Shown here: piece after piece, positions 1-64,000 of the stretch
Numbering within the stretch: the stretch's first letter is position 1
Layout of the letters: each line of letters begins with the position of its first letter
DNA from: Candidatus Staskawiczbacteria bacterium RIFCSPLOWO2_01_FULL_33_13
Lineage (GTDB): Bacteria > Patescibacteriota > Minisyncoccia > Minisyncoccales > Staskawiczbacteraceae
NCBI GenBank assembly: GCA_001820215.1
Contig: MHOW01000006.1
Location: 47,039-111,038 of the forward strand
Reading direction: 5' to 3'
Length of the DNA: 64,000 bases
Notes under the pieces: generated by a model
Database searches by the model: none
The model's input: the letters and a program-made list of their open reading frames with translations, nothing else
Told to the model about the DNA's origin: nothing
Translations under genes and position numbers: made by a program

Positions 1-8
1 ACAAGCAA

Positions 9-650
9 TTGCCTTTATTAAAAAAATTAAATAGCAAACAAGAAGTAAAGCTTGAATTTACTGGCAAGCTAAAAGATAATTGGTTTGTTTCGCCTTCGGA
101 TCAAAATAATGCCCAGATAAAAAATAAGGTAGAAGTATTGGATATTTCGGAAGAATTTTTAACTAAAGTTAATTCAAAAATAGGCTTATCCCAAAAAGCA
201 TATTATTCAACACAAAATGGCATTGAAAATTCAGGACCTATTCCCCCAACTGTAGACAGTATTACAACCTACACAATGGTATGGCAAGCAACAAATTATT
301 TTAATGATGTTAAAAATATAAAAGTTAAAGCAATCTTACCAGCCAATGTTTCCTTAAGCGATAATATATTTCCCGAAGACCAAGCCTCTAATTTTTCTTT
401 TGACAGCGCGAGCAGGGAAATTGTATGGGTAGCCGGAAGCCTTGCTTCTGGGTCTTCGGCCTCACTATCTTTTCAGATTGCAATTGTGCCAAGCTCTTTT
501 CAAAAAGGAACAATTGCAGATTTAATAGGCCAAGCATCAATTTTTGCAGAAGATCAATTTACAGGAGCGGTGACCAAAAGTTCGGCTCTTGGCTTAGATA
601 CCAGCTTACCCGATGATTCAAATAATTCGGGCGGAGGAATAGTTCAATAA
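9..650 (+). CDS. hypothetical protein, 5'-truncated by window edge
   Basis: Open frame running from the window start. Ser/Gly-rich C-terminus. No recognisable motif. Confidence 0.35.
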   Translation: MPLLKKLNSKQEVKLEFTGKLKDNWFVSPSDQNNAQIKNKVEVLDISEEFLTKVNSKIGLSQKAYYSTQNGIENSGPIPPTVDSITTYTMVWQATNYFNDVKNIKVKAILPANVSLSDNIFPEDQASNFSFDSASREIVWVAGSLASGSSASLSFQIAIVPSSFQKGTIADLIGQASIFAEDQFTGAVTKSSALGLDTSLPDDSNNSGGGIVQ

Positions 651-671
651 ATTTAAAAATTATAATTTACA

Positions 672-704
672 AAACCAAATCGGGTTAAAACCCGATTTTT
701 GGTT
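672..704 (+). terminator. Rho-independent terminator-like hairpin
   Basis: Stem aaccaaatcggg ... cccgatttttggtt followed by a T-run, directly after the ORF that ends at 650. Confidence 0.45.
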
Positions 705-732
705 GAAAGTTTTCTGTTTCAAATGTATTATT

Positions 733-779
733 AACCTTGAATTATGAAAGACCTCGAAAGCATTTCATAATTCAAGGTT
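733..779. repeat. MITE family 1, minimal copy (terminal inverted repeats only)
   Basis: Palindrome aaccttgaattatgaaa ... tttcataattcaaggtt. Same gaaagcatttc core as the TTGAATTACGAAATGC family. Confidence 0.5.
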
Positions 780-916
780 ATCAAAGTACAAAATGAACTC
801 AAATAAAAATGATTTAATGGAAAAAATTTACCCAGTTAAATATTTATGCTTTTTTAAAAAAGCATAAATAAAATCCTTTTGGGATTTTATTTAACGGGGT
901 TAATTTCCCCTTAATA

Positions 917-2221
917 ATGAAGGATAAAACAGAAATTATGTCAAATAATATGATGGATAAGATAATCAGTTTATGCAAAAGGCGGGGTTTTGTGTTTCCC
1001 GGATCAGAAATTTATGGAGGATTAGCTAATTCATGGGACTACGGGCCACTAGGAGTTGAATTAAAAAACAATATTAAACAGCTTTGGTGGAAACGATTTG
1101 TGCATCAGCGCGATGATATGGTTGGCATCGATGCGGCATTAATTATGAACCCAAAAGTGTGGGAAGCTTCAGGACATTTAAAAGAATTTTCTGATCCGTT
1201 AGTGGAGTGTAAAAAATGCCATAAAAGATTCCGCATAGATCAAGTTGAATCAAAAAAATGTCCAGAATGCAGGGGTGAATTATCAGAAGCCAAGCAATTT
1301 AACTTAATGCTTAAAACATTTTTGGGTCCTGTAGAAAATGAAGATTCTATAGTATATTTTAGACCAGAAACTGCGCAAGCCATGTTCGTGGATTTTAAGA
1401 ATGTATTGGAAACTTCACGAAAAAAATTACCGTTTGGGATTGCTCAAATCGGAAAAGCATTTAGAAACGAAATAACTCCTGGAAATTTTATTTTCCGCAC
1501 ACGAGAATTTGAACAAATGGAAATTGAATATTTTATCAAAGAAGAAAATTGGGAAGAAGTTTTTGAACACTGGAAAAAAGAAATGCAATCTTGGATGAAA
1601 AATATTCTTGGGTTGCAAGAGAAAAATATTTCTGAATTATCCGTACCAAATAAGGAACTCGCACATTATTCTAAAAAAACTATTGATTTTGAATATAATT
1701 TTCCTTTTGGCAAAAATGAGCTTTACGGTCTTGCATACAGAACAGATTTTGATTTAAAAAATCATTATAAAGAAGAGCCGTATTTAGACATAGAAAAGAA
1801 TGAAAAGCTTTACCCACATGTGATTGAACCGACTTTCGGTGTAGATAGATCTGTTTTAGCAGTGCTTTGTGATGCTTATATAGAAGAAGCCGAAAGAGTG
1901 GTATTAAAGTTAAAACCGGTATTGGCACCATATAAAGTTGCGGTATTTCCTTTGTTGAAAAATAAGCCTGAGTTAGTGGAAAAAGCAAAAGAAATTTATA
2001 ATAATTTGAAAAAAGAATTCACCGTAGCTTTTGACGACCGTGGTAATATTGGCAAACGATATTATAGTCAGGATGAGATTGGAACACCATATTGTGTAAC
2101 AGTGGATTTTAATACTTTAGAAAAAGATGAAGTAACAGTAAGAGATAGGGATACTATGAAACAAGAAAAAGTAAAAGTGAGCCAATTAATTGATTATATA
2201 AAAGAAAAAATATATGTTTAA
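917..2221 (+). CDS. glyQS: glycine--tRNA ligase (class II, alpha2-type)
   Basis: N-terminus LCKRRGFVFPGSEIYGGLANSWDYGPLG is typical of GlyRS. Length 434 aa. Confidence 0.9.
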   Translation: MKDKTEIMSNNMMDKIISLCKRRGFVFPGSEIYGGLANSWDYGPLGVELKNNIKQLWWKRFVHQRDDMVGIDAALIMNPKVWEASGHLKEFSDPLVECKKCHKRFRIDQVESKKCPECRGELSEAKQFNLMLKTFLGPVENEDSIVYFRPETAQAMFVDFKNVLETSRKKLPFGIAQIGKAFRNEITPGNFIFRTREFEQMEIEYFIKEENWEEVFEHWKKEMQSWMKNILGLQEKNISELSVPNKELAHYSKKTIDFEYNFPFGKNELYGLAYRTDFDLKNHYKEEPYLDIEKNEKLYPHVIEPTFGVDRSVLAVLCDAYIEEAERVVLKLKPVLAPYKVAVFPLLKNKPELVEKAKEIYNNLKKEFTVAFDDRGNIGKRYYSQDEIGTPYCVTVDFNTLEKDEVTVRDRDTMKQEKVKVSQLIDYIKEKIYV

Positions 2222-3485
2222 AAAAACTAAATTAAAAAATGGATTAAGAGTTATTTCGGTTCCAATGAAAAATGCTAATAGCGTAACAGTGCTTGTGTTG
2301 GTTGGAACGGGCTCTAAATATGAAACTAAAGACATAAATGGTATTTCCCATTTTTTGGAGCACATGTTTTTTAAAGGAACTAAAAAGCGCCCAACAACCC
2401 TGAAAATTTCAGAAACACTTGATATGATTGGAGGCCAATATAATGCGTTTACCTCAAAAGAAACTACTGGTTTTTGGGCAAAAGTTGATACAAAACATAC
2501 CGATGTAGCACTAGATTGGATTTCAGATATGTTTTTAAATGCTAAATTTGAAACAGAAGAAATTGATCGCGAAAAAGGGGTAGTAATTGAAGAGTTGAAT
2601 ATGTATTTAGATACACCCACTTCTTATGTGTCAGAGCTTTTTGAAGATTTGTTATATAAAGACCAACCTGCTGGTTGGCGCATTGTAGGAGAAAAAGAAA
2701 ACATTATGGCTTTTGACCGTGATAAGGTGGTTAATTATTATAAAACCCACTACTCAAACGAAAATACGGTTATTTGTATTGCAGGAAATATCAACACAAA
2801 ACAAATTGCAAAGAAAATAGAAAAATATTTTGGCGCTTCAAAAAATCAACAAGCCCTACCAAAGCTAGAGGTAAAAGAATTGCAAGAAAAACCTGAAATT
2901 TTACTGCACAATAAAAAAACTGACCAAACCCATTTTTGCCTAGGCGTAAGGGCCTACGATATGTTTGATAAAAGAAGGCACGCCTTAACTTTAATGTCGG
3001 TTATTTTAGGGGGGAACATGAGCTCGCGCTTATTTATTTCAGTCAGAGAGCGCAATGGATTGGGGTATTATGTGCACACTTCGGTTGATACAACTACTGA
3101 TACGGGGTATCTTGTAACCCAGTCAGGAATTAAAAATAATAGCCTAGAAAAAGCTATTGGCTTAGTATTAGATGAATACCGTGATTTAAAAAATAAAAAA
3201 ATCACCGCAAGAGAATTAAAAAAAGCCAAGGATTATATAAGAGGCAGTATGTCGCTTTCTTTAGATAGCACTGATGCCCAAGCTTCTTTTTATGCTAATC
3301 AAGAAGTAATGGGAAAAGAACTTTTAACTCCAGAAGAAAAAATGAAAATGATTGATAAGGTTTCTATACATGATATAAAGAAGGTAGCTGAAGATATATT
3401 TAAAAATGGAAAATTAAATTTGTCAGTAATAGGCCAATTTAATGAAAAAGACAAAGATCGTCTTTTGCAATTATTAAAAATATGA
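2214..3485 (+). CDS. M16 family zinc peptidase (insulinase-like)
   Basis: Inverted zinc motif HFLEH near the N-terminus. About 420 aa. The stop overlaps the next start (ATGA). Confidence 0.8.
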   Translation: MFKKTKLKNGLRVISVPMKNANSVTVLVLVGTGSKYETKDINGISHFLEHMFFKGTKKRPTTLKISETLDMIGGQYNAFTSKETTGFWAKVDTKHTDVALDWISDMFLNAKFETEEIDREKGVVIEELNMYLDTPTSYVSELFEDLLYKDQPAGWRIVGEKENIMAFDRDKVVNYYKTHYSNENTVICIAGNINTKQIAKKIEKYFGASKNQQALPKLEVKELQEKPEILLHNKKTDQTHFCLGVRAYDMFDKRRHALTLMSVILGGNMSSRLFISVRERNGLGYYVHTSVDTTTDTGYLVTQSGIKNNSLEKAIGLVLDEYRDLKNKKITARELKKAKDYIRGSMSLSLDSTDAQASFYANQEVMGKELLTPEEKMKMIDKVSIHDIKKVAEDIFKNGKLNLSVIGQFNEKDKDRLLQLLKI

Positions 3486-4504
3486 CAGAACAAACTCTAG
3501 ATATTTCTTGGAAAACCATACTTAAAATTTTAATTGCCGGTTTTATCTTGTATATGCTTTTTTTAGTAAAAGATATTGTGATTTGGTTTTTCTTTGCATT
3601 AATAATATCGCTTTTAGTTGAGCCGGTAATCAATTTTTTAAGAAGGCTGCACTTTCCAAAAGTAATAGCAGTCGTTTTGGTGTATCTATCAATTTTTGGG
3701 TTGTTAGGCTTGATGATTTACCTTACGGCCCCTATTTTTATTTTTGAAATAAATCAATTATCGCAAAACATTCCTGATTATTTTGAAAAACTCAATCCAG
3801 TATTTAAAAATTTAGGTATTGATGTTGCTAAAAATTTTGAAGATTTTAGCGCAAATTTAATTTCTGGATTGCAAGAAAGTTCTATAAATATTATCAAAGC
3901 CATTTCTGTTTTCTTTGGTGGATTAACTTCTACAGTTTTAATTTTTGTTTTTGCTTTTTATATTTCCTTAGAAGAAAAAGGACCAGAAAGATTCTTATCT
4001 CTTTTGGTCCCCAAAAAGTATGAAGGGTATATTGTAAATATTTTTGAGCGATCTCAATTCCAAGTTTCTGGTTGGTTTGGAGCAAGAATTCTGGCTTGCA
4101 TATTTGTGGGAATTGCCTCTTTTATTGTGTTCTTTTTATTCGGTATTAAGTATGCATTTATTCTTTCTTTAATTTCTGGAGTATTAACCCTTGTACCTTT
4201 CATAGGACCGCTTGTCACTGCTTTATTGGCGCTTTTATTTGTAGGAGCATCTAATTCTTGGTTTTTGGCAGCGTATGTTGTAGTTGCTTTATATATAATC
4301 CAAGTAATAGAAAATAATATTGTTACACCTTTGTTAATGAAAAAATTCTTAGATTTACCGCCTATTTTAGTATTAATATCATTATTAATTGGAGGAACTA
4401 TTTTTGGATTTTTGGGAATGATTTTTGCAGTTCCTGTGTTTGGAATTGTGTACCAGTTTTCAAGAGAATTTTTAATAAAAAAGAGAGAAGAAAATAATTA
4501 TTAG
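3482..4504 (+). CDS. AI-2E family transporter (PerM-like permease)
   Basis: Eight-TM-like hydrophobic profile. Conserved C-terminal IENNIVTPLLM-like segment. Confidence 0.7.
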   Translation: MTEQTLDISWKTILKILIAGFILYMLFLVKDIVIWFFFALIISLLVEPVINFLRRLHFPKVIAVVLVYLSIFGLLGLMIYLTAPIFIFEINQLSQNIPDYFEKLNPVFKNLGIDVAKNFEDFSANLISGLQESSINIIKAISVFFGGLTSTVLIFVFAFYISLEEKGPERFLSLLVPKKYEGYIVNIFERSQFQVSGWFGARILACIFVGIASFIVFFLFGIKYAFILSLISGVLTLVPFIGPLVTALLALLFVGASNSWFLAAYVVVALYIIQVIENNIVTPLLMKKFLDLPPILVLISLLIGGTIFGFLGMIFAVPVFGIVYQFSREFLIKKREENNY

Positions 4505-4506
4505 AC

Positions 4507-5022
4507 CTATTGATAACTTATTAGCACAATACTGATAAAAATTGCTATAGCCTGGGTTAAAATTCTGAAAGGAATGGAGACCAGAGCACTAAAAAGAATA
4601 TTTTTAGTGCTCGGCCGAGCACTCAATTCATTGAGTGCTCTGGTTTTTTTATACCTTAAAAAATGCACTTTTTGGATATGTATTTTATCGTGCAACAATA
4701 AAAATTTATTACTAAATAAAGAGCTTATTATAGTTAAACCGTCCGGTATTAAGGAAACAAAAACGCAAATATATATTATTAGTTGATTTTTAGAAAAGAG
4801 CAAAATTATTATTATGGCTAGGCAAAAATCTAAAAATACTTTTAAAATATCGGGTAGAGATTTTCTCCAATTTTTTTCTCTTATATTATCAATAGAATAT
4901 TCAATGTGAGGGAAAAGATCTAAAAAATAATGGCCTAACAAAGCCAGTATAATAGCTAAAAAAACATTATGAATTACACTTCCAATGGCTGCTCCAAAGA
5001 GCATATGGGCTAATAAGATCAT
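4507..5022 (-). CDS. membrane protein, possibly DUF457 / YdjM-like metal-dependent hydrolase
   Basis: N-terminus MILLAHMLFGAAIGS. Multi-TM. The 3' part overlaps a plus-strand terminator structure. Confidence 0.35.
   Translation of the reverse strand: MILLAHMLFGAAIGSVIHNVFLAIILALLGHYFLDLFPHIEYSIDNIREKNWRKSLPDILKVFLDFCLAIIIILLFSKNQLIIYICVFVSLIPDGLTIISSLFSNKFLLLHDKIHIQKVHFLRYKKTRALNELSARPSTKNILFSALVSIPFRILTQAIAIFISIVLISYQ
4584..4650 (+). terminator. tandem hairpins plus T-tract (terminator for the AI-2E gene)
   Basis: First hairpin gagcactaaaaagaatatttttagtgctc. Second hairpin gagcactcaattcattgagtgctc followed by tggttttttt. Lies inside the antisense ORF 4507..5022. Confidence 0.5.
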
Positions 5023-5063
5023 TGCAGATTTAAGATTTATGATTTAAGATTTACTAATCTATT

Positions 5064-6494
5064 ATGACAAAAAAATTCTACATTACAACTACCCTACCTT
5101 ATGTAAATGCATCTCCGCATATTGGTTTTGCGATGGAAATAATCCAATCAGATGTTATAGCCCGACATAAACATCAGCAGGGTTTTGAAGTTTTTTTTAA
5201 CATGGGTTCTGACGAACATGGCGTAAAAATATTACGCAAGGCCCAGGAATCCAACATGGAGCCCAAGGCCTATTGCGATATTTATGCCGCCAAGTTTGAC
5301 AATTTAAAAGAAAAACTTAATTTAACTTACAACAACTTTATTCGTACAACTGACGATCATCACATAAAAGCCGCGCAAGAATTTTGGTTGCGGTGCCAAA
5401 AAAATGGTGATATTTATAAAAAAAATTACAAAGTAAAGTATTGCGTAGGTTGTGAATTGGAAAAAACCGATTCTGAACTTGAAAATGGCAAGTGTCCGGT
5501 ACACCCTAATCAGGAAATTGAACTAATAGAAGAAGAGAATTATTTTTTCAAATATTCAAATTATAAAAAACCGCTTTTAGATTTTTACGAAAAAAATCCG
5601 GATTTTGTAGTACCGGCATCACGTTTAAATGAGATTACAGAATTTACCAAAAAAGGATTGGAAGATTTTAGTATTTCAAGATTAAAAGCAAAAATGCCTT
5701 GGGGAGTAGATGTTCCTAATGACCCAAACCATGTAATGTATGTGTGGTTTGACGCCTTAGTTGGGTATATTTCAGCGCTCGGCTGGCCCAATAACGATAA
5801 ACAATTTAATAATTTTTGGCCGGGCATACAGGTTGCAGGAAAAGATAATTTACGCCAGCAATCCAGCATGTGGCAGTCAATGTTGATGTCTGCTGGCCTA
5901 CCTAATTCAAAACAGATTTTTATCCACGGCTTTATTACCGTTAATGGACAAAAAATGTCTAAGTCGCTAGGAAATGTCATTGATCCCTTTGAATTAGTTG
6001 AAAAATACGGGGTTGATGTGATTAGGTATTATTTATTGCGAGAAATTACCCCCACAGAAGATGGTGATTTTACTATTGAAAAACTTGAACAACGATACAA
6101 TTCTGACTTAGCTAGCGGTATAGGAAATTTATTAGCAAGAACAATTACTCTCGCAGTAAAACCAAATTTTGAAGAAAAAAAACCAAGTGCAAAAATAAAG
6201 AAAGAAGCAACTAAGACAAAAAAAATCTGTGAACAATATTTAGAAAATTTTAAATTTAATGATTCTCTAAAATCAATTTGGGAACTGATTACTTTTTGCG
6301 ATAAATACATTAACCAAGAAAAACCGTGGATCGCCAGCAAAAAATCTTCCCAAGTTATTTCTGATATTTTATTTGCATTAGAAGAAATTTCATACCTATT
6401 AAAGCCATTTTTACCAGAAACCTCAGAAAAAATAAAAAATATGCTTAAAAGTAAAACATCAGAGATTTTGTTTCCAAGGCTGTTAAAATCCTAA
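5064..6494 (+). CDS. metG: methionine--tRNA ligase
   Basis: HIGH-type motif PHIGFAME. KMSKSLGN motif. Cys cluster CVGC...CPVH. Confidence 0.9.
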   Translation: MTKKFYITTTLPYVNASPHIGFAMEIIQSDVIARHKHQQGFEVFFNMGSDEHGVKILRKAQESNMEPKAYCDIYAAKFDNLKEKLNLTYNNFIRTTDDHHIKAAQEFWLRCQKNGDIYKKNYKVKYCVGCELEKTDSELENGKCPVHPNQEIELIEEENYFFKYSNYKKPLLDFYEKNPDFVVPASRLNEITEFTKKGLEDFSISRLKAKMPWGVDVPNDPNHVMYVWFDALVGYISALGWPNNDKQFNNFWPGIQVAGKDNLRQQSSMWQSMLMSAGLPNSKQIFIHGFITVNGQKMSKSLGNVIDPFELVEKYGVDVIRYYLLREITPTEDGDFTIEKLEQRYNSDLASGIGNLLARTITLAVKPNFEEKKPSAKIKKEATKTKKICEQYLENFKFNDSLKSIWELITFCDKYINQEKPWIASKKSSQVISDILFALEEISYLLKPFLPETSEKIKNMLKSKTSEILFPRLLKS

Positions 6495-6496
6495 GC

Positions 6497-7363
6497 ATGA
6501 TTATTGATACTCATAGCCACCTACAATTTAACGCCTATAAGGACGATGTGAATGAAGTAACAAAAAGAACCCAATCTAAAAATATTTGGTGTATTAATGT
6601 TGGGACCAACTATCCGTCAAGCAAAGACGGGATTTTATTTGCCGAAAAACACGGGGAAAGTTTTTTTTCAGCTATTGGCTTGCATCCGATGTATGCAGGC
6701 GCTGAATTTTTAAAAATCAAAAATGATGATAATGAAAGCAAGGAATTAGTTGAAGAAAATACTTTTGACACTCAAAAATACAGGGAATTGGCTCAATCAA
6801 AAAAAGTAGTGGCGATTGGCGAAATTGGACTAGATTATTACTACAAGCCGAAAACTGCCACGAAGTTAGCGGAGTTTAAAGAGAAACAAAAACAAATTTT
6901 TTTGCAACAACTAGATTTGGCAAAAGAATTAAATCTGCCCGTTATTTTACATTGCCGAATGGCGCACGAAGACATTTTAGAAATTCTTAAATCATATATC
7001 GTAAATCATAAATCAATGAATGGAGTGATTCATTGTTTTACGGGCACAATTGAGCAGGCAAAAAAATATATTGACCTTGGATTTAGTATTGGTATTAATG
7101 GAATTATTTTTAAGTTTAATATAGATGAAGTAATTAAAAATATTTCATTAAGCAACATGCTTCTTGAAACTGATTGCCCGTATTTAACCCCCCTGCCCGC
7201 TGTAGCTTTAGCGAAAGCGGGGCCTGATAGCCACATAAGAAACGAACCGATTTTTATAAAACACACTATCCAAAAAATCGCAGATTTAAAGGGAATTACT
7301 TTTGAGGAGGTTTGCAATAAAACTACTCAAAATGCTAAAAGATTATTCACCCTGGTTAAATAA
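6497..7363 (+). CDS. tatD: TatD family hydrolase
   Basis: N-terminal IDTHSHL. Conserved His and Asp residues characteristic of TatD. Confidence 0.8.
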   Translation: MIIDTHSHLQFNAYKDDVNEVTKRTQSKNIWCINVGTNYPSSKDGILFAEKHGESFFSAIGLHPMYAGAEFLKIKNDDNESKELVEENTFDTQKYRELAQSKKVVAIGEIGLDYYYKPKTATKLAEFKEKQKQIFLQQLDLAKELNLPVILHCRMAHEDILEILKSYIVNHKSMNGVIHCFTGTIEQAKKYIDLGFSIGINGIIFKFNIDEVIKNISLSNMLLETDCPYLTPLPAVALAKAGPDSHIRNEPIFIKHTIQKIADLKGITFEEVCNKTTQNAKRLFTLVK

Positions 7364-7440
7364 TTTTGACCGAAAGTCAAAATTAAAATCCAAAGGATTT
7401 TATTTAACTGGGTAAAAATTTAATCAACGAGGCTATTATA

Positions 7441-7468
7441 AAAAAGCGGTTAAAATCGCTTTTTTTTG
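7441..7468 (+). terminator. terminator-like hairpin after tatD
   Basis: Stem aaaaagcgg ttaaaat ccgcttttttt followed by a T-run. Confidence 0.4.
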
Positions 7469-7500
7469 TGTATAAATTATGATATGATACTTAAAAATAT

Positions 7501-9922
7501 GGCTAAATATAACCCTCAAAAAATAGAAAAGAAGTGGCAAAAGAAATGGTATGACGGAAGCCTATTTAAGGCTCAAAACCCTTCGGCTCGCTCAGGGCAA
7601 GATAGCTCCAAGAAGGAGAAATTTTATATCTTAGATGAATTTCCCTATCCTTCAGGAGATGGCCTTCACATAGGCCATTGCAGGCCCTATATTGGCTTAG
7701 ATATTATTGCCAGAAAAAGAAGAATGCAGGGCCAAAATGTGTTATTTCCAATGGGTTGGGATGCTTTTGGTTTACCCACAGAAAACTACGCCATCAAAAA
7801 GGGCGTGCACCCAAGCATTGTAACCAAAAAAAATACCGATAACTTTAGAAAGCAAATGAAAAATTTGGGGCTTTCTTTTGATTGGAGCCGAGAAGTAAAC
7901 ACTACCGATCCAAAATATTATAAATGGACACAGTGGATTTTTATAAAACTTTTTGAAAACGGTTTGGCATATAAAGATAAACTGGCAATTAATTGGTGCC
8001 CAAGCTGTAAAATTGGTTTAGCGAATGAAGAAGTTGTCGCAGGAAATTGTGAACGATGCGGTACTAAAGTTGAAAAAAGGGAAAAAGAGCAATGGCTTAT
8101 TAAAATTACAAAATATGCAGATAGATTAATTAACGATTTAGCAACCGTTGATTATCAGCAAAGAATAAAAGACCAGCAGATTAATTGGATTGGAAGATCA
8201 GAGGGATCAGAAATTGATTTTTCAATTGTTAATTCCAACGAAAAAATAAAAGTATTTACTACGAGACCAGATACATTATTTGGTTGCACATTTTTAGTAC
8301 TTGCTCCTGATCATGAAATTTTAAAAAAAATAAAAAATAAAATTAAAAATTGGCAGGAAGTTGAAAAATATATTAATCAGGCAAAAAATAAATCTGATTT
8401 AGAGAGACAAGAGAATCAAAAAGATAAAACCGGAATTGAGCTTGAAAGCATCAAAGCAATAAATCCGGCAAATAAAGAACGCTTACCTATTTTTGTGGCT
8501 GATTATGTAATGGTAAATTACGGAACTGGAGCTATTATGGCAGTTCCAGCGCACGACCAGCGAGATCTTGAATTTGCAAAAAAATACAACCAAAAAATCA
8601 TTGAGGTAATTGATAATAAAAAAATGCTGTTAAATTCGGGGGAGTTTAACGGAATGGAAAGCGAAAAAGGAAAAATCGCAATTACTGAACTTGTTGGTGG
8701 AAAAAAATCGGTCAATTATAAATTAAGGGATTGGGTGTTTTCACGCCAGCACTATTGGGGAGAACCAATTCCTATGATTAATTGTACAGCGTGCGGGTGG
8801 CAAACTGTACCAGAAAAAGAGTTACCAGTTGAGTTGCCTAAGGTACAAAAATACCAACCTACAGATACAGGAGAGTCTCCATTATCTGCAATTGAAAAGT
8901 GGGTGAATGTAAAATGTCCAACATGCAAGGGGCCTGCAAAAAGAGAAACTGATACCATGCCAAACTGGGCGGGATCAAATTGGTACTATCTTGCTTATTT
9001 GGCTGCAGATAAGCAGGGAAATTCGAAATTCGAAATTCGAAATTCGAAATTATTGAGCTATTGGATGCCAGTTGATTGGTATAATGGTGGCATGGAGCAT
9101 ACTACTTTGCATTTACTTTATTCGCGATTTATTTTTAAATTTTTGTGGGATATTGGAGCAATTCCAAAAAAAATTGGCAACGAACCTTATAAAAAAAGGA
9201 CTTCCCATGGTATTATTTTAGCCGAAGGCGGAGTTAAAATGTCAAAAAGCAAAGGCAATGTAATAAACCCAGACGATGTAGTAAAAAACTACGGTGGTGA
9301 TGCCTTAAGGGTGTATGAAATGTTTATGGGTCCATTTGAACAAATGATTCCTTGGGATTCAAAAGGAATTGTAGGAGCAAGGCGTTTTCTTGAAAAAATA
9401 TACAACCTTGCCCTAAAATTCCAAATCCCAAATTCCAAATCACAAATAAATCCAAAATTAGAAATTCAAAATCTCTTAAACAAAACTATTAAAAAGGTTG
9501 GGGATGATATTGAGTTAATGAAATTCAATACTGCAATTTCTTCGTTAATGATTTTAGTAAATGGTTTTTATGAAAAACCACAAGATATTACTAAGGAAAA
9601 TGTAAAAAATTTATTAATTCTATTAAGCCCTTTTGCCCCGCATTTGGCCGAAGAATTGTGGGAGAAACTAGGCTCAAAAGGATTGTGTTCACAGCAAAAA
9701 TGGCTAAAGTACAATGAACGCCTAATTAACCAAGAAAAAGTAGTGTTTATGATACAGGTGAATGGAAAAGTAAGAGATAAAATAGAAGTTAATGCAGGTT
9801 TGGATCAAAGCCAAATAGAAGGAATTGCACAAAAGGGATTAAGGATTACGCCATGGATAAATGGCAAACAAATTAAAAAGATAATTTTTGTGCCAAATAA
9901 ATTAATTAATATTGTTATATAG
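7501..9922 (+). CDS. leuS: leucine--tRNA ligase
   Basis: HIGH motif (HIGH at GLHIGHCRP). KMSKSKGN motif. Start placed at MAKYNPQKIEKKWQ, the typical LeuRS N-terminus. The ORF track begins at 7466. Confidence 0.9.
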
Positions 9923-9925
9923 ATT

Positions 9926-10540
9926 ATGGAAAAGATTTCACTGGCAATTATAATCGCAATCTGTATTTTGTTATCAATATTTATTGGATATAAATTCTTC
10001 CTTAATGGGAGTGTTGCCCATAATGAAACGCAATTTAACAACCCCATTCTCACTGAAGATCAGACACAACAAAATAATGAATACAATGAATATTTAGATA
10101 ACCTCAAGAAGGAAGTAGAAAATGAATTTAATACCTATTTAAAAAGTAAACTAGAAAATTGGTCTTTATATATCGCAGATCCAGAATCTTATGACAAGCA
10201 GTTTGGAAGTACTGATGGTTGTGGTGGTACTGTAAAAGTAAGTGATGACTTTGTTGATTATATTAAAAAGTCAGAAAAGGGACCGGTCTATAAATTACCT
10301 CTGAAATACAGATTATATCTTGTGTATACCCCTAATTATAACTATTGGTCAACAAAAAAGTTTTTATCTTTTACAAGCGACGATATGGGGATTTGTGGGG
10401 TGGGTGGACCCATGAGAATATCTGCAACTGCTGATAAAGTTTTATGGATCAATGGAATGTGTGGTGGAGCCGGAGGGCCCGATTGTGATCAAAATTATTT
10501 TCTTTTAGAATTAATAAAAGATTATTTTATCAAAAACTAA
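9926..10540 (+). CDS. hypothetical secreted/membrane-anchored Cys- and Gly-rich protein
   Basis: N-terminal TM helix. Motifs GCGGT, GICGVGGP, GMCGGAGGPDCD. Confidence 0.35.
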   Translation: MEKISLAIIIAICILLSIFIGYKFFLNGSVAHNETQFNNPILTEDQTQQNNEYNEYLDNLKKEVENEFNTYLKSKLENWSLYIADPESYDKQFGSTDGCGGTVKVSDDFVDYIKKSEKGPVYKLPLKYRLYLVYTPNYNYWSTKKFLSFTSDDMGICGVGGPMRISATADKVLWINGMCGGAGGPDCDQNYFLLELIKDYFIKN

Positions 10541-10541
10541 T

Positions 10542-11306
10542 ATGATAAAAAAAGTAGTGGTTGCGGTTGCCGGAACTGGAACCCGAATGCTAGACCTAGC
10601 AAAAGATAAACCAAAACATCTTATTACTGTTTTAAATAGGCCCTTTTTGGCATATTTGCTAGATAATCTTTTCTATGCGGGCTATAAGGATATTATTTTA
10701 GTGGTGGGGCACAAAGGCGAAATGATAGAAAATTTTAAGAATTCATATATTCCTCCGGTAACGGGCGAATTTAAAATACAAGCCATAAGCCAATACGACC
10801 TTTTAGGAACAAAAGAACAGGGAACCTATGGGACTGCTTGCCCCTTAATGTGCGTAAAAGATATTATCGATGAGCCATTTATATTTTTATATGGAGATAA
10901 TTTGTACTCGGTAAAAGATTTAAAAGCATTAAATATTGATGATAATTATAACTATATTGCCGGAATGCACCACGATGCACCAGAAAAATATGGGGTTTTG
11001 ATCTCTGATGAAGAAGGATTTTTAAAAGAGATTATAGAAAAACCGAAAGAATTTGTGGGAAACATGATTAACACGGGGCCATTCAAATTTACTCCAGAAG
11101 TTTTTGAAAAACTGCCTTTGATACAAAAATCTCCTAGGGGGGAATATGAAATTACTGATGTTATTTCTCTCTTAGCTAAAGAAAAGAAAGTAAAAATAAA
11201 AAAAATAGAAGATTATTGGATTGATTTTGGAAAACCCGAAGATGTAGAAAAACTCGCTGAATTTTTAACAAATGATCATAAAAATTTCGCCAAAAATAAT
11301 ACATAA
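10542..11306 (+). CDS. sugar-phosphate nucleotidyltransferase (NTP_transferase family)
   Basis: N-terminal GTGTRMLDLAKDKPKHL resembles the G1P-nucleotidyltransferase signature. Confidence 0.65.
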   Translation: MIKKVVVAVAGTGTRMLDLAKDKPKHLITVLNRPFLAYLLDNLFYAGYKDIILVVGHKGEMIENFKNSYIPPVTGEFKIQAISQYDLLGTKEQGTYGTACPLMCVKDIIDEPFIFLYGDNLYSVKDLKALNIDDNYNYIAGMHHDAPEKYGVLISDEEGFLKEIIEKPKEFVGNMINTGPFKFTPEVFEKLPLIQKSPRGEYEITDVISLLAKEKKVKIKKIEDYWIDFGKPEDVEKLAEFLTNDHKNFAKNNT

Positions 11307-11838
11307 AGTTTCTATATTTTTAAAAAAAGGAGGCCTGGTAATTTGTCCTACTGATACTGTGTATGGATTTTTAGCAGATGCTTCAAACAAAAAAGCTGTT
11401 GATAAAATTTTTAAGATCAAAAAGAGGTCGAAATCAAATCCCCTGTCACTGTTTGTGAAAAATTTTAAAATGGCGAATAGAATTGCTTTTATTAATGAGA
11501 AACAAGCTAATATTTTAAATAAATTTTGGCCTGGGAAATATACATTTAGAATAAAACGAAAACCTAAAAAAGATTTGTACGGCGTTGATAAAAACACTAT
11601 TGCGATAAGAATTCCTAAGTATAAATTCTTAAATGATTTATTAAATAAAATAAATAAACCATTAGTTCAAACATCGGTAAATATTTCTGGAAAAAATCCT
11701 CTTAATAAAATAAATGACATAATAAATACATTTGAGGGTTTAGATATTTTAATAATAAATGGAGGTAATATTAAAAAAGGCAAACCATCAAAAATACTAG
11801 ATTTAACTCAGAATACAATTAAAACCTTAAGAAAATGA
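11272..11838 (+). CDS. tsaC: L-threonylcarbamoyladenylate synthase (YrdC/Sua5 domain)
   Basis: KKGGLVICPTDTVYGF motif of the YrdC family. Confidence 0.8.
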   Translation: MIIKISPKIIHKVSIFLKKGGLVICPTDTVYGFLADASNKKAVDKIFKIKKRSKSNPLSLFVKNFKMANRIAFINEKQANILNKFWPGKYTFRIKRKPKKDLYGVDKNTIAIRIPKYKFLNDLLNKINKPLVQTSVNISGKNPLNKINDIINTFEGLDILIINGGNIKKGKPSKILDLTQNTIKTLRK

Positions 11839-13079
11839 AATTAAAAAAAAGCGATCCGCAAATTGCAAAACTTATTAAATTAGAAACCCAACGCCAAGAA
11901 GATTCCCTACAAATGATTCCTTCTGAAAATCATTGTTCTTTTGCGGTACGCGAAGCTTTGGGCTCAATTTTGACTGATAAATATGCAGAGGGTTATCCTT
12001 CAAAAAGATATTATGGGGGGAATGAATTTATAGATAAAGTAGAAAATTTAGCTATTGAAAGGGTAAAAAAAATCTTCAAAGTTGAGCATGTAAATGTCCA
12101 ACCACATTCAGGTTCGCCTGCAAACGCAGGTGTATATATGGCAATATGCGAGCCAAAAGACACTATTATGGGCATGGCCTTGCAAATGGGAGGCCACTTA
12201 ACCCATGGGTTTAAATTAAGTTTTTCTGGTAAATTTTTTAACGCAGTACAATACGGACTTGATGAAAAAACGCATCTAATAAACTATGATGAAGTTGAAA
12301 AATTAGCAAAAGAACATAAACCTAAATTAATTTGGGTGGGGGGAAGTGCATATCCAAGGATTTTTGACTGGAAAAAAATGGGCCAAGTTGCAGATTCTGT
12401 GGGCGCATATTTAGTAGCCGATATAGCTCATATTGCGGGATTAATAGCAGGAGGCATACACCCAAGTCCTGTGCCATTTGTACATATTATAACTACTACT
12501 ACTCACAAAACACTACGAGGACCAAGGGGAGGCATTATTATGGTAACAAAAAAGGGCATTGAAAAAGACCCTGATTTACCTAAAAAAATTGATAAAGCAG
12601 TTTTTCCTGGGCTTCAAGGAGGGCCGCACGAAAACGCGATTGCGGCAATTGCAGTTTGCATAAAAGAAGCCTCAACTCCAGCTTTTAAAAAATATGCAGC
12701 CCAGGTTGTAAAAAATGCCAAAACACTGGCAGAAGAGTTAACAAAATATGGATTTAACTTAATAAGCGGTGGTACAGAGAATCATCTAATATTAATTGAT
12801 TTACGAAATAAAAATATTACAGGAGCTGATGCGCAAAATTTATTAGAAAAAATAGGAATGTCTATGAATAAAAATAGCATCCCCTATGACCCAGCCCCAC
12901 CTTTTAAGCCTTCTGGAATTAGAATGGGAACTCCTGCAATTACAACTCGGGGAATGAAAGAAAAAGAAATGAAACAAATTGCAATCTGGATAAACGAAGT
13001 AATATCAAACCCAGGGGCAGTAAAAAAAATTAGAGAAAAAATTAAGAAATTCTGTAAAAAATTTCCGTTGCCAAAATAA
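11835..13079 (+). CDS. glyA: serine hydroxymethyltransferase
   Basis: SENHCSFAVREALGS...YAEGYP...RYYGG. PLP-lysine region THKTLRGPRGG. Confidence 0.9.
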   Translation: MKLKKSDPQIAKLIKLETQRQEDSLQMIPSENHCSFAVREALGSILTDKYAEGYPSKRYYGGNEFIDKVENLAIERVKKIFKVEHVNVQPHSGSPANAGVYMAICEPKDTIMGMALQMGGHLTHGFKLSFSGKFFNAVQYGLDEKTHLINYDEVEKLAKEHKPKLIWVGGSAYPRIFDWKKMGQVADSVGAYLVADIAHIAGLIAGGIHPSPVPFVHIITTTTHKTLRGPRGGIIMVTKKGIEKDPDLPKKIDKAVFPGLQGGPHENAIAAIAVCIKEASTPAFKKYAAQVVKNAKTLAEELTKYGFNLISGGTENHLILIDLRNKNITGADAQNLLEKIGMSMNKNSIPYDPAPPFKPSGIRMGTPAITTRGMKEKEMKQIAIWINEVISNPGAVKKIREKIKKFCKKFPLPK

Positions 13080-13096
13080 ATAAATTATAGATCTAA

Positions 13097-13633
13097 ATGG
13101 TAATTGATTCTTATATTTTTGAATTTATTAATAGTTTTGCGGGAAAATGGCAGTTTTTAGATTTATTGGGAATATTTTTTGCAAAATACTTTGAATATTT
13201 TTTACTGTTTGCCTTAGTTATATTTTTAGTTAAAGATTTTAAAAAATATTGGAAAATGGTGACTGGGGCAGTGTTAGTCGCTTTTTTTGTAAGATTTGTA
13301 TTGGTGGAAATTTTTTATTGGTTACACTTTAGGGCAAGGCCTTTTGCAAACGGCTATATAAAGTCCCTGATTGATTATGATCCAGAAAAAACGGCTTTCC
13401 CCTCAGGCCACGCTTCATTCTATTTTGCGCTATCAACTATTATTTACGGATATAATAAAAAAGCAGGAATCTTATTTTTTATTGGAAGCTTTTTAATTGT
13501 ATTGGCTAGAGTTTTTGTGGGTCTTCATTGGCCATCAGATATTTTAGCCGGAGCAATACTAGGAATTATAATGGGAATAATTTTAAATAAACTATTTAAA
13601 AAAATACTACTTAAAAAACACCTTGATCAATAA
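13097..13633 (+). CDS. PAP2 family phosphatase (undecaprenyl-diphosphatase-like)
   Basis: PSGHASF and HWPSD motifs. Membrane protein. Confidence 0.7.
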   Translation: MVIDSYIFEFINSFAGKWQFLDLLGIFFAKYFEYFLLFALVIFLVKDFKKYWKMVTGAVLVAFFVRFVLVEIFYWLHFRARPFANGYIKSLIDYDPEKTAFPSGHASFYFALSTIIYGYNKKAGILFFIGSFLIVLARVFVGLHWPSDILAGAILGIIMGIILNKLFKKILLKKHLDQ

Positions 13634-13636
13634 TTC

Positions 13637-13682
13637 CACATACGAAAAAAGAAGAGATTAATCTCTTCTTTTTTCGTATGTG
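13637..13682. terminator. perfect palindrome, bidirectional terminator
   Basis: cacatacgaaaaaagaagagattaatctcttcttttttcgtatgtg, between the PAP2 gene (+) and tRNA-Leu (-). Confidence 0.6.
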
Positions 13683-13764
13683 CCCGAGGTGGGAGTTGAA
13701 CCCACATGATATTGCTATCGCGGGATTTTGAGTCCCGTGCGTCTGCCAATTCCGCCACCCGGGC
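13681..13764 (-). tRNA. tRNA-Leu (anticodon CAA)
   Basis: Reverse complement folds as a cloverleaf with a 7-bp acceptor stem GCCCGGG/CTCGGGC. Anticodon loop CUCAAAA. Long variable arm. T-loop GGTTCAACTCC. Confidence 0.85.
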
Positions 13765-13800
13765 AATTTATGATAAATTTATCATAAATTGATATTCACT

Positions 13801-15843
13801 TCAAGCTTCTTCTTTCTTAAAGTCACAATCTTTACTTGAGCACTTCACTTTTTTAGATTTTGTTTCAACTAATATTAAACCACATGTCGGACAAAACTCA
13901 TTGATTGGCTTATCCCATGCCGCAAAATCACATTTTGGATAATCATCACAACCATAAAATATTTTGCCTCTCCTGGTTTTTTTAGCTACCACCTGCCCCT
14001 TTTTGCATTTTGGACAAATAATATCTATTTTTATTGCCTGCGCTCCCGGATTATCTTTTATAATTGATTCGGTGTGTTTACAATCTGGAAATCCAGTACA
14101 GGCGTAAAATCTACCAAATCGCCCCATTTTATCAACCATATCTTTACCACATTTTGGACATTTTTTATCGGTTTTAATAGTTAAATCTTCTTTTGGAATT
14201 TCATCATATTTTTCTTTCAAATTTTTAGCAAATGGACCATAAAAATCTCCAACGATTTTTTCCCATACATCTTTACCTTCGGCTATTTCATCAAGCCCTT
14301 TTTCCATTTTTGCGGTAAATTCAATATCCACAATTTGCGGAAAATTTTTCACCAGCATTTCATTAACAATAGTTCCCATTTCAGTAGGCGCAAATCTTTT
14401 TTGTTCGTTTTTTGCTATGTAATTGCGGTCTTGTATCGTAGATAAAGTTGGTGCGTAGGTTGAAGGCCTGCCTATTCCATGAGATTCGAGTGCCTTAATC
14501 AGCGAAGCTTCGTTATAGCGGCTAGGAGGCTCGGTATAATGCTGGCTTGGATTTATTTTCACTAATTCCAATATTTCTTTCTCTTGTAATTTTGGCATTT
14601 CATTTTCTGAAAATTTCATCGGATAGATTTTTAAAAAGCCGTCAAATTTAAGCATTTGCCCATTAGCTCCAAAAATATATCCATTTCCCCCATTAATTTC
14701 AATAGAAGTTGAATCAAATATGGCTGGCGTCATTTGCGAGGCAATAAATCTTTGCCAAATTAAAGTATAAAGTTTAAGCTGCGCACCCTCTAATTCACTT
14801 TTCATAGATTCCGGAGTTTTATCCGCATAAGTAGGCCTTATGGCCTCGTGTGCTTCTTGAGCATTACCCTTAGCTTTAAATAGAGTGCCCTTAAAATAAT
14901 CATTGCCAAAAGATTTTTTAATAAACTCTTCAGATGCAATTAAAGAAGATTGGGAAAGATTCAAAGAGTCAGTTCTATGATAAGTAATATGCCCCTGCTC
15001 ATATAGTTTTTGAGCAACCGACATGGTCATTTTTGCAGTAAAATGGAATTTATTAGCCGCAGTTTGCTGCATGGTGCTTGTAGTAAATGGCGGCAGAGGA
15101 TTTCTTTTTGTTTCTTTTTTAGTAATTTTTTCTATTTGATACTTTGCGTTTTCTAAACCGACTAAAATTTCATCAGCATGTTTTTTATTTTTTATCTCTA
15201 GTTTATCAATAATTTTTCCGTCTTTTTTAATTAAAAAAGCAGAAAAATTTTTATTTTCCTTATTAAAGATTGCCTCAATCTCCCAATATTCCTCTGCAAT
15301 AAATTTTTTAATTTCTTCTTCTCGCTCAACTACTAATCGCACCGCCACTGATTGCACGCGCCCAGCAGAAAGCCCTTTTGATATTTTTTTCCATAAAAAA
15401 GGGGATAATTTATACCCCACAATTCTATCTAAAACCCTGCGGGCTTGTTGAGCATCTACCAAGTGCATATCTATCTTTCCAGGTGTTTTTAGAGCCTCTG
15501 CAATAGCGCTTTTAGTAATTTCGTGGAATACAATTCTTTTTGGATCTTTTAAATTCAGGGCCTCCGCCAAATGCCATGAAATAGATTCTCCTTCGCGATC
15601 TTGGTCAGTTGCTAAAATAACCTCATCAGCTAGTTTTGCCTCCTTCTTTAATTCAGCAATAACTTTTTTGGCTTTTGTAGGAATTACATATTTAGGCTCA
15701 AAGTTTTTTTCAACATTCACACCAAGTTCGCGTTTTGGTAAATCGCGCACATGACCAAAAGAAGCCACTACTTTATAGTTTTTTCCTAAAAAGCGGCTGA
15801 TTGTGCGTCCCTTGGTTGGGCTCTCCACCACAAGTAAAATCAT
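13801..15843 (-). CDS. topA: DNA topoisomerase I
   Basis: Toprim N-terminus LVVESPTKGRTI. Several C-terminal C4 zinc ribbons (CPKCGK..., CPTCG...). Confidence 0.9.
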   Translation of the reverse strand: MILLVVESPTKGRTISRFLGKNYKVVASFGHVRDLPKRELGVNVEKNFEPKYVIPTKAKKVIAELKKEAKLADEVILATDQDREGESISWHLAEALNLKDPKRIVFHEITKSAIAEALKTPGKIDMHLVDAQQARRVLDRIVGYKLSPFLWKKISKGLSAGRVQSVAVRLVVEREEEIKKFIAEEYWEIEAIFNKENKNFSAFLIKKDGKIIDKLEIKNKKHADEILVGLENAKYQIEKITKKETKRNPLPPFTTSTMQQTAANKFHFTAKMTMSVAQKLYEQGHITYHRTDSLNLSQSSLIASEEFIKKSFGNDYFKGTLFKAKGNAQEAHEAIRPTYADKTPESMKSELEGAQLKLYTLIWQRFIASQMTPAIFDSTSIEINGGNGYIFGANGQMLKFDGFLKIYPMKFSENEMPKLQEKEILELVKINPSQHYTEPPSRYNEASLIKALESHGIGRPSTYAPTLSTIQDRNYIAKNEQKRFAPTEMGTIVNEMLVKNFPQIVDIEFTAKMEKGLDEIAEGKDVWEKIVGDFYGPFAKNLKEKYDEIPKEDLTIKTDKKCPKCGKDMVDKMGRFGRFYACTGFPDCKHTESIIKDNPGAQAIKIDIICPKCKKGQVVAKKTRRGKIFYGCDDYPKCDFAAWDKPINEFCPTCGLILVETKSKKVKCSSKDCDFKKEEA

Positions 15844-16949
15844 TTTGAAAATTTATTAATAATATTATATTTATGTATTCCCAGTGCTGAAGCTTTGTGC
15901 TGAATTTCTTGCCATTTTCTACCGGGAAATAGGGATAATAGTTTACTTTTCGGATATGTTCTATAAAACTTTCGTATAATTTCTTCCTCTTCTTTTGTGT
16001 AACCCTTTCTGTATCTTATTTCTACCAGAGAGGCTCTTTGGGCAAGTTTAAATTTCCTTTTAATGTATAGTGTAGAATTCGTGTAAAGATAATCTATTAG
16101 AGTTTTTGCTGAATTTGACCTATACGCTATATAAAAAAGAAACTGACTATTTTCATCTTTTTTTACGCTACATATTTTTGAATAAAGATTAAATGTATTA
16201 AGAAAATGATTCTGTATAAAAGTTATAGTATTTTTCCCTCCGCAAACACTTATGGTGGGGTGATTTCTTTTATCGAAATAAATGCTACCATCACCATCTA
16301 TAACACCTCGTATGAAATCTTTTATATATTCGCGGGGAACAATTGGAACATTTTCCCTTAAACTTTTCCTATATATAATACCCAATTTCTTAAGATCATC
16401 GACAATTATCTGACTAGTTATGCCGAGGTGAAAGGCATTTAGAGAAGGAGAAATTTTGTGGTTTGAAGATAATTCTTTTTTTATTTTTTCTAAAATATCA
16501 ATATCTCTTTTCTGTACTCCAAACTTCAAAGCATCACTATAACCCTTGTATATTCCTTTGACAATACATCCATCAGCCAGAATAAAACCAAGAATATAGG
16601 CCATTTCAGAAGACCATGTTTTAAAATAATTTTCATTAACCGCTAATCGGGGGTGGTTTCTGTTTTGTTTTAATCCCAATCTTTCTCCTTGTGCCCATAT
16701 AGCAGTTTTAGACCTTCTGGGTAAAAATTTTAAAAGTTCTTGTATGTTATGGGTGGGGAAATACTTGTGCAATATTTTATTATCTTTTAATTGCCATAAC
16801 TTTGCCGAAGGAAGCCTTAAGCTTAATGCCTTTGCAACAATGGTAGGTTTAGTTCGATCGGGAAACATTGTAATTAAATCACTTACCCTTTTTACTGGAT
16901 AATATTCTTTCAGGAGAGCAATTTCTTTTTGTGACCATATTCTACTCAT
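15840..16949 (-). CDS. free-standing LAGLIDADG-family homing endonuclease-like protein
   Basis: Two LAGLIDADG-type motifs (ILGFILADGCI and FIRGVIDGDGSIY). Repeated HTH-like modules at both ends. The stop overlaps the topA start (ATGA). Confidence 0.65.
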   Translation of the reverse strand: MSRIWSQKEIALLKEYYPVKRVSDLITMFPDRTKPTIVAKALSLRLPSAKLWQLKDNKILHKYFPTHNIQELLKFLPRRSKTAIWAQGERLGLKQNRNHPRLAVNENYFKTWSSEMAYILGFILADGCIVKGIYKGYSDALKFGVQKRDIDILEKIKKELSSNHKISPSLNAFHLGITSQIIVDDLKKLGIIYRKSLRENVPIVPREYIKDFIRGVIDGDGSIYFDKRNHPTISVCGGKNTITFIQNHFLNTFNLYSKICSVKKDENSQFLFYIAYRSNSAKTLIDYLYTNSTLYIKRKFKLAQRASLVEIRYRKGYTKEEEEIIRKFYRTYPKSKLLSLFPGRKWQEIQHKASALGIHKYNIINKFSK

Positions 16950-17026
16950 GCCCTCATTATACTATAATTTTGGGCTTTCTACTATCACTAAATCCATATT
17001 TTTTTAATTTGATATTTAAAAATTAT

Positions 17027-17890
17027 TTATACAATAGTATATACATTGCCGCCTAGGTTTCGTATCTTACCCGAAATTTCCATTAAGGCAAGTGAAGTTA
17101 CTACTAAAGAAGCATTTAGTTTTGTTTTCTCAATTATTTTGTCAATATATAACGCTTCTTCTTTTAGTGCGGCGAAAATAAGCTGTTCTTGCATATTTTC
17201 GGACGCAAAAATTTTTTGGGAAACTTTCTCTGCCTCAACTCCCAATACATCTAAAATATCTTTTGAACTTTCAACCAGTGTTGCCCCCTCTTTTATTAAT
17301 TTATTCGGGCCCTGTGAATTCAACGAAAAAATTTGGCCGGGTACCGCAAATAATTTCTTTTTTTGTTTTATTGCATAATTTGCGGTAATTAATGATCCTG
17401 ATTTCTGCTTTGCCTCAACGACCAAAACTCCCAAAGACAATGCTGATATTATTCTGTTTCTTTTGGGAAAAGAAAAAACAGATCCGTGTGTGCCAGGTGG
17501 TAGCTCCGAAATTAAACAACCATGATTTTCAATTATTTTTCTTGATAATTCTAAGTTTTGCTGGGGGTATATGCTTTTTTCATCTAATCCTGTGCCTAAC
17601 ACCGCAATGGTTATTTTCTTTTTTTCAATGCAAATTTTATGAGCAAAAGTATCTATGCCGGGCGCCATTCCTGAAACAATAACTAATCCTGCATCCACTA
17701 ATTCTCCTGTAATCTGTAAGGTTGCTTGCTGACCATACAAAGAAGGACGCCTTGTCCCAACAATCCCAAAACAATTTTCATTTTTTGGTAAACTTCCTCT
17801 ATGATACAAAACTTTAGGCGCATCAGGAATTTTTTTTAATAATTCCGGATAACTTTTATCATTTATTGAAATTTCCTGTATGTCTTCCAT
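17027..17890 (-). CDS. dprA: DNA processing protein DprA/Smf
   Basis: GIVGTRRPSLYG...SGMAPGIDT Rossmann-like DprA core. Confidence 0.85.
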   Translation of the reverse strand: MEDIQEISINDKSYPELLKKIPDAPKVLYHRGSLPKNENCFGIVGTRRPSLYGQQATLQITGELVDAGLVIVSGMAPGIDTFAHKICIEKKKITIAVLGTGLDEKSIYPQQNLELSRKIIENHGCLISELPPGTHGSVFSFPKRNRIISALSLGVLVVEAKQKSGSLITANYAIKQKKKLFAVPGQIFSLNSQGPNKLIKEGATLVESSKDILDVLGVEAEKVSQKIFASENMQEQLIFAALKEEALYIDKIIEKTKLNASLVVTSLALMEISGKIRNLGGNVYTIV

Positions 17891-17966
17891 TAATGAATTA
17901 TAACAGATAAACCTAAGTAAACAAAAAATGGCAAAAAGCCATTTTTATATATAATCAGCAAAATTA

Positions 17967-18935
17967 TTAAACCCTTGAAAATCTAGTAAAACCAGAACAA
18001 GCCACAATTTCAATTCCCTGTTTTTCTAATTCATCCATCAGTAAATTCATTCCCAAAGAATCCGAAGACATGTGTCCAGCAATTACAATATTAATATGGG
18101 CCATTTCCGCTTCTTTTTTATGCTCTTCTGAAATATGCATTCCAATTACAGTTCCAATGCCGGCTTGAGCTATTTTTTCGTAAAGCTTTGGAGAGCCTTC
18201 AGTGCCTCCAGTAATTTCAGACAATGCAATTTTGCCGCACCTATTTTCCAGAGAACCCGCAAAAACTTTAGGGCCAACACCTATTTTCATGGCTTCCTTA
18301 TATTCTGGAATTTCTTTTAATGCGTTTATAATATCAGAAACTCTTTCTAATTTTCTTGGCCTGAGTGGTTCTGAAGGGTTACCTTCAATAAAATTCCTTA
18401 AAAATTTAGCTGCTAAATTATCAGACGGGGTATGTGAATTCATTAAATTCACATTTAAAAGTCTTGCGGTATCAACAGTTCTTTGATGATTAGAAGAATT
18501 TACCCCTCTTGCAACCTCTGAAATTCTTTCCCTCATTAAGCCTTCAGCAACATTAATTGGCACTCCATAAAAATTATATACATCACACTGAAGTTCCATT
18601 ACATCTGCTAATTGAGCCAAACCCTTACCTACTGGATGATGGCCAATTACCAAGTCTATGTTTCCAAGTTCACGAGCCAATAAAATTTCTTCAGGTCCAA
18701 TATCAATACCCACTAATACTTTTTTTATTTCTTTATTATCAAAGATATTATAAACCCCAGAATCTAAATAAGGATTTTCTAAAGATTCTTTATCAAATTC
18801 TTCTTGTTCTTTTAAAGAAAGTCTTTGGAATTTTAATTTTTTGTAATCTAATATTTTTTGGACTCCGTCTTTTCCGCGAAAATCCGACTCCATTCCCATG
18901 GTAATAAATAAATTTTGGATATCTTGTATTTTCAT
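17967..18935 (-). CDS. Nif3-like dinuclear metal centre protein (DUF34)
   Basis: VLVGIDIGPEEIL...DLVIGHHP matches the NIF3 N-terminal pattern. C-terminal IVIAGHM. Confidence 0.5.
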   Translation of the reverse strand: MKIQDIQNLFITMGMESDFRGKDGVQKILDYKKLKFQRLSLKEQEEFDKESLENPYLDSGVYNIFDNKEIKKVLVGIDIGPEEILLARELGNIDLVIGHHPVGKGLAQLADVMELQCDVYNFYGVPINVAEGLMRERISEVARGVNSSNHQRTVDTARLLNVNLMNSHTPSDNLAAKFLRNFIEGNPSEPLRPRKLERVSDIINALKEIPEYKEAMKIGVGPKVFAGSLENRCGKIALSEITGGTEGSPKLYEKIAQAGIGTVIGMHISEEHKKEAEMAHINIVIAGHMSSDSLGMNLLMDELEKQGIEIVACSGFTRFSRV

Positions 18936-19037
18936 TCTACTTATTTACTTGCGAGTTCTTTTAATTTCTTGCCTCTGCTTTTTCTCCATCTTTTATTGAT
19001 TCTTCCATTATGTTTTGTTTGCCTAGTTTTCATAAAA

Positions 19038-19343
19038 TTATTTATTCTTAGCTGATTTTTTTATTGTTTTTTTAGGCTTCTTATCTTTTTCTTCTAGTTT
19101 TTCATTTTTCAACTCGGGTGCATCGCTAGGAGATTTTGTCTCTTTTTTATTTAATTTACTATACATTTGGGCTATCATTTCTTCCTGTTTTTTAAAATCT
19201 AAAAACTGAGTCCGTATTCGGGCTTTTTCTGATCTTATAAATCTTCTTGTTGAATTAGACAATTTTTTTGTATAGTTTTTTTCCATATATAAAAGTTTAT
19301 TAAAACAAAAAATGGTTCTTCTAAAACCATTCCTGTTTTGCAT
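19038..19343 (-). CDS. hypothetical Lys-rich basic protein
   Basis: Open frame. Highly basic K-rich C-terminus. The start may be at the internal Met. Confidence 0.3.
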   Translation of the reverse strand: MQNRNGFRRTIFCFNKLLYMEKNYTKKLSNSTRRFIRSEKARIRTQFLDFKKQEEMIAQMYSKLNKKETKSPSDAPELKNEKLEEKDKKPKKTIKKSAKNK

Positions 19344-19434
19344 TGTATACTAAAACAAAGTTTATATCAAGTATTCGCCGCAAAACAAAACTCTCTTTTT
19401 GTGATCCATTTTCTATATGCTTTTTATTGTCGAC

Positions 19435-19611
19435 TTTGAATTACGAAATGCTTTCTAGGCCTGCCTGCCGGCAAGCAGGCATTTTTTTCAAATTTGGAGG
19501 TGAAAATTTGATAGAATTATTTTACCTAGTAAACTAGGTAAAATAATTATTGCGAATTTTTAACCCAAATTTGGATAAAAGACCTGAAATATGCTTTTAT
19601 TGTGCATTTCG
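19435..19611. repeat. MITE family 1, long copy with nested GC hairpin
   Basis: Terminal repeats tttgaattacgaaatgc / gcatttcgtaattcaaag. Internal hairpin tacctagtaaactaggta. Extra GC hairpin gcctgcctgccggcaagcaggc followed by T7. Confidence 0.6.
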
Positions 19612-19637
19612 TAATTCAAAGCTATCGACAATATATT

Positions 19638-20666
19638 CTATCGACCCCTAAGCTTACTTTGAGTATTCACAATACTTATTTCAAGCGTCCTGATTTGAGT
19701 CGTCATATTTTGTAATTCAAGAGTAATACCAAATGACCTTCTATTAAGAGTAGCAGTTAATTCATCTATTTGTGATCTAATTGATTTTATTTTTTCTTCT
19801 TCCCTCAATCTATATTGTTTTTGTTTTGCGCTTTCTGAATCCTTCCCTTTTCCACTAGCATAATCCTCTTTGGCTCGTGAAACCGCGTTAGCACTCAATA
19901 AAGATTCAAGCTCTTTTAATTTGTTTTGCAATGACCTTTTTGTAAGACTATCGGCTAAGTCACCTATTTGTAATTTAGTTGATTCTATTTCTCTTTCTAT
20001 ATTTAATCTATCTTGTTTTTCTTTTCCTGATTCTTCGCTTCTTGTGGGAAGTCCACGAGCAGAATCCCCTATGGCTAATGCAACTGTGGTAGCACTCCAT
20101 AAAGATCTAAGCCTTCCTAATTCTTTTTGCATCGCGTTAATCTCTTTGCGCCCATTAAATATCGCTTCATTAAGATTAATATACAATCTCGTCCTCTCTG
20201 ATATTTGCTGGGCCAACCCCGACCTTAACTCTTGTTTTGTTTTTGGTCCTTCTTGTTTTTGTCCTTGTTGATTTTTATTTCCTTGCGCCTCAGTATTTCC
20301 AACAACACCAGCTAAAAAAGCTGTGGCAAGAATAGATCCTCCAATCTTTTTAAACAACCCCCCACCTTTTTTGGCCAATTTGGGTTTTGATCTTTGTTCT
20401 CCTTGTAATATTTCTACCGCCCCCATATTTTTTTTAAAACTAGAACCTTCACCCTCTTGCCCCATTATTTCTTTTAATTCTGTAGCTAATCTTTCTGCAT
20501 CTGCCATAATTTGATCAGGATTTAAATCTTCGCCTTCAGCTCTAATGTCACCCGCTTCCACCCCACCCCTCAAACTAAAATCGTCTTCATGCAAATCTGA
20601 ATTTGGTAAATCTTTGTTATGCTTTGGCAATTCTTCTTCTGATTCTATTCTCCTTTCGTTAAACAT
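19638..20666 (-). CDS. hypothetical acidic / coiled-coil protein with one TM segment
   Basis: Acidic N-terminus. GGGLFKKIGGSILATAFLAGVVG hydrophobic segment. Long heptad-like C-terminus. Confidence 0.35.
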   Translation of the reverse strand: MFNERRIESEEELPKHNKDLPNSDLHEDDFSLRGGVEAGDIRAEGEDLNPDQIMADAERLATELKEIMGQEGEGSSFKKNMGAVEILQGEQRSKPKLAKKGGGLFKKIGGSILATAFLAGVVGNTEAQGNKNQQGQKQEGPKTKQELRSGLAQQISERTRLYINLNEAIFNGRKEINAMQKELGRLRSLWSATTVALAIGDSARGLPTRSEESGKEKQDRLNIEREIESTKLQIGDLADSLTKRSLQNKLKELESLLSANAVSRAKEDYASGKGKDSESAKQKQYRLREEEKIKSIRSQIDELTATLNRRSFGITLELQNMTTQIRTLEISIVNTQSKLRGR

Positions 20667-21939
20667 ATTTTTTATTTTTTAATAATATTTCCTCTTTTAT
20701 TATTTCTTTATCGCTCCAAGGAATCTTTCTTCCCCCATCAACACACATCCATACTTCCGATCCCTTACCTGTGATTATAACTGTATTTTCATCTTTTGAC
20801 AAGCCTAATGCCTTTTTTATAGCTTCTTTCCTGTCTAACACTATATGATAGTCGCGGTTATTAATACCACTGGCAATTTGTTCCATAATTTCTAATGGAT
20901 CTTCATCGTAAGGGTCTTCATTAGTAATAATTATTTCCTTACAATATTGTTCTGCTATTTTACCCAAAACGGGCCTTTTCCATTTATCTCTTCCGCCCCC
21001 ACAAGAACCAAAAACACAAACCAAATTCTTACCAGGTAAAGACTTATAAACTTGCTCAAGTTGTTCTGGCGTATGAGCGTAGTCTACGATTATTAAAGGA
21101 TTTTTTGACACTATCTCCATTCTACCAAAAATACCCCTAACTTTTTCTAATGCTTTCTTGCAAATTTCTAGAGAAATTCCCTGCGATAGACCAACCGAAA
21201 TTGCAGCCAGAGTGTTGTATATATTAAACTCACCCATTAAAGAAATATTGAATCTGGTATCTTGAATCTTGAATAGTAAACCATCTTTAATAATTTCAAC
21301 ATTATCTGCTTCTATTATTTTTGAATCTTGGGTTGTGTTTTTGAGTTTTGAGTTTTGAGTTTTGAGTTTAAAACCTATTTTTTCTTTTGCCGAAATATCC
21401 CAAAAATATTGTGCGTTATCATCTGCAATATTTATAATATGAATATTTTTTGTCGCTTTAAATAATTTAAATTTCTCATTTCTATAATTTTCAAATCCTC
21501 CATGCGACTCTATGTGTTCGGGGCTTAAATTAGTAAAAACAACTGTATTAAAATTTATAAACTTATGGCGGTATTGTTTGATACCCTCTGAAGTAACTTC
21601 TAAAACAGCATATTGGCATTTTTCATTTACTGCTTCCCTTAAAAATTTGTGAATCATAAATCTTCCAGGCATTGTCATTTTCAGCTCATTTTTCCATTCT
21701 TTGGCCTTAATTTTAAACCTAATAGAAGAAAGAGAGGCAACACTATTGCCATTTTCTTCCAATATTTTTGTTATAAAGTCAACCGTGGTTGATTTACCAC
21801 TAGTTCCTGTAACTCCGATAACAATTAATTTATTTCCCGGAAACCAAAAAACAACAGTGCCTATTAATGCCAGCCCATAGTGGTAAAAATTCAATAAAAA
21901 AGCAGGGGCTAAATTTTTAATTGATTTTTTAATATTCAC
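20659..21939 (-). CDS. Mur ligase family protein (MurE/MurF/cyanophycin-synthetase-like)
   Basis: P-loop IGVTGTSGKSTT. DYAHTPE-like segment. Contains an in-frame 7-bp tandem repeat. Confidence 0.65.
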   Translation of the reverse strand: MNIKKSIKNLAPAFLLNFYHYGLALIGTVVFWFPGNKLIVIGVTGTSGKSTTVDFITKILEENGNSVASLSSIRFKIKAKEWKNELKMTMPGRFMIHKFLREAVNEKCQYAVLEVTSEGIKQYRHKFINFNTVVFTNLSPEHIESHGGFENYRNEKFKLFKATKNIHIINIADDNAQYFWDISAKEKIGFKLKTQNSKLKNTTQDSKIIEADNVEIIKDGLLFKIQDTRFNISLMGEFNIYNTLAAISVGLSQGISLEICKKALEKVRGIFGRMEIVSKNPLIIVDYAHTPEQLEQVYKSLPGKNLVCVFGSCGGGRDKWKRPVLGKIAEQYCKEIIITNEDPYDEDPLEIMEQIASGINNRDYHIVLDRKEAIKKALGLSKDENTVIITGKGSEVWMCVDGGRKIPWSDKEIIKEEILLKNKKYV

Positions 21940-21972
21940 TTTTCTAATAAAACTTTTGATAATAAATAAGAC

Positions 21973-22371
21973 CTACACCACACCAATGTGTAATAATTTA
22001 AATTTTTGACACAAAGGACAAATTTCATTCTTGTGTTCATTGGGCCACCCAATTACATCTAAACCCTCTCTTATACAAAAAGCTTTACACCCCTCACATC
22101 CCACCATAAATCTTCTAGCGCCCCTTTCTTTTTTGCCCCATTCTTCTTCGACTTTATTAAAAATTTTTGAATAATTTTCTATACGCCTAGTCTCTAATTC
22201 TTGAGCCTCGTTTATGCGTGTCTTTTTCTCGCGTATAAAGTATGACTTTGGGAGAACATTATCTTTATTTGGAATTCCTTCAACTCTGCGTGTCTGTTTT
22301 TCACGAATAAAATACGGCTTTTTTGGAACATCGCCTTCGCTTGGATTTAAAAACTCTGGACTATTTGACAT
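21973..22371 (-). CDS. hypothetical protein with internal duplication and C-terminal zinc ribbon
   Basis: Duplicated PKKPYFIREKQTRR / PKSYFIREKKTRI segments. CEGC...CPLC motifs. Confidence 0.35.
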   Translation of the reverse strand: MSNSPEFLNPSEGDVPKKPYFIREKQTRRVEGIPNKDNVLPKSYFIREKKTRINEAQELETRRIENYSKIFNKVEEEWGKKERGARRFMVGCEGCKAFCIREGLDVIGWPNEHKNEICPLCQKFKLLHIGVV

Positions 22372-22389
22372 TTTTTGAAATTTTTAAAT

Positions 22390-22551
22390 TAGACCTAGTG
22401 CATAAAGGTCTTCTTAGTGAAATGGTTAGATTTCGAGCTGCACATTTGATAGAATTTTTAGTTTTACCCTATGGGTAAGACTAAAAATTATAGCGAATTT
22501 GTGGCCGAAATATAGCCGTTGCAGTAGAAAGACCTTTATGCGCTGGGTCTA
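22390..22551. repeat. MITE family 2 variant carrying a family-1 internal module
   Basis: Terminal repeats tagacctagtgcataaaggtc / gacctttatgcgctgggtcta. Internal tttgatagaatttttagttttaccctatgggtaagactaaaaattat is homologous to the family-1 core. Confidence 0.5.
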
Positions 22552-22718
22552 TTTAATAAAAATAATTATCTATGGGCTTACGCCCATAGTATTAAGCAGT
22601 AATTTTATATATCCTGATATAGTATAACTTCTGCGGCTGCAGAAATTACACTATAACAGGATGCTTTTCATCCCTTGTGCTTACGCGCGGGGAATTTCGG
22701 AGGAAAATTAAACCCTAA

Positions 22719-23288
22719 TCAAACTTTTCCTAAACTTTTTAAAGCAATTTTTATCCTTTCTTCCACATTTTTTATATTAGGGGGAACGCTTCTTAAAGCT
22801 TCTTGTGCCTGCTGGCTTGAAAAACCAAGTTGAGTTAAGGCACTTTCTGCATCATCTTTTGGTTTTTTAGATTTCAAACTACTAAGCATTTTAATTTTCC
22901 CTGTGAGTTCTAAAATAATCGTCATCGCTTTTTTTGCGCCAATTCCAGGAATACCTTCAAATATTTTTTCATCTTGGGACAAAATCCTGTCTTTTATTTT
23001 TTCTAATGAACCAAGCGCCGCAATATCTAAAGCGGATTTAGGCCCAACGCCCCTAATATCCATTAATAATTCAAAAAAATCAAGCTCATCATAAGTTAAA
23101 AAGCCATACAGATCTGATGCCTCTTCTTTGACATTGTGAAAACAAAATAGTTTGATATTGTCTGTTTTTTCTGCTACTTTTAATAAAGTTTGGCTGGATA
23201 AAAAAACCTTATAGCCGATTCCGCCCACTTGAACAATAACAAACTTATCTTTTTTTAAAATAATATTGCCTTCTAAATAGCTTATCAT
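22719..23288 (-). CDS. ruvA: Holliday junction branch migration protein RuvA
   Basis: N-terminus MISYLEGNI...VGGIGYKV. HhH region GIGAKKA. Confidence 0.85.
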   Translation of the reverse strand: MISYLEGNIILKKDKFVIVQVGGIGYKVFLSSQTLLKVAEKTDNIKLFCFHNVKEEASDLYGFLTYDELDFFELLMDIRGVGPKSALDIAALGSLEKIKDRILSQDEKIFEGIPGIGAKKAMTIILELTGKIKMLSSLKSKKPKDDAESALTQLGFSSQQAQEALRSVPPNIKNVEERIKIALKSLGKV

Positions 23289-23302
23289 TACTACATAATA
23301 AC

Positions 23303-23470
23303 CTTAAATTACAAAATGCTCAAATAAAAACGAGTTTCTGGTCTTTTATTCAAATTTTAGTCGAAAACTCGCAATAATTATTTTATGTAGTAAACTACAT
23401 AAAATAATTCTATCAAATTTTCAATATAAAATTTGAAAAAAATACCTAGAAAGCATTTTGTAATTCAAGG
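23303..23470. repeat. MITE family 1 copy, opposite orientation
   Basis: Terminal repeats cttaaattacaaaatgc / gcattttgtaattcaagg. Internal modules are the reverse complement of those in copies 19435 and 46602. Confidence 0.6.
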
Positions 23471-23477
23471 TAATAGC

Positions 23478-25445
23478 ATGAAATTCCAACTAATATCCAA
23501 ATTTACGCCTAAAGGCGACCAGCCGCAGGCAATTAAAAAACTGACCGAAAACTTAAAATCTGGCAAAAATCACCAGGTTCTTTTAGGTGTTACGGGTTCT
23601 GGTAAAACATTTACTATGGCTTCTGTAATTGAAAAATGCCAAAAACCAACGCTAATCATTTCGCCAAATAAAACACTTGCGGCCCAACTTTACCAAGAAT
23701 TTAAAGAATTTTTTCCCAATAATGCGGTTCATTATTTTGTTTCTTACTATGATTATTACCAGCCCGAAGCCTATATTCCCCAAACAAACACTTATATAGA
23801 AAAAGATGCAAAAATAAACCAAGAAATAGACCGACTAAGGCATTCTGCGGTGCAAGATATTGTTTCGCGCAAAGATGTAATTGTGATAGCTTCAGTATCT
23901 TGCATTTATAACATTGGATCTCCTGTAAATTACCAATCAGTTTCGCTAATCATAAAAGCAAAACAGAAAATAAAACGCAAAGATTTTATTTTGCATCTTA
24001 TTGCATTGCAATACAAAAGAAATGATATTGAGGCAAAACCAGGATCATTCCGTGTGCGTGGGGATACTATTGAAATATATCTTGTAACAGGAGAAAAAAT
24101 ATTAAAAGTAGAATTTTCTAACAATGGCATAGAAAAAATCCTTGAATCTCCTGCCGGCGTAAATACCAAATACCAAATACTTAATACTAAATACACAATC
24201 TTCCCCGCCACATTCTGGGTAGCTCCAGAGAGTAAGATAAATATTGCGCTTGAAAATATCAAATTAGAATTACAGGAAAGATTAAAAGTGTTAAAAAAAC
24301 AAAATAAATTAGTTGAATATCAAAGATTAGAAGAAAAAACAAACTACGACTTAGAAATGTTGAAAGAAAATAATTGGTGCCAAGGCATAGAAAATTATTC
24401 AAGCCAGTTAGAATTTAGAAAACCAGGCTCGGCTCCCTTTTCACTTGTTGATTATTTTAACCATTTTAACCCTTCGGCAAGCTCAGGGCAGGTTCCCTCT
24501 GATTTTTTAATATTCATTGATGAATCACACATTTCTATTCCCCAAATAAGAGCAATGGCAATTGGAGACAAAATAAGAAAAGAAACGCTGATTAATTACG
24601 GATTTAGGCTTCCGTCTGCTCTAGATAATCGCCCATTAAAATTTCAAGAGTTTCAAGAACGCCAAAAACAAACAGTATATGTTTCGGCAACTCCGGCTGA
24701 CTACGAAAAAGAAAAATCGAGTAGTGACATTGTAGAACAATTAGTAAGGCCTACGGGATTGTTAGAACCATCAATAAAAATTAAAAAAACTGAAAACCAA
24801 ATAAAAGATTTAATAGAAGAGATAAAAAAAGAAGTTGCAAAAAACCATAGAGTTTTGGTAGTAACCTTAACAAAAAGATTGGCAGAAGAAATTTCAGACT
24901 ACTTAGCCGATAAAGAAATTAAAGCTCAATATATGCATTCCGAAATAAAAACAATGGAGCGACCAGAAATTTTAAAAAATTTCAGAGAAGGAAAGTTTGA
25001 TGTGTTAGTAGGAATTAACCTTTTAAGAGAGGGTTTAGACTTGCCCGAAGTAGCCCTAGTTGCTATTTTAGATGCTGATAAAGAGGGTTTTTTAAGAAAT
25101 AAAACAACTTTAATACAAGCTATGGGTAGAGCCGCCCGGCACATACAGGGGCGCATTATTTTATACGCCGATAAAACCACTTTCTCAATGCAAGAAGCCA
25201 TAGATGAAATTAATAGAAGAAGAAAAATACAAGAAAATTACAATAAAAAACACGGCATTACCCCCACGGCAATTATAAAAAATATTAAAAACTGGAGCCT
25301 GTCAAAAAAAGAAGATACTCTTTCTGAATTTTGGATGATCAATGATAAAAAATTACTAGAAAAAGAAATGAAACTTGCCGCCAAAAATATGGATTTTGAA
25401 AGAGCCGCAGAACTTCGTGATTTAATTGAAAAATTAAAAAAATAA
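23478..25445 (+). CDS. uvrB: excinuclease ABC subunit B
   Basis: FTPKGDQPQAI...GVTGSGKT helicase motifs. C-terminal UVR domain (ERAAELRD). Start moved to MKFQLIS because the ORF-track start lies inside the MITE. Confidence 0.9.
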   Translation: MKFQLISKFTPKGDQPQAIKKLTENLKSGKNHQVLLGVTGSGKTFTMASVIEKCQKPTLIISPNKTLAAQLYQEFKEFFPNNAVHYFVSYYDYYQPEAYIPQTNTYIEKDAKINQEIDRLRHSAVQDIVSRKDVIVIASVSCIYNIGSPVNYQSVSLIIKAKQKIKRKDFILHLIALQYKRNDIEAKPGSFRVRGDTIEIYLVTGEKILKVEFSNNGIEKILESPAGVNTKYQILNTKYTIFPATFWVAPESKINIALENIKLELQERLKVLKKQNKLVEYQRLEEKTNYDLEMLKENNWCQGIENYSSQLEFRKPGSAPFSLVDYFNHFNPSASSGQVPSDFLIFIDESHISIPQIRAMAIGDKIRKETLINYGFRLPSALDNRPLKFQEFQERQKQTVYVSATPADYEKEKSSSDIVEQLVRPTGLLEPSIKIKKTENQIKDLIEEIKKEVAKNHRVLVVTLTKRLAEEISDYLADKEIKAQYMHSEIKTMERPEILKNFREGKFDVLVGINLLREGLDLPEVALVAILDADKEGFLRNKTTLIQAMGRAARHIQGRIILYADKTTFSMQEAIDEINRRRKIQENYNKKHGITPTAIIKNIKNWSLSKKEDTLSEFWMINDKKLLEKEMKLAAKNMDFERAAELRDLIEKLKK

Positions 25446-25462
25446 ATTTAATTTATATACAC

Positions 25463-25490
25463 CAAAAAAACAGCCCGCGGGCTGTTTTTT
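25463..25490. terminator. Rho-independent terminator (bidirectional)
   Basis: aaaaaaacagcccgcgggctgtttttt. GC stem flanked by A- and T-runs. Confidence 0.7.
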
Positions 25491-25500
25491 GATGTATAAC

Positions 25501-25725
25501 TTATCTATGTTTTTCAATGTTTGCTATATTGTGCTTAACTTTTATTATTTCATCACTGATTTTTTCAAATTCTTCTTGTTGCTCTTTACTGCGATGCATA
25601 AGAAATAAAAGTTTTTTATATCTTTCTTCTTTTTCTTTCAATTTTTTTATTTCATCCTTTAATACTTCTTCTAAATTTAAAACTGGCATTTCTTGGGTTT
25701 TTTCTGAATCAAAATTTTCTTCCAT
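25501..25725 (-). CDS. hypothetical small coiled-coil protein
   Basis: 74 aa, charged, K/E heptads. Last gene of the 28780->25501 minus-strand operon. Confidence 0.3.
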   Translation of the reverse strand: MEENFDSEKTQEMPVLNLEEVLKDEIKKLKEKEERYKKLLFLMHRSKEQQEEFEKISDEIIKVKHNIANIEKHR

Positions 25726-25750
25726 ATTTTTATGTATTGTGTATAAATTT

Positions 25751-28123
25751 CTATTTTGGTATTTTTACTCTGCGTTTTTTAACTGGTTTTTCTGCTGCCC
25801 TTAATTCATCTCCCCCCAACCAAATTAAGGGGTTTTTATTTTTGGAAGCATGCTCTTTAGAACTCTTCCAAGCACCCGACCAAAATCCTTTAGTAGCTAC
25901 TTTTTTTATCTCTTGGCGCGCTTTTTCATTTTCATATTCTATATTCAATGCAACTTTTTTAACTGTATACCAACTCCCTTTTGCGAAACCCGAAATCTTA
26001 CCCCAAACTCCTTTTGGCGGATTATCTTTTTGTTCTTTTTTATATTCTTCAATTCTCTCAAGTTCAGATTCTATCCCATACAACACCTCATTTTCTTGAT
26101 GTGTATCTACTATTATCTTTTGCTTCTCAATTTTGGCTTTTTGTTTTCTTTTAGCGTATCTGTCTTCATCAATTTTAATTTGCCTTTTTATGAAAGCTCC
26201 CTTTTCTTTGTCCGACATTTTGTTATATTCTTCCTCGGTTATCCCCATAAAAATTTGCATTAACATTTCATCTGTAATTTCAACACCAATCTCATCTTCG
26301 TCCTCTTCATTTTTTAATTTTTTAGGCGCCGTCTTTTTTGCATGTTTATCTTTTACTTTTTCTAATTTTTCTAATAGAAAATCATGCATTTCTTTTTTCA
26401 ATTCTTCAGGCAATCCCCATGCTTTATATGTCGACTCAAATGAATCCTCAAAAGCATTTTTAATTTCCATCCATTCTATGCCCTGATTTAAAGCATCTTT
26501 TGTATCATCTCTTGCAAACTCTATAGCTTGATTGATTGTTTTTGCTATCTCTTCGGATTTGGCTTTAGAAAGGTTATTTGATTTTAAATGCCAACCTGTA
26601 TTCTCATCTCTTTCTAACCATACTTTTGCTGGTTTTAATTCTTTTTTTTCTAAATCGTCTTTTTTTCTTGATGGTGATACCGATTCTGGTTCTACTAAAT
26701 CAGTTTTTGTATCACCCTCACCACTTTCTTTAATTTCCCTTATTTTTGATCTCACTCCCGTTGTCATTGCTGTCACTTTTTTAAATCTTTCTTGATCTTT
26801 TTCTTCACGACGCCGTATCATCATAAGCCTCATAGATTCTCCATCTAAATTTTTCAATATAATTTGCAATTCTTCTACAGTATCTGCATTTTCTATATCT
26901 TCTTTGGTAATTAGTTTTGTTCTTAAGACCTCAATTAACTCTGATTTTGTAGAGTCTATTTTATCTTGTGATACTGACTCATCCATTACTTGTGGCACTA
27001 CTAATTCTGTTTCTGAGGCATCTTTAGAATCGGGCTTTTTCTTGTCTACTTTGTCACCCGAAGGCTCTGTTAATTCTAATAATGGCCTCTCTTTAGTTTT
27101 TCTGGCGTAACCAACTACCCCATCATCATCTACATATTCAACTATCTTACTCCTTAATAATGTTGAAACTGGTTTATTATCAATTTTACCTTTAAAATAA
27201 AAATGGCTATCTATTTTATCAGAATCTCTTGAAACCTTACACTCAATAAATTCCCCATTTTCTCTAAACATAGCAAGACTTTCACCACGCAAAGAATCAC
27301 CATTACCAACTTCTTCATCTGGTTCAACTTCCTCATAATTTCGATATTTTATTGTCTCAATTCTTTGTGGTATTACTTTTTGTTTTCCATCTTTATTATA
27401 AACAAAGGATCCGTCTAAATTAAAGACTGCAAAATTCAATAATTGCTCTCCCATATTATCAGCCCCTATCTTTATTTTTTTATCTTTTTCAACAACAAGC
27501 TGTAAATATTGCTGTTTCCCAGCTTTAGAAAAATAGTAAACTTTCCTGCCCTGCAATTGCTCAAGAAGTTTTTTAGTTCTTTCTTGCCAATCTTTTTTAG
27601 TTTCCTCTTCTCCATTCTCCCGTACTTGTCTTTTTAAAGCATCTAAAAGACTCTTCTTCCCAGGTTTTGGTGATTTTTCTCCTGATTCTATTTCGGGTTT
27701 GGAATCTAAAACTGTTTCAGTGGGCATCTCGGGATGGGTTGTTGATTCTAACTTTTCTCTTCTCTTTAAATCTTCTAAACCCTGTCTCGCTGCATCAATA
27801 GTAGCTTCAGTTCGTTGTTTTTCTTTATCTGCTTCAATTAATCTTTTTAAAATTTTAACTTTTTCCTTTTTTGATTGTCCTGACATCTCAAGTAGTATTG
27901 CACCGACTTCATCAAATCTCTTTATTTCATTGGCGCTAAAATCAACCCTGTTGTGTGTATCTAAATACTCTTGGTTAATTCCCTTTAGGGCAACTATCAT
28001 TTCTTCTATTGTTAATTCTTTGGGTTTTCCAAAGTATCTCAAAATACCTAAAATACTTGTAATATTTTCTGGCTCCTGGTCTAGATATATCTCTGTTATT
28101 TTTGGTTCTTCTCCCCCTCTCAT
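25751..28123 (-). CDS. hypothetical large acidic protein (790 aa), no recognisable domain
   Basis: Long open frame. Very Lys/Glu/Asp-rich. Repeated ITxEDIxNAxTxEEL-type motif shared with the upstream 161-aa ORF. Basic C-terminus KKRRVKIPK. Confidence 0.4.
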   Translation of the reverse strand: MRGGEEPKITEIYLDQEPENITSILGILRYFGKPKELTIEEMIVALKGINQEYLDTHNRVDFSANEIKRFDEVGAILLEMSGQSKKEKVKILKRLIEADKEKQRTEATIDAARQGLEDLKRREKLESTTHPEMPTETVLDSKPEIESGEKSPKPGKKSLLDALKRQVRENGEEETKKDWQERTKKLLEQLQGRKVYYFSKAGKQQYLQLVVEKDKKIKIGADNMGEQLLNFAVFNLDGSFVYNKDGKQKVIPQRIETIKYRNYEEVEPDEEVGNGDSLRGESLAMFRENGEFIECKVSRDSDKIDSHFYFKGKIDNKPVSTLLRSKIVEYVDDDGVVGYARKTKERPLLELTEPSGDKVDKKKPDSKDASETELVVPQVMDESVSQDKIDSTKSELIEVLRTKLITKEDIENADTVEELQIILKNLDGESMRLMMIRRREEKDQERFKKVTAMTTGVRSKIREIKESGEGDTKTDLVEPESVSPSRKKDDLEKKELKPAKVWLERDENTGWHLKSNNLSKAKSEEIAKTINQAIEFARDDTKDALNQGIEWMEIKNAFEDSFESTYKAWGLPEELKKEMHDFLLEKLEKVKDKHAKKTAPKKLKNEEDEDEIGVEITDEMLMQIFMGITEEEYNKMSDKEKGAFIKRQIKIDEDRYAKRKQKAKIEKQKIIVDTHQENEVLYGIESELERIEEYKKEQKDNPPKGVWGKISGFAKGSWYTVKKVALNIEYENEKARQEIKKVATKGFWSGAWKSSKEHASKNKNPLIWLGGDELRAAEKPVKKRRVKIPK

Positions 28124-28189
28124 ATTAGTTTAAAATTTAATGATAATTTTCTATTTATCCTAACCAAACCTATTATTTATTTTTTATAA

Positions 28190-28292
28190 TAGACCCCCTG
28201 CGTAAAGATTTTTCTAGCTCAAAACATTCCTTGATCAGCAGAGCATCCCGAAGGCTGATTTTCGTAACGAAAACCTTTACGCGGTAGGTCTA
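28190..28292. repeat. MITE family 2 copy
   Basis: Terminal repeats tagaccccctgcgtaaag / ctttacgcggtaggtcta. Internal hairpin tcagcagagcatcccgaaggctga. Confidence 0.6.
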
Positions 28293-28294
28293 AC

Positions 28295-28780
28295 CTAGTT
28301 TTTTTCCGTTTCTTTTCTTTTAATTTCATCTATCTTTCCAAAAGCCATCTTTTCTATTTTTACAGATTCGTTAAGCCTTTTTTCTTGAGTCTCACTGGCT
28401 ATACCATTGCCAATAGTTTGATAAATTGCCTCAACCTCCCTCCTTAATAAATCAATCATTTTTTCAAGCTCTTCTATTGTAGTGGCGTTTTTTATATCAT
28501 TTTCTGTAATTTGATTATGTTCCTTCAATTCCAAATTTATTTTATCACTTATTTTTTTTGCTATTTTCTGCCCGATAATTATCATTTCTCCAATTTCCTT
28601 AAGCCTATCTTCTTTTTGCTGGCTTTCGCCAAGATTCTTAATGAGTGCATTCATTTCTAATTGTAGTATTTCAAACATTCTATCAATTTCTTTTATAGTT
28701 TTAGCTTTACCCAAATCTTCTATGGTAATTAGTTTTTCTGACCCTGGCCAAGACTCTGATTCTCTTATTATGTCTATCAT
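28295..28780 (-). CDS. hypothetical coiled-coil protein paralogous to a domain of the 790-aa ORF
   Basis: EKLITIEDLGKAKTIKEIDRMFEIL and ITENDIKNATTIEELEKMIDLL repeat motifs. Confidence 0.4.
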   Translation of the reverse strand: MIDIIRESESWPGSEKLITIEDLGKAKTIKEIDRMFEILQLEMNALIKNLGESQQKEDRLKEIGEMIIIGQKIAKKISDKINLELKEHNQITENDIKNATTIEELEKMIDLLRREVEAIYQTIGNGIASETQEKRLNESVKIEKMAFGKIDEIKRKETEKN

Positions 28781-28915
28781 ATAATTTAAAAATTACTTTA
28801 AACTACAAAATACTTTTAATGTTCGTTAGTAATTTAGAACGAGTGAATAAAATTAAGAAATACACCAACTTAACTATTTCTTAATTATAACATATATAAA
28901 TATAATGTCAAGTCC

Positions 28916-28944
28916 TTGCAAAACCAACAATCATTTGCTATATT
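28916..28944 (+). promoter_or_regulatory. sigma70-like promoter candidate for rpsT
   Basis: TTGCAA, 17-nt spacer, TATATT, about 80 nt upstream of the rpsT start. Confidence 0.35.
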
Positions 28945-29024
28945 TTATCATATTATTGTAAACTGTTAAACAAGTATTAGTCGTTATATTCTCTGTCTAG
29001 CCCCTAAACATTGTACCCAATAAA

Positions 29025-29285
29025 ATGGCAATCATAAAATCAGCTAAAAAAGCTATCAGACAAAATAAAAAAAATAGGATTCACAATCTTATTTATATCA
29101 ACAAAATAAAAAGCCTTGTAAAAGAAACTAAGTCTTTAGTTTTACAAAAGAAAAATAAAGAGGCAAAAGAGCTGTTGCCTAAAGTATATGAGGCTTTAGA
29201 TAAAGCAGCAAAGATTGGAGTTATTAAAAAAAATAATGCTTCAAGAAGGAAGTCTCGAATGGCTAAAGCCATAGGGCGACTCTAA
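29025..29285 (+). CDS. rpsT: 30S ribosomal protein S20
   Basis: MAIIKSAKKAIRQNKKNR... Basic, 86 aa, typical S20. Confidence 0.85.
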   Translation: MAIIKSAKKAIRQNKKNRIHNLIYINKIKSLVKETKSLVLQKKNKEAKELLPKVYEALDKAAKIGVIKKNNASRRKSRMAKAIGRL

Positions 29286-29324
29286 TTTATAAATCACACA
29301 CTAATATACTAATTAAAAGAGTTA

Positions 29325-29723
29325 TTAATCTAAATTAATAACTCTTTTTGGTTTTAAATAGGTGCTACGAAAATTGACTATTAAACCAAGATGTAATTTC
29401 GAAAATTTTAAATATCTTATCATTTGAAAATAATCTTCTTTTGTAATAAATTTTTTAGACTTTATATCAAGTAAAATCTTATCGTCAATACAAAAATCTA
29501 CTTTATTGCTTGCATCTTTTTTGTTAATAATTTCAATTGGTAATATTTTTTCTCTTTCAAAAAAAATATTAGCCTTTTTCAATTCTATTTCTAAAAGATC
29601 TCCGTATTGGATTTCTCTACAAAACCTACCTAACTTATTATGAACCTTAAATAAAACTCCAGAAATCTTATAAGATAGTTCCGGATGGATTAGTTCGATT
29701 TTATTAGTAAATTCGTGTGTCAT
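29325..29723 (-). CDS. GxxExxY family protein (PD-(D/E)xK-like fold)
   Basis: Pattern ...YGDLLEIELKK...IDDKILLDIKSKK...GLIVNF matches the GxxExxY family layout. Confidence 0.55.
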   Translation of the reverse strand: MTHEFTNKIELIHPELSYKISGVLFKVHNKLGRFCREIQYGDLLEIELKKANIFFEREKILPIEIINKKDASNKVDFCIDDKILLDIKSKKFITKEDYFQMIRYLKFSKLHLGLIVNFRSTYLKPKRVINLD

Positions 29724-29740
29724 TAGTAAATTGGTGTCGC

Positions 29741-30742
29741 CTAGATTTCTGATACCAGTAAATCCAGCGCTGTTTCCATTTCTATTTTTCCTGTTTTAAT
29801 ATCTAAGTCAGTTTGGTATATTTTTTTATATATTTTTTTTAATTCTTCGAATGAAAATTGATTGCATGTAAAATAATTCTTTTTGACTACAAAAGGGTGC
29901 AAACCACTTTTTTTTACAATAGAGGCATACATTAACCCCTGTTCTGATAACTCTTTTATTACAAGTAAATTTTTAAATTGATAAGCTATCATTGAAAAAA
30001 GATACAATGGATTATCTCCTCCATCAATGTGCTTATGCAATAAAGAAAGTGCCTGCGGTTTATTTTTTTGAGCTAAAGAATCAATGGTTTTAAAAATATC
30101 GGTTTCAATTTTTGGCTTTGTCAACAAAACCACATCTTCTTTTTTTACCACAAGCCCATTTTTAAAATTTGATAATTTTTTGATTTCACCTGAAAGCCTC
30201 CAAAGATCGTTGCCAACATATGACAAAAGCAAATCTAAGGCATCAACATTTACCCGATTAAATTGTCTCGCATCGCGAGACACCGTTTCGCTTTGCGAAA
30301 CGGATTTAACCGGGTGAATTTTTGTCTTATATTTTTCAAATTCTTTTACTGCCCACAACTTTACATTTTTATTATCTAATAATCCAAACTCTTGGCTTTT
30401 ACATTCTTTTATTAACACCTTAAATATTTTTAATCTTTGATCAACCGTTTCTGATTCGTACACCACAATAATATCCTTTAATGCCTGTAATTTTTTTATT
30501 TCACCCAAAAAGTTTTCTTGAAATTTTTTATTTGAAAAAACATTTTTTAAAATAATAAGCTTTGTTTCTCCAAACATTGAAGAAATAGTAAAATTGCCAT
30601 GAAATTCTAAAAAGTCGGCTTGGTTGGCATCCATATAAACCAAATTCAATCCGCTTTTGCGGATTTTTTTATAATGGTCAACTATTTCATCTAATTTCTC
30701 TTTTGACCTATATGAATCTTCACCATATAAAAATATAATCAT
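29741..30742 (-). CDS. holA: DNA polymerase III delta subunit
   Basis: N-terminus MIIFLYGEDSY is typical of HolA. Start trimmed from the ORF-track 30841 to the third Met. Contains a 39-bp GC-rich double hairpin in frame. Confidence 0.6.
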   Translation of the reverse strand: MIIFLYGEDSYRSKEKLDEIVDHYKKIRKSGLNLVYMDANQADFLEFHGNFTISSMFGETKLIILKNVFSNKKFQENFLGEIKKLQALKDIIVVYESETVDQRLKIFKVLIKECKSQEFGLLDNKNVKLWAVKEFEKYKTKIHPVKSVSQSETVSRDARQFNRVNVDALDLLLSYVGNDLWRLSGEIKKLSNFKNGLVVKKEDVVLLTKPKIETDIFKTIDSLAQKNKPQALSLLHKHIDGGDNPLYLFSMIAYQFKNLLVIKELSEQGLMYASIVKKSGLHPFVVKKNYFTCNQFSFEELKKIYKKIYQTDLDIKTGKIEMETALDLLVSEI

Positions 30743-30810
30743 AATGTAATTCGTTTTCATTAATTTCCAATTCATTAATTTCCAACTGAAAAACCAACAA
30801 CAAGATCCGA

Positions 30811-30829
30811 CGACGCCCGACGTCGTTCT
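30811..30829. repeat. REP-like palindrome (copy 1)
   Basis: gacgacgcccgacgtcgtt, immediately downstream of the RAYT gene. Confidence 0.6.
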
Positions 30830-30849
30830 TAATAAGCACATTGTCTATT

Positions 30850-31614
30850 TTATTCAAGCAAAACATCGCCATATAAAGATGGATCTTTTTTGTACGAAAC
30901 CCATTCTGTCATATTATTTATTATGCCTTTTTCTTTACCCATAAATTCTGTTACGAAAATCCTCTCTGTTACAGAGGGGAAATTTTTAATACCTACATAA
31001 TCCGGAAAACTTGACCACCGATGACCTGTTTTCAAAAAATTAACAACTTCTTCAATCGAATGTTTTTTAATTCCCTGCTCTTTAAAATTTGGCTCGATTA
31101 AGGAAATGGGATTAGCGTGAATATAATTAATCACCATCATTAATTGATTATCGTCTTTAATAATTACAGAGCGAAACCTGTTTTGAAAAACATACCCCTT
31201 GCGCTGATGCTTTTGATTAAAATATCTTCCATATCCACTTCCTAATTTTACCATAAAATCATGTAATCCATTTTCGGTAATTTGCTTTAATAATAAATGG
31301 ATATGGTTAGGCATAAAACAAAATGCTAAAATATCAACCAATTTTTCCCTTATATCTATTTCGAGTTTTTCTATCTCTTCCAACAAATCAACCGACGACG
31401 CCCGACGTCGTCTTATTTGTAATGATATTTTTTCTTTTTGACGCTGTTCTCTGCGCTTCATTATACTTACTGGATTAGAATTATTAAATTCATATATAGA
31501 AAAAATTCCACGGTAAAAATCATCCTTATTTTTAAATATAATATTATTATCTATACCTCTTAAAATAATGTGATAAATATCACCATTAATAAATTCTTCT
31601 TTTCTGTATGGCAT
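30850..31614 (-). CDS. REP-associated tyrosine transposase / IS200-like Y1 transposase
   Basis: HUH motif (MPNHIHLLL) and catalytic Tyr (NYIHANP). About 250 aa. Flanked by inverted GC-rich REP palindromes. Confidence 0.7.
   Translation of the reverse strand: MPYRKEEFINGDIYHIILRGIDNNIIFKNKDDFYRGIFSIYEFNNSNPVSIMKRREQRQKEKISLQIRRRRASSVDLLEEIEKLEIDIREKLVDILAFCFMPNHIHLLLKQITENGLHDFMVKLGSGYGRYFNQKHQRKGYVFQNRFRSVIIKDDNQLMMVINYIHANPISLIEPNFKEQGIKKHSIEEVVNFLKTGHRWSSFPDYVGIKNFPSVTERIFVTEFMGKEKGIINNMTEWVSYKKDPSLYGDVLLE
31391..31409. repeat. REP-like palindrome (copy 2, in-frame inside the RAYT gene)
   Basis: gacgacgcccgacgtcgtc encodes RRRRASSV on the minus strand. Confidence 0.6.
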
Positions 31615-31624
31615 AATTAAGTCG

Positions 31625-31670
31625 ACGTCGGGCGTCGTCTTCGTCGTCTTCCGTCGTCTTCTTTGTCTAT
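31625..31670. repeat. REP-like palindrome (copy 3, inverted) plus 3x cgtcgtctt tandem
   Basis: gacgtcgggcgtcgtc is the reverse complement of copies 1 and 2, followed by ttcgtcgtcttccgtcgtctt. Confidence 0.6.
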
Positions 31671-32638
31671 TTTAATTGTTTTTTTGGTTTAAAATACAAT
31701 GGATCACTTAATATAGTTTTATATTTTACTGGCAAAACTATTCTTGGAATTTTCACATCACTACCTCCTTTGCGACCCATTGTAACAGGAGGCATATCTT
31801 TACCTTTTCGTAAATTATTAATAAAATCTAATTTTCGTGAATAAAGTTTTTCTGGATTCGTTAATGCGACCACCGCGCTTTCGCAAAGATCTTCTCGTGG
31901 ATCAACTTCTCGGGCATACTTAGAAACACATATTTCTGGCATAGTGGTTTCGTATAATGTAGAATCGCCACCGTCAAGGTTTCTAGACACATCTGTAAAT
32001 CTCCAGCCAAATTTTTTTGACCAATTAGCTATAACCAAATCCACTGCACCTTCAACTTTATGAAAAAATTCATGAATAAGGGTTCCCAAAAAATTTGATA
32101 CTCCCTGAAAATTTGGATTTTTTTCTTCTGACCTATAATCATTGTTTAAATCTGTTCCTTTTGGATAAATTCTAACCACATCATCATTGTACTGAACATG
32201 CCCCCTCATTTCTTCGCCAGTATTTTTATTTATTGGTTTTTTATCATCAATAAGTATATATTTTACCCTTCTTAGCGGCTCACCCTCTACTGTAGACAAA
32301 AGTTCTACTGCTCTTTTTAATTCTTCTAAATGTTGCCGCTGTAATTGTTCATTAAAGTTATACAAAGAAATTTCATGCTCTCCAATCTTTATATCAATTT
32401 GTTCTTTTGGCAAACCCTTTTCCTGCCAATATTTTTGTAACCACCAATTTTGTTGAATTAATTTTTCTCTAACAAACTTTTCTATATCAATCTGCAATGT
32501 TTTTGACGAAAAAATTACTGCCTCAAAAGCATCGCCATATCCAGGTTCTCCCTTAAAAACTTCTGTAAGACCTATGTCCTTGGCAGATTGATATTCTGGA
32601 TTTATTCCTTGATTTGGATCTTTTTCAAAACCTTCCAT
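31667..32638 (-). CDS. hypothetical protein with HExxH metallopeptidase-like motif
   Basis: LIHEFFHKVEG. No signal peptide seen. Confidence 0.35.
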   Translation of the reverse strand: MEGFEKDPNQGINPEYQSAKDIGLTEVFKGEPGYGDAFEAVIFSSKTLQIDIEKFVREKLIQQNWWLQKYWQEKGLPKEQIDIKIGEHEISLYNFNEQLQRQHLEELKRAVELLSTVEGEPLRRVKYILIDDKKPINKNTGEEMRGHVQYNDDVVRIYPKGTDLNNDYRSEEKNPNFQGVSNFLGTLIHEFFHKVEGAVDLVIANWSKKFGWRFTDVSRNLDGGDSTLYETTMPEICVSKYAREVDPREDLCESAVVALTNPEKLYSRKLDFINNLRKGKDMPPVTMGRKGGSDVKIPRIVLPVKYKTILSDPLYFKPKKQLK

Positions 32639-32664
32639 AGTAATTTAAAATTTAATCTACACAA

Positions 32665-32853
32665 TAGACCTACTGCGTAAAGATTTTTCTGGTGCAAATT
32701 GAATCTTTTGGCTATAAATTACCAAAATCTTCGTGGCTTATCCAGAGGATAAGCCTTGTCAATTTTTGAAATTTCTAGATCAAAACATTCCTTGATCAGC
32801 AGAGCATCCCGAAGGCTGATTTTCGTAACGAAAACCTTTACGCAGTAGGTCTA
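32665..32853. repeat. MITE family 2 copy with nested insert
   Basis: Perfect 18-bp terminal repeats tagacctactgcgtaaag / ctttacgcagtaggtcta. Same core as 28190 plus an about 90-bp insert containing hairpin ggcttatccagaggataagcc. Confidence 0.65.
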
Positions 32854-32861
32854 ATATATTT

Positions 32862-33737
32862 TTATATCTTTTGGCAATTTGGGCAAAAAAATGCGCTTCT
32901 GCCACCAAATTTTAAACGGACAATAATTGTTTTACAACGAGAACATTTTTCCTTTTCCCTTTTATAAACTTGTCTTTCATTATCAAAATGCCCCTTTTTG
33001 CCATCAACATTCCTATAATCAGAAAAACTTTCGCCACCCAATTTAATTCCAGCTAATAATACTTTTTTTATTGCATTATAAAGCGATTGTAATTCTTTTT
33101 TGCTCAGTTTTGAAATATCTTTTTTTGGGTGTATGCGAGACCACCATAATGCTTCACTAGAATAAATATTGCCTATTCCGGCAATTATTTCGGGTTTCAT
33201 TATAATCTGTTTAACAGTGCCCTTTTTACCCTTAAATAATGCTTCAAATTTTTTAAAGGTAAAACTTTTTTGAAGCGGCTCGGGCCCCCAACTTTTAAAC
33301 TCTTTTGAATTTAATAAATCTTTTGTCTTCCATAATTCCGCTTTAGCAAATTTTCTTACATCAGACAATGCAATCATTTTTTTATTATCCAAAAAGAATA
33401 TTAAATGCAAAAAAGTATTTATTTTTTCTTCAAGAGGCCCTGATTTTAATGGCTTCCACATATTGTTTTCCATTTTCCATTCTGCAACCATTAAGTGGCC
33501 TGTCATTTTTTGGTGAATTAATAAAGAATATCCTCCAGATAAATCGAAAATAACATTCTTTGCTCTGCGATAAATCTTTTCTATTTTTTTACCTTGTAGT
33601 TCTTTTTTAAAAACTTCAAAGTCTTTTGGTTTTTTAACTATTTTTTTCCAATCCGACCACACATCAATAAAGGTCCTTTGTAGGACCTTTGAATTTAAAC
33701 CGTCTACGGTTGTTTGAACTTCTGGTAATTCTGGCAT
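32862..33737 (-). CDS. mutM: formamidopyrimidine-DNA glycosylase (Fpg/Nei family)
   Basis: MPELPEV N-terminus. C-terminal zinc finger CSRC...CPNC. Confidence 0.85.
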   Translation of the reverse strand: MPELPEVQTTVDGLNSKVLQRTFIDVWSDWKKIVKKPKDFEVFKKELQGKKIEKIYRRAKNVIFDLSGGYSLLIHQKMTGHLMVAEWKMENNMWKPLKSGPLEEKINTFLHLIFFLDNKKMIALSDVRKFAKAELWKTKDLLNSKEFKSWGPEPLQKSFTFKKFEALFKGKKGTVKQIIMKPEIIAGIGNIYSSEALWWSRIHPKKDISKLSKKELQSLYNAIKKVLLAGIKLGGESFSDYRNVDGKKGHFDNERQVYKREKEKCSRCKTIIVRLKFGGRSAFFCPNCQKI

Positions 33738-33766
33738 TACTATACCTTGAATTATATTACCCTAAC

Positions 33767-34396
33767 TTACTTTTCCCAGTCACTTTTTGACCACACTGGT
33801 GGCTCTTTTTCAGTAAGCTTAGAAACTTTTTTATTTTTCCCCTTGTTTAATTCTTCTTTTAATTTATTTACCTGGTTTTTTAATTCTGTAGATTCCATCT
33901 CTCTCAATTTGGTTTGTTTTTGTAATTTTTCTAATTCTGTAGATGTTTTTTGAATTTCAAATGTCCTGTTTCTTATCTTTTGCTCTAAGGCATCTATCGT
34001 TTCTTCTAGTGGCTGGGTTCTTGCTTGAACTTTTATGTCAACTGATTTTTCCATCATCTCGGTTTCAGAACGGCTTTCTTGAAGGTTATCAGCTATTTTA
34101 TTAAAAACCCTAGCCAATTCTCCCAACTCATCTTTACTTTCTAAATAAAATCTGCTTTTTAAATCACCCTTACTTAAACTATCGGCTGATTTTAGTAATT
34201 TTCTTACGGGTGAAGAAAAATTTTGGCCGGTGGCAAAACCAAATAAAAATATATAAACAATAAGAAGGAAAAAAATAATATAAAAATCCCTGGTTAAAGT
34301 TCCGTAATTAAATGCCACAAAGGCAACGATTACAAAAAGTCCGGCGATAATTATAGGATAGGCTATTTTTAAAGAAAGTTTTGGCATCGTCAACAT
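33767..34396 (-). CDS. membrane protein with HAMP-like and coiled-coil region
   Basis: Two N-terminal TM segments, then a segment ending ...RKLLKSADSLSKGDLKSR and heptads. Confidence 0.35.
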   Translation of the reverse strand: MLTMPKLSLKIAYPIIIAGLFVIVAFVAFNYGTLTRDFYIIFFLLIVYIFLFGFATGQNFSSPVRKLLKSADSLSKGDLKSRFYLESKDELGELARVFNKIADNLQESRSETEMMEKSVDIKVQARTQPLEETIDALEQKIRNRTFEIQKTSTELEKLQKQTKLREMESTELKNQVNKLKEELNKGKNKKVSKLTEKEPPVWSKSDWEK

Positions 34397-34520
34397 GAAA
34401 ATTAATTTAATAGTTACTTTGAATTTAATTTTACACTAAACAATTATTTTAATCCAGTTAAATAAAATCCTTTGGATTTTAATCTCGCCATTTTATAAAT
34501 GGCGAGATTATTTAACCGGA

Positions 34521-35408
34521 TTAATCAAAAACTAAGCTAGGCAGCCTATCTATAAGGCTTGCAAACCCCATGTTATTAAAAATGGTTTTTACTTTTTCTT
34601 GATCAAATGTGGTAAATTTGCAATTTTCTAAATTAAAATCTAATTCTAAATCTTTTACGGTTTCTACTAATTGCAGGGATAAAAAAGCGCTTTCCTTATT
34701 TTGTTTTAATGCCTCTTTTATTTTTGGTTTTACCACGGCGGTATCTGTTGAAAGCTCGTCATAAAGATTTTTTACACTACCAAATCTTTGTATTAAGTCT
34801 GCTGCTGTTGTTTTGCCAATACCCGGCACACCGGGTATATTATCTGAACTATCTCCCGTTAATGCCTTAAAGTCGTTCATTTGCAAAGGGCTAACCCCAA
34901 ACCTTTCAACCACCTTGTTTTCATCATATAGTACTGCATCTTTTATGCCTTTGCCTAAGGTGTATACTTTTATTTTTTCATCAACAAGTTGTAAATTGTC
35001 TAAATCTCCACTTAAAATATAAATTTGGGCATAAGCCTCATTTTTTTTAGCAATAGTAGCTATTAAGTCATCTGCTTCAAAACCTTCCTTTTCAAAAATG
35101 GGTATATTAAAACTTTTTAACACTTCTTTGATAATGGGTATTTGAGAGATAATATCATCTGGGGTTTTTGGCCGATGAGCCTTGTAATCATCAAATTTTT
35201 CGTGGCGGAATGTTGGCTTTGGTGTATCAAAACAGGCAACAATATAATTAGCCCTTAAATCTTTTATAGCTTTAAATAAAATCAGCAAAAAGCCATATGC
35301 CGCTCCGGTTGCTTGGCCATTTTTATTAGTTAACGGAGGCAACGCATGAAACGCGCGATACAAAAGCGCACTGGAATCAATAATAATTAACTTTTTTTCG
35401 TTTGCCAT
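34521..35408 (-). CDS. 5'-3' exonuclease (Pol I N-terminal / FEN-like domain)
   Basis: LIIIDSSALLYRAFHALP... Conserved acidic clusters. HhH region GIPGVPGIG. Confidence 0.8.
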   Translation of the reverse strand: MANEKKLIIIDSSALLYRAFHALPPLTNKNGQATGAAYGFLLILFKAIKDLRANYIVACFDTPKPTFRHEKFDDYKAHRPKTPDDIISQIPIIKEVLKSFNIPIFEKEGFEADDLIATIAKKNEAYAQIYILSGDLDNLQLVDEKIKVYTLGKGIKDAVLYDENKVVERFGVSPLQMNDFKALTGDSSDNIPGVPGIGKTTAADLIQRFGSVKNLYDELSTDTAVVKPKIKEALKQNKESAFLSLQLVETVKDLELDFNLENCKFTTFDQEKVKTIFNNMGFASLIDRLPSLVFD

Positions 35409-35424
35409 ATTTTATTTTATCATT

Positions 35425-35916
35425 TTATTTATCCATTGTCAGTTCTCTTTTATTTTCGCCCTGAGTGGAGTCAAAAGATTCTTTTGAGCGTTTGAATTTA
35501 ATTACTATTGCATTTTTAAGCATTATTTTTTTTATTTTCTCTGGCCATTCAATGGCAACTATATTTTCTGGATTTAAAATAATTTCCCTAAAACCTAAAT
35601 CTAAAATCTCTTCAGGCTTGTTTAATCTATAACAATCAATGTGGTAGAAAAAATTGAAGCTTGAAGCTTGAAGTTTCAAGCTTGAAGTTGGAATCTTAAA
35701 TTTTTTCATAATAACAAAGGTTGGACTATTTACTTTTTCTTTAATACCTAAACCTTTTGCAAATCCTTGCAAAAAGGTTGTTTTTCCGGCGCCAAGCTCT
35801 CCCTGTAAACCTAAAACTGTCGCAATGTTACCTAAATTTTGCTTTAAAATTTGTTTTGCCAAATTTTCCCCTATTTTTTGTGTCTGTTGAAAATTATAAG
35901 TGGTATTTTTTTTCAT
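35425..35916 (-). CDS. tsaE: tRNA t6A biosynthesis ATPase TsaE
   Basis: Walker A GELGAGKTTF. Conserved SPTF and Y..HIDCYRL motifs. Carries an in-frame heptamer repeat. Confidence 0.8.
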   Translation of the reverse strand: MKKNTTYNFQQTQKIGENLAKQILKQNLGNIATVLGLQGELGAGKTTFLQGFAKGLGIKEKVNSPTFVIMKKFKIPTSSLKLQASSFNFFYHIDCYRLNKPEEILDLGFREIILNPENIVAIEWPEKIKKIMLKNAIVIKFKRSKESFDSTQGENKRELTMDK

Positions 35917-35922
35917 TTTGTA

Positions 35923-36042
35923 GTTGACTCTTCACCCAAAATGACGCTGATATTATTTACTCTCTAAGCTTTTTGTTAAATTTAAATTAAATAAAATGGG
36001 TTACACCTATACTTCAAATGTCATTTTGAGTGAAGAGTTGAC
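35923..36042. repeat. inverted-repeat element (about 120 bp)
   Basis: Arms gttgactcttcacccaaaatgac / gtcattttgagtgaagagttgac in the divergent tsaE / 36088 promoter region. Confidence 0.45.
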
Positions 36043-36087
36043 TTTTGCATATAAATGAATTAGCTTGAAATAAAGTAAATAAACCCC

Positions 36088-37212
36088 ATGGAATCATTAC
36101 AAGAAGCAAAAAAATGTATAGCTGAAGCTAATAATATTTGCATAATTCCATCACAAACTAATGAGCCAGAAAGCTTAACTAGCGCCTTGGCTCTTTTTTA
36201 TACATTAAAAGAATTACATAAAAATGTAAACCCAATAATGGAGGATTTGCCTGAAAAATTAAGTTTTTTAACTCCTTCTTTAGACTTTATATCTTCTCCA
36301 AAAAATTTTGTGATTTCAATACCAAGAGCTCAAGCCGATGTGTCGCAGATTTATTATGAAAAAAATGAAGATAATTTGAAAATATATTTAACTTTAGACA
36401 AAGGAACTCTAAAAAAAGACCAGATATATTTTTATTTTTCAGAAGCAAAACCAGACCTTGTAATAACTTTAGGAATACAAGACTTTCAAAAAGAATTAGA
36501 GGGCAAATTAGACTCATTTGGATTTTTACTTGGTTGTCCTATTATTAATATTGATAATAATGAACAACCCTTCGGCGAAACTCAGGGTAAAAATAAAAAA
36601 TTTGGAACTGTTAATATTATAGAAAACACATCTCTCTCGGAAATAGTATTGGGGTTGATAACATCAATTGATGAAAATGTAATCAAAAAAAATATTGCTA
36701 ATTGCCTTCTTTCGGGTTTAATTATGTATTATAAAAATTTTACAAGTATAAAAACTAATGACCAAGTTTTTAAAATTTCCTCAGATTTAATAAAGAAAGG
36801 GGCAAATCACCAAGAAATAATTGATAATATATACAAAACAAATCCAATAGAACTCCATTTTTTACAAAAAATATTTCAAAACCTAAAATCAACAGATAGT
36901 AATAACACCTCTTTTTCAATATTAGATTCCGATGATTTTCAATATTTTTCAGAAAAAGAAGCTGAATCAACCGTAGAAAAAATAAAAACTATGGGAATGC
37001 AGGGCGACTTATTAGTGTTATGGAAAAGTCATACTTCGCCCAAGATGGTAAAGGGATTCTTCTGCTCAAAAAAGCCACACTTATTAAATAAAATTGCCGA
37101 TAACCAGGCAGGTACCACTAAAGACGGCTGGGTATTTTTAGAAATAAACGAAACAGATATTGATTTGGCAAAAAATAAAATACTGCATTTAATTAATATG
37201 GCTAGTAATTAG
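36088..37212 (+). CDS. hypothetical protein, possibly degenerate DHH/NrnA-like fold
   Basis: Size and N-terminal layout resemble NrnA, but the DHH motif is absent (IPS in its place). Confidence 0.25.
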   Translation: MESLQEAKKCIAEANNICIIPSQTNEPESLTSALALFYTLKELHKNVNPIMEDLPEKLSFLTPSLDFISSPKNFVISIPRAQADVSQIYYEKNEDNLKIYLTLDKGTLKKDQIYFYFSEAKPDLVITLGIQDFQKELEGKLDSFGFLLGCPIINIDNNEQPFGETQGKNKKFGTVNIIENTSLSEIVLGLITSIDENVIKKNIANCLLSGLIMYYKNFTSIKTNDQVFKISSDLIKKGANHQEIIDNIYKTNPIELHFLQKIFQNLKSTDSNNTSFSILDSDDFQYFSEKEAESTVEKIKTMGMQGDLLVLWKSHTSPKMVKGFFCSKKPHLLNKIADNQAGTTKDGWVFLEINETDIDLAKNKILHLINMASN

Positions 37213-37223
37213 AATATTTATTA

Positions 37224-38573
37224 TTGATAAAAAATTACATGGAAGAAAATGCTAAAAAAATATTAGGCTCGGTAGCAATTCCGCCTGAAATAATTGAAGA
37301 AATTAAAAAATCTGTTGCCAATATTGCCGACTTTGGAAAAAAAATTGAAGATCACATAAGCCAAAATACCACCAATCTTTTGGATGTGGTTTTATTTGGA
37401 GCCATAAGCCTTGGCGCTTCTGATATTCATATTGAACCTCAAGAGAATCAAATAAGATTACGAATAAGGCTTGATGGAGTTTTGCAAGATGCTGTTTTTT
37501 TTAACCAAAACATATACCATAACCTTCTTTCAAGAATAAAACTCTTATCAAAAATTAAATTAAATATTACCAATACTCCCCAAGATGGAAGATTTACTAT
37601 TAGCATAGAAGATTTATTAATTGAAATAAGAACATCCAGCTTGCCGGCTGAATATGGCGAATCAATCGTGATGAGAATTTTAAACCCTAAAAATTTAGTT
37701 GGTTTAGAATCGCTAGAATTAAGAGAAGATTTATACAAAATTTTTCAAAAAGAAATAAAAAAACCCAACGGAATGATTATTATTACCGGCCCCACAGGTT
37801 CTGGAAAAACTACCACTCTATATGCATTCTTAATGAAAATACAAAATCCGGAAATAAAAATAATCACCATTGAAGACCCGATTGAGTATCATATAAAGGG
37901 GGTTTCGCAAACCCAGGTGGCGCCAGAAAAAGGATATGATTTTCCAGAAGGACTAAGGTCTATTGTAAGGCAAGATCCTGATGTAATATTGGTTGGTGAA
38001 ATTAGAGATGCAGAAACTGCTTCAATTACGCTACAAGCTTCGTTAACTGGCCACTTAGTATTATCAACAATCCATACCAATGACGCCGCTGGCACTATCC
38101 CAAGGCTAGTTGACTTAGGAATGGAAACTTCGTCTATAGCTTCTTCTTTGAAAATGGTTATTGGGCAAAGATTGGTAAGAAAGGTGTGCAGTAAATGCTC
38201 AACGCTAGCATCTCCTTTGAAAGAAGAATTATTAGAAATAGAAAAGGGACTACAAAATCTTCCAAAAGAATTATTAAAAACTCTACCCGCCGTCGCTGAA
38301 GCTATGGCGGGCAAAGTAAAAATTCCAAAAATATCCGCCAAAGGATGCAAGGACTGTAATTTTACAGGATATAAAGATAGGAGAGGATTGTTTGAAGTAT
38401 TTTTAGTTGAAGAAGATATGGAAAGATTTATTTTAACCAACCCCCCCGTTTCCGAAATTAAAAAAAGAGCCATAGAAAATGGCATGATTACTATTTACCA
38501 ATCTGGATTAATTGAGGTTGTACTAGGTCGCACCACTTTAGAAGAAGTTAAGAAGGTAGTTGAAGAAGACTGA
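37224..38573 (+). CDS. GspE/PilB-family secretion ATPase (type IV pilus / T2SS assembly ATPase)
   Basis: Walker A GPTGSGKTTT. VGEIRD motif. His box SLTGHLVLSTIHTN. Tetracysteine CSKC...CKDC. Confidence 0.8.
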   Translation: MIKNYMEENAKKILGSVAIPPEIIEEIKKSVANIADFGKKIEDHISQNTTNLLDVVLFGAISLGASDIHIEPQENQIRLRIRLDGVLQDAVFFNQNIYHNLLSRIKLLSKIKLNITNTPQDGRFTISIEDLLIEIRTSSLPAEYGESIVMRILNPKNLVGLESLELREDLYKIFQKEIKKPNGMIIITGPTGSGKTTTLYAFLMKIQNPEIKIITIEDPIEYHIKGVSQTQVAPEKGYDFPEGLRSIVRQDPDVILVGEIRDAETASITLQASLTGHLVLSTIHTNDAAGTIPRLVDLGMETSSIASSLKMVIGQRLVRKVCSKCSTLASPLKEELLEIEKGLQNLPKELLKTLPAVAEAMAGKVKIPKISAKGCKDCNFTGYKDRRGLFEVFLVEEDMERFILTNPPVSEIKKRAIENGMITIYQSGLIEVVLGRTTLEEVKKVVEED

Positions 38574-38615
38574 AAAAGCGCTTTTCAAAAAGCGCCTAGC
38601 GATTACAAAGAGAAA

Positions 38616-38757
38616 TAAAAAAATAGCTCTGGAGTTGGAGGTGTCATTATATCTGGGATATAAGTAAGAGTTTGTCCGAGGAGTAGTTGAGCCGGAGCAA
38701 AACTATCCAAACTAAGACAAATTCATATAAAACCTCCAACTCAAGAGCTATTTTTTG
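38616..38757. repeat. inverted-repeat element with 25-bp terminal repeats
   Basis: aaaaaatagctctggagttggaggt / acctccaactcaagagctatttttt with 1 mismatch. Confidence 0.5.
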
Positions 38758-38809
38758 TATAAATAGTAAAAATTAATCGATACATCAATTATATCACCTA
38801 ACAATATAT

Positions 38810-39823
38810 ATGTCAAGTACTATTATAGAAAACCCAGGTACGGGCAATGATATTTTAGATTCTGCCTTAAGGCCCAAAAAATGGCAAGATTATGTGGGCC
38901 AAGAAAAAATTAAGGACAATTTAAAAATTATTTTAACCGCAGCAAAACAAAGAGATCAATCTCCTGATCATTTATTGTTTTATGGCAATTCTGGGCTTGG
39001 CAAAACCACGCTCGCCCACTTGGTAGCCCTAGAAATGGGAAAACAAATTAGAATTACCACAGGGCCTGCTATTGAAAGAGCTGGGGATTTGGCGGCAATT
39101 TTAACTAATCTTCAAGAAGGCGATGTACTGTTTTTAGACGAGATACACAGAATGCACAAAAGCGTAGAAGAATATATTTACCCTGCAATGGAAGACTATA
39201 AGCTAAACCTGATTTTAGGCAAAGGCCCAATGGCACGCACCATGGAGTTAAAATTGCCCCGATTTACTTTAATAGGAGCTACCACACGGCCCGGCCTTTT
39301 ATCAACTCCTCTAAGAAACCGTTTTGGCGCCACTTTTCAGCTTAATTTTTACAAACCTGAGGATATTGAAAAAATAGTTGAAAAATCCGCCCAGATTTTA
39401 CAGATACAAATTGATGCTGAGGCAATTAAAATAATTGCCAAAAGATCTCGTTTTACTCCAAGAGTAGCAAACAGATTATTAAAAAGAGCACGCGACTTTG
39501 CTCAAGTAAAAAACCAAGGTATTATCACAAAAGAAATTGCAGAACAATCTTTACATTCACTGGAAGTTGATAGGATGGGTTTAGAACCAGGGGATATAAA
39601 AATTTTAATGGCTTTAATAGAAAAATTTGATGGGGGGCCCGTAGGATTGCAATCTTTAGCCGCCGCAGCAATGGAAGAAGAGGATACTATTTTAGACATC
39701 TACGAGCCGTATTTAATGCAATGCGGACTTATAGAAAGAACTCCCAAAGGCAGAATTGCCTCCCGACTTGCCTATGAACACCTGGGATTAAAATATAAAA
39801 AAGCACAGAATAATTTACTGTGA
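38810..39823 (+). CDS. ruvB: Holliday junction DNA helicase RuvB
   Basis: [13 protein letters not shown]...[11 protein letters not shown]. Sensor motifs. Confidence 0.9.
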
Positions 39824-39847
39824 ATTACGAAAGCATTTCGTAATTCA
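39821..39847. repeat. MITE family 1 minimal palindrome
   Basis: tgaattacgaaagcatttcgtaattca is a perfect palindrome overlapping the ruvB stop. Confidence 0.5.
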
Positions 39848-39858
39848 AGGCAAATAAC

Positions 39859-41034
39859 ATGAAGTGTAGTAGTTTATTAATATTTTTTGTCATTTTAATT
39901 TTGCCCCTTAGCGCTTTTTCAGTTGAAACTCCTAGTGTTGTAATTAACGAAATTGCCTGGATGGGAAGCGTTACTTCGGCAAATGATGAATGGATAGAAT
40001 TAAAAAACAATACTAATGAAGATATAAACCTAGAGGGATGGTTTTTAAAAACAACTGATGAAAAAATAAAAATATATTTAACAGGAAAAATACCCGCTAA
40101 TGGATTTTACCTACTAGAAAGAACCGATGAAAATTCTGTAATGAATATTAAGGCAGATATTATTTATACTGGGGCGCTTAGTAATAGCGGACAATCCTTA
40201 GAATTATATCAAAACTCAAGCATATTAATTGATCACTTAGGATTTAGCTCAAAATGGCCATCAGGAGATAACACTACAAAACAAACCATGGAAAGAATTG
40301 ATAATAGTAATTGGCAAACTAGCAAAAATCCCGGGGGCACTCCTGGAGGCGAAAATAGTATTATCCAATTAATAGAAATTTTAGAAATAAAACCAGTAGT
40401 GCCAGAAGAAATAAAAAACTTAAAAGAGCCAACCACATACCCTGATGGAATTTTTATTAACGAAATAATGCCGGCTCCCGAAGGCCCCGATGACACAAAC
40501 GAATGGATTGAATTATATAATAACAATAACTTTGCTGTTGATATATCTTACTGGAAACTACAAGATACAAAGGGCGCAATAACAAATTACACGCTCCCAA
40601 AAAATACTATATTACAAAGTAATGGGTACTTGGTTTTAAAAAGAAGCCAAACAAAAATAACACTAAACAATGATGAAGATGTTATAAATTTAATTTTACC
40701 AAATGGGAGAATAGCCGATTCAACTTCTTATAAAGAAGCTTCTAAAAACCAATCTTATAGCAAAACACTGTCTGGCTTTACATGGACCGAAAATACAACT
40801 CCGGGATCAATAAATAATATATCAGCAAGCTCTTTTGAAAAAATAGTATTGTTAAATAAAGAAAAACCTGATAATAGTAAAACAAATACTAACTTTAACA
40901 CCGCAAGCATTACCGATGGAGTTACATCTTTAACCAAAACAAACCCTTGGTTTTTATTTTTGACTGCCCTCGCAGTTGCTATCGTTTCTGGAATAATAAT
41001 TCTTGTAGTAAAGTTGAAAATATTTAAAAAATAG
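39859..41034 (+). CDS. lamin tail domain-containing surface protein
   Basis: Signal peptide. Two lamin-tail-like modules (VVINEIAWMGS...NDEWIELKN and IFINEIMPAPEG...NEWIELYN). C-terminal TM anchor. Confidence 0.55.
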   Translation: MKCSSLLIFFVILILPLSAFSVETPSVVINEIAWMGSVTSANDEWIELKNNTNEDINLEGWFLKTTDEKIKIYLTGKIPANGFYLLERTDENSVMNIKADIIYTGALSNSGQSLELYQNSSILIDHLGFSSKWPSGDNTTKQTMERIDNSNWQTSKNPGGTPGGENSIIQLIEILEIKPVVPEEIKNLKEPTTYPDGIFINEIMPAPEGPDDTNEWIELYNNNNFAVDISYWKLQDTKGAITNYTLPKNTILQSNGYLVLKRSQTKITLNNDEDVINLILPNGRIADSTSYKEASKNQSYSKTLSGFTWTENTTPGSINNISASSFEKIVLLNKEKPDNSKTNTNFNTASITDGVTSLTKTNPWFLFLTALAVAIVSGIIILVVKLKIFKK

Positions 41035-41094
41035 TATAACCAAGCACAAAAATAGTAAACTATTTTGTGCTCGGTGAAAATTATTCTAATTTTC

Positions 41095-41814
41095 ATGTCA
41101 GGACATAGTCATTTTAAAACTGTTGCAGCCACCAAAAACGCTAATGACGCCAAAAAAGGAAAAATATTTTCTAAAATGGCACGGGTTATTACTATTGCTG
41201 TAAAAGATAAGGGCCCTGATGTAGCGAACAACATCCAACTAAAAGCGGCTATTGAAAAAGCTAAAGAATTTAATATGCCCAAAGAAAATATTGAAAGGGC
41301 TATTAAAAAGGGTACTGGGGAATTGGCTGGAGAAAACTTAGAAGAAGTTTCTTTTGAAGCATTTGGACCAGGCGGCATTGCAATTATAATAGAGGGTATT
41401 ACCGATAATAAAAATAGAACCCTTGGCGAAATAAAGGGTATTTTAGGCCAATACGAAGGGAAAATGGCCGGCGAAGGATCGGTGAGGTGGATGTTTGATA
41501 AAAAGGGTTCTATATCAATACACTGCCAAGATACACCAAAAGAAGAATTAGAAATGTTAGCAATAGAAGTTGGAGCAACAGATTTTAACCACCATGACAA
41601 TATGCTTGATATTTATACAAAGCCTGAAGATTTAGAAAAAACAAAAAAAATACTAGAAGAAAAAAATATAAAAATTGAAAGCTCTTCTTTAGATTTAGCC
41701 GCAAAAGAGGAAGTTGTGGTATCGGATAAAGAAAAGGAAAGAATACAGAAACTTTTTGAGGCATTAGATGAAAATGATGCCATACAAAATATTTATTCTA
41801 ATCTAAAAACATGA
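41095..41814 (+). CDS. yebC: YebC/PmpR family DNA-binding regulator
   Basis: MSGHSHFKTVAATKNANDAKKGKIFSK is the canonical YebC N-terminus. Start trimmed to this Met. Confidence 0.8.
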   Translation: MSGHSHFKTVAATKNANDAKKGKIFSKMARVITIAVKDKGPDVANNIQLKAAIEKAKEFNMPKENIERAIKKGTGELAGENLEEVSFEAFGPGGIAIIIEGITDNKNRTLGEIKGILGQYEGKMAGEGSVRWMFDKKGSISIHCQDTPKEELEMLAIEVGATDFNHHDNMLDIYTKPEDLEKTKKILEEKNIKIESSSLDLAAKEEVVVSDKEKERIQKLFEALDENDAIQNIYSNLKT

Positions 41815-42329
41815 TTATTTTAGGCATAGATCCAGGAACTGCAACTACCGGATATGGTGTTATTTCAACAAAAATCCCAAAACATTTACAACAAAATAGA
41901 AATGAAAAACCAATAGTTATTGATTTTGGATGTATTTCCACCACAAAATTTGATTCTGCGGGAGAGAGATTAAAAATAATCCACAATGAAATTAATGTAT
42001 TAATTGATAAGCACAAGCCAGATTTAATTTCAGTTGAAAGTCTTTATTTTTTTAAAAATCTTAAAACCGCTATGCCAGTGAGCCAGGCTAAGGGGGTTAT
42101 TTTATTTACTGCGGCCAATAGAAATATACCTATTTGTGAATTCACTCCCTTGCAAATTAAAATGACCGTAGTTGGTTATGGAAGGGCAGAAAAAAAACAA
42201 GTACAAAGCATGACTAGGCAATTACTTGATTTAAGTAATTTCAATTTAAAAGAAAAAAGTAGAAAAAAAGACGATGCTTCAGATGCGTTAGGGGTAGCCC
42301 TTTGTGCAGTTTTGAAAGGTTTTAATTAA
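41811..42329 (+). CDS. ruvC: crossover junction endodeoxyribonuclease RuvC
   Basis: IILGIDPGTATTGYGVI RNase-H-like N-terminus. Overlaps the yebC stop. Confidence 0.85.
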   Translation: MIILGIDPGTATTGYGVISTKIPKHLQQNRNEKPIVIDFGCISTTKFDSAGERLKIIHNEINVLIDKHKPDLISVESLYFFKNLKTAMPVSQAKGVILFTAANRNIPICEFTPLQIKMTVVGYGRAEKKQVQSMTRQLLDLSNFNLKEKSRKKDDASDALGVALCAVLKGFN

Positions 42330-42345
42330 TAAATCTACATAGCCC

Positions 42346-42373
42346 TTGACAATAGTTTGTGAAAAAATATAAT
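42346..42373 (+). promoter_or_regulatory. near-consensus sigma70 promoter
   Basis: TTGACA, 16-nt spacer, TATAAT. Followed by a leader full of 7-bp tandem repeats. Confidence 0.45.
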
Positions 42374-42503
42374 AGGAACAAGATAATAAAATAATTATCA
42401 ATTATCAAATTATCAATTATCAATCAAACTTTAATTAACTAATTATCAATGACAAAATTATCGTTGATAATTAACAAATTGAAAATTCATTGAAAATTGG
42501 TCA

Positions 42504-42686
42504 TTGAAAATTGAAAATTCATTAAAAACTATGGAGGAGGATTTTTTAAATAATCTTATAAGCCAATCTGATGATACTGACGATGATAGTGTTGTATCAG
42601 ATATAGATGACGAAGAAGGTGAAGACGAGAAAGACCCAGATGCAGAAGACGATGACGACCAAACACCTGTTGAAGAGGAAGAATAA
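42504..42686 (+). CDS. hypothetical hyper-acidic small protein (60 aa)
   Basis: About 50% Asp/Glu (DDTDDDSVVSDIDDEEGEDEKDPDAEDDDDQTPVEEEE). Flanked by a strong promoter and terminator. Confidence 0.4.
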   Translation: MKIENSLKTMEEDFLNNLISQSDDTDDDSVVSDIDDEEGEDEKDPDAEDDDDQTPVEEEE

Positions 42687-42700
42687 TATTGATTATTATA

Positions 42701-42731
42701 AAAAAACAGCCCATCGGGGGCTGTTTTTTTA
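42701..42731 (+). terminator. Rho-independent terminator
   Basis: aaaaaacagcccatcgggggctgttttttt. Confidence 0.7.
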
Positions 42732-42742
42732 TTACGAATTAC

Positions 42743-42923
42743 CTTAAATTACGAAATGATTTTTAGTTATTTATTAGGGAATTTTGTTTCTGGTGAAGGA
42801 AAAATATAAAAAGGTAACTACGCTTACCTTTTTACATTTTTACAAAGCCAGAGACAAAATTAACAATAAATAGCAAAAACTTGCATTTTCTATGGTCATT
42901 TCGTAATTTAAGGTATTATGCAT
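42743..42923. repeat. MITE family 1 copy (divergent interior)
   Basis: Terminal repeats cttaaattacgaaatga / tcatttcgtaatttaagg. Confidence 0.5.
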
Positions 42924-42954
42924 AATAAGTACTTTAAAGTATAATAAGTAAAAT

Positions 42955-45177
42955 ATGCAAAAAAATAAATTTAAGGGACTGCTAAAAAAATATCTTGTTT
43001 TTGTGAAAAAAACAAAAAAGTATTTTCACAAAATAATAACCCTAAAAAACAAAAGGGGCAAATTATTTGTTGTTATTATTGCTAAATACATGCTATTTTT
43101 GTTTTTAGCTTTTTGTATTTTCATATTATTTTTATTTTTTTATTATACCTATAATCTGCCTCGTCCCGAAAAATTCACCGAAACTCCTTTTATACAATCA
43201 ACTAAAATTTACGATAGAACAGGAGACACTCTTTTATATGATATTTATGGAGAAGAAAAAAGAGCAATCGTTGCCTTTGATAAAATTTCAGATAATTTAA
43301 AGCATGCAGTATTGTCTTCGGAAGATGCAAGATTTTACCAGCACAAAGGAGTAGACTTAAGATCAATTATTCGATCAGTGTTGGTTAATTTAAAACTACA
43401 GTCAGTAAGTCAAGGGGGGTCAACTATAACCCAACAACTTGTGCGTTCGGTGTATTTAACAAAACAAAAAACACTATCAAGAAAAATAAGGGAATTAGTG
43501 TTAAGCATAGAATTAGAAAGAAGATATTCTAAAGATCAAATTTTTGACTGGTATTTAAATAAAATCCCTTTTGGAGTAAACACCTATGGCGCCGAGTCAG
43601 CCAGCCAAACTTATTTTAATAAGTCCGCACTTGAACTTTCTTTAGCAGAAGCCGCTGCCTTAACAGCGCTAATACCAGCTCCAAGCTACTATTCGCCATA
43701 CGGGAGACACAAAGATCTGCTTTTACAAAAGAAAGATTATATTTTAGAAAGAATGGAGCAATTGGGATATATTAATAACGAACAATTATTAGCGGCAAAA
43801 CAGGAAGAATTAAAATTTTCTGAAAATCTTGTTTCAATAAAAGCTCCCCACTTTGTAATGTATGTGAAAAAATATCTGGAGGAAAAATATGGAGAAGATT
43901 TTTTAAAAGAAAAGGGATTGAAAGTGTACACAACCCTAGATTGGGAATTGCAAGATTATGCTGAAAAAACAATAAAAGAAGCAGATAAAACAAATGTGCA
44001 ATTTAATGCAAACAACACTGCGCTCGTAGTGATAAATCCAAAAACAGGAGAAATACTATCTTTAGTTGGATCAAAGGATTATTTTGAAAAATCTTATCCT
44101 GAAGGATGTGATCAAAAAACAGGTAAAACTTGTTTATTTGAAGCAAAATTTGATGTTGCAACTATGGGTTTTAGACAACCAGGATCTTCTTTTAAGCCTT
44201 TTGTGTACGCAACCGCATTTAAAAAGGGATATACGCCAGATACAGCACTATGGGATGTGAAAACAGAATTTAATCCAAATTGCAGTAAAGATGCCAGCCA
44301 ACAAAAAGACAGGTATGGTTTAGCTTGTTATCATCCCCAAAATTATGATGGATTGGAAAGAGGTATGGTTTCTTTAAGATCTTCTTTGGCACAATCTCTC
44401 AATATACCTTCAGTAGAGCTTCTTTATTTAACCGGATTAAAAGACAGCCTCAAAACAGCTCAAGATTTTGGCATTACAACCCTAAACGAACCTGAAAGGT
44501 ATGGCTTATCTTTGGTGCTAGGGGGAGGCGAAGTAAACTTATTGGAATTAACCTCTGCGTATGGAATTTTTGCCACAGAAGGGCTTAAAACACCTCCTGT
44601 AAGCATTTTAAAAATAGAAAATAGCAATGGTGACATTATTGAAAAAAATACCAAAGAATCAACTAAAGTGTTAGACACTCAAATAGCTAGGCAAATTAAT
44701 AGTATTTTATCAGATAACAACGCAAGAGCCCCTATTTTTGGAGTAAATAATGCTTTGCATTTTGCTAATTATCAAGTTGCTGCTAAAACAGGAACTACCC
44801 AATATTTTAACGATGCCTGGACAATGGGATATAGCCCCTCTTTTGCAATTGGTGTTTGGGTGGGTAATAATAACAATGCCTCTATAAATAAAAAAACGGG
44901 TATTGGATTGGCGGCTCCAGTTTGGAGAAAAGTCATGGAAAAAGCGATTACCTCTTTACCGAAAGAAAATTTTACAAAACCCGCAGCCGTAAAAGATATA
45001 AACCCTGTGTTATTAGGCCAATTTCCAAAAACAGATGAACCTCACAGTATTTTACACTACATTAATAGAAAGGACCCACTAGGTCCACCACCACAAGATC
45101 CTAATAATGATCCTTTGTATCCTTTCTTTGAAGAGGGCATTAAAAATTGGTTATCATTATCAAAAACTACACCTTAA
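42955..45177 (+). CDS. class A penicillin-binding protein (transglycosylase + transpeptidase)
   Basis: GT51 motifs EDARFYQHKGVD and RKIRE. Transpeptidase SSFKP (SxxK) and KTGT motifs. N-terminal TM. Confidence 0.85.
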   Translation: MQKNKFKGLLKKYLVFVKKTKKYFHKIITLKNKRGKLFVVIIAKYMLFLFLAFCIFILFLFFYYTYNLPRPEKFTETPFIQSTKIYDRTGDTLLYDIYGEEKRAIVAFDKISDNLKHAVLSSEDARFYQHKGVDLRSIIRSVLVNLKLQSVSQGGSTITQQLVRSVYLTKQKTLSRKIRELVLSIELERRYSKDQIFDWYLNKIPFGVNTYGAESASQTYFNKSALELSLAEAAALTALIPAPSYYSPYGRHKDLLLQKKDYILERMEQLGYINNEQLLAAKQEELKFSENLVSIKAPHFVMYVKKYLEEKYGEDFLKEKGLKVYTTLDWELQDYAEKTIKEADKTNVQFNANNTALVVINPKTGEILSLVGSKDYFEKSYPEGCDQKTGKTCLFEAKFDVATMGFRQPGSSFKPFVYATAFKKGYTPDTALWDVKTEFNPNCSKDASQQKDRYGLACYHPQNYDGLERGMVSLRSSLAQSLNIPSVELLYLTGLKDSLKTAQDFGITTLNEPERYGLSLVLGGGEVNLLELTSAYGIFATEGLKTPPVSILKIENSNGDIIEKNTKESTKVLDTQIARQINSILSDNNARAPIFGVNNALHFANYQVAAKTGTTQYFNDAWTMGYSPSFAIGVWVGNNNNASINKKTGIGLAAPVWRKVMEKAITSLPKENFTKPAAVKDINPVLLGQFPKTDEPHSILHYINRKDPLGPPPQDPNNDPLYPFFEEGIKNWLSLSKTTP

Positions 45178-45186
45178 AAAACAAAT

Positions 45187-45216
45187 TAAAAACCCTGTTA
45201 TTTTTACAGGGTTTTT
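45187..45216. terminator. bidirectional terminator hairpin
   Basis: aaaaccctgtaatttttacagggttttt between PBP (+) and dnaN (-). Confidence 0.55.
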
Positions 45217-45255
45217 AATTTGTTTTAAATATAAATTTCTAACTGCTTTTGATTT

Positions 45256-46380
45256 TTATATAGACTTAATGGGCATCGCTACATATACATAACTAGAATC
45301 TCCAACTGGCTTTAAAATACATGGCCCCTCTTCTTTGCTTATATTAAATGCAACTTCTGAACTTTTAATATTTGAAAGCCCTTCTATTAAGTAGCGATAA
45401 TTAAACGAAACCTCTATTGCGTCTCCTTCAATTTTTGCTTGCACACTTGACCTATTTTCTCCAATATCGGTGTTTTTGGCAAAAATTTCTACCTCTTTTT
45501 TCTCTGGTTTAACTGAAAGCCTAACTTCATTAGTTTTATTTGAAAATAACGAAGCCGTTTTTATTTGATTTAAAAATTCATCTTTTTTTAATACGATATT
45601 TGTTTTAAATTTATTAGGAATAATTTCTTGATAATTAGGATATTCCCCCTCAATTAAACGAGAAATAATTTGCACCTGAGGATGTTTTATCTCTTCCATA
45701 GGAAATTCAAACAATGCTTGATTGCCAGAAAAGTATATTTTTAACACGCCTTCTTTATCTTCTAAAATACTCATAATTTCTCTTGAGGGCCTTTGGGGTA
45801 AAATAAATGAATACTCTTTTTTTACAGGACTTTCTAATACTATATTTTTTTCTGCTAACCTAAAACTATCTGTTGCAACGATTTTAATATTATTTTTATT
45901 AAAATTAAAATAAATACCAGATATTTCGGGTCTTGATTGTGATGGCATTGCAATATCAATTACCTGTGAAAGACCTTGGCAAAATTTCTTATTATCAACT
46001 TCTAAATATTCTAAATTTGAAAACTCAGGTATTATAGGAAATTCTTCAGGATTATATCCTTGTATTTGGGTTTTAAAATTACTGCATTCAATATAGAGAT
46101 TTTGACTTTTTTCTTCAATAGTAATTTTTTCGTTTGGCAAAGAAGAAACATAATTAGAAAGGAATTTTGCAGGAATTACCACTTTACCTTTTTTAATAAT
46201 TTTAGTTAAAATCCATAACTTAATAGTAGTTTCTAAATTAGTAGAAATTAAATTTAAAAAACTATCTTCGGTAGTTATTAAAATATTATCTAAAATAGGC
46301 AAAGATATATTTTTACCAATAATTCTTTCGGTAATATTAAGCCCCTTTTTTAAATTTTCCTTTAAGATTTCTATTTTCAT
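45256..46380 (-). CDS. dnaN: DNA polymerase III beta subunit (sliding clamp)
   Basis: MKIEILKENLKKGL... Three-domain length. Immediately downstream of dnaA. Confidence 0.85.
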   Translation of the reverse strand: MKIEILKENLKKGLNITERIIGKNISLPILDNILITTEDSFLNLISTNLETTIKLWILTKIIKKGKVVIPAKFLSNYVSSLPNEKITIEEKSQNLYIECSNFKTQIQGYNPEEFPIIPEFSNLEYLEVDNKKFCQGLSQVIDIAMPSQSRPEISGIYFNFNKNNIKIVATDSFRLAEKNIVLESPVKKEYSFILPQRPSREIMSILEDKEGVLKIYFSGNQALFEFPMEEIKHPQVQIISRLIEGEYPNYQEIIPNKFKTNIVLKKDEFLNQIKTASLFSNKTNEVRLSVKPEKKEVEIFAKNTDIGENRSSVQAKIEGDAIEVSFNYRYLIEGLSNIKSSEVAFNISKEEGPCILKPVGDSSYVYVAMPIKSI

Positions 46381-46776
46381 AATAATATATAATATATTAA
46401 ATATCTTATTGTTATTAGGGTAGTGATTTTTGTTAATTTTTAAATTTTTATTATATTGTCGTATGTGTAAATTTTTAAAAAATAAACTGTGAATAAAATA
46501 GTCTAAAAATATATTAATAAAATATGTGAATTATTTTTATAATTTTTTATAGATAGTTTGTTATGTGTTTTATCCACCATATATTCTATTTTTTTAATTA
46601 CTTTGAATTACGAAATGCTTTCTAGGTATTTTTTTCAAATTTTAGAATGAAAATTTGATAGAATTATTTTACCTAGTAAGCTAGGTAAAATAATTATAGC
46701 GGGTTTTCAACTAAAATTTGGAGAAAAGACCAGAAATTTGCTTTCCAAAGGGCATTTCGTAATTCAAAGTAATATT
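46381..46776. other. oriC-like AT-rich region with DnaA-box-like 9-mers
   Basis: Very AT-rich stretch 46381-46560. ttatccacc at 46570-46578 and ttatccact at 46777-46785. MITE copy embedded. Confidence 0.4.
46602..46769. repeat. MITE family 1 copy
   Basis: Terminal repeats tttgaattacgaaatgc / gcatttcgtaattcaaag. Internal hairpin tacctagtaagctaggta. Lacks the GC hairpin of copy 19435. Confidence 0.6.
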
Positions 46777-48132
46777 TTATCCACTATACACTTTTTGTTT
46801 TATAAGGTTTAATTCTTCTGTTAATTTATTATTTTCTTCACTTTCTTGTAGTATTTTTTTGTATGCGTATATGACTGTAGTATGATCCTTGCCCCCAAAT
46901 TTTCTTGCAATTGCAGGAAATGAATATTTTAATTCTTTTCTTAATAAAAACATTGCTATTTGTCTTGGTCTTACAATTTCTTTGCGTCTTGTTTGGTCAA
47001 AAAGATTTTTTTCATCTAAATTATAAAATTTAGCAACCGTTTCAATTATTTTTTTATAGTTTGCAACATCAAAGGGAGAAAATACAAAACCTCGTAATAG
47101 CTTTTTTGCAACTTCTAAATTCAACACATTGTTGTTGATTTTATGGTAAATTAATAAGCTATTTAAGGCTCCCTCTAAATCTCTGATATTCTTTTTAACA
47201 TTTGAGGCGATGTATTCTAAAATATCTTCTGGTAATTCCATATTTTTCTCTTGAAGTTTGGTTTTAAGTATTACAAGCCTTGTTTCATAATCAGGTAGGC
47301 TTACATCAATAGTCATCCCGCCTCCAAATCTTGATTTAAGCCTTTCTTCTAACTCTGATATGGCATTGGGGGGCCTGTCAGACGAAAGGATGATTTGTTT
47401 ATTTTTTTCATATAAAGAATTAAACACATGAAAAAATTCTTCTTGGCTTTTGTTTTTTCCCGATATAAATTGTATATCATCAATAATGAGCACATCTATA
47501 GGGGTAAAACTAGCCTTAAAGCTTTCCATGCTATTGCTCCTAATAGCTGAAACAATATTAGAAACAAGTTTTTCAGAAGGAATATATTTTACTTTATTTT
47601 TTTTATTATTACTGGCTATTTTATTCCCAATTGACTGCATTAAATGGGTTTTGCCTAATCCAACTCCTCCATATATAAATAAGGGGTTGTAGGTGTGTCC
47701 TGGGTTTTCAGATACTGCTAAAGCTGCCGCGTGAGCCAATTCATTAAATCCACCTACTACAAAATTTTCAAAGGTATAACGAGGGTTAAGATTTGTTTCT
47801 TTGTTAATTTTAAACTCATCAAATTTTAACTGTTCTATATTTATATCACTTTCTAGTTTTTCTTTTGTTTCAAAGTTTTTTGATGGTTGTGGGTTAATTT
47901 TAAATTCTAATTCTTTGATAGTGTTGTCTATGTCATGCATTGTTTTAAGTATTAACTTGTAATACTTATTATTCAGCCACTCTTTAGAAAAGGCATTTGG
48001 AACCGAAATTACTATTTTTCCATTTTCTTTAGATGTTATTTCAGTGTTTTGAAACCAGGTTGCAAAATTTGCCTTAGAAATAAAAAGTTGCATTTGCGCC
48101 AAAACTGATTGCCAAAGCTCACTATTGTCCAT
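46777..48132 (-). CDS. dnaA: chromosomal replication initiator DnaA
   Basis: AAA+ Walker A GGVGLGKTHL. C-terminal DnaA-box-binding domain. Confidence 0.9.
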   Translation of the reverse strand: MDNSELWQSVLAQMQLFISKANFATWFQNTEITSKENGKIVISVPNAFSKEWLNNKYYKLILKTMHDIDNTIKELEFKINPQPSKNFETKEKLESDINIEQLKFDEFKINKETNLNPRYTFENFVVGGFNELAHAAALAVSENPGHTYNPLFIYGGVGLGKTHLMQSIGNKIASNNKKNKVKYIPSEKLVSNIVSAIRSNSMESFKASFTPIDVLIIDDIQFISGKNKSQEEFFHVFNSLYEKNKQIILSSDRPPNAISELEERLKSRFGGGMTIDVSLPDYETRLVILKTKLQEKNMELPEDILEYIASNVKKNIRDLEGALNSLLIYHKINNNVLNLEVAKKLLRGFVFSPFDVANYKKIIETVAKFYNLDEKNLFDQTRRKEIVRPRQIAMFLLRKELKYSFPAIARKFGGKDHTTVIYAYKKILQESEENNKLTEELNLIKQKVYSG

Positions 48133-48222
48133 AATTTTTTGATTAAATATTTAATAGTCTATTTTTTCTTTTTGTTGTTTATTTGTCAAATATAAACAAA
48201 ATATACACATATGTTATTAAGT

Positions 48223-48231
48223 TGTGGATAA
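48223..48231 (-). promoter_or_regulatory. perfect DnaA box (TTATCCACA on the minus strand)
   Basis: tgtggataa, 90 bp upstream of dnaA. Confidence 0.45.
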
Positions 48232-48440
48232 ATTGTGTGATATTTTAAATACAGACGCACAATATATTTAATTAGAAATTTTAAATTTGTAATTAAAACG
48301 CTATTTGACCAAATGTGTTTTTTTTGGTAAGTTAACAATATTATCCTTGAGTTATAAAATACTTTCACAGTCTTTTTATAGAGTATTTGGTGATTTAAGG
48401 ATTTATACTACACTATACAATATTATTAATATAAAAAACA

Positions 48441-48575
48441 ATGAGTTTCACTTATAACCCAAAAAAGAAAAAGAGAAAAAGAACACACGGTTTCTTAAAG
48501 AGAAGCCAAACAAAAAAGGGTCAACAGGTTATTCAAAGGAGAAGGGCTAAGGGAAGGAAGAAATTAAGCGTGTAA
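48441..48575 (+). CDS. rpmH: 50S ribosomal protein L34
   Basis: [44 protein letters not shown] (44 aa). Not in the ORF track because it is under 60 aa. Canonical position before rnpA. Confidence 0.8.
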
Positions 48576-48638
48576 TGAGCTGGTTACAAAACTCCATATT
48601 TATCCTCAAAAGCGAGTTTTGTAACCATCTCAACTTAA

Positions 48639-48980
48639 GTGTTGCCAAAAATAAACAGGTTAACCAAAAAAAAAGATTTTGACTCGGTTTTTAAGAAAGG
48701 AAAAAGCATAAAAGTTGATTTTTTAATATTTAAAATATTAAAAAATGATCTAAAAGAAAGCCGTTTCGGTTTTGTGGTTAGTAAAACTATTTCTAAAAAA
48801 GCTGTTATAAGAAATAAAGTTAAAAGAAGGCTGCGAGAGGCAGTTTTTAAAGGATTAAAAAATCAGGTTACTAATACGGCTAAACCATCAGATATTGTTA
48901 TTATAACTTTGCCAGGAATTGAGAAAAGAGAATTTTTGCAACTACAAGAAGTTGTCGATAAATTTTTAAATAAAATATAA
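48639..48980 (+). CDS. rnpA: ribonuclease P protein component
   Basis: LPKINRLTKKKDFDSVF. Basic, 113 aa. Position rpmH-rnpA-yidC. Confidence 0.75.
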   Translation: MLPKINRLTKKKDFDSVFKKGKSIKVDFLIFKILKNDLKESRFGFVVSKTISKKAVIRNKVKRRLREAVFKGLKNQVTNTAKPSDIVIITLPGIEKREFLQLQEVVDKFLNKI

Positions 48981-48994
48981 TAATTTTTTACACT

Positions 48995-49723
48995 ATGTTT
49001 GGTTTTTTAGTAGATGTCTTTAATATTCTTTTATACCAGCCTCTTTTTAATGCATTGGTGTTAATTTATAATTATCTGCCTGGGCATGATTTTGGTATTG
49101 CAATTATCCTTCTTACAATCATTATAAGAGTTATTATTTATCCCCTTTCGGTAAAATCCCTTAACTCACAAAAAAATCTTCAAAAACTGCAACCACAATT
49201 ACAGGAAATACAAAAAAAATATAAAAATGATAAAGAAAAACAAGCTAGGGAAACCCTAGAACTTTATCGTAAAGAAAAAATAAATCCATTTAGCGGATTG
49301 TTTTTAGCATTGATTCAGCTCCCTATTTTAATTGCATTATATAGTGTGTTTAATAATGGATTAAAATCTATAGAGCTTAATAATTTGTATAGTTTTGTAT
49401 CAAATCCAGTTAATATTAACCCAATATTCTTGGGTGCTATAAATTTATCTTTGCCAAATTTATTTTTTGCCTTCCTTGCGGGTATTGTTCAATTTTTTCA
49501 AACAAAAATGATTATGCCTAAATTGGATAAAAATCAGGCAAAAGAAAATCAAATGACCGCCATGATGCAAAAACAAATGGTTTATTTTTTTCCTTTTATA
49601 ACAGTAATAATCCTTTTAAAATTACCCTCAGCTTTAGGCCTTTACTGGATTGCAAGCGGATTGTTTTCTATAGCACAACAGTATTTTATTCTTAAAGATA
49701 AACCAAATAAGCCTTCTTTGTAA
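48995..49723 (+). CDS. yidC: membrane protein insertase YidC (short form)
   Basis: Five-TM Oxa1-like core. IIIRVIIYPL motif region. Confidence 0.8.
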   Translation: MFGFLVDVFNILLYQPLFNALVLIYNYLPGHDFGIAIILLTIIIRVIIYPLSVKSLNSQKNLQKLQPQLQEIQKKYKNDKEKQARETLELYRKEKINPFSGLFLALIQLPILIALYSVFNNGLKSIELNNLYSFVSNPVNINPIFLGAINLSLPNLFFAFLAGIVQFFQTKMIMPKLDKNQAKENQMTAMMQKQMVYFFPFITVIILLKLPSALGLYWIASGLFSIAQQYFILKDKPNKPSL

Positions 49724-49737
49724 GTCTATTAATAAAA

Positions 49738-50271
49738 ATGGAAGAACAAGATTTAGTAATAATTAAAAAAACTATTGAAGAGTTGTTTGAAAAAATGACT
49801 GTTGTGGTTAGTAGTTTGGAATTAAAGCAAAGCTCTCAAGAAAAAAAAACCGAAAATTTTGATTCGCTTAATAGTATCAATGAAACTGTTTTACCTTTAC
49901 AAAGCGAACCTAGAGAAATAATTCACATAAATATAAATTTAGAAGAACCTCAATTTTTAATAGGCCAGAATGGCCAGACTTTATTTGAACTAGAGCGTAT
50001 TGTAAAGATAATATTAAATAAAAAAATCCAAAAGTTTTTTTATTTGAATTTAGATATTAATAATTATAAAGACAAAAAAGTTGAATATTTAAAAAACTTA
50101 GCAAGGGATTCAGCCAACGAAGTTGCGTTAACTAAACAAGAAAAAGCGTTAAGTCCTATGTTAGCTTATGAAAGAAGAATTATTCATACCGAATTAGCTC
50201 AAAGACAAGATGTTATTACAAGGAGCCAGGGCAATGGAGAAAATAGATGCGTGGTAATATGCCCTCGCTAA
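49738..50271 (+). CDS. jag: Jag/KhpB-like RNA-binding protein (KH + R3H)
   Basis: C-terminal R3H YERRIIHTELA. Follows yidC as in many bacteria. Confidence 0.7.
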   Translation: MEEQDLVIIKKTIEELFEKMTVVVSSLELKQSSQEKKTENFDSLNSINETVLPLQSEPREIIHININLEEPQFLIGQNGQTLFELERIVKIILNKKIQKFFYLNLDINNYKDKKVEYLKNLARDSANEVALTKQEKALSPMLAYERRIIHTELAQRQDVITRSQGNGENRCVVICPR

Positions 50272-50284
50272 AAGGCGTAACAGT

Positions 50285-50322
50285 AAACTAAAAAACGGAT
50301 TTTTAAATCCGTTTTTTAGTTT
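50285..50322. terminator. bidirectional terminator hairpin
   Basis: aaactaaaaaacggatttttaaatccgttttttagttt. Confidence 0.6.
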
Positions 50323-50332
50323 AGGAAGATTT

Positions 50333-51952
50333 TTAATAAGTAGGAATAATATTTATCATGTATATGTACCTTTCTTTTTCTGGATCAAGGATATTATCAA
50401 ATATCAAGCTTATTTTCTTTTTACCGTAATAAATTTTACATTTTTTGTCATCAAGATTACGCCTAAATCTAGAATAAAGAACAATCATATAACTCCTTTT
50501 ATTTTCTACAAGCCCTATACTTCTTGCGCATGTTTTGTCGTTACTAGTACAGTGATTAAACTCTGGTGCATCAGAAGTAAATTGTGTTGAGGGTGGGTCC
50601 GTGCCTATTGGCGATGCTGTATGATCAACGCTCCATAGCCAATAATCAAGTATTCCCAATCTACTTCCATCGGGTGGACTATTCTCGCCATTTCTATGTG
50701 CCCAAAGTTCTCGATCTATAGTACTACTCGATAAAAAATATTTAAAATTTTTGCTTAAAAAGATAATTGCAGGGCTACTAGAAGGCGTTTGGTTTCTGTA
50801 GTGGAAAATGGTTCCATATTTAGGATTAAAATATCTATCATCAAAAGATGTAGATGTGCTTGGGGCTACGGACAAACATATGGTACCCTCGTCCCGTTTA
50901 ATTAGCGAAGGATTTGATGTTGCTAAATTCACTCCCCCTTGTAATTCCGAACACATACCACTTCCGTTTTGTAAAATAACTCCATAGCGGTCTTTTGGAT
51001 CGGCACCACTAATAATTTTTACTGATCGAGTTATGTTGGCAGTGGGAGTTTCATCGGAATCATAGGGTGGTATTAGGCCACTTTCTTTTTGTACATAAGA
51101 GCTTATTCCGGTGCAGTCCTCTGTTAAATAATAATAAATACCAGATTCTTTGATTTTTGATATATAAGAATATATTGTAGAAGAAGAATCATTTGGGCTG
51201 AATGGATCAAAAAGAAGCATTATGCTTGCTGGTTGAATATTATTTAAATCGGGGCTTGTACATGGTAATTCCCAAACTCTTAAATTGCCCAATCCAGATG
51301 CATTTCTTGTTCGGTCTATTTGAAAATATGGTTGATCATATACCCAAAGTAAAAGGGGTTTACCACCTCGACTTGAATCGCAAATATAAACAAGAGCATC
51401 AGTTCCAGGAGGCGCACCATCAAAAATATGACCCGGATCCAAATCAGCACCAGTATCCCAAATATCATCTTCTCGTTCGTTTGCTGCTTGATAATCAATT
51501 ATGGTAGTAACTATGGGTCCAGGCGTGCTAGTGCGAGTTCTATACCAAAGCTGTCCACCTTGACTTCCATAACTTGCCACGCTTGGGTTTATAAAATCTG
51601 GGCTTATTGTCTGAAATACTATCACGGAAATCATTAATAAAACTATTCCTAAAATACAGTCAAAAATCTTTTTTCTTGCATTTCCAATCGCAACCGGGCT
51701 TCCCATAGAAGCCATTATTAAAATGCTATTTATTACTATAGTTATGACACCAATTACACCAGCTGATACTACTAAAAACCAAAAGATATAACCAATATAT
51801 GTTTCTAAAGAAATTCCTACTCCATCTCCTATAGTTGGCCCACCCGGAATATTAGGGTAAGTTAATTCAAGGGCAAAAGCGTATTGGATTGCTAAAAAGC
51901 ACAGTATTATTATTGCAATGATGATAATTGGGTATTTGTATTTTTTGTTCAT
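50333..51952 (-). CDS. pilin-like (VirB2/TrbC-type two-TM N-terminus) protein fused to a large Pro/Ser/Thr/Gly-rich extracellular domain
   Basis: Signal/TM helix, then a second long TM (GYIFWFLVVSAGVIGVITIVINSILIMASMG). About 420-aa C-terminal domain whose DNA is visibly GC-richer than its surroundings. Confidence 0.4.
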   Translation of the reverse strand: MNKKYKYPIIIIAIIILCFLAIQYAFALELTYPNIPGGPTIGDGVGISLETYIGYIFWFLVVSAGVIGVITIVINSILIMASMGSPVAIGNARKKIFDCILGIVLLMISVIVFQTISPDFINPSVASYGSQGGQLWYRTRTSTPGPIVTTIIDYQAANEREDDIWDTGADLDPGHIFDGAPPGTDALVYICDSSRGGKPLLLWVYDQPYFQIDRTRNASGLGNLRVWELPCTSPDLNNIQPASIMLLFDPFSPNDSSSTIYSYISKIKESGIYYYLTEDCTGISSYVQKESGLIPPYDSDETPTANITRSVKIISGADPKDRYGVILQNGSGMCSELQGGVNLATSNPSLIKRDEGTICLSVAPSTSTSFDDRYFNPKYGTIFHYRNQTPSSSPAIIFLSKNFKYFLSSSTIDRELWAHRNGENSPPDGSRLGILDYWLWSVDHTASPIGTDPPSTQFTSDAPEFNHCTSNDKTCARSIGLVENKRSYMIVLYSRFRRNLDDKKCKIYYGKKKISLIFDNILDPEKERYIYMINIIPTY

Positions 51953-52030
51953 TTTTACTAAATTACTAGCTTAAAAATTATTACCTTTATTCTTTAATAC
52001 TACTATATTTTAATCGCCAGTAAAACTATA

Positions 52031-53824
52031 TTATTTTAATTTTCTTCTTGCTTCTTTTATTTTTTCAACTTCTTGGGGGCTGGTAGTTATTATTTGATCT
52101 TCTGTATAGCTGGCTTTTATATTAATATATACATGTTTTTTACCCGCAAAAAACAACCCTTCTCCAACAGGAGCACTTAATAATAATTCTTCTTCTTGCT
52201 TGGTTAAATCAAATATTTTTTCTAATACATCAATAGCCGCAGTGGATTGTTTTAACAGCATTTGCAAAGATGAATTGGTGATAATAGCCTTTCCATAACC
52301 TGAACCCATAAAATCTTCCACATCTTGGGTAATAGTGGTTACTCCCATCCAGTATTTTCTGCATCTTTTTATTAAGCTGAATAAAAATGAAGCTCCGTCT
52401 TCTGATTGCATCAGCCACCAAGCCTCATCAACCACTAAAATTCTCTTTTTTATTTTTGTTCTTACAATATTCCATATGTATCGCATTACAATAAACAAAG
52501 CAATGGGTTTTAAAGATTCTTCCATGTCTCTTATTCCAAATACAATGAATTTTTTATCAATAGTAATATTAGATTTTTGGTTAAAAAATCCAGCAAAAGT
52601 CCCTTCGGTAAATTTTTTAAGGCGTCTTGCTAAAGATTCTGCTCCTTCCATATTTTCTAAAATTTCTCCAAAATCAGACATTAGTGGTATTTTTTCCTCC
52701 CAGGTAGCAGGGTCACTTTGAGGTGTAATATCTCTTATTGCGTAAGTTTCTGTGAGGGCTTGGTCTAAAATACTATCTTCTTCAGCAGTTAATCCTCCAA
52801 GCATTATTCTTAAAAGTCCCACCAAATTTATAATATTTGACCTTAGTATGTCTTCTGGATTATCATCTGGGCCTGGGGTAGGAAGGTCAAAAGGATTTAC
52901 ATGGTTTCCAGAAGACAAAGATATTTTAAAGAAATTACCCCCTATGCCATCGGCTAAAAATTCATATTCATTTTCGGGGTCAATTACAATTACATCAATA
53001 TCCATCATCAAGTATCTTAAAATTTCTAATTTAACCGCGTATGATTTACCCGATCCGGATTTTGCAAAAACAACCATATTGGCGTTTTCTAAGGTGAACC
53101 TATCAAACAATACAAGTGAATTATTGTGCCGGTTAATGCCATATAAAATTCCTTCATTAGAGCTTAAGTCAAAAGAAACAAATGGAAACGCAGTTGAAAG
53201 CGGCTCTGTGTTCATTGGAACATTAATGCCAATTAAGTCCATTCCATAAGGGCTGGCTGAAATAAAGCCTTCTTTTTGCTTAAATAAAGCTGGTTTTATA
53301 TAAATTAAACGAGGTTCAAAAATTGACCTTAGGGTAGTTTCAACTTCACGCATTTCTTCTTCTGAATTTTGATATACGGTAATATAAAGCCCAAATCTAA
53401 ACATTTTTTCTTGGGCGGTTATTATTTTATCTCTAAGGTTTTCAATATCTTGGTAGCCGGTTTCAAGAGCTGGATCGCGAATGAGTCCCTTTTCTTGTCT
53501 TTCCATTAATTCTGAAGATACTTGGGTAACTTTTGACCGTAATTTTTTTAAAATTAATTCACTGCTTACCGGATGTATAAAAAAAGATATATCCATTGGT
53601 ACATTTAGGTTTATTGCGGGAGAAAGCCAGCCGGTATTTAAATATCTTGGATAAGAAAATATAAAAAAAGATTTGGCGATTTTTTCTCCAAGCTTTATAT
53701 AGTTTTGATTTATGCCAACATAAGAAGGCGCTATAACATCCTTTATATTAAGAATTTCTTCTTGAAATATTTTATCATCAATATCAATATTTCTTTTATT
53801 TTTATTTAAAAAATTAAAATTCAC
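52031..53824 (-). CDS. VirB4/TrbE/CagE-family conjugal-transfer-type ATPase
   Basis: Walker A FAKSGSGKSYA. DPENEY and VVDEAW (Walker B) motifs. Confidence 0.8.
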   Translation of the reverse strand: MNFNFLNKNKRNIDIDDKIFQEEILNIKDVIAPSYVGINQNYIKLGEKIAKSFFIFSYPRYLNTGWLSPAINLNVPMDISFFIHPVSSELILKKLRSKVTQVSSELMERQEKGLIRDPALETGYQDIENLRDKIITAQEKMFRFGLYITVYQNSEEEMREVETTLRSIFEPRLIYIKPALFKQKEGFISASPYGMDLIGINVPMNTEPLSTAFPFVSFDLSSNEGILYGINRHNNSLVLFDRFTLENANMVVFAKSGSGKSYAVKLEILRYLMMDIDVIVIDPENEYEFLADGIGGNFFKISLSSGNHVNPFDLPTPGPDDNPEDILRSNIINLVGLLRIMLGGLTAEEDSILDQALTETYAIRDITPQSDPATWEEKIPLMSDFGEILENMEGAESLARRLKKFTEGTFAGFFNQKSNITIDKKFIVFGIRDMEESLKPIALFIVMRYIWNIVRTKIKKRILVVDEAWWLMQSEDGASFLFSLIKRCRKYWMGVTTITQDVEDFMGSGYGKAIITNSSLQMLLKQSTAAIDVLEKIFDLTKQEEELLLSAPVGEGLFFAGKKHVYINIKASYTEDQIITTSPQEVEKIKEARRKLK

Positions 53825-53860
53825 TTTAGTATTTTTTTAATATTATTAAAAAATTAATTT

Positions 53861-53895
53861 CAAAATTCAAAAACCTAAATTCTAAACAAATTCAA
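53861..53895. repeat. left arm of 34-bp inverted repeat bracketing the four-helix-bundle ORF
   Basis: caaaattcaaaaacctaaattctaaacaaattcaa. Confidence 0.65.
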
Positions 53896-53931
53896 AATCC
53901 AAATTTTCTAAATCCAAAACTATTTAATATT

Positions 53932-54294
53932 TTATTTACTATTCTCTAAAATAGATCCAAATATTTTCATTAGTTCAATGCATTCTTTAATGAGCGATTC
54001 TTTGTCTTGTTGATTTTCTTTTAATGGTTCAGATAAATTTAACCACAACCTGCTTTCTTTAGATTCTTTTCTGCAAATCTTTATTCTCATTAGAAAGTCT
54101 TTTTTGCCTAGAGATTCATTTGCTTCAATATAATTGGCTGCCTGTGAACCGGAGGATCTAACGAGTTGTTTTCCGTATTCTATATTTGAAATTGTTCTGA
54201 GAAGAGCCTTAACATACTCTCTTGTTTTTTGAGCAAATAGATAAGTTCTATCTTCTAAATCATATTGCGGTTTTGAATTTTGGATTTCATTCAT
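53932..54294 (-). CDS. four-helix-bundle protein (23S rRNA intervening-sequence protein family)
   Basis: ...YLFAQKTREYVKALLRTISN...QLVRSSGSQAANYIEANESLGKKDFLMRIKICRKESKESRLWL matches the four-helix-bundle pattern. Confidence 0.6.
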   Translation of the reverse strand: MNEIQNSKPQYDLEDRTYLFAQKTREYVKALLRTISNIEYGKQLVRSSGSQAANYIEANESLGKKDFLMRIKICRKESKESRLWLNLSEPLKENQQDKESLIKECIELMKIFGSILENSK

Positions 54295-54328
54295 TTGAAT
54301 TTGTTTAGGATTTAGGTTTTTGAATTTT
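54295..54328. repeat. right arm of inverted repeat (33/34 match to the left arm)
   Basis: ttgaatttgtttaggatttaggtttttgaatttt. Its reverse complement equals the left arm with 1 mismatch. Confidence 0.65.
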
Positions 54329-54361
54329 GGATTTTTGTTGAAATAAATTTCAAATTAGGAT

Positions 54362-55024
54362 TTATTTCAATAATTCCGGTGATATTTTTGGCGAATAACC
54401 TATTTCAGCTTCGTTAGGGTGGTGTATAGTCCAAAATAGTTCAATTAATTCGGGGGTGGTTAAGGGTATTACATCTAAACCACATCTTTTTAATCCCATT
54501 GCTAAAAATTCCATTCTTTGCCAAAGTTGATTTTTTGATTTTTCAAAGTCATCATCTTTAAATTGTTGAATTTTAGCTTTATCTTTACTAAATAAATTCA
54601 AAAAATTAAATTGTTTTGTAACGCCCCCTACACCGAATATTTCCACTAAACTGTAAGGGACTACCACATAAAAATTCTTTGTCATAATTGAGTCCCCTTG
54701 CACCAATTCTTTTATGAATTCCCGATAAGAACCCGTTTGGGCTTTTAGTAATTCATTATCCTGTTTTTCTTCTAAATTTTTAATGCTATCCAAATATGGG
54801 GTGATATTTATCTTTCTTGATTGAATGATAATTTGGCATGAAAAATCTAATGAATTTAAAAAGCTTTGAAAAGAATAAATAATGGCGTTTTGTTCGTCGT
54901 CTGATTTTAATGCAAAATTCATAGAGGAAACCATTAGTACTCCCCTTATATTATTATTTTTTAAAATCAAAACACCTTCTTTAATGTCTTGAATTTCTAA
55001 AAATTCTTGTGTCGTAATGTTCAT
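54362..55024 (-). CDS. hypothetical protein in the T4SS-like cluster
   Basis: No TM, no clear motif. Confidence 0.3.
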   Translation of the reverse strand: MNITTQEFLEIQDIKEGVLILKNNNIRGVLMVSSMNFALKSDDEQNAIIYSFQSFLNSLDFSCQIIIQSRKINITPYLDSIKNLEEKQDNELLKAQTGSYREFIKELVQGDSIMTKNFYVVVPYSLVEIFGVGGVTKQFNFLNLFSKDKAKIQQFKDDDFEKSKNQLWQRMEFLAMGLKRCGLDVIPLTTPELIELFWTIHHPNEAEIGYSPKISPELLK

Positions 55025-55040
55025 AATTGTAAATATAAAA

Positions 55041-55487
55041 TCACTTCTTTGTTTCTATTTTTCTTTTAACTTCCTTCAATTTACTAGCTTGTAATATTGA
55101 AAAATGGGATGGTTTTGTAGTATTTATTTCTTGATTGTCATGCCTTGTAATCAATTTTTCTTTACTTTGTAAATTTGGGTTTAAGCTTTTATATGGATAT
55201 GGGGATTTTTTCTTCTCCCAAATATAGGTTTTATTTTCAAATAAAAATCCAAAAAAGTGTAAAAATACTGTTACTAAAGAAGCATTATCTATTTTTATAA
55301 AAGCTATTACTGAAACTATTCCCATTATTACTATTGAACAAATTACAAAAAAATAAAACGGCAAAAGATAATAAAATACTATAGCAGTACTTAGTCCTCC
55401 CACAAGCAAAAAAAACTGCTTGAAAGTTAAAAAGTAAATTATCTTTCCTTCTTGTTCAATAAATTGTGGAGTTGGATATTGGGCCAT
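55041..55487 (-). CDS. PrgI/VirB3-like small membrane protein
   Basis: 148 aa with a two-TM hairpin (FLLVGGLSTAIVFYYLLPFYFFVICSIVIMGIVSVIAF). Adjacent to the VirB4-like gene. Confidence 0.4.
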   Translation of the reverse strand: MAQYPTPQFIEQEGKIIYFLTFKQFFLLVGGLSTAIVFYYLLPFYFFVICSIVIMGIVSVIAFIKIDNASLVTVFLHFFGFLFENKTYIWEKKKSPYPYKSLNPNLQSKEKLITRHDNQEINTTKPSHFSILQASKLKEVKRKIETKK

Positions 55488-55509
55488 TTGTAATGCTCTT
55501 AATTATTAT

Positions 55510-56061
55510 TTATTCAATCGGTTCTCTATAAGTATCTGGCTTGCTTTCTAGCTTTGGTTGTGGTTTCGGCTCTTCTTTGGTCACTCTTTGTTGGGCATGT
55601 TGAATGTTTTCTGCATTTTCTTCTACATCCAAAATGTCTACTTTTTTAATATAAGAATCAGGTGGCATCTCTTTTGGCACAGGAATATTGCTATTCCCCC
55701 TTATTTTGTTTAACAATTCTTGCCTGTATCTTTCTTTTTGATCCACTTCTTTTTTAACTTCTATTTCTTCTTCTGGTTGGGCTAAGGAAACAACATTATT
55801 TTTTATATCGTGAGCCAATTTATCTGCTTTTTCTTGAGCGATATATAAATCTTTTTTCAGTATTTCTATTATATCTTTCATAGTAACTCCTTTTTCCATT
55901 GCTACAATTTTCTTAGCCACTTTAAATATAACAACTTCTGGATTTTCTTTTTCAAAATCCCAAAAATCTTCTTGGCTAAGAGTTAAATTATGTTTTTTAA
56001 CTAATTCTGAAATTGCTTGATCTATTTGGTCAGAAAAGTTTAACACATATTCTGTTTTCAT
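55510..56061 (-). CDS. hypothetical charged protein in the T4SS-like cluster
   Basis: No TM, charged. Confidence 0.3.
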   Translation of the reverse strand: MKTEYVLNFSDQIDQAISELVKKHNLTLSQEDFWDFEKENPEVVIFKVAKKIVAMEKGVTMKDIIEILKKDLYIAQEKADKLAHDIKNNVVSLAQPEEEIEVKKEVDQKERYRQELLNKIRGNSNIPVPKEMPPDSYIKKVDILDVEENAENIQHAQQRVTKEEPKPQPKLESKPDTYREPIE

Positions 56062-56090
56062 ATAACTTGCATAGAAATAATTTTATAAAA

Positions 56091-59000
56091 TTACCCTTTT
56101 TCTTTTAATTTTTCTTGCATAATTTCTCCCTTCATTTCATCGGCTATAACTTCATAAGCATCTTCAAGGCTCATATATTCTCTTCCTGTTTCTTTAATTC
56201 TTTTATTTAACTCTATCATTCTTTCTGCTATTTTTGCTTTTTCCATATCAGTGAATTCTTCCTTCCCTTCTATTCTAGCTTTTATTCTTTTTAAATATTC
56301 TATTGGATTTGTTTTAAAACCATATTTCCCTCCCCATTGTGCGATATCTTGAGCCTTGTCCTTATCTGTTGCTTTACTTGCTGCTCTTCTTTTTGCTGTA
56401 AGTTTTTCTCTTAGAATTTTTCTCTTTTCTTCTTCAAATCTTCCAGAATAATACTTGGGATCTTTATTAAAACTATTTGAATCTTCAAATACTGCCTTTA
56501 GTTCTCCAAAAGAAGGAAATGTTGGAGGAACTCCAGAAGCATCATATTGTTTTGCAGTTGATTTATTTGATTTTTTTAAATCAACGATTTTTTCTATTAA
56601 ACCATCCCTCTCATTTGTTGTAAGTTTTATGCCCTCTTGTTTCATCTTTTTTGCTTCAACATGATTATAAGCCTCTTTGTGGCTTATAAATGGTGTCTGT
56701 TCATCAATGCCGTATTCTTTTAATTCATCTAGGATTTTTATAGATTCATCTCTTTCTCCTGGAGATAGTTGACCTTCATCTACCCTCTTTTTTCTTAGTA
56801 TTTCTTTTCGGCGAACTTTTGCTCTTAATCCTGCCACTTCCCCTGCTAATTGCTTTTGTTCCTCTTCACTTAGATAGCCCCCACCTATTTTAGAAACTAC
56901 TCCCAAGGCTTCAGTAGTTTCATCTTTTTCTATTTTCGCTTCATCTACTGGGCTCATTCTTATTTCTCCAAAATTCCCCTTAACACCAACTATCTTAGAC
57001 CCTTCTCCTGGTCGCATTTGTGGATCATATGGCTTTGTGTCATCTGGTTTTGCTTCTTCTATGTTTTGTTCGGGTAATTTGTTTGCGCCAGTTACAAATG
57101 CTCTTAAATTTTCTGCTTCCTCAGAACTTGTGCCGACTCCTTGCACATATTTTTCTAGATCCTTAAATCCCTCCGGAGAATTACCGGCTCGATGTATTGC
57201 TTTGGTTGTATAAAATCTCTTTCTAATTTCTTCTTTAACTTCTTTAGTAGCCCCACTTATGGCATCTTCCATCATTGCGCTAGGAATTTGGGCTAAATTC
57301 TTAATGTATTCTGGATCGTCAACATCGGCAACCAAAGATGCATATACCGCTTTTTTTAATTTTGGACCTGCCTTGTCGTCAACAGCTCTCATTTGTTGTG
57401 GGCTATTTGCAATTTGCCTAGCGATTACTGCACCGTATTTTCCACCCAAAACCGAAGAGTCAAGGCGTTCTATATCATACGCGTTTAATGTTTCAGCTTT
57501 TCTTCTAACTACTTCTTCTTTAGCTGCACTGTCTTCGCCAAAAATATGAATACCATCAGAATCTGTTTCGCTCTGTATTCTTTTTACAGCTTCCTTGTCA
57601 AATGCATTCATTCTTATATCTTGTTTCTGATAGTTTCTCCTAGTACTTAAGCCATAATAATCATTTTCTTTCAATAGTTGGTCAATTTTATTTGGATCAG
57701 TTTCCTTGGTATGAAGAAGTTCTCTTCTTGTTAATTCATCTGTAGCCGCTGCTCCTCTCCAGCCACCCTCATCAACCATGGTACGCAAGTCTATATCTGA
57801 AGCCTCTGTTGCAAACTTTCTATCAGCAGTAGAAGCCGCTTGTCTAGTTACTATTTGTTCAGCTTGTTTTTTCATCATAGTGCCCAAAAGACTGTTTGGA
57901 TTAACTATATCGTCTTCGGTGTATTGAAGATCTCGGCCAGTTTTATTGTTGGCAAGATTAACACTACCAACAGCAGTTGTGCCAATAAGTTTTCTTTGCG
58001 CCTCTGCCATTGCCCCCTTATTTAATGTTGCATAATCAGGATCAAAACTTGCAATATCTCTAGCTGAAACCCCTTGGCTTACAGCTTGTTTTACTATTCT
58101 GTCACGCTGTGATTTATCTTTAATAGCATCAAGGGTGCCGTTTCTAGCTAACATTTCGGTGGCCACTGCGCTTTCGGCGGCGGTTCCATTTTCTGCTATG
58201 CTTGCAAGTTTTTTAACATCTTTTATGTTTTTAAATTGTTCTCTAACTGGATCCAATTCTTTTGCTTCTCTATCTTTTTTCACTGTTTCACTTTTGCCCT
58301 TGCCATAAATTTTATCTCTTCCCCAGCTAACTAAACGACTATCAGCTACTTTGTTTTTAACATCTTTTAGGCCATCGGTAATCCCGGTTCTTTTCATTCC
58401 AGCCATGGCGGTAGATGTACCACCCGTTATAATTGCCGATGCTATTTTTGTTGCAACGCTCATAACAGCGCTTGCTATGGGGCCGGATGATTTGTATGTA
58501 AGATGCATTCCTATTGCCAAAAATCCCACTACGATAATAAATTGAAATGTTAAATTTACTAATGCTGTTACGGTGTCTCCTGTAAAAACCCAATTATATG
58601 CCCGTAGCACATTTACCGATAAATTTAAGAAAAAAGCCGCTCCTAATCCAATAAAGCAATATTTTAAAAATTGACCCCACCAGTCTCCAAATAGTTTTTG
58701 GGCTTTTTCATAAGGGAATACATTTAAAGCAAAAGCTAGTGGGGACAATACAAACAAAATAGCTAAAAGCACATACCTTTGTATTAATAACAATGCAAAG
58801 CAAAATAAAATAAATGCCACAAAAAAATAAAGAGCATCAAAAAGCAAGTTAATGCCAAAATAGGCAAAAGCTTTATAAATATTTGTTTCGGCGATTGGTT
58901 CTAATTCCCAAATGGTTTCATTCCACACATCATCTATAATTAATACAATATTGGCTTCTTGATCGCCTCCCACCGTTAAACTTCTCATAATAATATTTGA

Positions 59001-59600
59001 TGAGTCAATAAACAATCCTACTAGCACCACGGAAAAATTAATTAAAATGGCGGTTATTATTATTTTAGGCAGTAAGGCTTTTGCCTTATCAACCATAAAT
59101 CCTAAAATCATCATGGTGCTGGCGGCTATAAATCCTAATACTATTAGCATATTGGCCCAGCTTTTTACCACATTCCATGCGGTGAGAAATTCGGCTCTCC
59201 TAGTTATTGAAAGGTCGGGGTTGTTTATCATTTGGTCTAATACAAACCTGAATAAAACCGCAGATCCATACGCTATATAGAAAAAGATAATAGAGATAAG
59301 ATTAGATATCAATACGACAATAGTAGCAGGCCAGTTAGTGCTTCCCGACATTGCTTCTGAAAATATTTCCCACCCTGTTGCAACAAGGTTTGCCATAAAT
59401 GCAATTCCTTGTGCGGTAAGAACTACGGCATTACCGCTACCAATAACAATATTGCCAAGTGTGGTGCTAAAATCAGTAAACCAGTTAGCTGAAGCTATAT
59501 TTGGCAGAGAAATTCCTATTAAAAAAGCAAACAAAAAAACAGAAAATAGTATTTTCTTTTGTTTAAATATTTTTAATATAGACCTAAAAAAATCAGGCAT
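56091..59600 (-). CDS. VirB6/TrbL-like polytopic membrane protein with about 750-aa charged C-terminal extension
   Basis: N-terminal about 400 aa with at least 6-8 TM helices. Long K/E-rich soluble C-terminus. Confidence 0.45.
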   Translation of the reverse strand: MPDFFRSILKIFKQKKILFSVFLFAFLIGISLPNIASANWFTDFSTTLGNIVIGSGNAVVLTAQGIAFMANLVATGWEIFSEAMSGSTNWPATIVVLISNLISIIFFYIAYGSAVLFRFVLDQMINNPDLSITRRAEFLTAWNVVKSWANMLIVLGFIAASTMMILGFMVDKAKALLPKIIITAILINFSVVLVGLFIDSSNIIMRSLTVGGDQEANIVLIIDDVWNETIWELEPIAETNIYKAFAYFGINLLFDALYFFVAFILFCFALLLIQRYVLLAILFVLSPLAFALNVFPYEKAQKLFGDWWGQFLKYCFIGLGAAFFLNLSVNVLRAYNWVFTGDTVTALVNLTFQFIIVVGFLAIGMHLTYKSSGPIASAVMSVATKIASAIITGGTSTAMAGMKRTGITDGLKDVKNKVADSRLVSWGRDKIYGKGKSETVKKDREAKELDPVREQFKNIKDVKKLASIAENGTAAESAVATEMLARNGTLDAIKDKSQRDRIVKQAVSQGVSARDIASFDPDYATLNKGAMAEAQRKLIGTTAVGSVNLANNKTGRDLQYTEDDIVNPNSLLGTMMKKQAEQIVTRQAASTADRKFATEASDIDLRTMVDEGGWRGAAATDELTRRELLHTKETDPNKIDQLLKENDYYGLSTRRNYQKQDIRMNAFDKEAVKRIQSETDSDGIHIFGEDSAAKEEVVRRKAETLNAYDIERLDSSVLGGKYGAVIARQIANSPQQMRAVDDKAGPKLKKAVYASLVADVDDPEYIKNLAQIPSAMMEDAISGATKEVKEEIRKRFYTTKAIHRAGNSPEGFKDLEKYVQGVGTSSEEAENLRAFVTGANKLPEQNIEEAKPDDTKPYDPQMRPGEGSKIVGVKGNFGEIRMSPVDEAKIEKDETTEALGVVSKIGGGYLSEEEQKQLAGEVAGLRAKVRRKEILRKKRVDEGQLSPGERDESIKILDELKEYGIDEQTPFISHKEAYNHVEAKKMKQEGIKLTTNERDGLIEKIVDLKKSNKSTAKQYDASGVPPTFPSFGELKAVFEDSNSFNKDPKYYSGRFEEEKRKILREKLTAKRRAASKATDKDKAQDIAQWGGKYGFKTNPIEYLKRIKARIEGKEEFTDMEKAKIAERMIELNKRIKETGREYMSLEDAYEVIADEMKGEIMQEKLKEKG

Positions 59601-59613
59601 AATTTCTTACTAC

Positions 59614-59719
59614 TTTGAGTTACGAAATGCTCAAATAAAAAATGGGTTTCTGGTCTTTTATCCAAATTTTCAACCTAAAATTTGAAAAAAATACCTCGAA
59701 AGCATTTCGTAACTCAAAG
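59614..59719. repeat. MITE family 1 short copy
   Basis: Terminal repeats tttgagttacgaaatgc / gcatttcgtaactcaaag. Interior nearly identical to copy 23303. Confidence 0.6.
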
Positions 59720-59768
59720 TTATTCGAAAACTAGCGCAAATTAAGGAATTATATCACATGTTATTTAT

Positions 59769-60593
59769 TTATGGATGTTGATAACTATTTGCTAGATTTT
59801 TCCAATCTTCAATAGAAAGAGTTTCTGCTCTTTGTTTTGGATTGGTAGTATTTTTTAATAGCCACAAATTTACTTTTTCCCTGTTTATTTTTAATGATTT
59901 AGAAAAGTTATTTGCTAATTGTTTGCGTGGCTGACTGAAGCCAGATTTTACAATTTTAAAGAATTTTTCATGAGAAATTTCTTCAGATTTTTTAAAAGGA
60001 ATGATTTTTATAATCGCTGAATCAACCTTTGGAGAGGGCCAAAAGCATTTTTTTGAAATATAGGAAATGATTTTTGGTTTGGCATAAAATTGTACAGATA
60101 CTGAAAGTAAGCTCATATTGGGCGGACTAGAACAAATTCTTTGGCCCACTTCTTTTTGAACCATCAATACCATGCTCTCTGGGGGATTTGCAGATTCTAA
60201 AAATTTTCTAATGATTGGTGAGGTTATATAGTATGGGATATTGGCAACTACCTTATAGTGAGTTGGTAGTGAATAGTTGGTATCAAGGAGAGCGTTTCCA
60301 TGGATAATTTCTACATTTTTGTAATCTTTTAGAGTTTCTTTTAATATTTGCACCATTGCGTTATCTTTTTCTATTGCAATGATTTTTTTTGTTTTTTGCG
60401 CCAATTCTTTTGTAAGACCTCCCAAGCCTGGCCCTATTTCTAAAATGGTGTCTTTTGGGTTTAATTCTGCTGCTTCAATAATTTTATTTAAAGTAAAATC
60501 ATCTATTAAAAAATTCTGACCCATTGTTTTTGAGGGGCTTGAGTCATACTTATCTAAAAGATTTTTTATTTCATTTACAGAAAGTAAATTCAT
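59769..60593 (-). CDS. rsmA: 16S rRNA (adenine1518/1519-N6)-dimethyltransferase
   Basis: MGQNFLID...LEIGPGLGGLT SAM-binding motif. Confidence 0.85.
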   Translation of the reverse strand: MNLLSVNEIKNLLDKYDSSPSKTMGQNFLIDDFTLNKIIEAAELNPKDTILEIGPGLGGLTKELAQKTKKIIAIEKDNAMVQILKETLKDYKNVEIIHGNALLDTNYSLPTHYKVVANIPYYITSPIIRKFLESANPPESMVLMVQKEVGQRICSSPPNMSLLSVSVQFYAKPKIISYISKKCFWPSPKVDSAIIKIIPFKKSEEISHEKFFKIVKSGFSQPRKQLANNFSKSLKINREKVNLWLLKNTTNPKQRAETLSIEDWKNLANSYQHP

Positions 60594-60690
60594 TAGTTTT
60601 TGAATTATTTTTTCATTATATCATAATGAATAGGTTGTAAGTGAATCTATTGACCAAGGCTTTTGAGGATGATAAGATTAATGTATTACC

Positions 60691-61833
60691 TTGTTTACAT
60701 TTTTCTACAAAAAATTCATCTATTTGAAGAGCTTTGTTAAAGGTGAATCTAAAACCAAAAAAACCTCATCTGGATTTGCGCGGCACCTAGAATTTAAAAA
60801 GGGATTTTTGAAGAACCCGTTTTTTTATTTCGGGTTTTTTTCTTTGTTTTTATTTGGATTATTGTTTTTTAGTTCGGATGGTTTAGTGGGAATTAGCCAT
60901 TCTAAAAACAATGCAGCTGGATTTTACAAAAATATAGATAATTCAGAAAATAATGATTTATTTTTCAATCAAAATAAATTACTTGCTGTTGAAACCCCGG
61001 ATTTAAAAATAATCCAAGATAATTTTGTGTATGGTATTTCTACGCCTCATATTGTAACAACACAAGTTTTAGGTTCTATGTTTGGTGAATCTTCCTTGGT
61101 TGATAGAAAGGAAATCATTGAATATTCTGTTGAATCGGGAGATACTATTAAGGGCGTTGCAGGGAAGTTTGGCGTTTCGGAAGATACGATAGCTTGGGCT
61201 AATAATATTTCTAAAAATTCAGCCCTTAAGGTTGGCCAGACTCTTGTTATTTTACCGGTTTCTGGTGTTTTACATATTGTGAAAGCAGGAGATACTATAG
61301 GTGCAATAAGCAAAACCTATAAGGCAAAAATGGAAGATATTATTTCTACTAATAGCCTTTCGGGAGAATTAGATATTTTTATTGGGGATATTTTAATTAT
61401 TAAAGGCGGATCAATGCCCCCAAAACCAATATCTTCTATTGTGAGCGCACCTTTAAATGAAAGTTTGTTTATCTATCCAGCAGAGGGGCAAATTACCCAG
61501 GGACTCCATTTTTATAACGCGGTAGATCTTGCTAATAAATGCGGAGCTCCTGTATATGCTGCGGCTTCTGGTGTAGTACAGCGAGTAAGATATGGTTGGA
61601 ATTTTGGGGGTGGAAATCAGGTTACCATTTTACATGCAGGTGGAATTGTAACTTATTATGGCCACCTTATGACTATTTTTGTAAAACCCGGCGATAGTAT
61701 TGATGTGGGTCAAAGGTTGGGGCTTATGGGGAGCACGGGGCTTTCTACGGGATGCCATGTGCATTTTGGTGTTACTGGTGCCAAAAATCCCTTGGCTAAA
61801 TTTTTCATTGGAAGTGTGATTAAATATAAATAA
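60691..61833 (+). CDS. LysM domain + M23 family metallopeptidase
   Basis: N-terminal TM. LysM (DTIKGVAGKFGVSEDTIAWANN). M23 HxH (GCHVHFG). Confidence 0.8.
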   Translation: MFTFFYKKFIYLKSFVKGESKTKKTSSGFARHLEFKKGFLKNPFFYFGFFSLFLFGLLFFSSDGLVGISHSKNNAAGFYKNIDNSENNDLFFNQNKLLAVETPDLKIIQDNFVYGISTPHIVTTQVLGSMFGESSLVDRKEIIEYSVESGDTIKGVAGKFGVSEDTIAWANNISKNSALKVGQTLVILPVSGVLHIVKAGDTIGAISKTYKAKMEDIISTNSLSGELDIFIGDILIIKGGSMPPKPISSIVSAPLNESLFIYPAEGQITQGLHFYNAVDLANKCGAPVYAAASGVVQRVRYGWNFGGGNQVTILHAGGIVTYYGHLMTIFVKPGDSIDVGQRLGLMGSTGLSTGCHVHFGVTGAKNPLAKFFIGSVIKYK

Positions 61834-61852
61834 ATATATGTCTTGGTAAACA

Positions 61853-61879
61853 TAAAAAACAGCGCATGCGCTGTTTTTT
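61853..61879. terminator. Rho-independent terminator (bidirectional)
   Basis: aaaaaacagcgcatgcgctgtttttt. Confidence 0.7.
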
Positions 61880-61911
61880 ATTGTATTTAAATATTACTTT
61901 TAATTTTTTAA

Positions 61912-63435
61912 TTAGTCTTTTAGTCTATACATTAATGCTTCTGCGATGTGGTCGTGTTGAATATTTTCTGTTCCCGCTAAGTCAGCGATAGTACGAGCTA
62001 CTTTTAAAATTCTATGGTAACCTCGCGCAGAAAGTTTTCCCGAATCAACAAATTGTTTTAACAATATTTGAGACTTTGCATCATGAGTACAATACTTTTT
62101 AATTTCGGGGATTTGCATTTCAGAATTTACTAAAATTTTATCGTTTTTGAAACGCTCTTTTTGAATCTCTCGCACCCTTTCTATTTTTGCCTTTATAATA
62201 CTGCTTTGGTTATCAGTTGAGTCGTGATCTGCCAGTTTTTCATATTTTACAGCAGGAACTTCAATAAAAATATCAATTCTGTCCATTAGGGGCCCCGAAA
62301 GCTTCCTTTTATACATTGAAACTTGTGAAGGCGAACAGATGCAGGCTTTTTCTGGGCTATTTAAAAAACCACACGGACAAGGATTGCTGGCACCCACGAG
62401 CATAAATCGACTTGGAAATGTGAGAGTATTTTTAGCGCGTGAAATAGTAATCTTGCCTTCTTCTATTGGTTGCCTGAGTGATTCTAATACATCTCGATGA
62501 AACTCTGGAAACTCATCTAAAAATAAAACCCCTCTATGAGCTAGTGTAATTTCTCCAGGTCGCAATGGCGTTCCGCCACCTAACAATGAAGCTTCTGAGG
62601 CAATGTGATGAGGGGCACGAAAAGGCCTCTGGTTTACCATTGTTTCATTCTCTTTCAGTAAGCCTGCTACACTATAAATTTTAGTAACCTCTAAGGCCTC
62701 GGTAAAGTTAAGTGCTGGCAAAATAGAGGGAAGTGCTTTTGCTAATAAACTTTTTCCGCCCCCAGGAGGTCCAGAGAAAAACAGATTATGTGCGCCTGCG
62801 GCCGTAATTTCTAAGGCGCGCTTGGCATATTCTTGACCCTTCACCCAACTAATATCAACCATATTTCCTACCTGCGAGGGCGAGTCTTGGTTTTTGACTG
62901 TATGTGGCTCAATCTTTAATCTTTTCTCCAAGTAAGCAAGGGCTTCTGATAAAGAGTCAACGCCGATAATTTTTACTTCTTTAATTAAAGCAGCTTCATT
63001 AGCATTTTGCTTAGGTAAAATTAACTCTTCAAATCCCTTTTTTGCAGCCAATAACGCAAAAGACAAAGCTCCTTTTATGGGTCTTAGTTTTCCATCTAAA
63101 GAAAGTTCTCCTAAAAATATTTTGTCTTCCGGGTTAAAATTAGTTTGTTTTGAAGCAATTAAAAAAGCCAATGCAATTGGCAAATCGTACAAAGAACCCT
63201 CTTTTTTTAAGTCAGCCGGCGCTAAGTTTACTAAAATTCTAAGAGTTCTACTATGAGGTGATAATAATTTAGAGCTTTTAATTGCAGATTCTATTCTCTC
63301 TTGAGATTCTACAATGCTTTTGTCGGGCAGTCCAACAATAGTAAAAGATCGCAATCCGTGTGACACATCAATTTCTACTTCAACTAACTGTGCATCTAAT
63401 CCTACAATGGCAGCTGAAAAAACTTTTGAAGGCAT
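61912..63435 (-). CDS. comM: YifB/ComM family Mg-chelatase-like AAA+ ATPase
   Basis: N-terminus MPSKVFSAAIVGLDAQLVEVEIDVSHGLRSFTIVGLPD. Walker A GPPGGGKS. C4 cluster. Confidence 0.8.
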   Translation of the reverse strand: MPSKVFSAAIVGLDAQLVEVEIDVSHGLRSFTIVGLPDKSIVESQERIESAIKSSKLLSPHSRTLRILVNLAPADLKKEGSLYDLPIALAFLIASKQTNFNPEDKIFLGELSLDGKLRPIKGALSFALLAAKKGFEELILPKQNANEAALIKEVKIIGVDSLSEALAYLEKRLKIEPHTVKNQDSPSQVGNMVDISWVKGQEYAKRALEITAAGAHNLFFSGPPGGGKSLLAKALPSILPALNFTEALEVTKIYSVAGLLKENETMVNQRPFRAPHHIASEASLLGGGTPLRPGEITLAHRGVLFLDEFPEFHRDVLESLRQPIEEGKITISRAKNTLTFPSRFMLVGASNPCPCGFLNSPEKACICSPSQVSMYKRKLSGPLMDRIDIFIEVPAVKYEKLADHDSTDNQSSIIKAKIERVREIQKERFKNDKILVNSEMQIPEIKKYCTHDAKSQILLKQFVDSGKLSARGYHRILKVARTIADLAGTENIQHDHIAEALMYRLKD

Positions 63436-63527
63436 TTTTCAAGCGACACTAATTACTAATCCCACGCTAATTTACCAATATGATATTCGTAAATTCGAGT
63501 GTTATTTGTATATTGGAGTCGCTATTT

Positions 63528-63890
63528 TTATTTATCTTCATTGCACTTCATACATAGCCTTGCTTCTGGGCATACTAGGAGTCTTTTTTCTTCTATATCT
63601 TTATTACATTTTTCACATTTTCCATATTCTTCTTTTGCAATTTTTTCCATGGCTAAATTCACATCTTTAAGCCTTAATTCAAGATTATGCTCTAGGCTGA
63701 TAAGATTGTCATATTCTTGTGATTCATCTGCTTCTTCCTCCATATTCCCTTTTTCTCGTTCAGAGTGGCGCACATCCCAATTATTTTTTATATTCTTATC
63801 CTCCTTAGCAAACATTTCCAATTCTTTTTCTAAGGCAGATTTTTCCTCTTTTAGCTGTTTTTTTAATTTTTCAATTAGTTCTTTTTTCAT
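63528..63890 (-). CDS. TraR/DksA-family C4 zinc-finger protein
   Basis: C-terminal CEKCNKDIEEKRLLVCPEARLCMKC with an N-terminal coiled coil. Confidence 0.55.
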   Translation of the reverse strand: MKKELIEKLKKQLKEEKSALEKELEMFAKEDKNIKNNWDVRHSEREKGNMEEEADESQEYDNLISLEHNLELRLKDVNLAMEKIAKEEYGKCEKCNKDIEEKRLLVCPEARLCMKCNEDK

Positions 63891-64000
63891 TTTTACAAGT
63901 ATCTGTAACGATAATAATTACCAATTGTGCTTCGATCCATAAAAACCATTAAAAGTTTCTCGCAAAATAGATAAATTAGAATCGCTATTATTATTCGCTC

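Follow-up and report, generated by a model that had tools for sequence, protein, structure and literature searches.

Correia elements (NEMIS) of Neisseria occur as full and internally deleted forms with 26-bp terminal inverted repeats (TIRs) and a TA duplication, and we know of no autonomous parent established for them. Functional promoters and an IHF site have been found in them, and in N. gonorrhoeae one such element drives uvrB (PMC3184786). The bcr1 repeats of the Bacillus cereus group are mobile intergenic repeats of ~155 bp with short duplications, in which compensatory changes keep an RNA-level structure (PMC3184786). MITECca01/ISCca4 of the Cardinium endosymbiont is an IS982-derived MITE of ~240 bp, confined to one lineage (PMC9769881).

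Seven intergenic repeats (family 1) in the window, the whole 64-kb stretch of DNA that was analysed, share features with each of these systems. Set beside it by description, MITECca01 is likewise short and non-coding with inverted repeats that match an IS982-family IS, and intact parent copies presumably maintain both (PMC9769881). The host of MITECca01 is a Bacteroidota endosymbiont and the element is lineage-specific, whereas family 1 resides in free or episymbiotic Patescibacteria and its 18-bp end is found across about 30 MAGs that carry the labels of several candidate phyla. A hairpin that covaries over its whole length and a shared cassette, both features of family 1, are not reported for MITECca01. 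The bcr1 repeats are similar in size, mobility, intergenic sites, short duplications and compensatory base changes, but they are cruciform-like with two stem-loops and 5-bp duplications, whereas family 1 has a single long hairpin, duplications of 6-8 bp and a DDE parent. Correia elements resemble family 1 as TIR-bounded intergenic repeats of 100-160 bp with a long RNA stem-loop. Membership was rejected on the 6-8 bp target-site duplications (TSDs) and 18-bp TIR of family 1, which, unlike Correia, has an IS982-type parent. The Correia copy drives uvrB, whereas the promoter role of family-1 copy 23302, which adjoins uvrB at 7 bp upstream, is putative. No description of MITEs in CPR/Patescibacteria was found in the literature, which makes it plausible that the family is undescribed, as first suggested.

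Judged from sequence, the seven repeats are very probably MITEs whose TIR is the end of a ~1.0-kb IS clade with an IS982-family DDE transposase.

Family 1 in the window

With up to 2 mismatches allowed, the 16-mer TTGAATTACGAAATGC matches 12 times in the 64-kb window against 0.09 expected, a number reached by 0 of 100 shuffles, and this bears out the ~16-18-bp terminal inverted repeats that the initial annotation had seen in seven copies. The TIR is 18 bp, C[CT]TTGAATTACGAAATGC. It bounds seven intergenic elements of 30-188 bp, each delimited by C[CT]TTG...CAA[AG]G (Table 1), which occur in both orientations, as the sequence had first been read, and take up about 1.4% of the window. Searching the window with the family profile (nhmmer) gave no copies beyond the seven. 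Their lengths stay under the limit of about 300-400 bp for bacterial MITEs. No ORF of at least 100 aa lies inside the copies, bar spurious extensions of adjoining genes, and the window holds no transposase gene.

Table 1. Family-1 copies, their internal features and a second-family element, in window coordinates
Feature	Position	Strand	TSD or score
Mini copy, 43 bp, two TIRs and almost nothing else	735..777	-	TSD TTATTAA/TTATCAA, degenerate, 6/7
Full-length copy, 188 bp, with central cassette and extra 20-nt GC hairpin	19434..19621	+	
GC hairpin then T7 within copy 19434, terminator-like	19462..19488	+	
Central cassette of copy 19434: TTTGATAGAATT, covarying hairpin, AATTATTGC	19501..19561	+	72.4 bits
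Second-family element, ends TAGACCTAGTGCATAAAGG..., cassette at 22439-22502	22390..22551	+	75.7 bits
Full-length copy, 169 bp, ruvA/uvrB gap	23302..23470	-	TSD TAATAA/TAATAG
Central cassette of copy 23302	23363..23423	-	70.9 bits
Micro copy, complete TIR joined to truncated TIR, 12-bp stem, 3-nt loop	39821..39850	-	
172-bp copy, diverged TIRs (2 mismatches each), different, likewise palindromic interior	42742..42913	unassigned	
Left TSD copy of 46601, TAATTA	46595..46600	none	Empty site TAATAT
Full-length copy, 169 bp, dnaN/dnaA gap, between DnaA-box-like 9-mers	46601..46769	+	
Central cassette of copy 46601	46648..46708	+	73.1 bits
Right TSD copy of 46601, TAATAT	46770..46775	none	
107-bp internal-deletion form, without cassette	59613..59719	-	

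Most of the earlier coordinates hold to within 3 bp, and two ends were ~10 bp off (19611, now 19621; 42923, now 42913). Copy 39821, taken for a perfect 27-bp palindrome, is instead the stem-loop of unequal TIRs listed in Table 1. The extra GC hairpin and T7 are present in copy 19434 and missing from copy 46601, as described at first, and the two modules that had been named are real: the hairpin makes up the core of a conserved cassette, and AAATTTGGAnAAAAGACCnGAAA, the block, is the right arm. Short forms are internal deletions of a 170-bp form; in copy 59613 the deletion falls between two AAATTTG repeats. Modularity thus stands, through internal deletions and a cassette found under different ends, and true nesting, also proposed, was observed only outside the window, in locus L105.

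The family adjoins replication and repair genes, including within the putative origin region, in a group whose genomes (CPR/Patescibacteria) are usually described as tiny and streamlined. Copy 23302 occupies nearly the whole 189-bp gap between the divergent ruvA and uvrB, leaving 13 bp before the ATG of ruvA and 7 bp before that of uvrB. Copy 39821 overlaps the ruvB stop codon, with its AAGG end 8 nt upstream of the next gene's ATG, and copy 42742 sits between ruvC and a PBP1 gene. Copy 59613 lies between ksgA and a gene of 1169 aa, 12 bp upstream of the ATG of the latter. The contexts first reported at the ruvA/uvrB gap, the ruvB stop and the dnaN/dnaA gap are correct, but the element placed before ksgA is downstream of it.

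An IS982-type element with the same ends, and traces of insertion

In locus L081 the MITE ends bound an element of 1,001 bp, which has a 6-bp TSD (TATTTA) and one ORF of 277 aa. This ORF scores 133.4 bits against the NCBIfam IS982 model (NF033520), a small margin over the cut-off of 130, and 107 bits against Pfam DDE_Tnp_1_3 (cut-off 27, 1e-30). A further 54 full IS copies, from metagenomes, carry the same end core, several with 18/18 identity to the window TIR and several from the same JGI groundwater samples as the window organism. These IS copies are 970-1072 bp long with a single ORF of 268-277 aa, and TSDs of 6-7 bp were found in L081, L126, L130 and L158. One contig has a MITE 45 bp from an IS, and in L103 an IS remnant is joined to a TIR. 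Among MAG loci full IS are rare (L081 and L173 only).

Members of the IS982 family make short TSDs, 3-9 bp per ISfinder. The parent IS resembles them in its length of ~1.0 kb, single ORF, DDE_Tnp_1_3 domain, short TIRs and short AT-rich duplications. Its transposase is only 29-33% identical to annotated plasmid-borne IS982 transposases, and this identity of at most 33% marks it as a distant, CPR-associated clade. The clade is widespread in Patescibacteria (CPR), ultra-small bacteria of groundwater, and the identical 18-bp end in MAGs labelled with several candidate phyla suggests that the parent IS has spread horizontally. BLAST of MITE against IS gave no similarity outside the 18-25 bp ends, and a model of the cassette matched none of 83 IS loci, so simple deletion from any sampled IS does not account for the MITE interior.

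The comparison set comprised 75 paired short elements from about 30 Patescibacteria (CPR) MAGs. Perfect AT-rich direct repeats of 6-8 bp flank 33 of these 75 related copies, against 0 of 225 shifted controls; those of the window copies are imperfect, from 4/6 to 6/7. Insertion sites are not orthologous between species, and the genes that flank different copies are unrelated. Copies of 34-43 bp carry TSDs, which suggests that the TIRs alone are sufficient.

Presence/absence comparison with related genomes, one of the checks first proposed for the family, uncovered an empty site in a sister strain (GCA_001820135.1, L001) with an identical DnaA protein and flanking DNA 99.95-99.97% identical to the window. 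Its dnaA/dnaN gap has a single TAATAT and lacks 175 bp, the 169-bp element plus the 6-bp TAATAT, and the flanks are unchanged except for single-base differences beside the junction. At the six other window sites no such polymorphism was found where tested. Most window copies are old, with degenerate TSDs and fixed in all assemblies; the dnaA/dnaN copy is still polymorphic. TIRs, TSDs, empty site and IS982-family parent together uphold the initial proposal of a modular MITE family in intergenic gaps.

In such a system, a full-length IS would supply transposase in trans, which would bind both TIRs. Insertion into AT-rich intergenic DNA by a staggered cut would leave the 6-8 bp duplication, and internal deletions and nested insertions could then yield the "modular" size classes.

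Hairpin, cassette and possible functions

Folding, also proposed as a check, gives the 170-bp form as one long hairpin (-72 kcal/mol, z = -12.6). Within it, 97% of cells are paired and 33 of 63 pairs have changed on both sides, which 0 of 500 shuffles reach; G.U cells number 40 and A.C cells 3, and the same strand gives the better fold in 17 of 17 copies. Helix 1, formed by pairing of the TIRs, is 98.5% paired over 17 copies. That the pairing is maintained by compensatory changes, and on one strand only, is in part shown by these data.

At the centre of the 170-bp form lies a cassette of 64 nt, TTTGATAGAATT-hairpin-AATTATWGC, with an invariant 4x4 internal loop (AUAG/AUWG) and -10-like boxes on both strands. 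It is found under five kinds of ends, those of family 1 and at least four others, including the second window family; the interior of that element (22390) matches positions 39-125 of the family-1 profile, so the cassette is common to families with different ends. Over 24 copies, 91.8% of cells are paired and in 17 of 26 pairs both partners have changed, a level reached by 0 of 500 shuffles. Mismatches are nearly all G.U (34) or G.A/A.G (30), against 2 A.C and 7 C.U, which indicates that pairing is kept on one strand; the cassette model scores window copies at 71-76 bits on the structured strand and 38-41 on the opposite one. Conservation of hairpin and cassette implies some kind of single-stranded (RNA or ssDNA) or promoter-related constraint.

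The cassette and the surrounding one-strand hairpin may, we tentatively propose, be a functional module, not passive filler, that was captured and spread by different MITE families; this adds to the MITE reading. Options are a portable promoter/leader, which reads TGATAGAAT in one direction and GCTATAAT in the opposite one, or a site of structured RNA or of ssDNA that a host or element protein recognises. Across the five end kinds the boxes are invariant, the intervening stems have diverged through compensatory changes, and both pairing and model scores are strand-biased. With copy 23302 taking up the gap between the divergent ruvA and uvrB, transcription of either gene has to begin within the element or cross it, and MITE-borne promoters are known from the Correia element (PMC3184786). 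In the sampled IS the transposase ATG is closely preceded by a -10-like box and a hairpin, a likeness in layout only, but the cassette was not found in these leaders. The gene 5' of the structured strand points away in 16 of 22 cases, a weak bias (about p = 0.05) among copies that are not independent. A transcript begun at the -10-like box would not include the left arm, which leaves selection on the whole hairpin unexplained. The cassette is also missing from 4 of the 7 window copies, being present in 3, and elsewhere roughly two thirds of family-1 copies lack it. Common descent can inflate covariation among related sequences. More speculatively, the cassette might be a functional unit of its own, a portable bidirectional promoter/leader or a strand-specific RNA/ssDNA recognition site, captured time and again by nesting into MITEs with at least five end kinds and spread through streamlined CPR genomes, in which it would now lie directly upstream of core genes, for example uvrB, ruvA and dnaN. 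If it proves to be a promoter or structured RNA, it would offer a rare handle on regulation in unculturable organisms.

The idea, already voiced in the initial annotation, that the elements have been co-opted at gene boundaries as sites of intrinsic termination, attenuation or RNA processing is improbable. All copies are intergenic, some just past stop codons (ruvB, dnaA, ksgA), and RNA from either strand of any full copy would fold into a highly stable hairpin. However, the sole hairpin followed by a T-run, the GC hairpin with T7 on the + strand of copy 19434, has a - strand gene on each side (19038-19343 and 19638-20666) and is antisense to the two of them, and in the other copies no U-tract follows the stem. 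Convergent gene pairs flank none of the seven, and in several cases a start codon lies 7-13 bp downstream, a position at which termination would be harmful. Insertion sites vary between species, and the sister strain does without the dnaA/dnaN copy in flanks that are otherwise the same bar the single-base differences at the junction.

Strand-specific pairing is expected of systems that recognise ssDNA, and movement of REP/PATE-type elements as ssDNA by an HUH transposase (IS200/IS605 or RAYT) would explain why only one strand has kept its hairpin pairing. Such an origin is nonetheless highly improbable here: TSDs of 6-8 bp and long TIRs, both present, are hallmarks of DDE transposition, and to our knowledge HUH elements make no target duplication. 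The family-1 TIR matches base for base the one on an IS whose product is a DDE protein of the IS982 family, and the sole transposase beside TIRs in the loci searched is of this family, the one ORF type screened. Membership of REP/RAYT or IS200-IS605 PATEs was rejected, given the duplications and the linked DDE IS982-type transposase.

Copies of a non-mobile small RNA gene or regulatory RNA motif, which the stable covarying structure and conserved sequence boxes would suit, are barely credible given the TSDs, the empty site, the IS parent with the same ends and the unrelated flanking genes. The covariance-model search for tRNA or ncRNA genes, proposed at the outset as a challenge to the family, gave no Rfam match at gathering threshold and no tRNA overlapping any copy; under relaxed settings the best Rfam matches were plant miRNA hairpins far under the cut-off (top 27 bits against 150).

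These repeats, together with their 1-kb parents, break metagenomic assemblies: many hits are at contig ends, and most transposase copies are on contigs of ~1 kb. Knowledge of the family helps to close CPR genomes, to correct gene starts (uvrB) and to track strains by insertion polymorphism. The uvrB start is called at a TTG inside copy 23302.

Copies of family 1 and their mobility

The 16-mer TTGAATTACGAAATGC matches the window 12 times with at most two mismatches (0.09 expected), and seven elements bounded by C[CT]TTGAATTACGAAATGC ... GCATTTCGTAATTCAA[AG]G can be read from the sequence (see table; copies are cited by start coordinate). These are the seven elements of the initial annotation, in which two end coordinates were off by ~10 bp. 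A profile HMM of the family found no extra copies in the window. All seven are intergenic, and together they make up 1.4% of the window, the GC content of which is 32%. The gene neighbours that had been named are borne out: copy 23302 lies between the RuvA and UvrB genes, the RuvB gene terminates within element 39821, copy 46601 lies between the DnaN and DnaA genes, and the KsgA gene is upstream of copy 59613. ARAGORN and Rfam (gathering threshold) find no tRNA or non-coding RNA at the copies and match only a tRNA-Leu elsewhere (13681-13764). A known non-coding RNA identity was rejected, as relaxed Rfam thresholds return only generic plant miRNA hairpins that score far under threshold.

Family 1 elements, short copies and carriers of the shared cassette. 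L-numbers are database loci; TIR, terminal inverted repeat.
Feature	Stretch	Positions	Ends or setting
Family 1 copy	window	735-777	
Family 1 copy	window	19434-19621	
Family 1 copy	window	23302-23470	
Family 1 copy	window	39821-39850	
Family 1 copy	window	42742-42913	
Family 1 copy	window	46601-46769	
Family 1 copy	window	59613-59719	
Abutting TIRs only, 34-35 bp	L070	3632-3666	
Abutting TIRs only, 34-35 bp	L089	2328-2362	
Abutting TIRs only, 34-35 bp	L109	263-296	
Cassette in family 2 element	window	22390-22551	TAGACCTAGTGCATAAAGG
Cassette in related element	L045		TAAGACCTCTTGC...
Cassette in related element	L106		TAAGACCTCTTGC...
Cassette in other element	L031		AGAAACTGTTTAATAA
Cassette in other element	L100		ATCTGTTGCGTAATAATT
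Cassette in other element	L105		AGATGGTTGCAAAAGTC; sited in loop of family 1 central hairpin

An empty site records one insertion. GCA_001820135.1 (MHOQ01) and many groundwater metagenome assemblies encode a DnaA protein identical to that of the window. In GCA_001820135.1 the flanking DNA is 99.95-99.97% identical to the window and the dnaA/dnaN gap is 175 bp shorter, which is exactly the 169-bp element plus one 6-bp target copy; the sequence is ...TTTTTTTAATATCTTATCC at the empty site and ...TAATTA[element]TAATAT... at the filled one. Look-ups with ruvA and ksgA revealed no further polymorphic site, with copies 19434, 23302 and 59613 present in 9 of the 9 assemblies shown per gene. No orthologous insertion sites were found in GTDB loci, where matches to the window are limited to the elements and two syntenic stretches; because similarity to other species is confined to the elements, insertion sites are not orthologous between species.

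Perfect, AT-rich direct repeats of 6-8 bp abut the ends of 33 of the 75 paired short elements taken from the listed 16-mer stretches (6 bp in 16, 7 bp in 15 and 8 bp in two), and repeats of at least 6 bp occur in none of 225 shifted controls. A TA or TAA duplication of the IS630- or IS5-like kind, suggested at first by the flanks, was rejected on the evidence of the empty site and of this larger sample. Duplications of the window copies are degenerate (e.g., TAATAA/TAATAG and TTATTAA/TTATCAA), which suggests older insertions.

In a scan of one genome per species, the exact 16-mer occurs in at least 118 stretches. Among the matches listed, most are from Patescibacteria MAGs labelled Staskawicz-, Nealson-, Campbell-, Vogel-, Kerfeld-, Kuenen- and Paceibacteria, often on several contigs of one MAG and often at contig ends. 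Lone matches in other phyla look like chance. Viral contigs (IMG/VR) have 35 isolated matches to the 16-mer, two of them with ~1-kb pairs. Several MAGs labelled ‘uncultured Gammaproteobacteria’ hold multiple paired family 1 elements on several contigs (L008, L073, L087, L104, L070, L089, L091, L080 and L118); either these labels are wrong or family 1 extends past Patescibacteria. A related Staskawiczbacteria MAG (L090), syntenic with window 14006-17891, has a 287-bp family 1 element (2189-2475) beside its homologue of the window gene at 17027-17890; this element is absent from the window, a presence/absence difference between species.

An IS982-type element with the same ends

In the database locus L081, the same ends are found 1,001 bp apart, with a 6-bp duplication (TATTTA), and enclose a single 277-aa open reading frame that matches Pfam DDE_Tnp_1_3 (1e-30) and the NCBIfam IS982 transposase equivalog (133.4 bits, cut-off 130). 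In L103, a TIR is still attached to the final 40 codons of a transposase that is 55% identical. The transposase has 2,296 relatives with E <1e-10, mostly on ~1-kb contigs, as expected because repeats break assemblies, and copies of one relative were found in several different genomic contexts. Identity to annotated IS982-family plasmid genes is only 29-33%, so the clade is a distant one.

A metagenome scan returned 80 loci. From these came 51 insertion sequence (IS) copies with both ends, which with three fetched earlier give 54 copies of 970-1,072 bp that have ends of the form C[CT][TG]TGAATTACGAAAT... and 6-7 bp duplications wherever flanks are available. In several, 18 of 18 terminal bases are identical to the window TIR. 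Many are from JGI samples that contain the window organism (Ga0209541, Ga0209542, Ga0209211 and C687J35174), and on one contig (L173) a family 1 MITE and a full IS are separated by 45 bp. We infer that family 1 is mobilised in trans by the IS982-type transposase. The idea that the MITE interior arose from the IS by deletion was rejected, as BLAST of the consensus and window copies against the 54 IS copies recovers only the 18-25 bp ends; a resemblance noted by eye, of the MITE right arm to AT-rich IS copies at their 3' end, could not be confirmed.

Interiors vary greatly in size. The ~170-bp form is represented by 17 copies from at least eight genomes that align over their full length. The centre is missing from the 107-bp window copy and from a 106-bp Nealsonbacteria copy, a deletion that falls between two AAATTTG repeats, and copies of 34-57 bp are two TIRs and little else. 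Two identical 35-bp copies occur at different sites in one MAG, one with a perfect 6-bp duplication and the other with a 5/6 near-match, which suggests that a pair of TIRs is enough. Copies of 34-35 bp would be unusually small mobile elements if they had moved in this form. In other lineages the same TIR bounds unrelated interiors, as in a 110-bp Campbellbacteria subfamily; window copy 42742 is a similar case.

Near its left end, copy 19434 is interrupted by a 20-nt GC hairpin, and a copy in L031 has a similar small one at another position. The two hairpins, CCTGCCTGCCGGCAAGCAGG (window 19456-19481) and TCTGCCTGTGCAAAAGCAGACAGG (L031 about 1390-1415), are alike in sequence and may represent a separate tiny hairpin element.

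The long hairpin and its shared cassette

The 170-bp form folds as one long hairpin (-71.9 kcal/mol, z = -12.6; z = -11.4 for copy 19434). Across the 17 aligned copies, standard pairs account for 97.2% of cells and 33 of 63 pairs have changes on both sides, a covariation that carries the tool's stated caveat of shared ancestry; none of 500 shuffles matches this, and slid controls are 33-55% paired. Non-Watson-Crick cells are one-sided (40 G.U in 13 columns vs 3 A.C in 3 columns), and the same strand folds better in all 17 copies, by a mean of 8 kcal/mol. This asymmetry and folding bias suggest that only one strand retains the pairing, an indication of a single-stranded form, either RNA or ssDNA.

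The central 61-64 nt, the cassette, consist of a covarying stem, an invariant TGATAGAATT, a covarying hairpin, an invariant AATTAT[AT]GC and a closing stem, with the two boxes opposed as a non-complementary 4x4 loop (AUAG/AUWG). Elements with other ends also carry it (see table). One of these is part of a 338-bp composite (L105 35-372), in which the AGATGGTTGCAAAAGTC-ended element, with its own cassette, is flanked by (C)TTTG; this is clearly a true nested insertion. In 24 cassettes 91.8% of cells are paired, with both-side changes in 17 of 26 pairs (reached by 0 of 500 shuffles) and mismatches of 34 G.U and 30 G.A/A.G vs 2 A.C and 7 C.U. A covariance model scores four window cassettes at 71-76 bits and their opposite strand at 38-41 bits; weaker matches (17-27 bits) include diverged forms in the family 2 copy at 32666 and in the centre of copy 42742. 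The family 1 profile matches the cassette-bearing family 2 copy over positions 39-125 (E = 6.5e-13). A viral occurrence was rejected: none of the 118 pattern matches in IMG/VR contains the hairpin (MFE -8.7 kcal/mol at best), and they have the look of coding or chance hits.

Family 2, with ends TAGACCTACTGCGTAAAG...CTTTACGCAGTAGGTCTA, has three window copies, at 22390-22551, 28190-28292 and 32666-32853. The first carries the family 1 cassette and the other two have a different common interior (..CAAAACATTCCTTGATCAGCAGAGCATCCCGAAGGCTGATTTTCGTAACG..). For this family, neither a parent element nor a clear duplication was found.

MITEs derived from IS982 elements are known in Cardinium (PMC9769881). 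Long RNA hairpins are known in bacterial MITE-like repeats, as are compensatory changes (bcr1) and element-borne promoters, including at uvrB (Correia) (PMC3184786). Family 1 resembles these in its long hairpin, in compensatory changes like those of bcr1 and in having a copy at uvrB, as Correia does, and it thus belongs to a known kind of element. Our literature search found no papers linking MITEs with CPR/Patescibacteria. What could prove new is the cassette, which is common to families whose ends differ and is maintained on one strand.

Neighbouring genes and other repeats

Do the copies influence adjacent genes? The cassette's left box can be read as an extended -10 (TGATAGAAT), and its right box, when complemented, as GC[TA]ATAAT. 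In IS copies, a hairpin and a -10-like box lie directly upstream of the ATG. The cassette as a transposase promoter or leader was rejected, as the IS is similar in layout only and a search of 83 IS loci with the covariance model recovers no cassette. The divergent genes ruvA and uvrB are 189 bp apart and copy 23302 fills the space between them, so transcription of each gene must either start in the copy or cross it. The gene 5' of the structured strand faces away in 16 of 22 scorable cases, a bias that is suggestive only.

The proposal that the elements act as terminators is not supported. Within the copies, a single site resembles a terminator (19462-19481, with T7 after it); it is on the + strand, antisense to its neighbours, which are both on the - strand, and no U-tract follows the stem in the other copies. 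The positions of the copies also disfavour it, as several are 7-13 bp 5' of start codons and none of the seven is flanked by convergent genes.

The outward end of the TIR (..TTCAAGG), at 23466-23480 and 39847-39861, places AAGG exactly 8 nt 5' of the ATG of uvrB and of an LTD-domain gene at 39859. The element may supply the ribosome-binding sites of both genes. In public annotation, uvrB begins within the element, at a TTG (23433). Around copy 46601, DnaA-box-like 9-mers occur on both sides (46488-46496, 46570-46578, 46777-46785 and 48223-48231), so the putative origin region is split by the copy yet tolerates it; across the window such 9-mers are not enriched (27 matches vs 19 expected).

Other repeats are also present in the window. 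Inverted repeats of 41 nt (53856-53896 and 54294-54334, 93% complementary) surround a 120-aa gene (53932-54294, - strand) that matches the Pfam 23S rRNA-intervening-sequence protein family (36.6 bits); the open reading frame that follows it on that strand (52031-53824) is that of a TraG/HerA-like ATPase. The repeat-flanked gene may be a small mobile or invertible cassette. A 47-nt sequence, AAAGTCAAAATTAAAATCCAAAGGATTTTATTTAACTGGGTAAAAAT, occurs at 7373-7419 and, inverted and 27 kb away, at 34446-34492 (87% complementarity); this pair may belong to another repeat family.

Follow-up and report, generated by a model that had tools for sequence, protein, structure and literature searches.

Free-standing homing endonuclease genes (HEGs) and the intronless homing by which they spread are documented mainly for phage genes of the GIY-YIG and HNH families, and most known LAGLIDADG enzymes come from introns, inteins and organelles. 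The subject of the present analysis is a predicted LAGLIDADG endonuclease gene, abbreviated LHE, which lies between dprA and topA in a 64-kb stretch of Patescibacteria DNA (the window, meaning the whole stretch analysed). Among described systems, the seg and mob genes of T4-like phages are free-standing HEGs associated with 'intronless homing' (PMC2988022, PMC2790892). LHE resembles them in its place in a spacer between conserved genes, in its probable reading from the host transcript, in its sporadic occurrence among relatives, and in a correlative linkage of its presence to polymorphisms in the neighbouring gene, which may point to a cleavage site there and co-conversion of the flank. The seg and mob enzymes, however, are GIY-YIG or HNH proteins of phage, whereas LHE encodes a LAGLIDADG protein in a Patescibacteria chromosome, is inserted at the topA start codon with a stop/start overlap, and is proposed to home on the basis of sequence comparison.

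Monomeric LAGLIDADG enzymes of archaeal introns and inteins, such as I-DmoI, I-Tsp061I, PI-PfuI and TliVMA, share with the predicted LHE protein the fold and pseudo-dimeric two-domain layout, together with an Asp ending each LAGLIDADG helix and, judged by position, a Lys that follows helix three in both domains; unlike them, LHE is accompanied by neither intron RNA nor a Hint domain, and its product has Myb-like repeats, two at the N-terminus and one at the C-terminus. The closest annotated sequence relatives are I-812II of Staphylococcus phage 812, encoded in a group I intron of a recA-like gene (EF136585; aa 16-306 of the LHE protein, or 79% of its length, align at 27.7% identity), and phrog_4645, annotated 'endonuclease' (4.3e-46, spanning one helix-turn-helix (HTH) repeat and the LAGLIDADG core). 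Judged by this similarity, the relatives of LHE include bona fide mobile endonucleases, although I-812II is intron-borne in a phage gene and LHE is free-standing in a bacterial chromosome. LAGLIDADG endonuclease insertions have also been described in the 16S and 23S rRNA genes of CPR bacteria, often within group I introns (PMC11270868). These share with LHE the host phylum, the enzyme family and a highly conserved target sequence (putative for LHE), but they sit inside rRNA genes, whereas LHE lies between protein-coding genes with no RNA family detected nearby. Lastly, WhiA/DUF199 is a domesticated LAGLIDADG transcription factor that has lost its catalytic residues (PMC3384342). Like WhiA, LHE is a chromosomal gene whose product tethers a LAGLIDADG core to HTH DNA-binding modules; in contrast to the residue loss and universal vertical distribution of WhiA, the catalytic residues of LHE are invariant and its distribution is sporadic. 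A literature search of incomplete coverage, by which novelty is not proven, returned no paper tying a LAGLIDADG gene to topA and no report of LAGLIDADG genes standing free in CPR or DPANN.

Layout of the dprA-LHE-topA locus

The genes and junctions of the window locus (W; L-numbers denote the other loci) are as follows.

15840..16949, minus strand: LHE, putative free-standing LAGLIDADG homing endonuclease gene; ORF of 369 aa with an ATG start
13801..15843, minus strand: topA, 680 aa, the host gene immediately 3' of LHE (TIGR01051, 2.3e-231; Toprim, Topoisom_bac and Zn-ribbon domains)
17027..17890, minus strand: dprA, 287 aa, the usual upstream neighbour of topA (PF02481, 3.9e-74; TIGR00732, 1.6e-74)
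15840..15843, minus strand: ATGA, the 4 nt common to the LHE stop (TGA) and the topA start (ATG)
16950..17026, minus strand: dprA-LHE spacer, 77 nt, with no terminator-like site and one promoter-like match (16988-16961)

The arrangement described in the earlier note was reproduced: profile matches place dprA upstream and topA downstream of LHE on the same strand, LHE occupies a frame of its own, and four nucleotides are shared between its stop and the start of topA. The two LAGLIDADG-type motifs reported there are likewise present, as ILGFILADGCI at aa 119-129 and FIRGVIDGDGSIY at aa 212-224. The ORF is no chance reading frame, having 395 homologues (E<=1e-3), with identities of 53-99% among the best 120. 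Promoter and terminator signals in the dprA-LHE spacer region did not rise above shuffled expectation, and no promoter of its own is therefore claimed for LHE. At 31.3% GC against 32.2% for the window, the gene is host-like in composition and bears no foreign mark. No LHE paralogue was found elsewhere within the window, and PADLOC defence-system models gave just a weak generic 'homing endonuclease' match (5.9e-4) and no defence component.

Architecture of the predicted protein

The following parts of the protein were delimited from an AlphaFold (AF2) model (pLDDT 86) and an alignment of 26 sequences.

16809..16940, minus strand: Myb-like three-helix repeat 1, aa 4-47 (AF2 helices 7-16, 22-28, 34-43)
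16665..16799, minus strand: Myb-like three-helix repeat 2, aa 51-95 (AF2 helices 54-63, 69-75, 81-90)
16350..16610, minus strand: predicted LAGLIDADG domain 1, aa 114-200, with Asp126 (16572-16574) and Lys195; D126, G127 and K195 invariant in the 26 sequences
16026..16334, minus strand: predicted LAGLIDADG domain 2, aa 206-308, with Asp220 (16290-16292) and Lys299; AF2 topology; D218, G219, D220, G221, R298 and K299 invariant
15870..16004, minus strand: Myb-like repeat 3, aa 316-360, present in only part of the family (AF2 helices 319-328, 334-340, 346-355)

The order of secondary-structure elements in the model fits two LAGLIDADG domains over aa 114-308. The best Foldseek matches were the TliVMA and PI-PfuI intein endonucleases, I-OnuI, I-Tsp061I and I-AniI (E 7e-9 to 6e-7, probability 1.0), and the top 50 PDB matches listed were all LAGLIDADG proteins, comprising homing endonucleases, engineered variants and one intron maturase (probability 1.0). 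The predicted fold therefore matches solved LAGLIDADG enzymes, in line with the family assignment of the earlier note, and profile searches agree: LAGLIDADG_3 is matched by all 26 aligned family members (best 1.1e-9), with the window protein alone lying 0.5 bit short of the Pfam gathering cutoff (22.0 versus 22.5 bits; 18.4 versus 23.1 for LAGLIDADG_1). NCBIfam and single-sequence PDB searches with the LHE protein returned no match.

The residues expected for catalysis, the Asp residues D126 and D220 and the Lys residues K195 and K299 (intein block D/H or I-CreI K98 type), are invariant across the 26 homologues, whose alignment has a mean column identity of 63%. D126 and D220 fill both metal-ligand positions, namely the acidic residue ending each LAGLIDADG helix. 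In a profile search of the PDB, which served residue mapping only given its marginal E-values (0.015-0.07), the two Asp residues aligned with motif Asp residues of E-DreI (1MOW): D126 with that of the first motif in the I-DmoI half (D21 in I-DmoI numbering), and D220 with that of the LAGLIDADG motif in the I-CreI half (D20 in I-CreI numbering). K195 (YRKS) and K299 (ERKF) each follow the third helix of their domain and are assigned by position only. The K195 region aligns with 'KLGIPESKKARN' of the TliVMA endonuclease, along which the LHE protein aligns. The Lys of the beta1-beta2 loop, of I-DmoI type, is kept in domain 2 only (K227, at least 90%). On the evidence of alignment and model, the protein is apparently an intact two-domain LAGLIDADG endonuclease with all four canonical catalytic residues.

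The three HTH-like repeats recognised in the earlier note, two N-terminal and one C-terminal, proved to be mutually homologous in profile-profile comparison (hhalign probability 96.5-97.7%, E 1e-9 to 1e-12). Individual repeats can be superposed on Myb (1IDY, rmsd 1.8 A over 44 residues) and on the GcrA DNA-binding domain (5YIU, 1.6 A over 43). Foldseek with the N-terminal repeats alone gave no significant match (best E 0.46), and 'Myb-like' therefore denotes resemblance, not classification. Repeat 2 is common to Bacillaceae and phage relatives, whose matches begin at about aa 54-65; repeat 3 is missing from homologues of about 320-335 aa and matches phrog_323 (3.4e-11) as well as the N-terminal part of a phrog of HNH endonuclease type.

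Insertion site, distribution and divergence

In all 30 loci with downstream DNA, topA lies directly 3' of the LHE orthologue. The spacing between the two ranges from -83 to +63 nt in 18 of 20 orthologue loci, mostly as an overlap or a gap of <=12 nt, and the two exceptions are disrupted copies (a truncated ORF in L019 and a fusion in L022). The conserved tie is to topA, and dprA is merely the usual upstream neighbour of that gene. Other branches of the family lie directly 5' of metK (11 loci, in DPANN archaea) or of a UDG-family gene (8 loci).

LHE is not a universal companion of topA. Among related topA loci in a metagenome sample drawn by topA, it is missing from about 20 of the 21 that could be assessed, L089 being the sole carrier, a pattern at odds with the universally present housekeeping gene that the earlier note had entertained as a counter-possibility. 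In most loci lacking LHE, dprA abuts topA across a spacer of 3-136 nt. These loci interleave with carriers in a 98-taxon neighbour-joining (NJ) topA tree, of a kind poorly resolved at this depth, in which empty sisters include L081 (to W and L001), L084 (to L014) and L146 (to the L012/16/17/19/22/23 clade). L081, the sister of the window's own lineage, has a dprA|topA gap of 34 nt. Carriers form a scattered minority of Paceibacteria-type Patescibacteria.

The presence of LHE is accompanied by sequence differences at the very start of topA:

15797..15840, minus strand: topA nt 4-47 (codons 2-16), zone of insert-linked polymorphism, a candidate recognition or co-conversion tract

The Ser8 codon is AGY in 29 of 29 loci with LHE and in 7 of 20 without it, the other 13 using TCN (Fisher p=3e-7, a value inflated because loci with LHE are phylogenetically non-independent). 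Codon 5 has T at its third position in 0 of 29 loci with LHE versus 11 of 20 without, and codon 12 has G at its first position in 13 of 29 versus 19 of 20. The four most LHE-associated of 638 aligned TopA columns are residues 12, 2, 5 and 25, and insert-linked differences concentrate in codons 2-25, a correlation drawn from loci that are not phylogenetically independent. Window-by-window TopA differentiation shows a modest 5' excess only (1.13 versus 1.00-1.09), and the per-column and per-nucleotide tests are more informative. No recent co-conversion tract was seen by eye in topA between L004 and L014, which carry similar LHE copies.

Synonymous sites set LHE apart from its neighbours. In 9 locus pairs, conserved residues are encoded by identical codons more often than codon usage predicts, with an excess of +0.10 to +0.22 in LHE versus +0.01 to +0.09 in the flanking topA and dprA. 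By this measure, LHE copies are shown to coalesce more recently than their flanks in many locus pairs, and their lower synonymous divergence points to horizontal transfer. Likewise, L004 and L014 share 0.77 identity in LHE versus 0.60 in topA, and the LHE clade L004/L014/L015 has 100% bootstrap support while its TopA identities are 0.58-0.60. Topological conflict with the topA tree was dropped as evidence, since a 17-taxon bootstrap grouping of L006, L015 and L089 is contradicted by both the 98-taxon tree and raw identities; identity and synonymous-site contrasts were relied on instead. In two pairs, W-L001 and L016-L023, the codon excess of LHE equals that of its flanks. The window's copy therefore shows no sign of recent transfer relative to L001; it looks intact and was probably inherited vertically within that small lineage. 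Across loci, LHE distances rise with topA distances, though with a Mantel correlation of only r=0.39 (p=0.001), and mean pairwise protein identity is 0.58 for LHE and 0.57 for TopA, which is high for a selfish gene.

Disrupted copies also occur. Two carry nonsense codons (TAA in L010, TGA in L019), and in L022 an N-truncated LHE is fused in frame to topA, the fusion crossing an A8 homopolymer and thus possibly reflecting an assembly error. All sit in otherwise normal loci.

Homing and the alternative explanations

The account that we consider probable is that LHE is a free-standing LAGLIDADG HEG, selfish in character and fixed at a site just before the topA start, which spreads by intronless-type homing; the comparisons above suggest a mobile gene and not a host-tamed one. 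The two domains of the monomer would together make the saddle typical of such enzymes, seated on an asymmetric target of about 20 bp, with the Myb-like repeats contributing flanking DNA contacts, and the enzyme would cut HEG-less alleles within or beside the topA 5' end. The insert apparently occurs only in AGY-Ser8 alleles, and this sequence may be either recognised by the enzyme or co-converted with the insert. Recombinational repair off an HEG-bearing copy would then copy the gene in, as in the intronless homing of phage T4 seg and mob, with donor DNA presumably supplied by natural transformation. LHE would be read as part of the dprA-topA transcript of the host, and the overlap of its stop codon with the start of topA should leave topA expression unblocked; owing to the same overlap, clean loss of LHE may be disfavoured. 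A wider generalisation, that free-standing LAGLIDADG genes ride on host-gene transcription and translation and pass between lineages through intronless homing, for which natural transformation presumably supplies the DNA, is offered only tentatively. A variant of the homing account in which the topA-linked branch additionally holds a host role in topA control is less likely.

If the wider generalisation is true, free-standing LAGLIDADG homing would be described for the first time in cellular prokaryotic chromosomes, with a set of natural long-target nucleases aimed at the 5' ends of essential genes. Gene-drive-like elements would then be at work in the reduced genomes of uncultured Patescibacteria, moving between deeply diverged lineages and providing indirect evidence of DNA exchange among these organisms. 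New meganuclease scaffolds, monomeric and equipped with accessory Myb-like DNA-binding repeats, would also become available from the family. In annotation, such 'hypothetical proteins' are predicted homing endonucleases, and their presence is no evidence of a topA-related function.

The earlier note had proposed a domesticated homing endonuclease co-expressed with topA, and part of this stands, namely the free-standing two-domain LAGLIDADG gene and its tight junction with topA at every one of the 30 loci. Tight coupling, together with the in-frame fusion in L022, could also mean a functional tie to TopA. Under such an explanation, LHE would encode a DNA-binding or nicking factor working with, or regulating, topoisomerase I, for example a WhiA-like autoregulator of dprA-topA that binds through its Myb-like repeats. 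The repeats are reminiscent of the HTH of WhiA (PMC3384342), 4 of the 26 family members weakly match the WhiA LAGLIDADG Pfam model, and both the parity of LHE and TopA identities and the host-like composition would fit. The domestication part did not hold up as well, and we regard it as unlikely: most relatives, sister lineages included, lack the gene and have dprA directly abutting topA; the four catalytic residues that WhiA has lost are kept; nonsense-mutated and truncated copies persist within normal loci; synonymous sites indicate horizontal transfer; and the homopolymer weakens the single fusion. Relatives with the same core placed 5' of the unrelated metK and UDG-family genes also fit site-specific parasitism better than a TopA-specific role.

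Homing driven by the endonuclease would be unnecessary if LHE were a passenger or decaying remnant in a small integrated element, such as a mini-island with an HTH_17 (excisionase-like) gene that had entered the dprA-topA spacer through recombination or transformation. Six loci (L004, L013, L014, L163, L165 and L167) do carry, just upstream of LHE, a 57-aa PF12728 HTH_17 gene adjoined by a variable small ORF; the HTH_17 genes share 84-95% protein and 81-90% DNA identity and occur in no LHE-less locus, and some other loci hold 0.5-3 kb of additional DNA between dprA and LHE. The window and many further loci, however, contain LHE alone, 1-150 nt from dprA, inspection of flanks revealed neither an integrase or transposase nor any terminal repeat, and LHE is the sole constant component, with its catalytic residues under constraint, all of which makes this explanation quite improbable.

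Least likely of all, and very doubtful, is an ancient, vertically inherited gene that was lost many times and is now a slowly decaying relic, neither mobile nor host-functional: the flank-like synonymous similarity of the W-L001 and L016-L023 pairs, the Mantel correlation and the disrupted copies would suit it, and patchiness could in principle result from many precise losses, but these deletions would have had to restore a 3-136-nt dprA|topA spacer repeatedly, and neither the invariant catalytic residues and strong column identity nor the reduced synonymous divergence in nine pairs would be expected.

Intron and intein origins, both discounted in the earlier note, are ruled out. A group I or II intron-encoded endonuclease is rejected because an Rfam scan of the whole window at gathering thresholds gives one tRNA only, with no intron RNA and no RNA family near LHE, and the gene lies between complete ORFs. 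An intein is rejected because topA is intact at 680 aa and the LHE protein, with its own start and stop, bears Myb-like repeats at both termini, those at the N-terminus standing where a Hint domain would be. A true topA intein is present in the relative L162, unlike in the topA of the window.

Locus layout and protein architecture

The 369-aa LAGLIDADG open reading frame (ORF) shares its strand with both protein-coding neighbours:

15840..16949, minus strand: endonuclease ORF, 369 aa, LAGLIDADG
17027..17890, minus strand: dprA, upstream neighbour
13801..15843, minus strand: topA, downstream neighbour
13681-13764, minus strand: tRNA gene directly 3' of topA, the sole Rfam match in the 64-kb window

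An earlier note, made from the sequence alone, had the coordinates, motifs and neighbours right, as well as the overlap of the endonuclease stop with the topA start, where 4 nt are common to the TGA stop and the ATG. No terminator-like hairpin was found between dprA, the endonuclease gene and topA, and promoter-like matches around the locus are no commoner than in shuffled sequence. Because the tRNA is the only Rfam match, the window holds neither rRNA nor intron RNA. An intron-borne gene is thus ruled out. Nor is the gene an intein, in agreement with that note on both points. A WhiA-like protein was rejected by the criteria of PMC3384342.

By fold and active site, the window protein belongs to the LAGLIDADG homing endonucleases. 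A profile search and a structure prediction had been proposed as checks on this assignment. In the former, all 26 aligned family members match Pfam LAGLIDADG_3 (best 1.1e-9), although the window protein taken alone scores 22.0 bits, just below the gathering threshold of 22.5; it also matches the phage endonuclease family phrog_4645 (4.3e-46). The latter supports the fold: an AlphaFold model built from the family alignment has a mean pLDDT of 86, and the best 50 Foldseek matches listed against the PDB are LAGLIDADG proteins throughout, including, at probability 1.0, the TliVMA and PI-PfuI intein endonucleases, I-OnuI, I-Tsp061I, I-AniI and the bI3 maturase.

The 26-sequence alignment has a mean column identity of 63%, and in it D126 and D220, each the final acidic residue of its LAGLIDADG helix, are invariant, together with K195 and K299, located after the third helix of each domain. 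In a PDB profile search, each aspartate falls opposite a LAGLIDADG-motif aspartate of E-DreI, D126 that of the I-DmoI half and D220 that of the I-CreI half, and the protein aligns along the TliVMA endonuclease. By their position, the lysines presumably correspond to those of intein blocks D and H (equivalent to K98 of I-CreI).

Three three-helix bundles (aa 4-47, 51-95 and 316-360) are homologous repeats (hhalign probability 96.5-97.7%). Single repeats superpose on the Myb and GcrA DNA-binding domains at 1.6-1.8 Å; as all Foldseek E-values are non-significant, "Myb-like" serves as a description only. The third repeat is missing from homologues of ~320-335 aa. It also has matches in a family of phage regulators and at the N-terminal end of an HNH endonuclease family, which suggests that it may be a DNA-binding module common to mobile nucleases.

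Distribution and evolution of the topA-linked gene

A large protein database contains 395 homologues, the best 120 of which are 53-99% identical to the window protein and carry, where given, the source labels Wolfe-, Nealson- or Patescibacteria or plain "bacterium". Scanning one genome per species yielded 23 orthologue loci (L001-L023), brought to 33 by the window, L089 from a topA-based scan and eight further contigs (L162-L169). topA lies directly 3' of the endonuclease gene in all 30 loci having downstream DNA, at a spacing of -83 to +63 nt in 18 of 20 genome loci (in most cases overlapping or no more than 12 nt apart); the other two, L019 and L022, are disrupted copies. Since dprA, although mostly upstream, is up to 3 kb off or missing in some loci, the constant partner is topA.

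To sample loci irrespective of the endonuclease, metagenome contigs were scanned using an alignment of TopA. The window's closest TopA relatives in this sample lack the gene: L081 (TopA 65% and DprA 67% identical to the window's) has 34 nt between dprA and topA, and L084, L086, L146, L130 and others are also empty. The proposed synteny comparison reveals a patchy presence: L089 is the only carrier among about 21 related loci that could be assessed. In a neighbour-joining TopA tree, poorly resolved at such depth and used for its qualitative pattern only, carriers fall within one clade, interleaved with empty loci; L081 is sister to the window and L001, L084 to L014, and L146 to the L012/16/17/19/22/23 clade.

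Some copies are disrupted. TAA replaces Gln146 in L010 and TGA occupies the Lys227 position in L019, both genes being otherwise conserved. In L022 (L022:5971-9078, JAJZRC010000019.1), the endonuclease minus its first 63 residues is fused in frame to topA as a single 1035-aa ORF whose junction passes through an A8 homopolymer, reflecting either a real fusion or an assembly error. Disruption of this sort is in keeping with the invasion-decay cycle that homing endonuclease genes go through and argues against an essential host role.

Mean pairwise identity is 0.58 for the endonuclease and 0.57 for TopA, and their distance matrices correlate weakly (Mantel r=0.39). Certain endonucleases are far more alike than their hosts' TopA (0.77 vs 0.60 for L004-L014), and the endonucleases of L004, L014 and L015 form a clade with 100% bootstrap support. 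A better test draws on synonymous sites. The identical-codon fraction, counted at residues that both members of a pair share, was compared with the expectation from each gene's codon usage; in nine locus pairs the endonuclease shows an excess of +0.10 to +0.22, compared with +0.01 to +0.09 for the topA and dprA genes on its flanks. The endonuclease genes in these pairs therefore have a more recent common ancestor than their flanks, which accounts for the apparently high protein conservation with no need to assume strong host-level selection. For window-L001 and L016-L023 the excess is equal across all genes, a pattern that fits vertical inheritance inside those small lineages.

The 5' end of topA also differs with the insert. 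All 29 carriers, 8 of them retrieved once the AGY pattern had been spotted, use AGY for the invariant TopA Ser8 (VESPTK motif), against 7 of 20 non-carriers (p=3e-7); TCN is the codon in the other 13. Further insert-linked differences occur at codons 2, 5, 9, 12 and 16, and the four most associated of 638 aligned TopA columns are residues 12, 2, 5 and 25. Flank p-values are inflated through the shared ancestry of the loci; more robust is the clustering of the signal beside the insertion site. The overlapping endonuclease frame could constrain the first seven topA codons in some loci and none further. The AGY-type sequence may be either part of the recognition site or carried along with the insert by co-conversion, and derived carrier states such as Ala12 to Ser could be immunity changes.

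Relatives at other genes and candidate explanations

Distant relatives (27-46% identity across the core) are free-standing ORFs throughout, of 135-444 aa. Eleven lie directly 5' of metK, the S-adenosylmethionine synthetase gene, in DPANN archaea (L024, L027, L034, L037, L040, L044, L052, L053, L056, L078, L079), eight directly 5' of a UDG-family glycosylase gene in CPR and other MAGs (L025, L026, L028, L029, L045, L046, L048, L059), and 12 in Bacillaceae are found 5' of a 123-aa ORF. Stop/start overlaps are frequent in the metK- and UDG-linked relatives, which share the docking habit of the topA-linked branch at other host genes. The match ranked second among phage records, and the one with the best annotation, is I-812II, described there as encoded by an intron in the recA-like gene of Staphylococcus phage 812.

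The locus combines an intact two-domain LAGLIDADG protein, constrained catalytic residues, a fixed site, patchiness, coalescence more recent than its flanks, linked polymorphisms adjacent to the site and occasional disrupted copies. It is probably a free-standing mobile homing endonuclease gene at the topA start, spreading by cleavage and repair. Judging from the established behaviour of the family, the monomer would bind, in endonuclease-less alleles, an asymmetric ~20-bp site that lies within the first 50 nt of topA or adjoins them, and introduce a staggered double-strand break, and repair off the carrier copy would install the gene. The repeats probably add DNA contacts. Expression would proceed via the dprA-topA transcript, and the stop/start overlap would keep topA translated, rendering the insert nearly neutral, while imprecise loss may be penalised. 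Speculatively, donor and recipient alleles could be brought together by natural transformation, or by two or more chromosome copies in one cell.

Such free-standing behaviour resembles that of the seg and mob genes of T4-like phages (PMC2988022), from which the present gene differs in its nuclease family, its cellular chromosome and its docking at a start codon. In CPR bacteria, rRNA insertions with LAGLIDADG genes are already known (PMC11270868); no report of the protein-gene-linked kind was found in the incomplete literature searched.

The earlier note had proposed a domesticated endonuclease co-expressed with topoisomerase I. A role as TopA partner or operon regulator would accommodate the conserved coupling to topA, the one endonuclease-topA fusion and the HTH repeats, but is unlikely: the distribution is patchy, the catalytic residues are retained, some copies are disrupted and sister branches are joined to unrelated genes. 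It is rather improbable that the gene travels as the passenger of a small island by some other mechanism: a 57-aa HTH_17 gene stands just upstream in six loci and in none of the empty ones, yet no recombinase turned up in the flanks inspected, and this HTH_17 gene is missing from the window. An inert relic with many losses is very doubtful, conflicting with the invariant catalytic residues and the synonymous-site result.

Accompanying elements

The HTH_17 gene (PF12728, excisionase/MerR-like), which is followed by a variable small ORF, is found at the following positions:

L167:2400-2573; L165:2311-2484; L163:2434-2607; L013:1560-1733; L014:5601-5774; L004:301-417

Its identity (84-95% protein, 81-90% DNA) is far above that of flanking genes, and it matches the PADLOC "mad1" model (7e-10).

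In L162 (L162:2387-5384; ENA ERZ27284378 k139_240705), the endonuclease shares 78% identity with that of the window. Its topA also contains an intein of ~515 aa with its own LAGLIDADG motifs, two residues ahead of the catalytic tyrosine (..QKLYEEGL/CVDEN...VSHN/CTYHRTDS..); as both are present, topA of this lineage has been struck by two different homing elements. L169 carries, besides the 5' endonuclease, a second, only distantly related LAGLIDADG ORF just 3' of topA (L169:6314-7069; 251 aa, ~30% identical to the core).

In the Bacillaceae loci (L057, L058, L063, L065, L068, L071-L074, L076, L080; e.g. L072:5983-7172), a 240-290-aa relative with one HTH repeat and a LAGLIDADG core is followed in every case by the conserved ~123-aa ORF (56-69% identity between genomes; weak DUF6364 match), and the pair looks like a two-gene cassette.

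Several source titles seem unreliable, namely Gammaproteobacteria (L009, L011, L028), Saccharibacteria (L010, L016, L017, L020, L021) and Doudnabacteria (L019, L023). Except for L028, which is UDG-linked and not topA-linked, these loci have the dprA-endonuclease-topA layout and a TopA grouping with Paceibacteria-type sequences.

Follow-up and report, generated by a model that had tools for sequence, protein, structure and literature searches.

Palindromic intergenic repeats of CPR bacteria as a probable MITE family that duplicates an A-N-T target

Correia elements (NEMIS) of Neisseria are non-coding intergenic hairpin repeats of 100 to 160 bp, with terminal inverted repeats (TIRs) of ~26 bp, that are present in tens to hundreds of copies and whose length variants arise from internal deletion of about 50 bp. 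The ERIC (IRU) elements of Enterobacteriaceae are imperfect palindromes of ~127 bp that are highly conserved across genera and have larger variants with insertions at fixed internal sites. To our knowledge, no resident transposase has been described for Correia elements and no transposase for ERIC elements. Insertion of Escherichia coli IS5 generates a 4-bp target duplication. CPR (Patescibacteria) genomes are about 1 Mb in size and are usually called streamlined and poor in mobile DNA. Our literature search returned no description of the TIR sequence considered here, nor of MITEs or REPINs in CPR bacteria.

We analyzed three repeats in a 64,000-nucleotide stretch of the genome of Candidatus Staskawiczbacteria bacterium RIFCSPLOWO2_01_FULL_33_13 (contig MHOW01000006.1, positions 47,039 to 111,038), which we call the window and to which all coordinates refer. 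A sequence-only reading had reported copies of one repeat family (family 2) at 22390-22551, 28190-28292, and 32665-32853, and all three elements are present at these positions. Copy A (28190-28292; 103 bp) lies on the minus strand, which is its canonical, better-folding strand and on which it scores 62.3 bits against a covariance model made from family-2 elements. Copy B (32665-32853; 189 bp) is also on the minus strand, and copy C (22390-22551; 162 bp) is on the plus strand, where it scores 144 bits and has a fold energy of -90.8 kcal/mol, compared with -59.4 kcal/mol on the minus strand. Searching the window for the 18-mer TIR TAGACCTACTGCGTAAAG with up to three mismatches gave six matches (0.03 expected by chance), five of which are arms of copies A, B, and C. 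The sixth, at 16709, was set aside as a chance match, since it lies within an ORF and has no partner arm; the right arm of copy C has diverged beyond what this threshold detects. The terminal repeats had been described as 18 bp long and perfect or near perfect, which holds for copy B (18 of 18 positions) and copy A (arms differing at three positions), but the inverted repeat in fact reaches ~25 nt. The TIRs of copy C are divergent, with differences compensated by G.T pairs, and enclose a central module common to a second repeat family (family 1).

The ends of the element were defined from the flanks of 121 non-redundant insertions. The bases at positions -1 and +1 are identical in 102 of the 121 (37% expected; p = 2.9e-26) and complementary in just 7, and one base further out, A stands at position -2 in 104 and T at position +2 in 103. 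This flank pattern, A-N-[T…A]-N-T, indicates a 3-bp A-N-T target-site duplication (TSD) surrounding an element proper of the form AGACC…GGTCT. Identical 3-bp flanks are found at 89 of the 121 insertions, the commonest being ATT (34), AAT (31), ACT (5), and AGT (5). A TA duplication of the Tc1/IS630/Correia type was considered and rejected because it does not account for positions -1 and +1 being identical. The true ends therefore lie one base further in than originally reported, the outer T and A being part of the duplication. Copy B proper occupies 32666-32852 between AAT (32663-32665) and AAT (32853-32855); copy A proper occupies 28191-28291 between AAT (28188-28190) and AAC (28292-28294), with one mismatch; and copy C is flanked by ATT (22388-22390) and ATT (22551-22553). 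The element proper starts with AGACCTACTGCGTAAAG(A/G)TTTTCG and finishes with the reverse complement (ends AGACCTACTGCG...CGCAGTAGGTCT), and the TIR TAGACCTACTGCGTAAAG(A/G)TTTTCG bounds elements in many Parcubacteria-type genomes as well as in groundwater metagenomes.

About 17 CPR genomes contribute about 55 loci with paired arms. Outside the CPR there are roughly nine matches, each a lone arm with no partner, and chance would produce about as many; viral contigs yielded no match to the element. A metagenome scan added at least 120 loci with at least 83 paired elements, most of them 161 to 167 bp long. Individual genomes hold many copies (20 or more loci in JACOYX01 and 13 or more in MHQM01) that form genome-specific subfamilies, with a mean identity of 93% within MHQM01 and 91% within JACOYX01 (maximum, 98.8%) compared with 75% between genomes. 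The terminal ~25 bp are nearly identical across genomes of 31 to 52% G+C from several candidate phyla. Copies are intergenic, with 25 in the same orientation as co-directional flanking genes and 23 in the opposite one, and truncated and solo-arm copies are present. In the best occupied/empty pair, occupied L061 and empty L073, the flanks share 89% identity and homology ends at AAACT|AGACC, a comparison that is not base exact, with extra changes in the downstream flank. Copies lie between a T2SSE-type ATPase gene and ruvB in L034 and between rpmH and rnpA in L186, two sites that are empty in the window, and the window sites of copies A, B, and C are empty in the relatives L076 and L077. The A-N-T TSD, the genome-specific multicopy subfamilies, the truncated copies, and presence or absence at orthologous sites all back the original interpretation of these repeats as MITEs, and we consider it likely that the window repeats are copies of a non-autonomous DNA transposon. 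This MITE inserts at A-N-T, duplicates its target, and amplifies within genomes; copies become truncated or lose internal segments as they decay, and inner modules are exchanged or acquired.

The element has no coding content and forms, over its whole length, an extended imperfect palindrome in which hairpin layers are arranged concentrically. Outermost is a shell of ~25 bp, followed by an asymmetric junction (CGTARCGAAAT / AATTGCAGYAGAA) that is conserved, by inner stems that vary, and by an apical hairpin. Elements measure 53 to 470 bp (modal length, 161 bp), any layer can be deleted, and typical copies contain no ORF of 80 aa or more. The TIR arms are 18 to 25 bp long and are perfect in many copies. 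Of 55 pairs in the consensus hairpin, 34 show compensatory double changes, and in every subfamily it is the strand carrying the junction motif that folds better, by 12.5 kcal/mol on average. A general excess of wobble pairs was rejected: a naive arm-to-arm count gives 216 G.T and 192 A.C, and the fold-energy asymmetry, which is real, is left unexplained by wobble pairs alone.

Copy B consists of copy A plus 86 bp, with the remainder 96% identical. This extra part (32691-32776, minus strand), delimited by alignments of copy B with copy A and with L048, holds the inner stems, with GGCTTATCC-NNN-GGATAAGCC as the apical hairpin. It had been taken for a 90-bp insert with its own hairpin; the hairpin is there, and is a perfect one of 9 bp, but the size must be corrected, and so probably must the direction of change. 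Copy B has the full 161-nt architecture that is canonical and widespread (it is 90% identical to L048), with a 28-nt GC-hairpin remnant in addition. Copy A, which retains the outer shell and the GC-hairpin remnant, is therefore more likely to have arisen from a B-like element by loss of 86 bp than copy B is to have arisen from copy A by insertion. The boundaries of 32691-32776 fall in a short direct repeat, (C/T)AGAAA, which would fit a microhomology deletion in copy A. The 24-mer tcagcagagcatcccgaaggctga, reported as a core hairpin common to both copies, is indeed exact in both (28235-28258 in copy A and 32796-32819 in copy B, no strand assigned; two matches in the window against none expected) and is an AT-decayed remnant of a GC-hairpin module.

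An A-N-T TSD marks cut-and-paste (DDE) transposition, and we propose that a DDE transposase supplied in trans would move the MITE in this way. The enzyme would bind both identical ends and cut the target at A-N-T with a 3-bp stagger, and fill-in of the gaps would create the duplication. Recognition by the transposase would then explain why the terminal ~25 bp are so extremely conserved from genome to genome, and the inner layers could presumably vary provided that self-complementarity is maintained. From its target, the enzyme would belong to the IS5 family (PIF/Harbinger/Pangu related), as 5'-ANT-3' is common to bacterial IS5 transposons and eukaryotic Pangu (PMC4482050); it is because of the TSD alone that we suggest this family. 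The TIR shares with IS5 GGAAGGTGCGAAYAAG only a short TGCG(A/T)A.AAG motif, and the likeness between the IS5A ends, GGAAGGTGCGAA(T/C)AAG, and those of the MITE, AGACCTACTGCGTAAAG, is confined to TGCG..AAG. About 200 arms in 185 loci (1.1 Mb) yielded no autonomous copy, and none of the arm pairs there encloses a transposase. One arm pair 1012 bp apart, in L117, was rejected as an autonomous copy because its left arm is spurious and it encloses genes for secreted proteins, and the remaining unpaired arms belong to truncated or diverged copies or are 18-mers matched by chance. None of the Pfam-assigned genes of the window, which span about 0.5-41.6 kb and 46.8-64 kb (three ORFs at 41.1-46.4 kb fall outside this scope), is annotated as a DDE transposase. 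A tblastn search with E. coli IS5 InsH, a weak probe for distant subgroups, found no match in the element loci.

Two features, the whole-element complementarity with double changes and the strand asymmetry in folding, are not predicted by a simple TIR-only model. The GC-hairpin module GAGACGGGGC...GCCTCGCGTCT lies within family-2 elements of other genomes, where the GC-rich hairpin is inserted without duplication at a fixed internal site, ATTTCG^CTACG, in 23 of 23 cases, and in L083 a family-2 shell encloses a complete family-1-type element. Nested inserts, as the sequence-only reading had proposed, are thus real, and its second proposal, module sharing with family 1, is borne out as well: the center of copy C resembles the family-1 center, and the family-2 covariance model matches inner parts of family-1 elements at 19487-19575, 23328-23458, 42780-42861, and 46599-46771 (30 to 41 bits). 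These matches correspond to a family-1 element at 19436-19619 (plus strand; TIR CTTTGAATTACGAAATGC), the inner part of which aligns with family-2 model positions 36-126 at 41 bits; one at 23304-23468 (minus strand; 30 bits) between ruvA and uvrB; a family-1-type element at 42744-42911 (plus strand; TIR TACCTTAAATTACGAAATG; 32.7 bits); and one at 46603-46767 (plus strand; 36 bits) that abuts the 3' end of dnaA. Family 1 has few copies; the flanks at 42744-42911 read ATT/ATT, a possible TSD, and those of the other copies are ambiguous.

It is conceivable that the fold of the whole element is itself selected, and that its layers come from several separate systems of mobile hairpins, which target one another's loops and so form a CPR-wide, self-assembling "Russian doll." The systems concerned may be the shell that duplicates A-N-T, that of family 1, and the GC-rich hairpin, the last of which would, by analogy, behave like a REP/Y1-type site-specific insertion at ATTTCG^CTACG; such interacting mobile hairpins would possibly have a single-strand (RNA or ssDNA) function. 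Selection on the fold is suggested by the 34 compensatory pairs, the conserved junction motif, and the same better-folding strand in every subfamily. We regard this extension of the MITE interpretation as possible but unlikely.

The same features could also be read as those of a multicopy structured or cis-acting RNA hairpin, such as a terminator, insulator, RNase III site, or small RNA, for which mobility would be secondary, or as those of a domesticated MITE. Besides the compensatory changes, this reading would account for an asymmetric junction motif kept in all subfamilies, for the strand with that motif always folding better, and for terminal sequence that stays near-identical from 31 to 52% G+C. 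However, the orientation of the elements relative to co-directional genes is random, the 53- to 470-bp size range with every layer deletable and the occurrence of truncated copies speak against a conserved RNA, and the arm-to-arm count shows no general wobble excess. The covariation can, moreover, come from swaps of whole palindromic modules. None of the three window copies contains a promoter-like or terminator-like signal, promoter-like matches being at the level of shuffled sequence, and no Rfam family matches the elements; the sole match at the gathering score in the Rfam scan was a tRNA, and those below threshold were to generic long-hairpin plant miRNA precursor models. We therefore judge an RNA-based explanation improbable.

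A RAYT-like gene lies between copies A and B (30850-31614; Pfam Y1_Tnp, 2.6e-10; NCBIfam REP_Tyr_transpos, 50.7 bits, below the curated cutoff of 80), which raises the question of whether the hairpins are REPIN-like, that is, REP doublets copied via single-stranded DNA by this Y1 tyrosine transposase. The gene belongs to a large CPR family (at least 1884 homologues) and is apparently single copy; the elements are hairpins with CTAC/GTAG inside their arms, one strand of which folds better than the other; and in L077 the RAYT occupies the ruvA-Mur ligase site that in the window is occupied by copy C. Y1/HUH transposition, however, produces no target duplication, and the 3-bp A-N-T TSD brings the REPIN-like reading close to refutation. 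In addition, tblastn detected no RAYT homologue within 4 kb at any of 65 element loci, and the RAYT is flanked by different, GC-rich REP hairpins, GACGTCGGGCGTC, in the window and in the orthologues L076 and L077, and by yet another REP in L078. Because of these different flanking REPs, its absence near the 65 loci, and the TSD on the elements, the RAYT was rejected as the mobilizer; it is a bystander, and a REPIN-like origin is highly improbable. A second Y1 gene, in L006, is irrelevant, as the scaffold is chimeric after a terminator. A composite transposon of 4.4 kb, with copies A and B as its ends and rpsT, holA, the RAYT, and neighboring genes as its cargo, is almost certainly the wrong reading: these related copies do flank the segment in the same canonical orientation, and the 323-aa and 161-aa genes at its inner edges are absent from L076, but the order fpg-RAYT-holA-(PD-(D/E)XK)-rpsT is the same in L076 and the order fpg-holA-PD-(D/E)XK-rpsT the same in L077, both free of MITEs, copy B (AAT/AAT) and copy A (AAT/AAC) have separate TSDs with no shared outer duplication, and ten near-identical strain contigs (L001-L010) are identical in this segment. 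All ten have copies A, B, and C, which makes them uninformative on insertion polymorphism between strains. The suggestion that the bracketed segment is mobile thus fails; it consists of syntenic core genes, and only the 323-aa and 161-aa genes beside the MITEs are lineage specific.

The element we describe is, then, of an ordinary kind, a MITE, and newly described in CPR bacteria as far as our literature search shows. The family reaches tens of copies per genome despite the reduced genomes of these bacteria. Its near-identical ends in several candidate phyla, over a 20-point range of G+C, imply an active or recently active transposase, and the MITE has probably spread horizontally between CPR lineages. 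Many metagenome contigs end inside the element, which makes it a recurrent cause of fragmentation of CPR metagenome-assembled genomes. The A-N-T duplication and the conserved 25-bp end provide a simple marker for strain-level insertion polymorphism and a handle for finding the transposase, and the MITE family is now set apart from the adjoining RAYT-like gene, which has its own REP.

Compared with known systems, the family resembles the IS5 family, PIF/Harbinger/Pangu transposons, and Tourist-like MITEs in its 3-bp duplication at an AT-rich trinucleotide, and it resembles IS5-family-derived MITEs in being made up of non-autonomous hairpin derivatives with short TIRs and a high copy number relative to the parent. 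Unlike in IS5-derived MITEs, the whole element, and not only its ends, is palindromic and layered, and unlike in the IS5 family, no transposase-bearing parent with the present ends was seen among the loci searched. With the REP/REPIN-RAYT systems of Gammaproteobacteria it has in common palindromic intergenic repeats, a genome-specific population, and a single-copy, hairpin-flanked Y1 (RAYT-like) gene; REPINs, however, lack a target duplication and have their own REP flanking the RAYT, whereas here there is a TSD and the RAYT is flanked by an unrelated REP. Like Correia elements, the present repeats are multicopy, non-coding intergenic hairpins with TIRs, length variants due to internal deletion, and no known resident transposase. 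Correia elements duplicate TA, are confined to a single genus, and have promoter, IHF-binding, and RNase III features established by experiment, whereas the present family duplicates A-N-T and is known from sequence. Finally, the family shares with ERIC/IRU elements a conserved imperfect palindrome, internal insertions at fixed sites, and no known transposase, but ERIC elements lie in transcribed regions and have no consistent TSD described, whereas the MITE family of CPR bacteria has a clear TSD and random orientation.

Three hairpin elements of family 2, which a sequence-only reading had placed at 22390-22551 (copy C), 28190-28292 (copy A) and 32665-32853 (copy B), were borne out when the sequence was checked. 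With up to three mismatches allowed, the 18-bp terminal inverted repeat (TIR) had six matches in the window, where 0.03 would be expected; the match at 16709, which lies inside an ORF and has no partner arm, was discarded as chance. The same reading had called the arms of A and B perfect or nearly so and C a divergent copy, which agrees with what was found: B has perfect arms, those of A show three differences, and C has diverged. It had also given A and B a common core hairpin, and this 24-nt sequence does occur exactly twice in the window, with 0 occurrences expected. B had further been described as the core of A plus an insert. Outside a difference of 86 bp the two are indeed 96% identical, but B aligns end to end with a canonical 161-nt element from another genome (L048) at 90% identity, and the central 86 bp are absent from A at a junction within the short repeat (C/T)AGAAA, so that A is most simply read as a deletion derivative. 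A search of the window with a covariance model made from 20 members of the family gave no further family-2 copies, no Rfam family matched the elements, and no promoter-like or terminator-like signals were found in A, B or C.

Beyond the window, a degenerate TIR pattern was found at 65 loci in contigs representing one genome per species, about 55 of them in CPR genomes: Sungbacteria/Sungiibacteriota, Staskawiczbacteria, Jorgensenbacteria, Moranbacteria, unclassified Parcubacteria and some MAGs labelled Saccharibacteria. The nearest repeat-carrying genomes are Candidatus Staskawiczbacteria MAGs. Arms in CPR genomes form inverted pairs 53 to 250 bp apart. The roughly nine non-CPR matches are lone arms without a partner, and chance alone would give about as many. 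At its smallest the element is a perfect 53-bp hairpin with a 25-bp stem. At 74 bp it also has a conserved asymmetric junction, its most frequent length is 161 bp, and larger versions contain additional hairpin modules. The exact 18-mer occurs at a minimum of 120 metagenome loci with at least 83 paired elements, mostly of 161 to 167 bp, and all the metagenome matches listed come from aquifer-type samples; no viral contig with the element was found. Among these listed matches, many contigs end inside the element, and of the 49 unpaired arms about 30 are no more than approximately 150 nt from a contig end, indicating that CPR metagenome assemblies often break at the MITE. The label "uncultured Candidatus Saccharibacteria" is borne by six loci (L037, L046, L048, L070, L072 and L073, from TPA MAGs CAZYED01, CAYHZE01, CAYJSA01 and CAYORD01). 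MITE copies in MAGs so labelled are up to 97.5% identical to copies in Sungbacteria MHQM01; since the flanks of L073 are also 89% identical to that genome, the label looks wrong for at least one such MAG.

We oriented the flanks of 51 insertions and then of 121 nonredundant insertions. A occupies position -2 in 104 of the 121, and T occupies position +2 in 103. The bases at -1 and +1 are identical in 102 (expected, 37%; P = 2.9e-26), they are complementary in no more than 7, and no comparable relation is seen at ±3 or ±4. Identical 3-bp flanks are present in 89 insertions, most commonly ATT (34), AAT (31), ACT (5) and AGT (5). Only one reading fits these data: the element proper is AGACC...GGTCT, with A-N-T duplicated on both sides, and the first base of "TAGACC" and the last base of "GGTCTA" are part of the duplication and lie outside the element. 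A TA duplication would leave the identity of the middle base unexplained, and flanks belonging to the palindrome would make the middle bases complementary; both were ruled out. In the window, the duplications are ATT/ATT for C, AAT/AAT for B and AAT/AAC for A. Duplications of one fixed length are the signature left by a DDE-type transposase that makes staggered cuts.

Comparisons within and between genomes also point to mobility. Copies are 91 to 93% identical within one genome (up to 98.8%) versus 75% between genomes, indicating that each genome amplified its own subfamily, and truncated and solo-arm copies attest to decay. Sungbacteria locus L061 carries a copy just past a gene end where L073 (89% identical) has none, and homology between them is unbroken through ...AAACT and lost at AGACC. 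Similarly, L034 has a copy between a T2SSE-type ATPase gene and ruvB, where the window has 46 bp; L186 has one between rpmH and rnpA, where a small hairpin of unrelated sequence stands in the window; and the relatives L076 and L077 carry no element at sites A, B and C. As relatives are only 70 to 89% identical, these occupied/empty comparisons are not base exact. Family 2 is a genuine MITE family, widespread in Parcubacteria-type CPR genomes. Within the literature that could be searched, we came across no account of this family or of any MITE or REPIN in CPR.

The nested-hairpin body is modular, with a core common to the window's second family. All subfamilies conserve the outer stem and the 5' and 3' junctions (TTTTCGTARCGAAAT and AATTGCAGYAGAA); the stems between these differ by genome yet remain complementary, and of the 55 pairs given by RNAalifold, 34 show double compensatory changes. 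In all 39 scored copies the better-folding strand is the one bearing the junction motif, by a mean of 12.5 kcal/mol (for C, -90.8 versus -59.4 kcal/mol). Because a crude count gave no general G·T excess (216 versus 192) and orientation relative to codirectional neighbors is random (25:23; P = 0.89), we do not take this asymmetry to indicate a role as RNA and offer no explanation for it. There is a small chance that more is hidden in the conserved fold or in the interplay of several hairpin elements. The proposed nesting was upheld: metagenome locus L083 holds a complete family-1-type element (TIR TTGAATTACGAAATGC) within a family-2 shell, and a GC-rich hairpin module, GAGACGGGGC...GCCTCGCGTCT, lies inside family-2 elements in 23 of 23 cases, at ATTTCG^(nnn)CTACG (L013, L020, L061, L062, L073, L146 and others). 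This module has no standalone copy in approximately 1 Mb and no evident duplication, and it behaves like a site-specific hairpin insertion. The core hairpin of A and B is its AT-decayed remnant (28235-28258 and 32796-32819). Module sharing between the families was likewise confirmed, as positions 36 to 126 of the family-2 covariance model match the inner part of four window family-1 copies at 30 to 41 bits; the families have an inner module in common and differ in the shell. Family-1 repeats, with TIR (T)A(A)C(C/T)TTGAATTACGAAATGC, lie at 737-775, 19436-19619, 23304-23468, 42744-42911, 46603-46767 and 59615-59717, and this family also has a minimal hairpin form (39 bp). The ATT/ATT flanks of one copy, 42744-42911, hint at the same A-N-T target.

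Several other features of the window were recorded. A family-1 repeat adjoins the 3' end of dnaA (minus strand, 46777-48132), which with rpmH (48441, plus strand), rnpA, yidC and an R3H/jag-like gene forms a replication-origin-type neighborhood (46777-49723). Genes at 52031-55024 encode a TraG/VirB4-like P-loop ATPase (597 amino acids [aa]), a TraC-like protein (220 aa) and a 23S_rRNA_IVP four-helix protein (120 aa), suggesting a remnant or functional type IV secretion or conjugation-like module. Between the T2SSE-type ATPase gene and ruvB lies a noncoding block of approximately 130 nt (~38620-38760; aaaaatagctctggagttggaggtgtcattatatctggg...) that is conserved, with a long hairpin, in L034 and L076; no Rfam family reached its gathering score there, and the block may represent a CPR small RNA not described before.

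The sequence-only reading had noted that A and B bracket a segment of roughly 4.4 kb, with a hint that it might be mobile. Its named genes are as described (rpsT, a GxxExxY/PD-(D/E)XK protein, holA and a Y1_Tnp protein), and fpg and ruvA were identified as well; the 161-aa and 323-aa proteins matched no family. However, gene order is kept without MITEs in L076 (fpg-RAYT-holA-x-rpsT) and L077 (fpg-holA-PD-(D/E)XK-rpsT), only the 323-aa and 161-aa ORFs adjoining the MITEs are lineage specific, and each MITE has its own duplication; the block is therefore not a mobile unit.

The Y1_Tnp protein is encoded by a RAYT-like gene (30850-31614, minus strand) and scores 50.7 bits against REP_Tyr_transpos, under the cutoff of 80. 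It is identical on MHOQ01000017.1 (GCA_001820135.1) and many Rifle and other groundwater contigs; with the nearest repeat-carrying genomes being Staskawiczbacteria MAGs, this places the window in a CPR/Parcubacteria genome of low G+C content (~32%). The CPR family has at least 1,884 homologues, and each homologue cluster is on few contigs, suggesting a single-copy gene. On either side of the gene in the window stand inverted copies of a GC-rich REP hairpin (GACGTCGGGCGTC; GACGACGTCGGGCGTCGTC), at 30808-30825 and 31623-31637. A third full copy (31394-31412) lies within the ORF, about 200 nt from its start, and encodes ..RRRRASSVD... The REP also flanks the gene, with all three positions kept, in L076 (71% identity) and L077 (64%); it occurs nowhere else in the 64 kb, and L078 has a different GC-rich REP. 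In L077 the gene is relocated to the ruvA-Mur ligase spacer. In scaffold L006 (ANAN16-1...scaffold_11345), the sequence from ~13780 onward is unrelated, has a higher G+C content and carries a truncated Y1 gene; the switch point is exactly a terminator hairpin also found in the window (25470-25495), and the scaffold is probably an assembly chimera. As in classical RAYT systems, the gene is flanked by REPs, but here the REP is unrelated to the MITE ends. Y1 enzymes leave no target duplication, and no RAYT homologue was found near the 65 MITE loci; we therefore rejected the MITE as this RAYT's REPIN.

No transposase with these ends was found, and no arm pair encloses genes. Among Pfam-assigned genes of the window (~0.5-41.6 and 46.8-64 kb), none encodes a DDE transposase, and an Escherichia coli InsH probe matched none of the fetched loci. 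The family is of moderate relevance to CPR genome biology and MAG assembly. A 5'-ANT-3' target is common to bacterial IS5 transposons and the related eukaryotic Pangu group (PMC4482050). The MITE shares this target with IS5, but its TIR resembles the IS5 end, GGAAGGTGCGAAYAAG, only in a short motif; it is thus the target that makes the IS5 family the most likely attribution, and mobilization in trans by an IS5-type DDE transposase the most likely mechanism.

Follow-up and report, generated by a model that had tools for sequence, protein, structure and literature searches.

A rapidly diverging charged protein and two small paralogs in the hypervariable uvrB-rpsT gap of Candidatus Staskawiczbacteria

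Proteins built largely of charged helices, such as the ER/K single alpha-helices, domain II of TolA and the EzrA/DivIVA type, act as scaffolds or spacers, while J-domain co-chaperones (DnaJ/Hsp40, PF00226) include atypical large or membrane-tethered forms such as DjlA, and the single-layer beta-sheet of OspA consists of a charged, K/E/D/T-rich series of beta-hairpins. These are the described systems that come closest to the products of three genes found in a population of groundwater Parcubacteria, Candidatus Staskawiczbacteria. Members of the Candidate Phyla Radiation have very small, streamlined genomes. The genes, here termed p161, p790 and p74, lie in a 64-kb stretch of DNA that was analyzed as a whole (the window), where they occupy the gap that separates the 3' end of uvrB from the 5' end of rpsT (Table 1). 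The large protein, p790, resembles the charged helical scaffolds in its content of charged residues (40%), its long predicted helices, its lack of catalytic motifs and its linkers, which vary by in-frame indels; it differs from them in showing no sequence homology, no heptad enrichment, no transmembrane (TM) anchor and no known partner-binding domain.

The three co-directional minus-strand ORFs of the preliminary description were confirmed by ORF calls and codon usage, with in-frame scores of 0.46-0.55 bits/codon (0.55 for p74), where 34 long ORFs of the window average 0.34, and negative scores in all other frames. A 790-codon ORF is unlikely to arise by chance in a 32% GC genome, and this, together with the codon usage, a perfect promoter, a terminator and in-frame deletions within the population, supports all three being real protein-coding genes with the appearance of being expressed. 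The ten contigs recovered from the population are at least 99.9% identical in DNA sequence, and the P0001 and P0003 variants are 97-99% identical; the population variants of p790 comprise in-frame deletions of 15 aa and 61 aa, and one contig carries a premature stop, K249*. The proteins had been characterized as acidic, and p790 as extremely K/E/D-rich: the 40% share of K+E+R+D agrees with this, but with pI values of 5.1-6.1 and net charges of -3 to -6 the term acidic was overstated.

Table 1. Features of the three-gene locus (window coordinates; aa, residue numbers of the respective protein)
Feature	Position	Strand	Description
Candidate sigma-70-type promoter	28884..28911	-	TTGACA-16 nt-TATAAT with extended TG, 104 nt upstream of the p161 ATG
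p161	28295..28780	-	161 aa, two tandem copies of the shared helical unit
p161 unit copies	aa 13-85 = 28526-28744; aa 86-158 = 28307-28525	-	Internal repeat
MITE, short copy	about 28190..28292	.	In the p161-p790 spacer; terminal inverted repeats GACCTACYGCGTAAAG
p790	25751..28123	-	790 aa, 40% charged residues, without TM segment or N-terminal hydrophobic leader
Central beta-rich domain of p790	27074..27580	-	aa ~182-350; sole part conserved in other genomes
Shared helical unit in p790	26711..26971	-	aa 385-471; contains ITKEDIENADTVEELQIILKNL; alignments to both p161 units and p74
C-terminal Trp/Gly/Lys-rich segments and basic tail KKRRVKIPK of p790	25754..26017	-	aa 703-790, read from sequence
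p74	25501..25725	-	74 aa; shared-unit copy without the 10-residue motif core; ORF begins 25 nt past the p790 stop
Bidirectional intrinsic terminator	25463..25490	.	Common to p74 and convergent uvrB

The candidate promoter matches the consensus at 12 of 12 positions, a perfect fit that recurs only twice more on the two strands of the window, and would probably serve to transcribe p161. At the other end of the gene set, the strong terminator reported earlier was missed by a simple consensus scan and detected by folding against shuffled sequences (-23.5 kcal/mol, z = -5.75; 0/200 shuffles equally stable). It has the form of a Rho-independent terminator, CAGCCCGCGGGCUG followed by U7, and its combination of an A-run and a U-run means that it can act for both p74 and the convergent uvrB. 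The MITE placed between the first two genes by the preliminary description is likewise supported by its terminal inverted repeats and by further copies in the window at 22392-22549 and 32667-32851; the three copies have conserved 16-nt terminal repeats (6 repeat-end matches against 0.04 expected), and the right halves of two are near-identical. A Y1 (IS200/IS605-type) transposase gene also lies in the vicinity, as do the MITE copies. The 171-nt p161-p790 spacer that holds the short copy folds at -40.6 kcal/mol (z = -2.9), and judging from its sequence the MITE would form a long hairpin in the transcript. The designation of the genes as an operon fits in that a single strong promoter, upstream of p161, the lack of any candidate promoter in the spacer, the gap of only 25 nt between p790 and p74 and the one terminator make a single p161-p790-p74 operon plausible; on the other side, the MITE hairpin could uncouple the expression of p161 from that of p790.

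Among 38 related loci showing both uvrB and rpsT, half (19) have the two genes no more than 250 nt apart, and the other 19 carry an insert of 1-5 kb, filled mostly by other large ORFs with 35-44% charged residues. The S20 proteins of the filled loci are closer to that of the window than those of the empty ones (median identity 66% vs 59%; Mann-Whitney p = 0.0002). The flanking genes are present in 15-63 related loci, and in one relative, the P0004 genome, the order is the same throughout: T2SSE, TsaE, exonuclease, HAMP, Fpg, holA, PDDEXK, rpsT, a big ORF, uvrB, RuvA and Mur ligase. The UvrB proteins of the window and of this genome share 76% identity, whereas p790 is 36% identical over only about a quarter of its length; neither p790 nor p161 occurs in any of the loci L013-L092 at E < 1e-8. 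The slot is hypervariable, housing large, 35-44% charged, very rapidly diverging proteins in an otherwise rigidly conserved housekeeping neighborhood. The co-occurrence with a T4SS-like cluster that had been envisaged did not materialize, the cluster, of T2SSE/pilus type by its ATPase, being equally present where the uvrB-rpsT gap is empty.

Searches of Pfam, NCBIfam, PHROGs, PADLOC and PDB sequences found no family for p161, p790 or p74, and a literature search turned up nothing relevant to these genes. The earlier statement that no known family or enzymatic motif is recognizable is thus upheld by profile, PDB-sequence and fold searches. Affinity to SMC-like proteins, named earlier as a possible identity, finds no backing either, as p790 has no NCBIfam match and no heptad enrichment, and the sole SMC/Rad50 match, of p74 to NCBIfam Rad50_Sulf, scored 15.7 bits where the cutoff is 1000.

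The preliminary description had further proposed a motif of about 25 residues shared by p161 and p790 and present twice in each. The motif is real, but it constitutes the start of a larger helical unit of ~62-85 aa, of which p161 contains two tandem copies and p790 a single one, p74 being a copy from which the motif is deleted. Both p161 copies of the motif (aa 17-39 and aa 90-112) and one of p790 (aa 403-425) held up, but the proposed copy at the N-terminus of p790, LTIEEMIVALKGINQEYL, was rejected as lying at chance level (104/1000 and 403/1000 shuffles). The copies are detectable at the DNA level as a 68-nt repeat family (D1, 62-71% identity) and by BLASTP (E = 0.006), and a regular expression of the motif has 3 matches in 951 aa here against 2 in ~566,000 aa of ORFs translated in six frames from related loci. 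The tandem duplication in p161 gives an internal repeat score of 85 (31.7 +/- 5.7 shuffled, 0/1000), and p74 aligns to p790 aa 386-466, with the motif deleted, at a score of 71 (47.4 +/- 5.8 shuffled, 1/1000); the similarity of p161 to p790 is modestly significant, being matched by 8-25 of 1000 shuffles (p about 0.01-0.025). Via this common unit the suggested paralogy of the three genes is sustained. A profile of the unit run against all slot ORFs of other genomes returned nothing better than E = 0.04, which indicates that the unit as such is private to this population; the p790 unit has a weak colinear match to aa 1089-1146 of the slot protein of P0004, which in turn weakly matches L024 aa 1038-1052. 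The label coiled-coil may apply to a part of the set: in a crude heptad test p161 and p74 stand out (0/200 and 3/200 shuffles, respectively), with heptad amphipathicity sitting exactly at the motif helices in p161 and present also in p74, but p790 does not (78/200).

One could picture p161, p790 and p74 as degenerate J-domain (Hsp40-type) co-chaperones that recruit or compete for DnaK, their unit being a decayed J domain with the motif as helix II and the later 'RLKEI/RFKKV' as helix III. Slot proteins of two related loci pass the Pfam DnaJ gathering score (69.3 bits for L014, which has an HPD motif, and 31.8 bits for L016) and combine a bona fide J domain with long charged regions; the L024 ORF has 'HYYKLLGV' (domain E = 0.23) and, like L016, a Gly-rich TM segment. 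Moreover, the best profile-profile alignment sets the motif in register with helix II of the J domain, and by our own count the LG-to-'LKEI' spacing of p161 equals that of LG to 'FKEI' in E. coli DnaJ. However, hhalign of the unit against J domains gave a probability of 0.3% (P = 0.19), a home-made J-domain HMM found in p161 a domain with E = 3.9 and in p790 none below E = 10, and a Pfam scan at E <= 1 reported no DnaJ for any of the three. The three proteins have no significant J-domain signal, no TM segment and no HPD tripeptide (0/3), the only HP[DE] being HPE at p790 aa 130, outside the unit; nor do described J proteins offer a counterpart to the central beta domain or to the ~80-aa unit. 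Suggestive as the register is, we do not adopt a J-domain origin of the motif and retain it only as a rival that we regard as very unlikely.

An exhaustive search of 1.84 billion proteins recovered one distant relative of p790, the P0004 protein, which aligns to the beta-rich center only (P0004 aa 487-685; 36-37% identity, E = 2e-17), and a scan of GTDB representative genomes returned the P0004 genome only. A further ORF, located by synteny beside rpsT in L024, is 28% identical to the center of p790 (pairwise E = 7e-14). The concern that the ORFs might not be conserved in relatives therefore applies to p161 and p74, which have no relatives outside this population (those of p161 in the databases being 99-100% identical copies) and so may be young and dispensable, but not to the central ~190 aa of p790, which are kept in two other lineages. 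The earlier recognition of a beta-rich central segment accords with both AlphaFold models, albeit at low confidence: that of the domain, from a two-sequence alignment, is a run of beta-hairpins with a mean pLDDT of 45.7, and the single-sequence model of full p790 has a pLDDT of 42.3. Foldseek searches of the PDB with either model gave no match with E < 0.2. The Trp/Lys-rich C-terminus and the KKRRVKIPK tail, also noted earlier, are present, and LGGDELRAAEKPVKKRR in this region has a weak colinear match to LGGGEKGVAEKAVRAER of P0004 (E = 2.7). Membrane targeting by the Trp/Gly-rich C-terminus was considered and rejected, as its segments are not among the most amphipathic and the protein has no TM segment.

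A profile of the central domain weakly matches an engineered Borrelia OspA with extra hairpins (E = 0.017), whose charged beta-hairpin repeats resemble the predicted hairpin run. Along with the extreme divergence relative to neighboring genes and the hypervariability of the locus, this would suit a secreted or surface-exposed protein that interacts with a host in episymbiosis and is under diversifying selection, an extension of the host-interaction role raised in the preliminary description. The OspA match, however, has a high compositional bias (7.6) and a domain E of 0.11, and at the level of fold there is no match (best Foldseek E = 0.2, TM <= 0.23). OspA has the signal peptide and lipobox of a lipoprotein, whereas the N-terminus here, MRGGEEPKITEIY, has no hydrophobic leader; as judged from sequence and hydropathy, none of the three proteins has such a leader, a lipobox or a TM segment, the maximum Kyte-Doolittle 19-residue average of p790 being 0.78. 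Furthermore, no adhesin, lectin or enzyme domain was found, and the nearby T2SSE-type ATPase cluster is there whether the slot is filled or empty. Taken together, we consider a surface or host-interaction role quite improbable, and the analysis yielded no support for the cytoskeletal role also raised earlier.

We observed an undescribed module, 'W..LS..EK ... GYKPEDIKKRGFF' (the GYKP module), in at least 13 ORFs from 12 slot loci (L014, L016, L020, L028, L033, L035, L036, L039, L041, L043, L044 and L046). The proteins bearing it are like p790 in position, orientation, size and charge content, and those of L014 and L043 also share with it the motif I-x-N-A-x-S/T-x-x-E-L-Y. The module itself was rejected for p790, which has the central beta domain instead: the first profile gave a whole-protein E of 35 and a domain E of 0.11 (aa 630-683), and none below E = 1 remained after three iterations. 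When 5,319 six-frame ORFs were scanned with a profile of the motif copies in the window and in P0004, the two best non-seed matches were the L014 slot protein (E = 0.006) and its L043 equivalent (E = 0.11), and the reciprocal profile search ranks p790 first (E = 0.27), which points to marginal links of p790 to these two proteins. It is unlikely, though worth entertaining, that the uvrB-rpsT gap of this Parcubacteria clade is the seat of a superfamily not described before, made up of giant cytoplasmic proteins that are hyper-charged and hyper-evolving, some with functional J domains and some with TM anchors, joined by I-x-N-A-x-S/T-x-x-E-L, in which p790 with its private paralogs p161 and p74 would form one subtype around a new beta-hairpin domain.

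The same locus might alternatively be seen as a non-functional or decaying insert, its ORFs having no cellular role and being cargo or debris that mobile elements left in an insertion hot spot, a view to which the neighboring MITE copies and Y1 transposase gene, the orphan status of the three genes, the premature stop in one contig and the empty slot in half of the relatives lend some weight. Yet a 2.4-kb open frame with native codon usage has been kept in a 32% GC genome, the indels in the population are in frame, and the genes are framed by a consensus promoter and a terminator; the central domain is kept colinearly at 28-37% identity, occupying this slot in P0004 and lying next to rpsT in L024; and there are no matches to phage or anti-phage defense systems in PHROGs, PADLOC, phage genomes or viral contigs. 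We accordingly assign decay a low probability, akin to that of the J-domain origin.

Our best explanation, held tentatively and at somewhat less than even confidence, is that p790 is a non-enzymatic scaffold, specific to its lineage and diverging rapidly, with two small paralogs as partners; the want of family matches and the presence of only 1 Cys and 8 His among its 790 residues count toward the non-enzymatic reading. Under the scaffold explanation, p790 would be the local version of the slot protein, probably combining a small conserved core rich in beta-hairpins with one ~85-aa helix-loop-helix unit and with long charged linkers, helical or disordered, of free length, and p161, with its two units, and p74, whose single unit lacks the motif core, may have arisen by local duplication of the p790 unit. 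As the most likely mechanism we posit that the amphipathic heptad helices of the unit allow p161 and p74 to pair with each other and with the unit of p790, and that this pairing might build, cap or regulate a charged scaffold of elongated shape in the cytoplasm.

Downstream of a promoter that ranks among the three strongest-looking of the 64-kb window, about 3.5 kb is given over to proteins without relatives, in a slot whose content changes between sister lineages as every flanking gene stays fixed. New, for these genes, means unclassifiable and not demonstrated new biology, and if the slot proteins are not one family they would be ordinary orphan genes in an insertion hot spot. If, on the other hand, they are one fast-evolving family, they would mark a lineage-specific function under unusual evolutionary pressure, both the central beta domain and the GYKP module would call for definition as new domains, and the slot superfamily could be a diversifying DnaK-linked or envelope-linked scaffold of ultra-small episymbiotic bacteria.

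The three minus-strand ORFs between uvrB and rpsT lie exactly where the preliminary description had placed them, and their products, p161, p790 and p74 (161, 790 and 74 aa), are all annotated as hypothetical. A codon model, for which 34 long ORFs from the window served as training set, scores their reading frames at 0.46-0.55 bits per codon (training mean 0.34) and all remaining frames as negative; an open frame of 790 codons in a genome of 32% GC is no chance event. Lysine, glutamate, arginine and aspartate make up 40% of p790, and with net charges of -3 to -6 and pI values of 5.1-6.1 the three proteins are better described as highly charged than as acidic, their earlier label. The p74 gene starts 25 nt past the p790 stop codon, and a single promoter, a single terminator and a 171-nt p161-p790 spacer, in which no candidate promoter was found, fit a predicted operon. 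This promoter is one of three perfect matches in 64 kb with both strands scanned, the other two (TTGACA-N16/17-TATAAT) being at 38788-38816 (-) and 42346-42373 (+); the terminator, being bounded by A and U runs, serves the convergent uvrB as well. One contig (L006:13300-14053) leaves the window sequence within the loop of this hairpin (window ~25477) and runs into a truncated Y1 transposase ORF, reflecting either a hairpin rearrangement or an assembly chimera. The spacer RNA has a predicted hairpin of -40.6 kcal/mol, and the spacer holds one of the three copies in the window of a MITE family with 16-nt terminal inverted repeats, which a nearby Y1 transposase could mobilize. Every MITE copy adjoins an ORF without a relative in the 80 related loci.

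Features of the operon, its mobile elements and the related uvrB-rpsT loci (L-numbers)
Feature	Coordinates	Strand	Remarks
Promoter TTGACA-16-TG-TATAAT, perfect	28911..28884	minus	104 nt upstream of p161
Terminator hairpin	25463-25490		-23.5 kcal/mol, z = -5.75; A and U runs on its flanks
MITE, short copy	28190-28292		in p161-p790 spacer; terminal repeats GACCTACYGCGTAAAG
MITE, further copies	22392-22549; 32667-32851		
Y1 transposase gene, IS200/IS605-type (PF01797)	~30853-31671	minus	near MITE copies
GYKP-module ORFs	L014:288-3311; L016:6451-8931	minus	11 more in L020, L028, L033, L035, L036, L039, L041, L043, L044, L046
Small helical family 1	L041:796-1038; L073:8835-9203	minus	~60-80 aa, beside big slot ORFs
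Small helical family 2	L036:5161-5409; L041:1357-1569	minus	~60-80 aa, beside big slot ORFs

Of the four copies reported for a shared motif of about 25 residues, (L)ITxEDIxNAxTxEELxxxIxxL, three are real, being seen even in the DNA as a 68-nt repeat family of 62-71% identity, and the fourth, proposed for the N-terminal end of p790, does not rise above chance. The similarity reaches E = 0.006 by BLASTP, and the motif as a regular expression has 3 matches in 951 residues (p161 and p790) and 2 when six-frame ORFs of the related loci are scanned (~566,000 residues). The repeat had been drawn too short: the p161 halves align without gaps over 62 residues (score 85 versus 31.7 +/- 5.7 shuffled, 0/1000), each half aligns with p790 at residues ~400-470 (scores reached by 8/1000 and 10/1000 shuffles), and p74 aligns with p790 residues 386-466 (71 versus 47.4 +/- 5.8, 1/1000), a 10-residue gap taking out the motif core. 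Based on these alignments we recognize one ~80-aa unit common to all three proteins, twice in p161 and once each in p790 and p74; the full unit was not found in slot ORFs of other genomes. By a crude test of register, a heptad-patterned amphipathic helix begins at the motif in p161 (0/200 shuffles) and p74 is enriched in heptads (3/200), but p790 as a whole is not (78/200) and, by this measure, does not fit the coiled-coil description.

In keeping with the earlier remark that no known family is recognizable, nothing passed threshold for the three proteins in Pfam, NCBIfam, PHROGs, PADLOC, PDB sequences, phage genomes or viral contigs. When 1.84 billion representative proteins were searched exhaustively by phmmer, p790 matched only its own cluster and a single distant relative, P0004 (1425 aa, E = 2.4e-17), which sits between rpsT and uvrB in a gene order matching the window's on both sides, in a genome whose UvrB is 76% identical. 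The alignment is confined to p790 residues 144-377 (36% identity, spanning roughly one quarter of the protein), with weak colinear matches beyond it only at the motif unit and a C-terminal LGG..AEK..R segment. A 1135-aa ORF of L024, found among the S20-fetched loci, is a third carrier of this central domain. AlphaFold confidence is low (pLDDT 42.3 for full p790, 45.7 for the central domain), and Foldseek found nothing below E = 0.2 in the PDB for either model. A central-domain profile weakly matched engineered Borrelia OspA (E = 0.017), with strong bias in composition and a domain E of only 0.11. We read this match, like the low-confidence model, as a hint that the domain may be a run of charged beta-hairpins rather than as homology.

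We then examined 80 metagenomic loci fetched via the S20 protein. Among the 38 showing both uvrB and rpsT, the two genes are at most 250 nt apart in 19 and 1-5 kb apart in 19, and S20 identity to that of the window is higher in filled than in empty loci (median 66% versus 59%, p = 0.0002). Most of the inserts consist of large ORFs, with 35-44% charged residues, that run antisense to both neighbors, and they split into several sequence groups; a few are unrelated, such as radical-SAM-like candidates judged by eye. The genes flanking the operon have relatives in 15-63 of the related loci; p790 and p161 have none there at E < 1e-8. A T2SSE-type ATPase cluster adjoins empty and filled slots alike, and hence the suggested check for co-occurrence with a T4SS-like cluster showed nothing specific. 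At least 13 slot ORFs, all large charged proteins of related Parcubacteria, carry the same undescribed module (W..LS..EK ... F(Y)..L..GYKPEDIKKRGFF; GYKP module) without a Pfam model; a profile search found it absent from p790. Two small, conserved helical families recur beside large slot ORFs of other genomes, neither resembling p74 by eye. When 5,319 six-frame ORFs (586,000 residues) were searched with a motif profile seeded only with window and P0004 copies, the top two non-seed matches were slot proteins, from L014 (E = 0.006) and L043 (E = 0.11), and in the reciprocal profile (P0004, L014, L043) p790 ranks first at E = 0.27; these marginal profile scores are suggestive of the slot proteins forming one family.

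The slot proteins of L014 and L016 combine the GYKP module with true J domains (Pfam DnaJ, 69.3 and 31.8 bits), and the motif resembles LG...A(S/T)..E(I/L)...(Y/F)..L of J-domain helices I-II, a register in which hhalign also places the unit; we therefore asked whether a J domain has decayed into this unit. However, hhalign gives P = 0.19, the J-domain HMM yields a domain E of 3.9 in p161 and none below 10 in p790, and the HPD tripeptide is absent from all three proteins, so that the unit does not qualify as a J domain and descent from a J-protein is an improbable, minor rival. Gly-rich TM segments occur in the slot proteins of L016 and L024. A secreted role in host interaction seems unlikely for p161, p790 and p74, if slightly less so than descent from a J-protein.

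The locus belongs to a groundwater Parcubacteria population, named either Parcubacteria group bacterium GW2011_GWA1_33_6 or Candidatus Staskawiczbacteria, in which the operon is at least 99.9% identical among ten contigs from different samples. The 790-aa frame is intact in all contigs except L010 (GW2011_GWA1_33_6), where AAA to TAA at window position 27379 converts K249 to a stop, with two more substitutions within 40 nt, and p790 is consequently entered in GenBank as fragments of 248 and 513 aa. In L002 (13336-15341), otherwise identical, uvrB is interrupted, giving separate ORFs of 385 and 260 aa, probably through a frameshift or sequencing error. In other read sets, protein variants of p790 have lost 15 aa (475-489) and 61 aa (635-695) in frame and show clustered substitutions at residues 714-721. 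All these changes fall within the charged C-terminal half; the N-terminal half, central domain included, is constant but for a single substitution. Judged from these sequences, the variation is consistent with a reading frame that is maintained and linkers that tolerate changes in length. We regard it as improbable that the genes are non-functional insertion debris.

The best-supported reading is an evolutionary one: p161, p790 and p74 form a gene set specific to the lineage, assembled through duplication and occupying a hypervariable slot. As to function we tentatively propose, at somewhat less than even odds, a non-enzymatic cytoplasmic scaffold; judging from the paralogy and the heptad pattern, p161 and p74 would pair with the p790 unit through amphipathic helices. 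The novelty here is not that of a demonstrated new mechanism; it is that of a family fitting none described.
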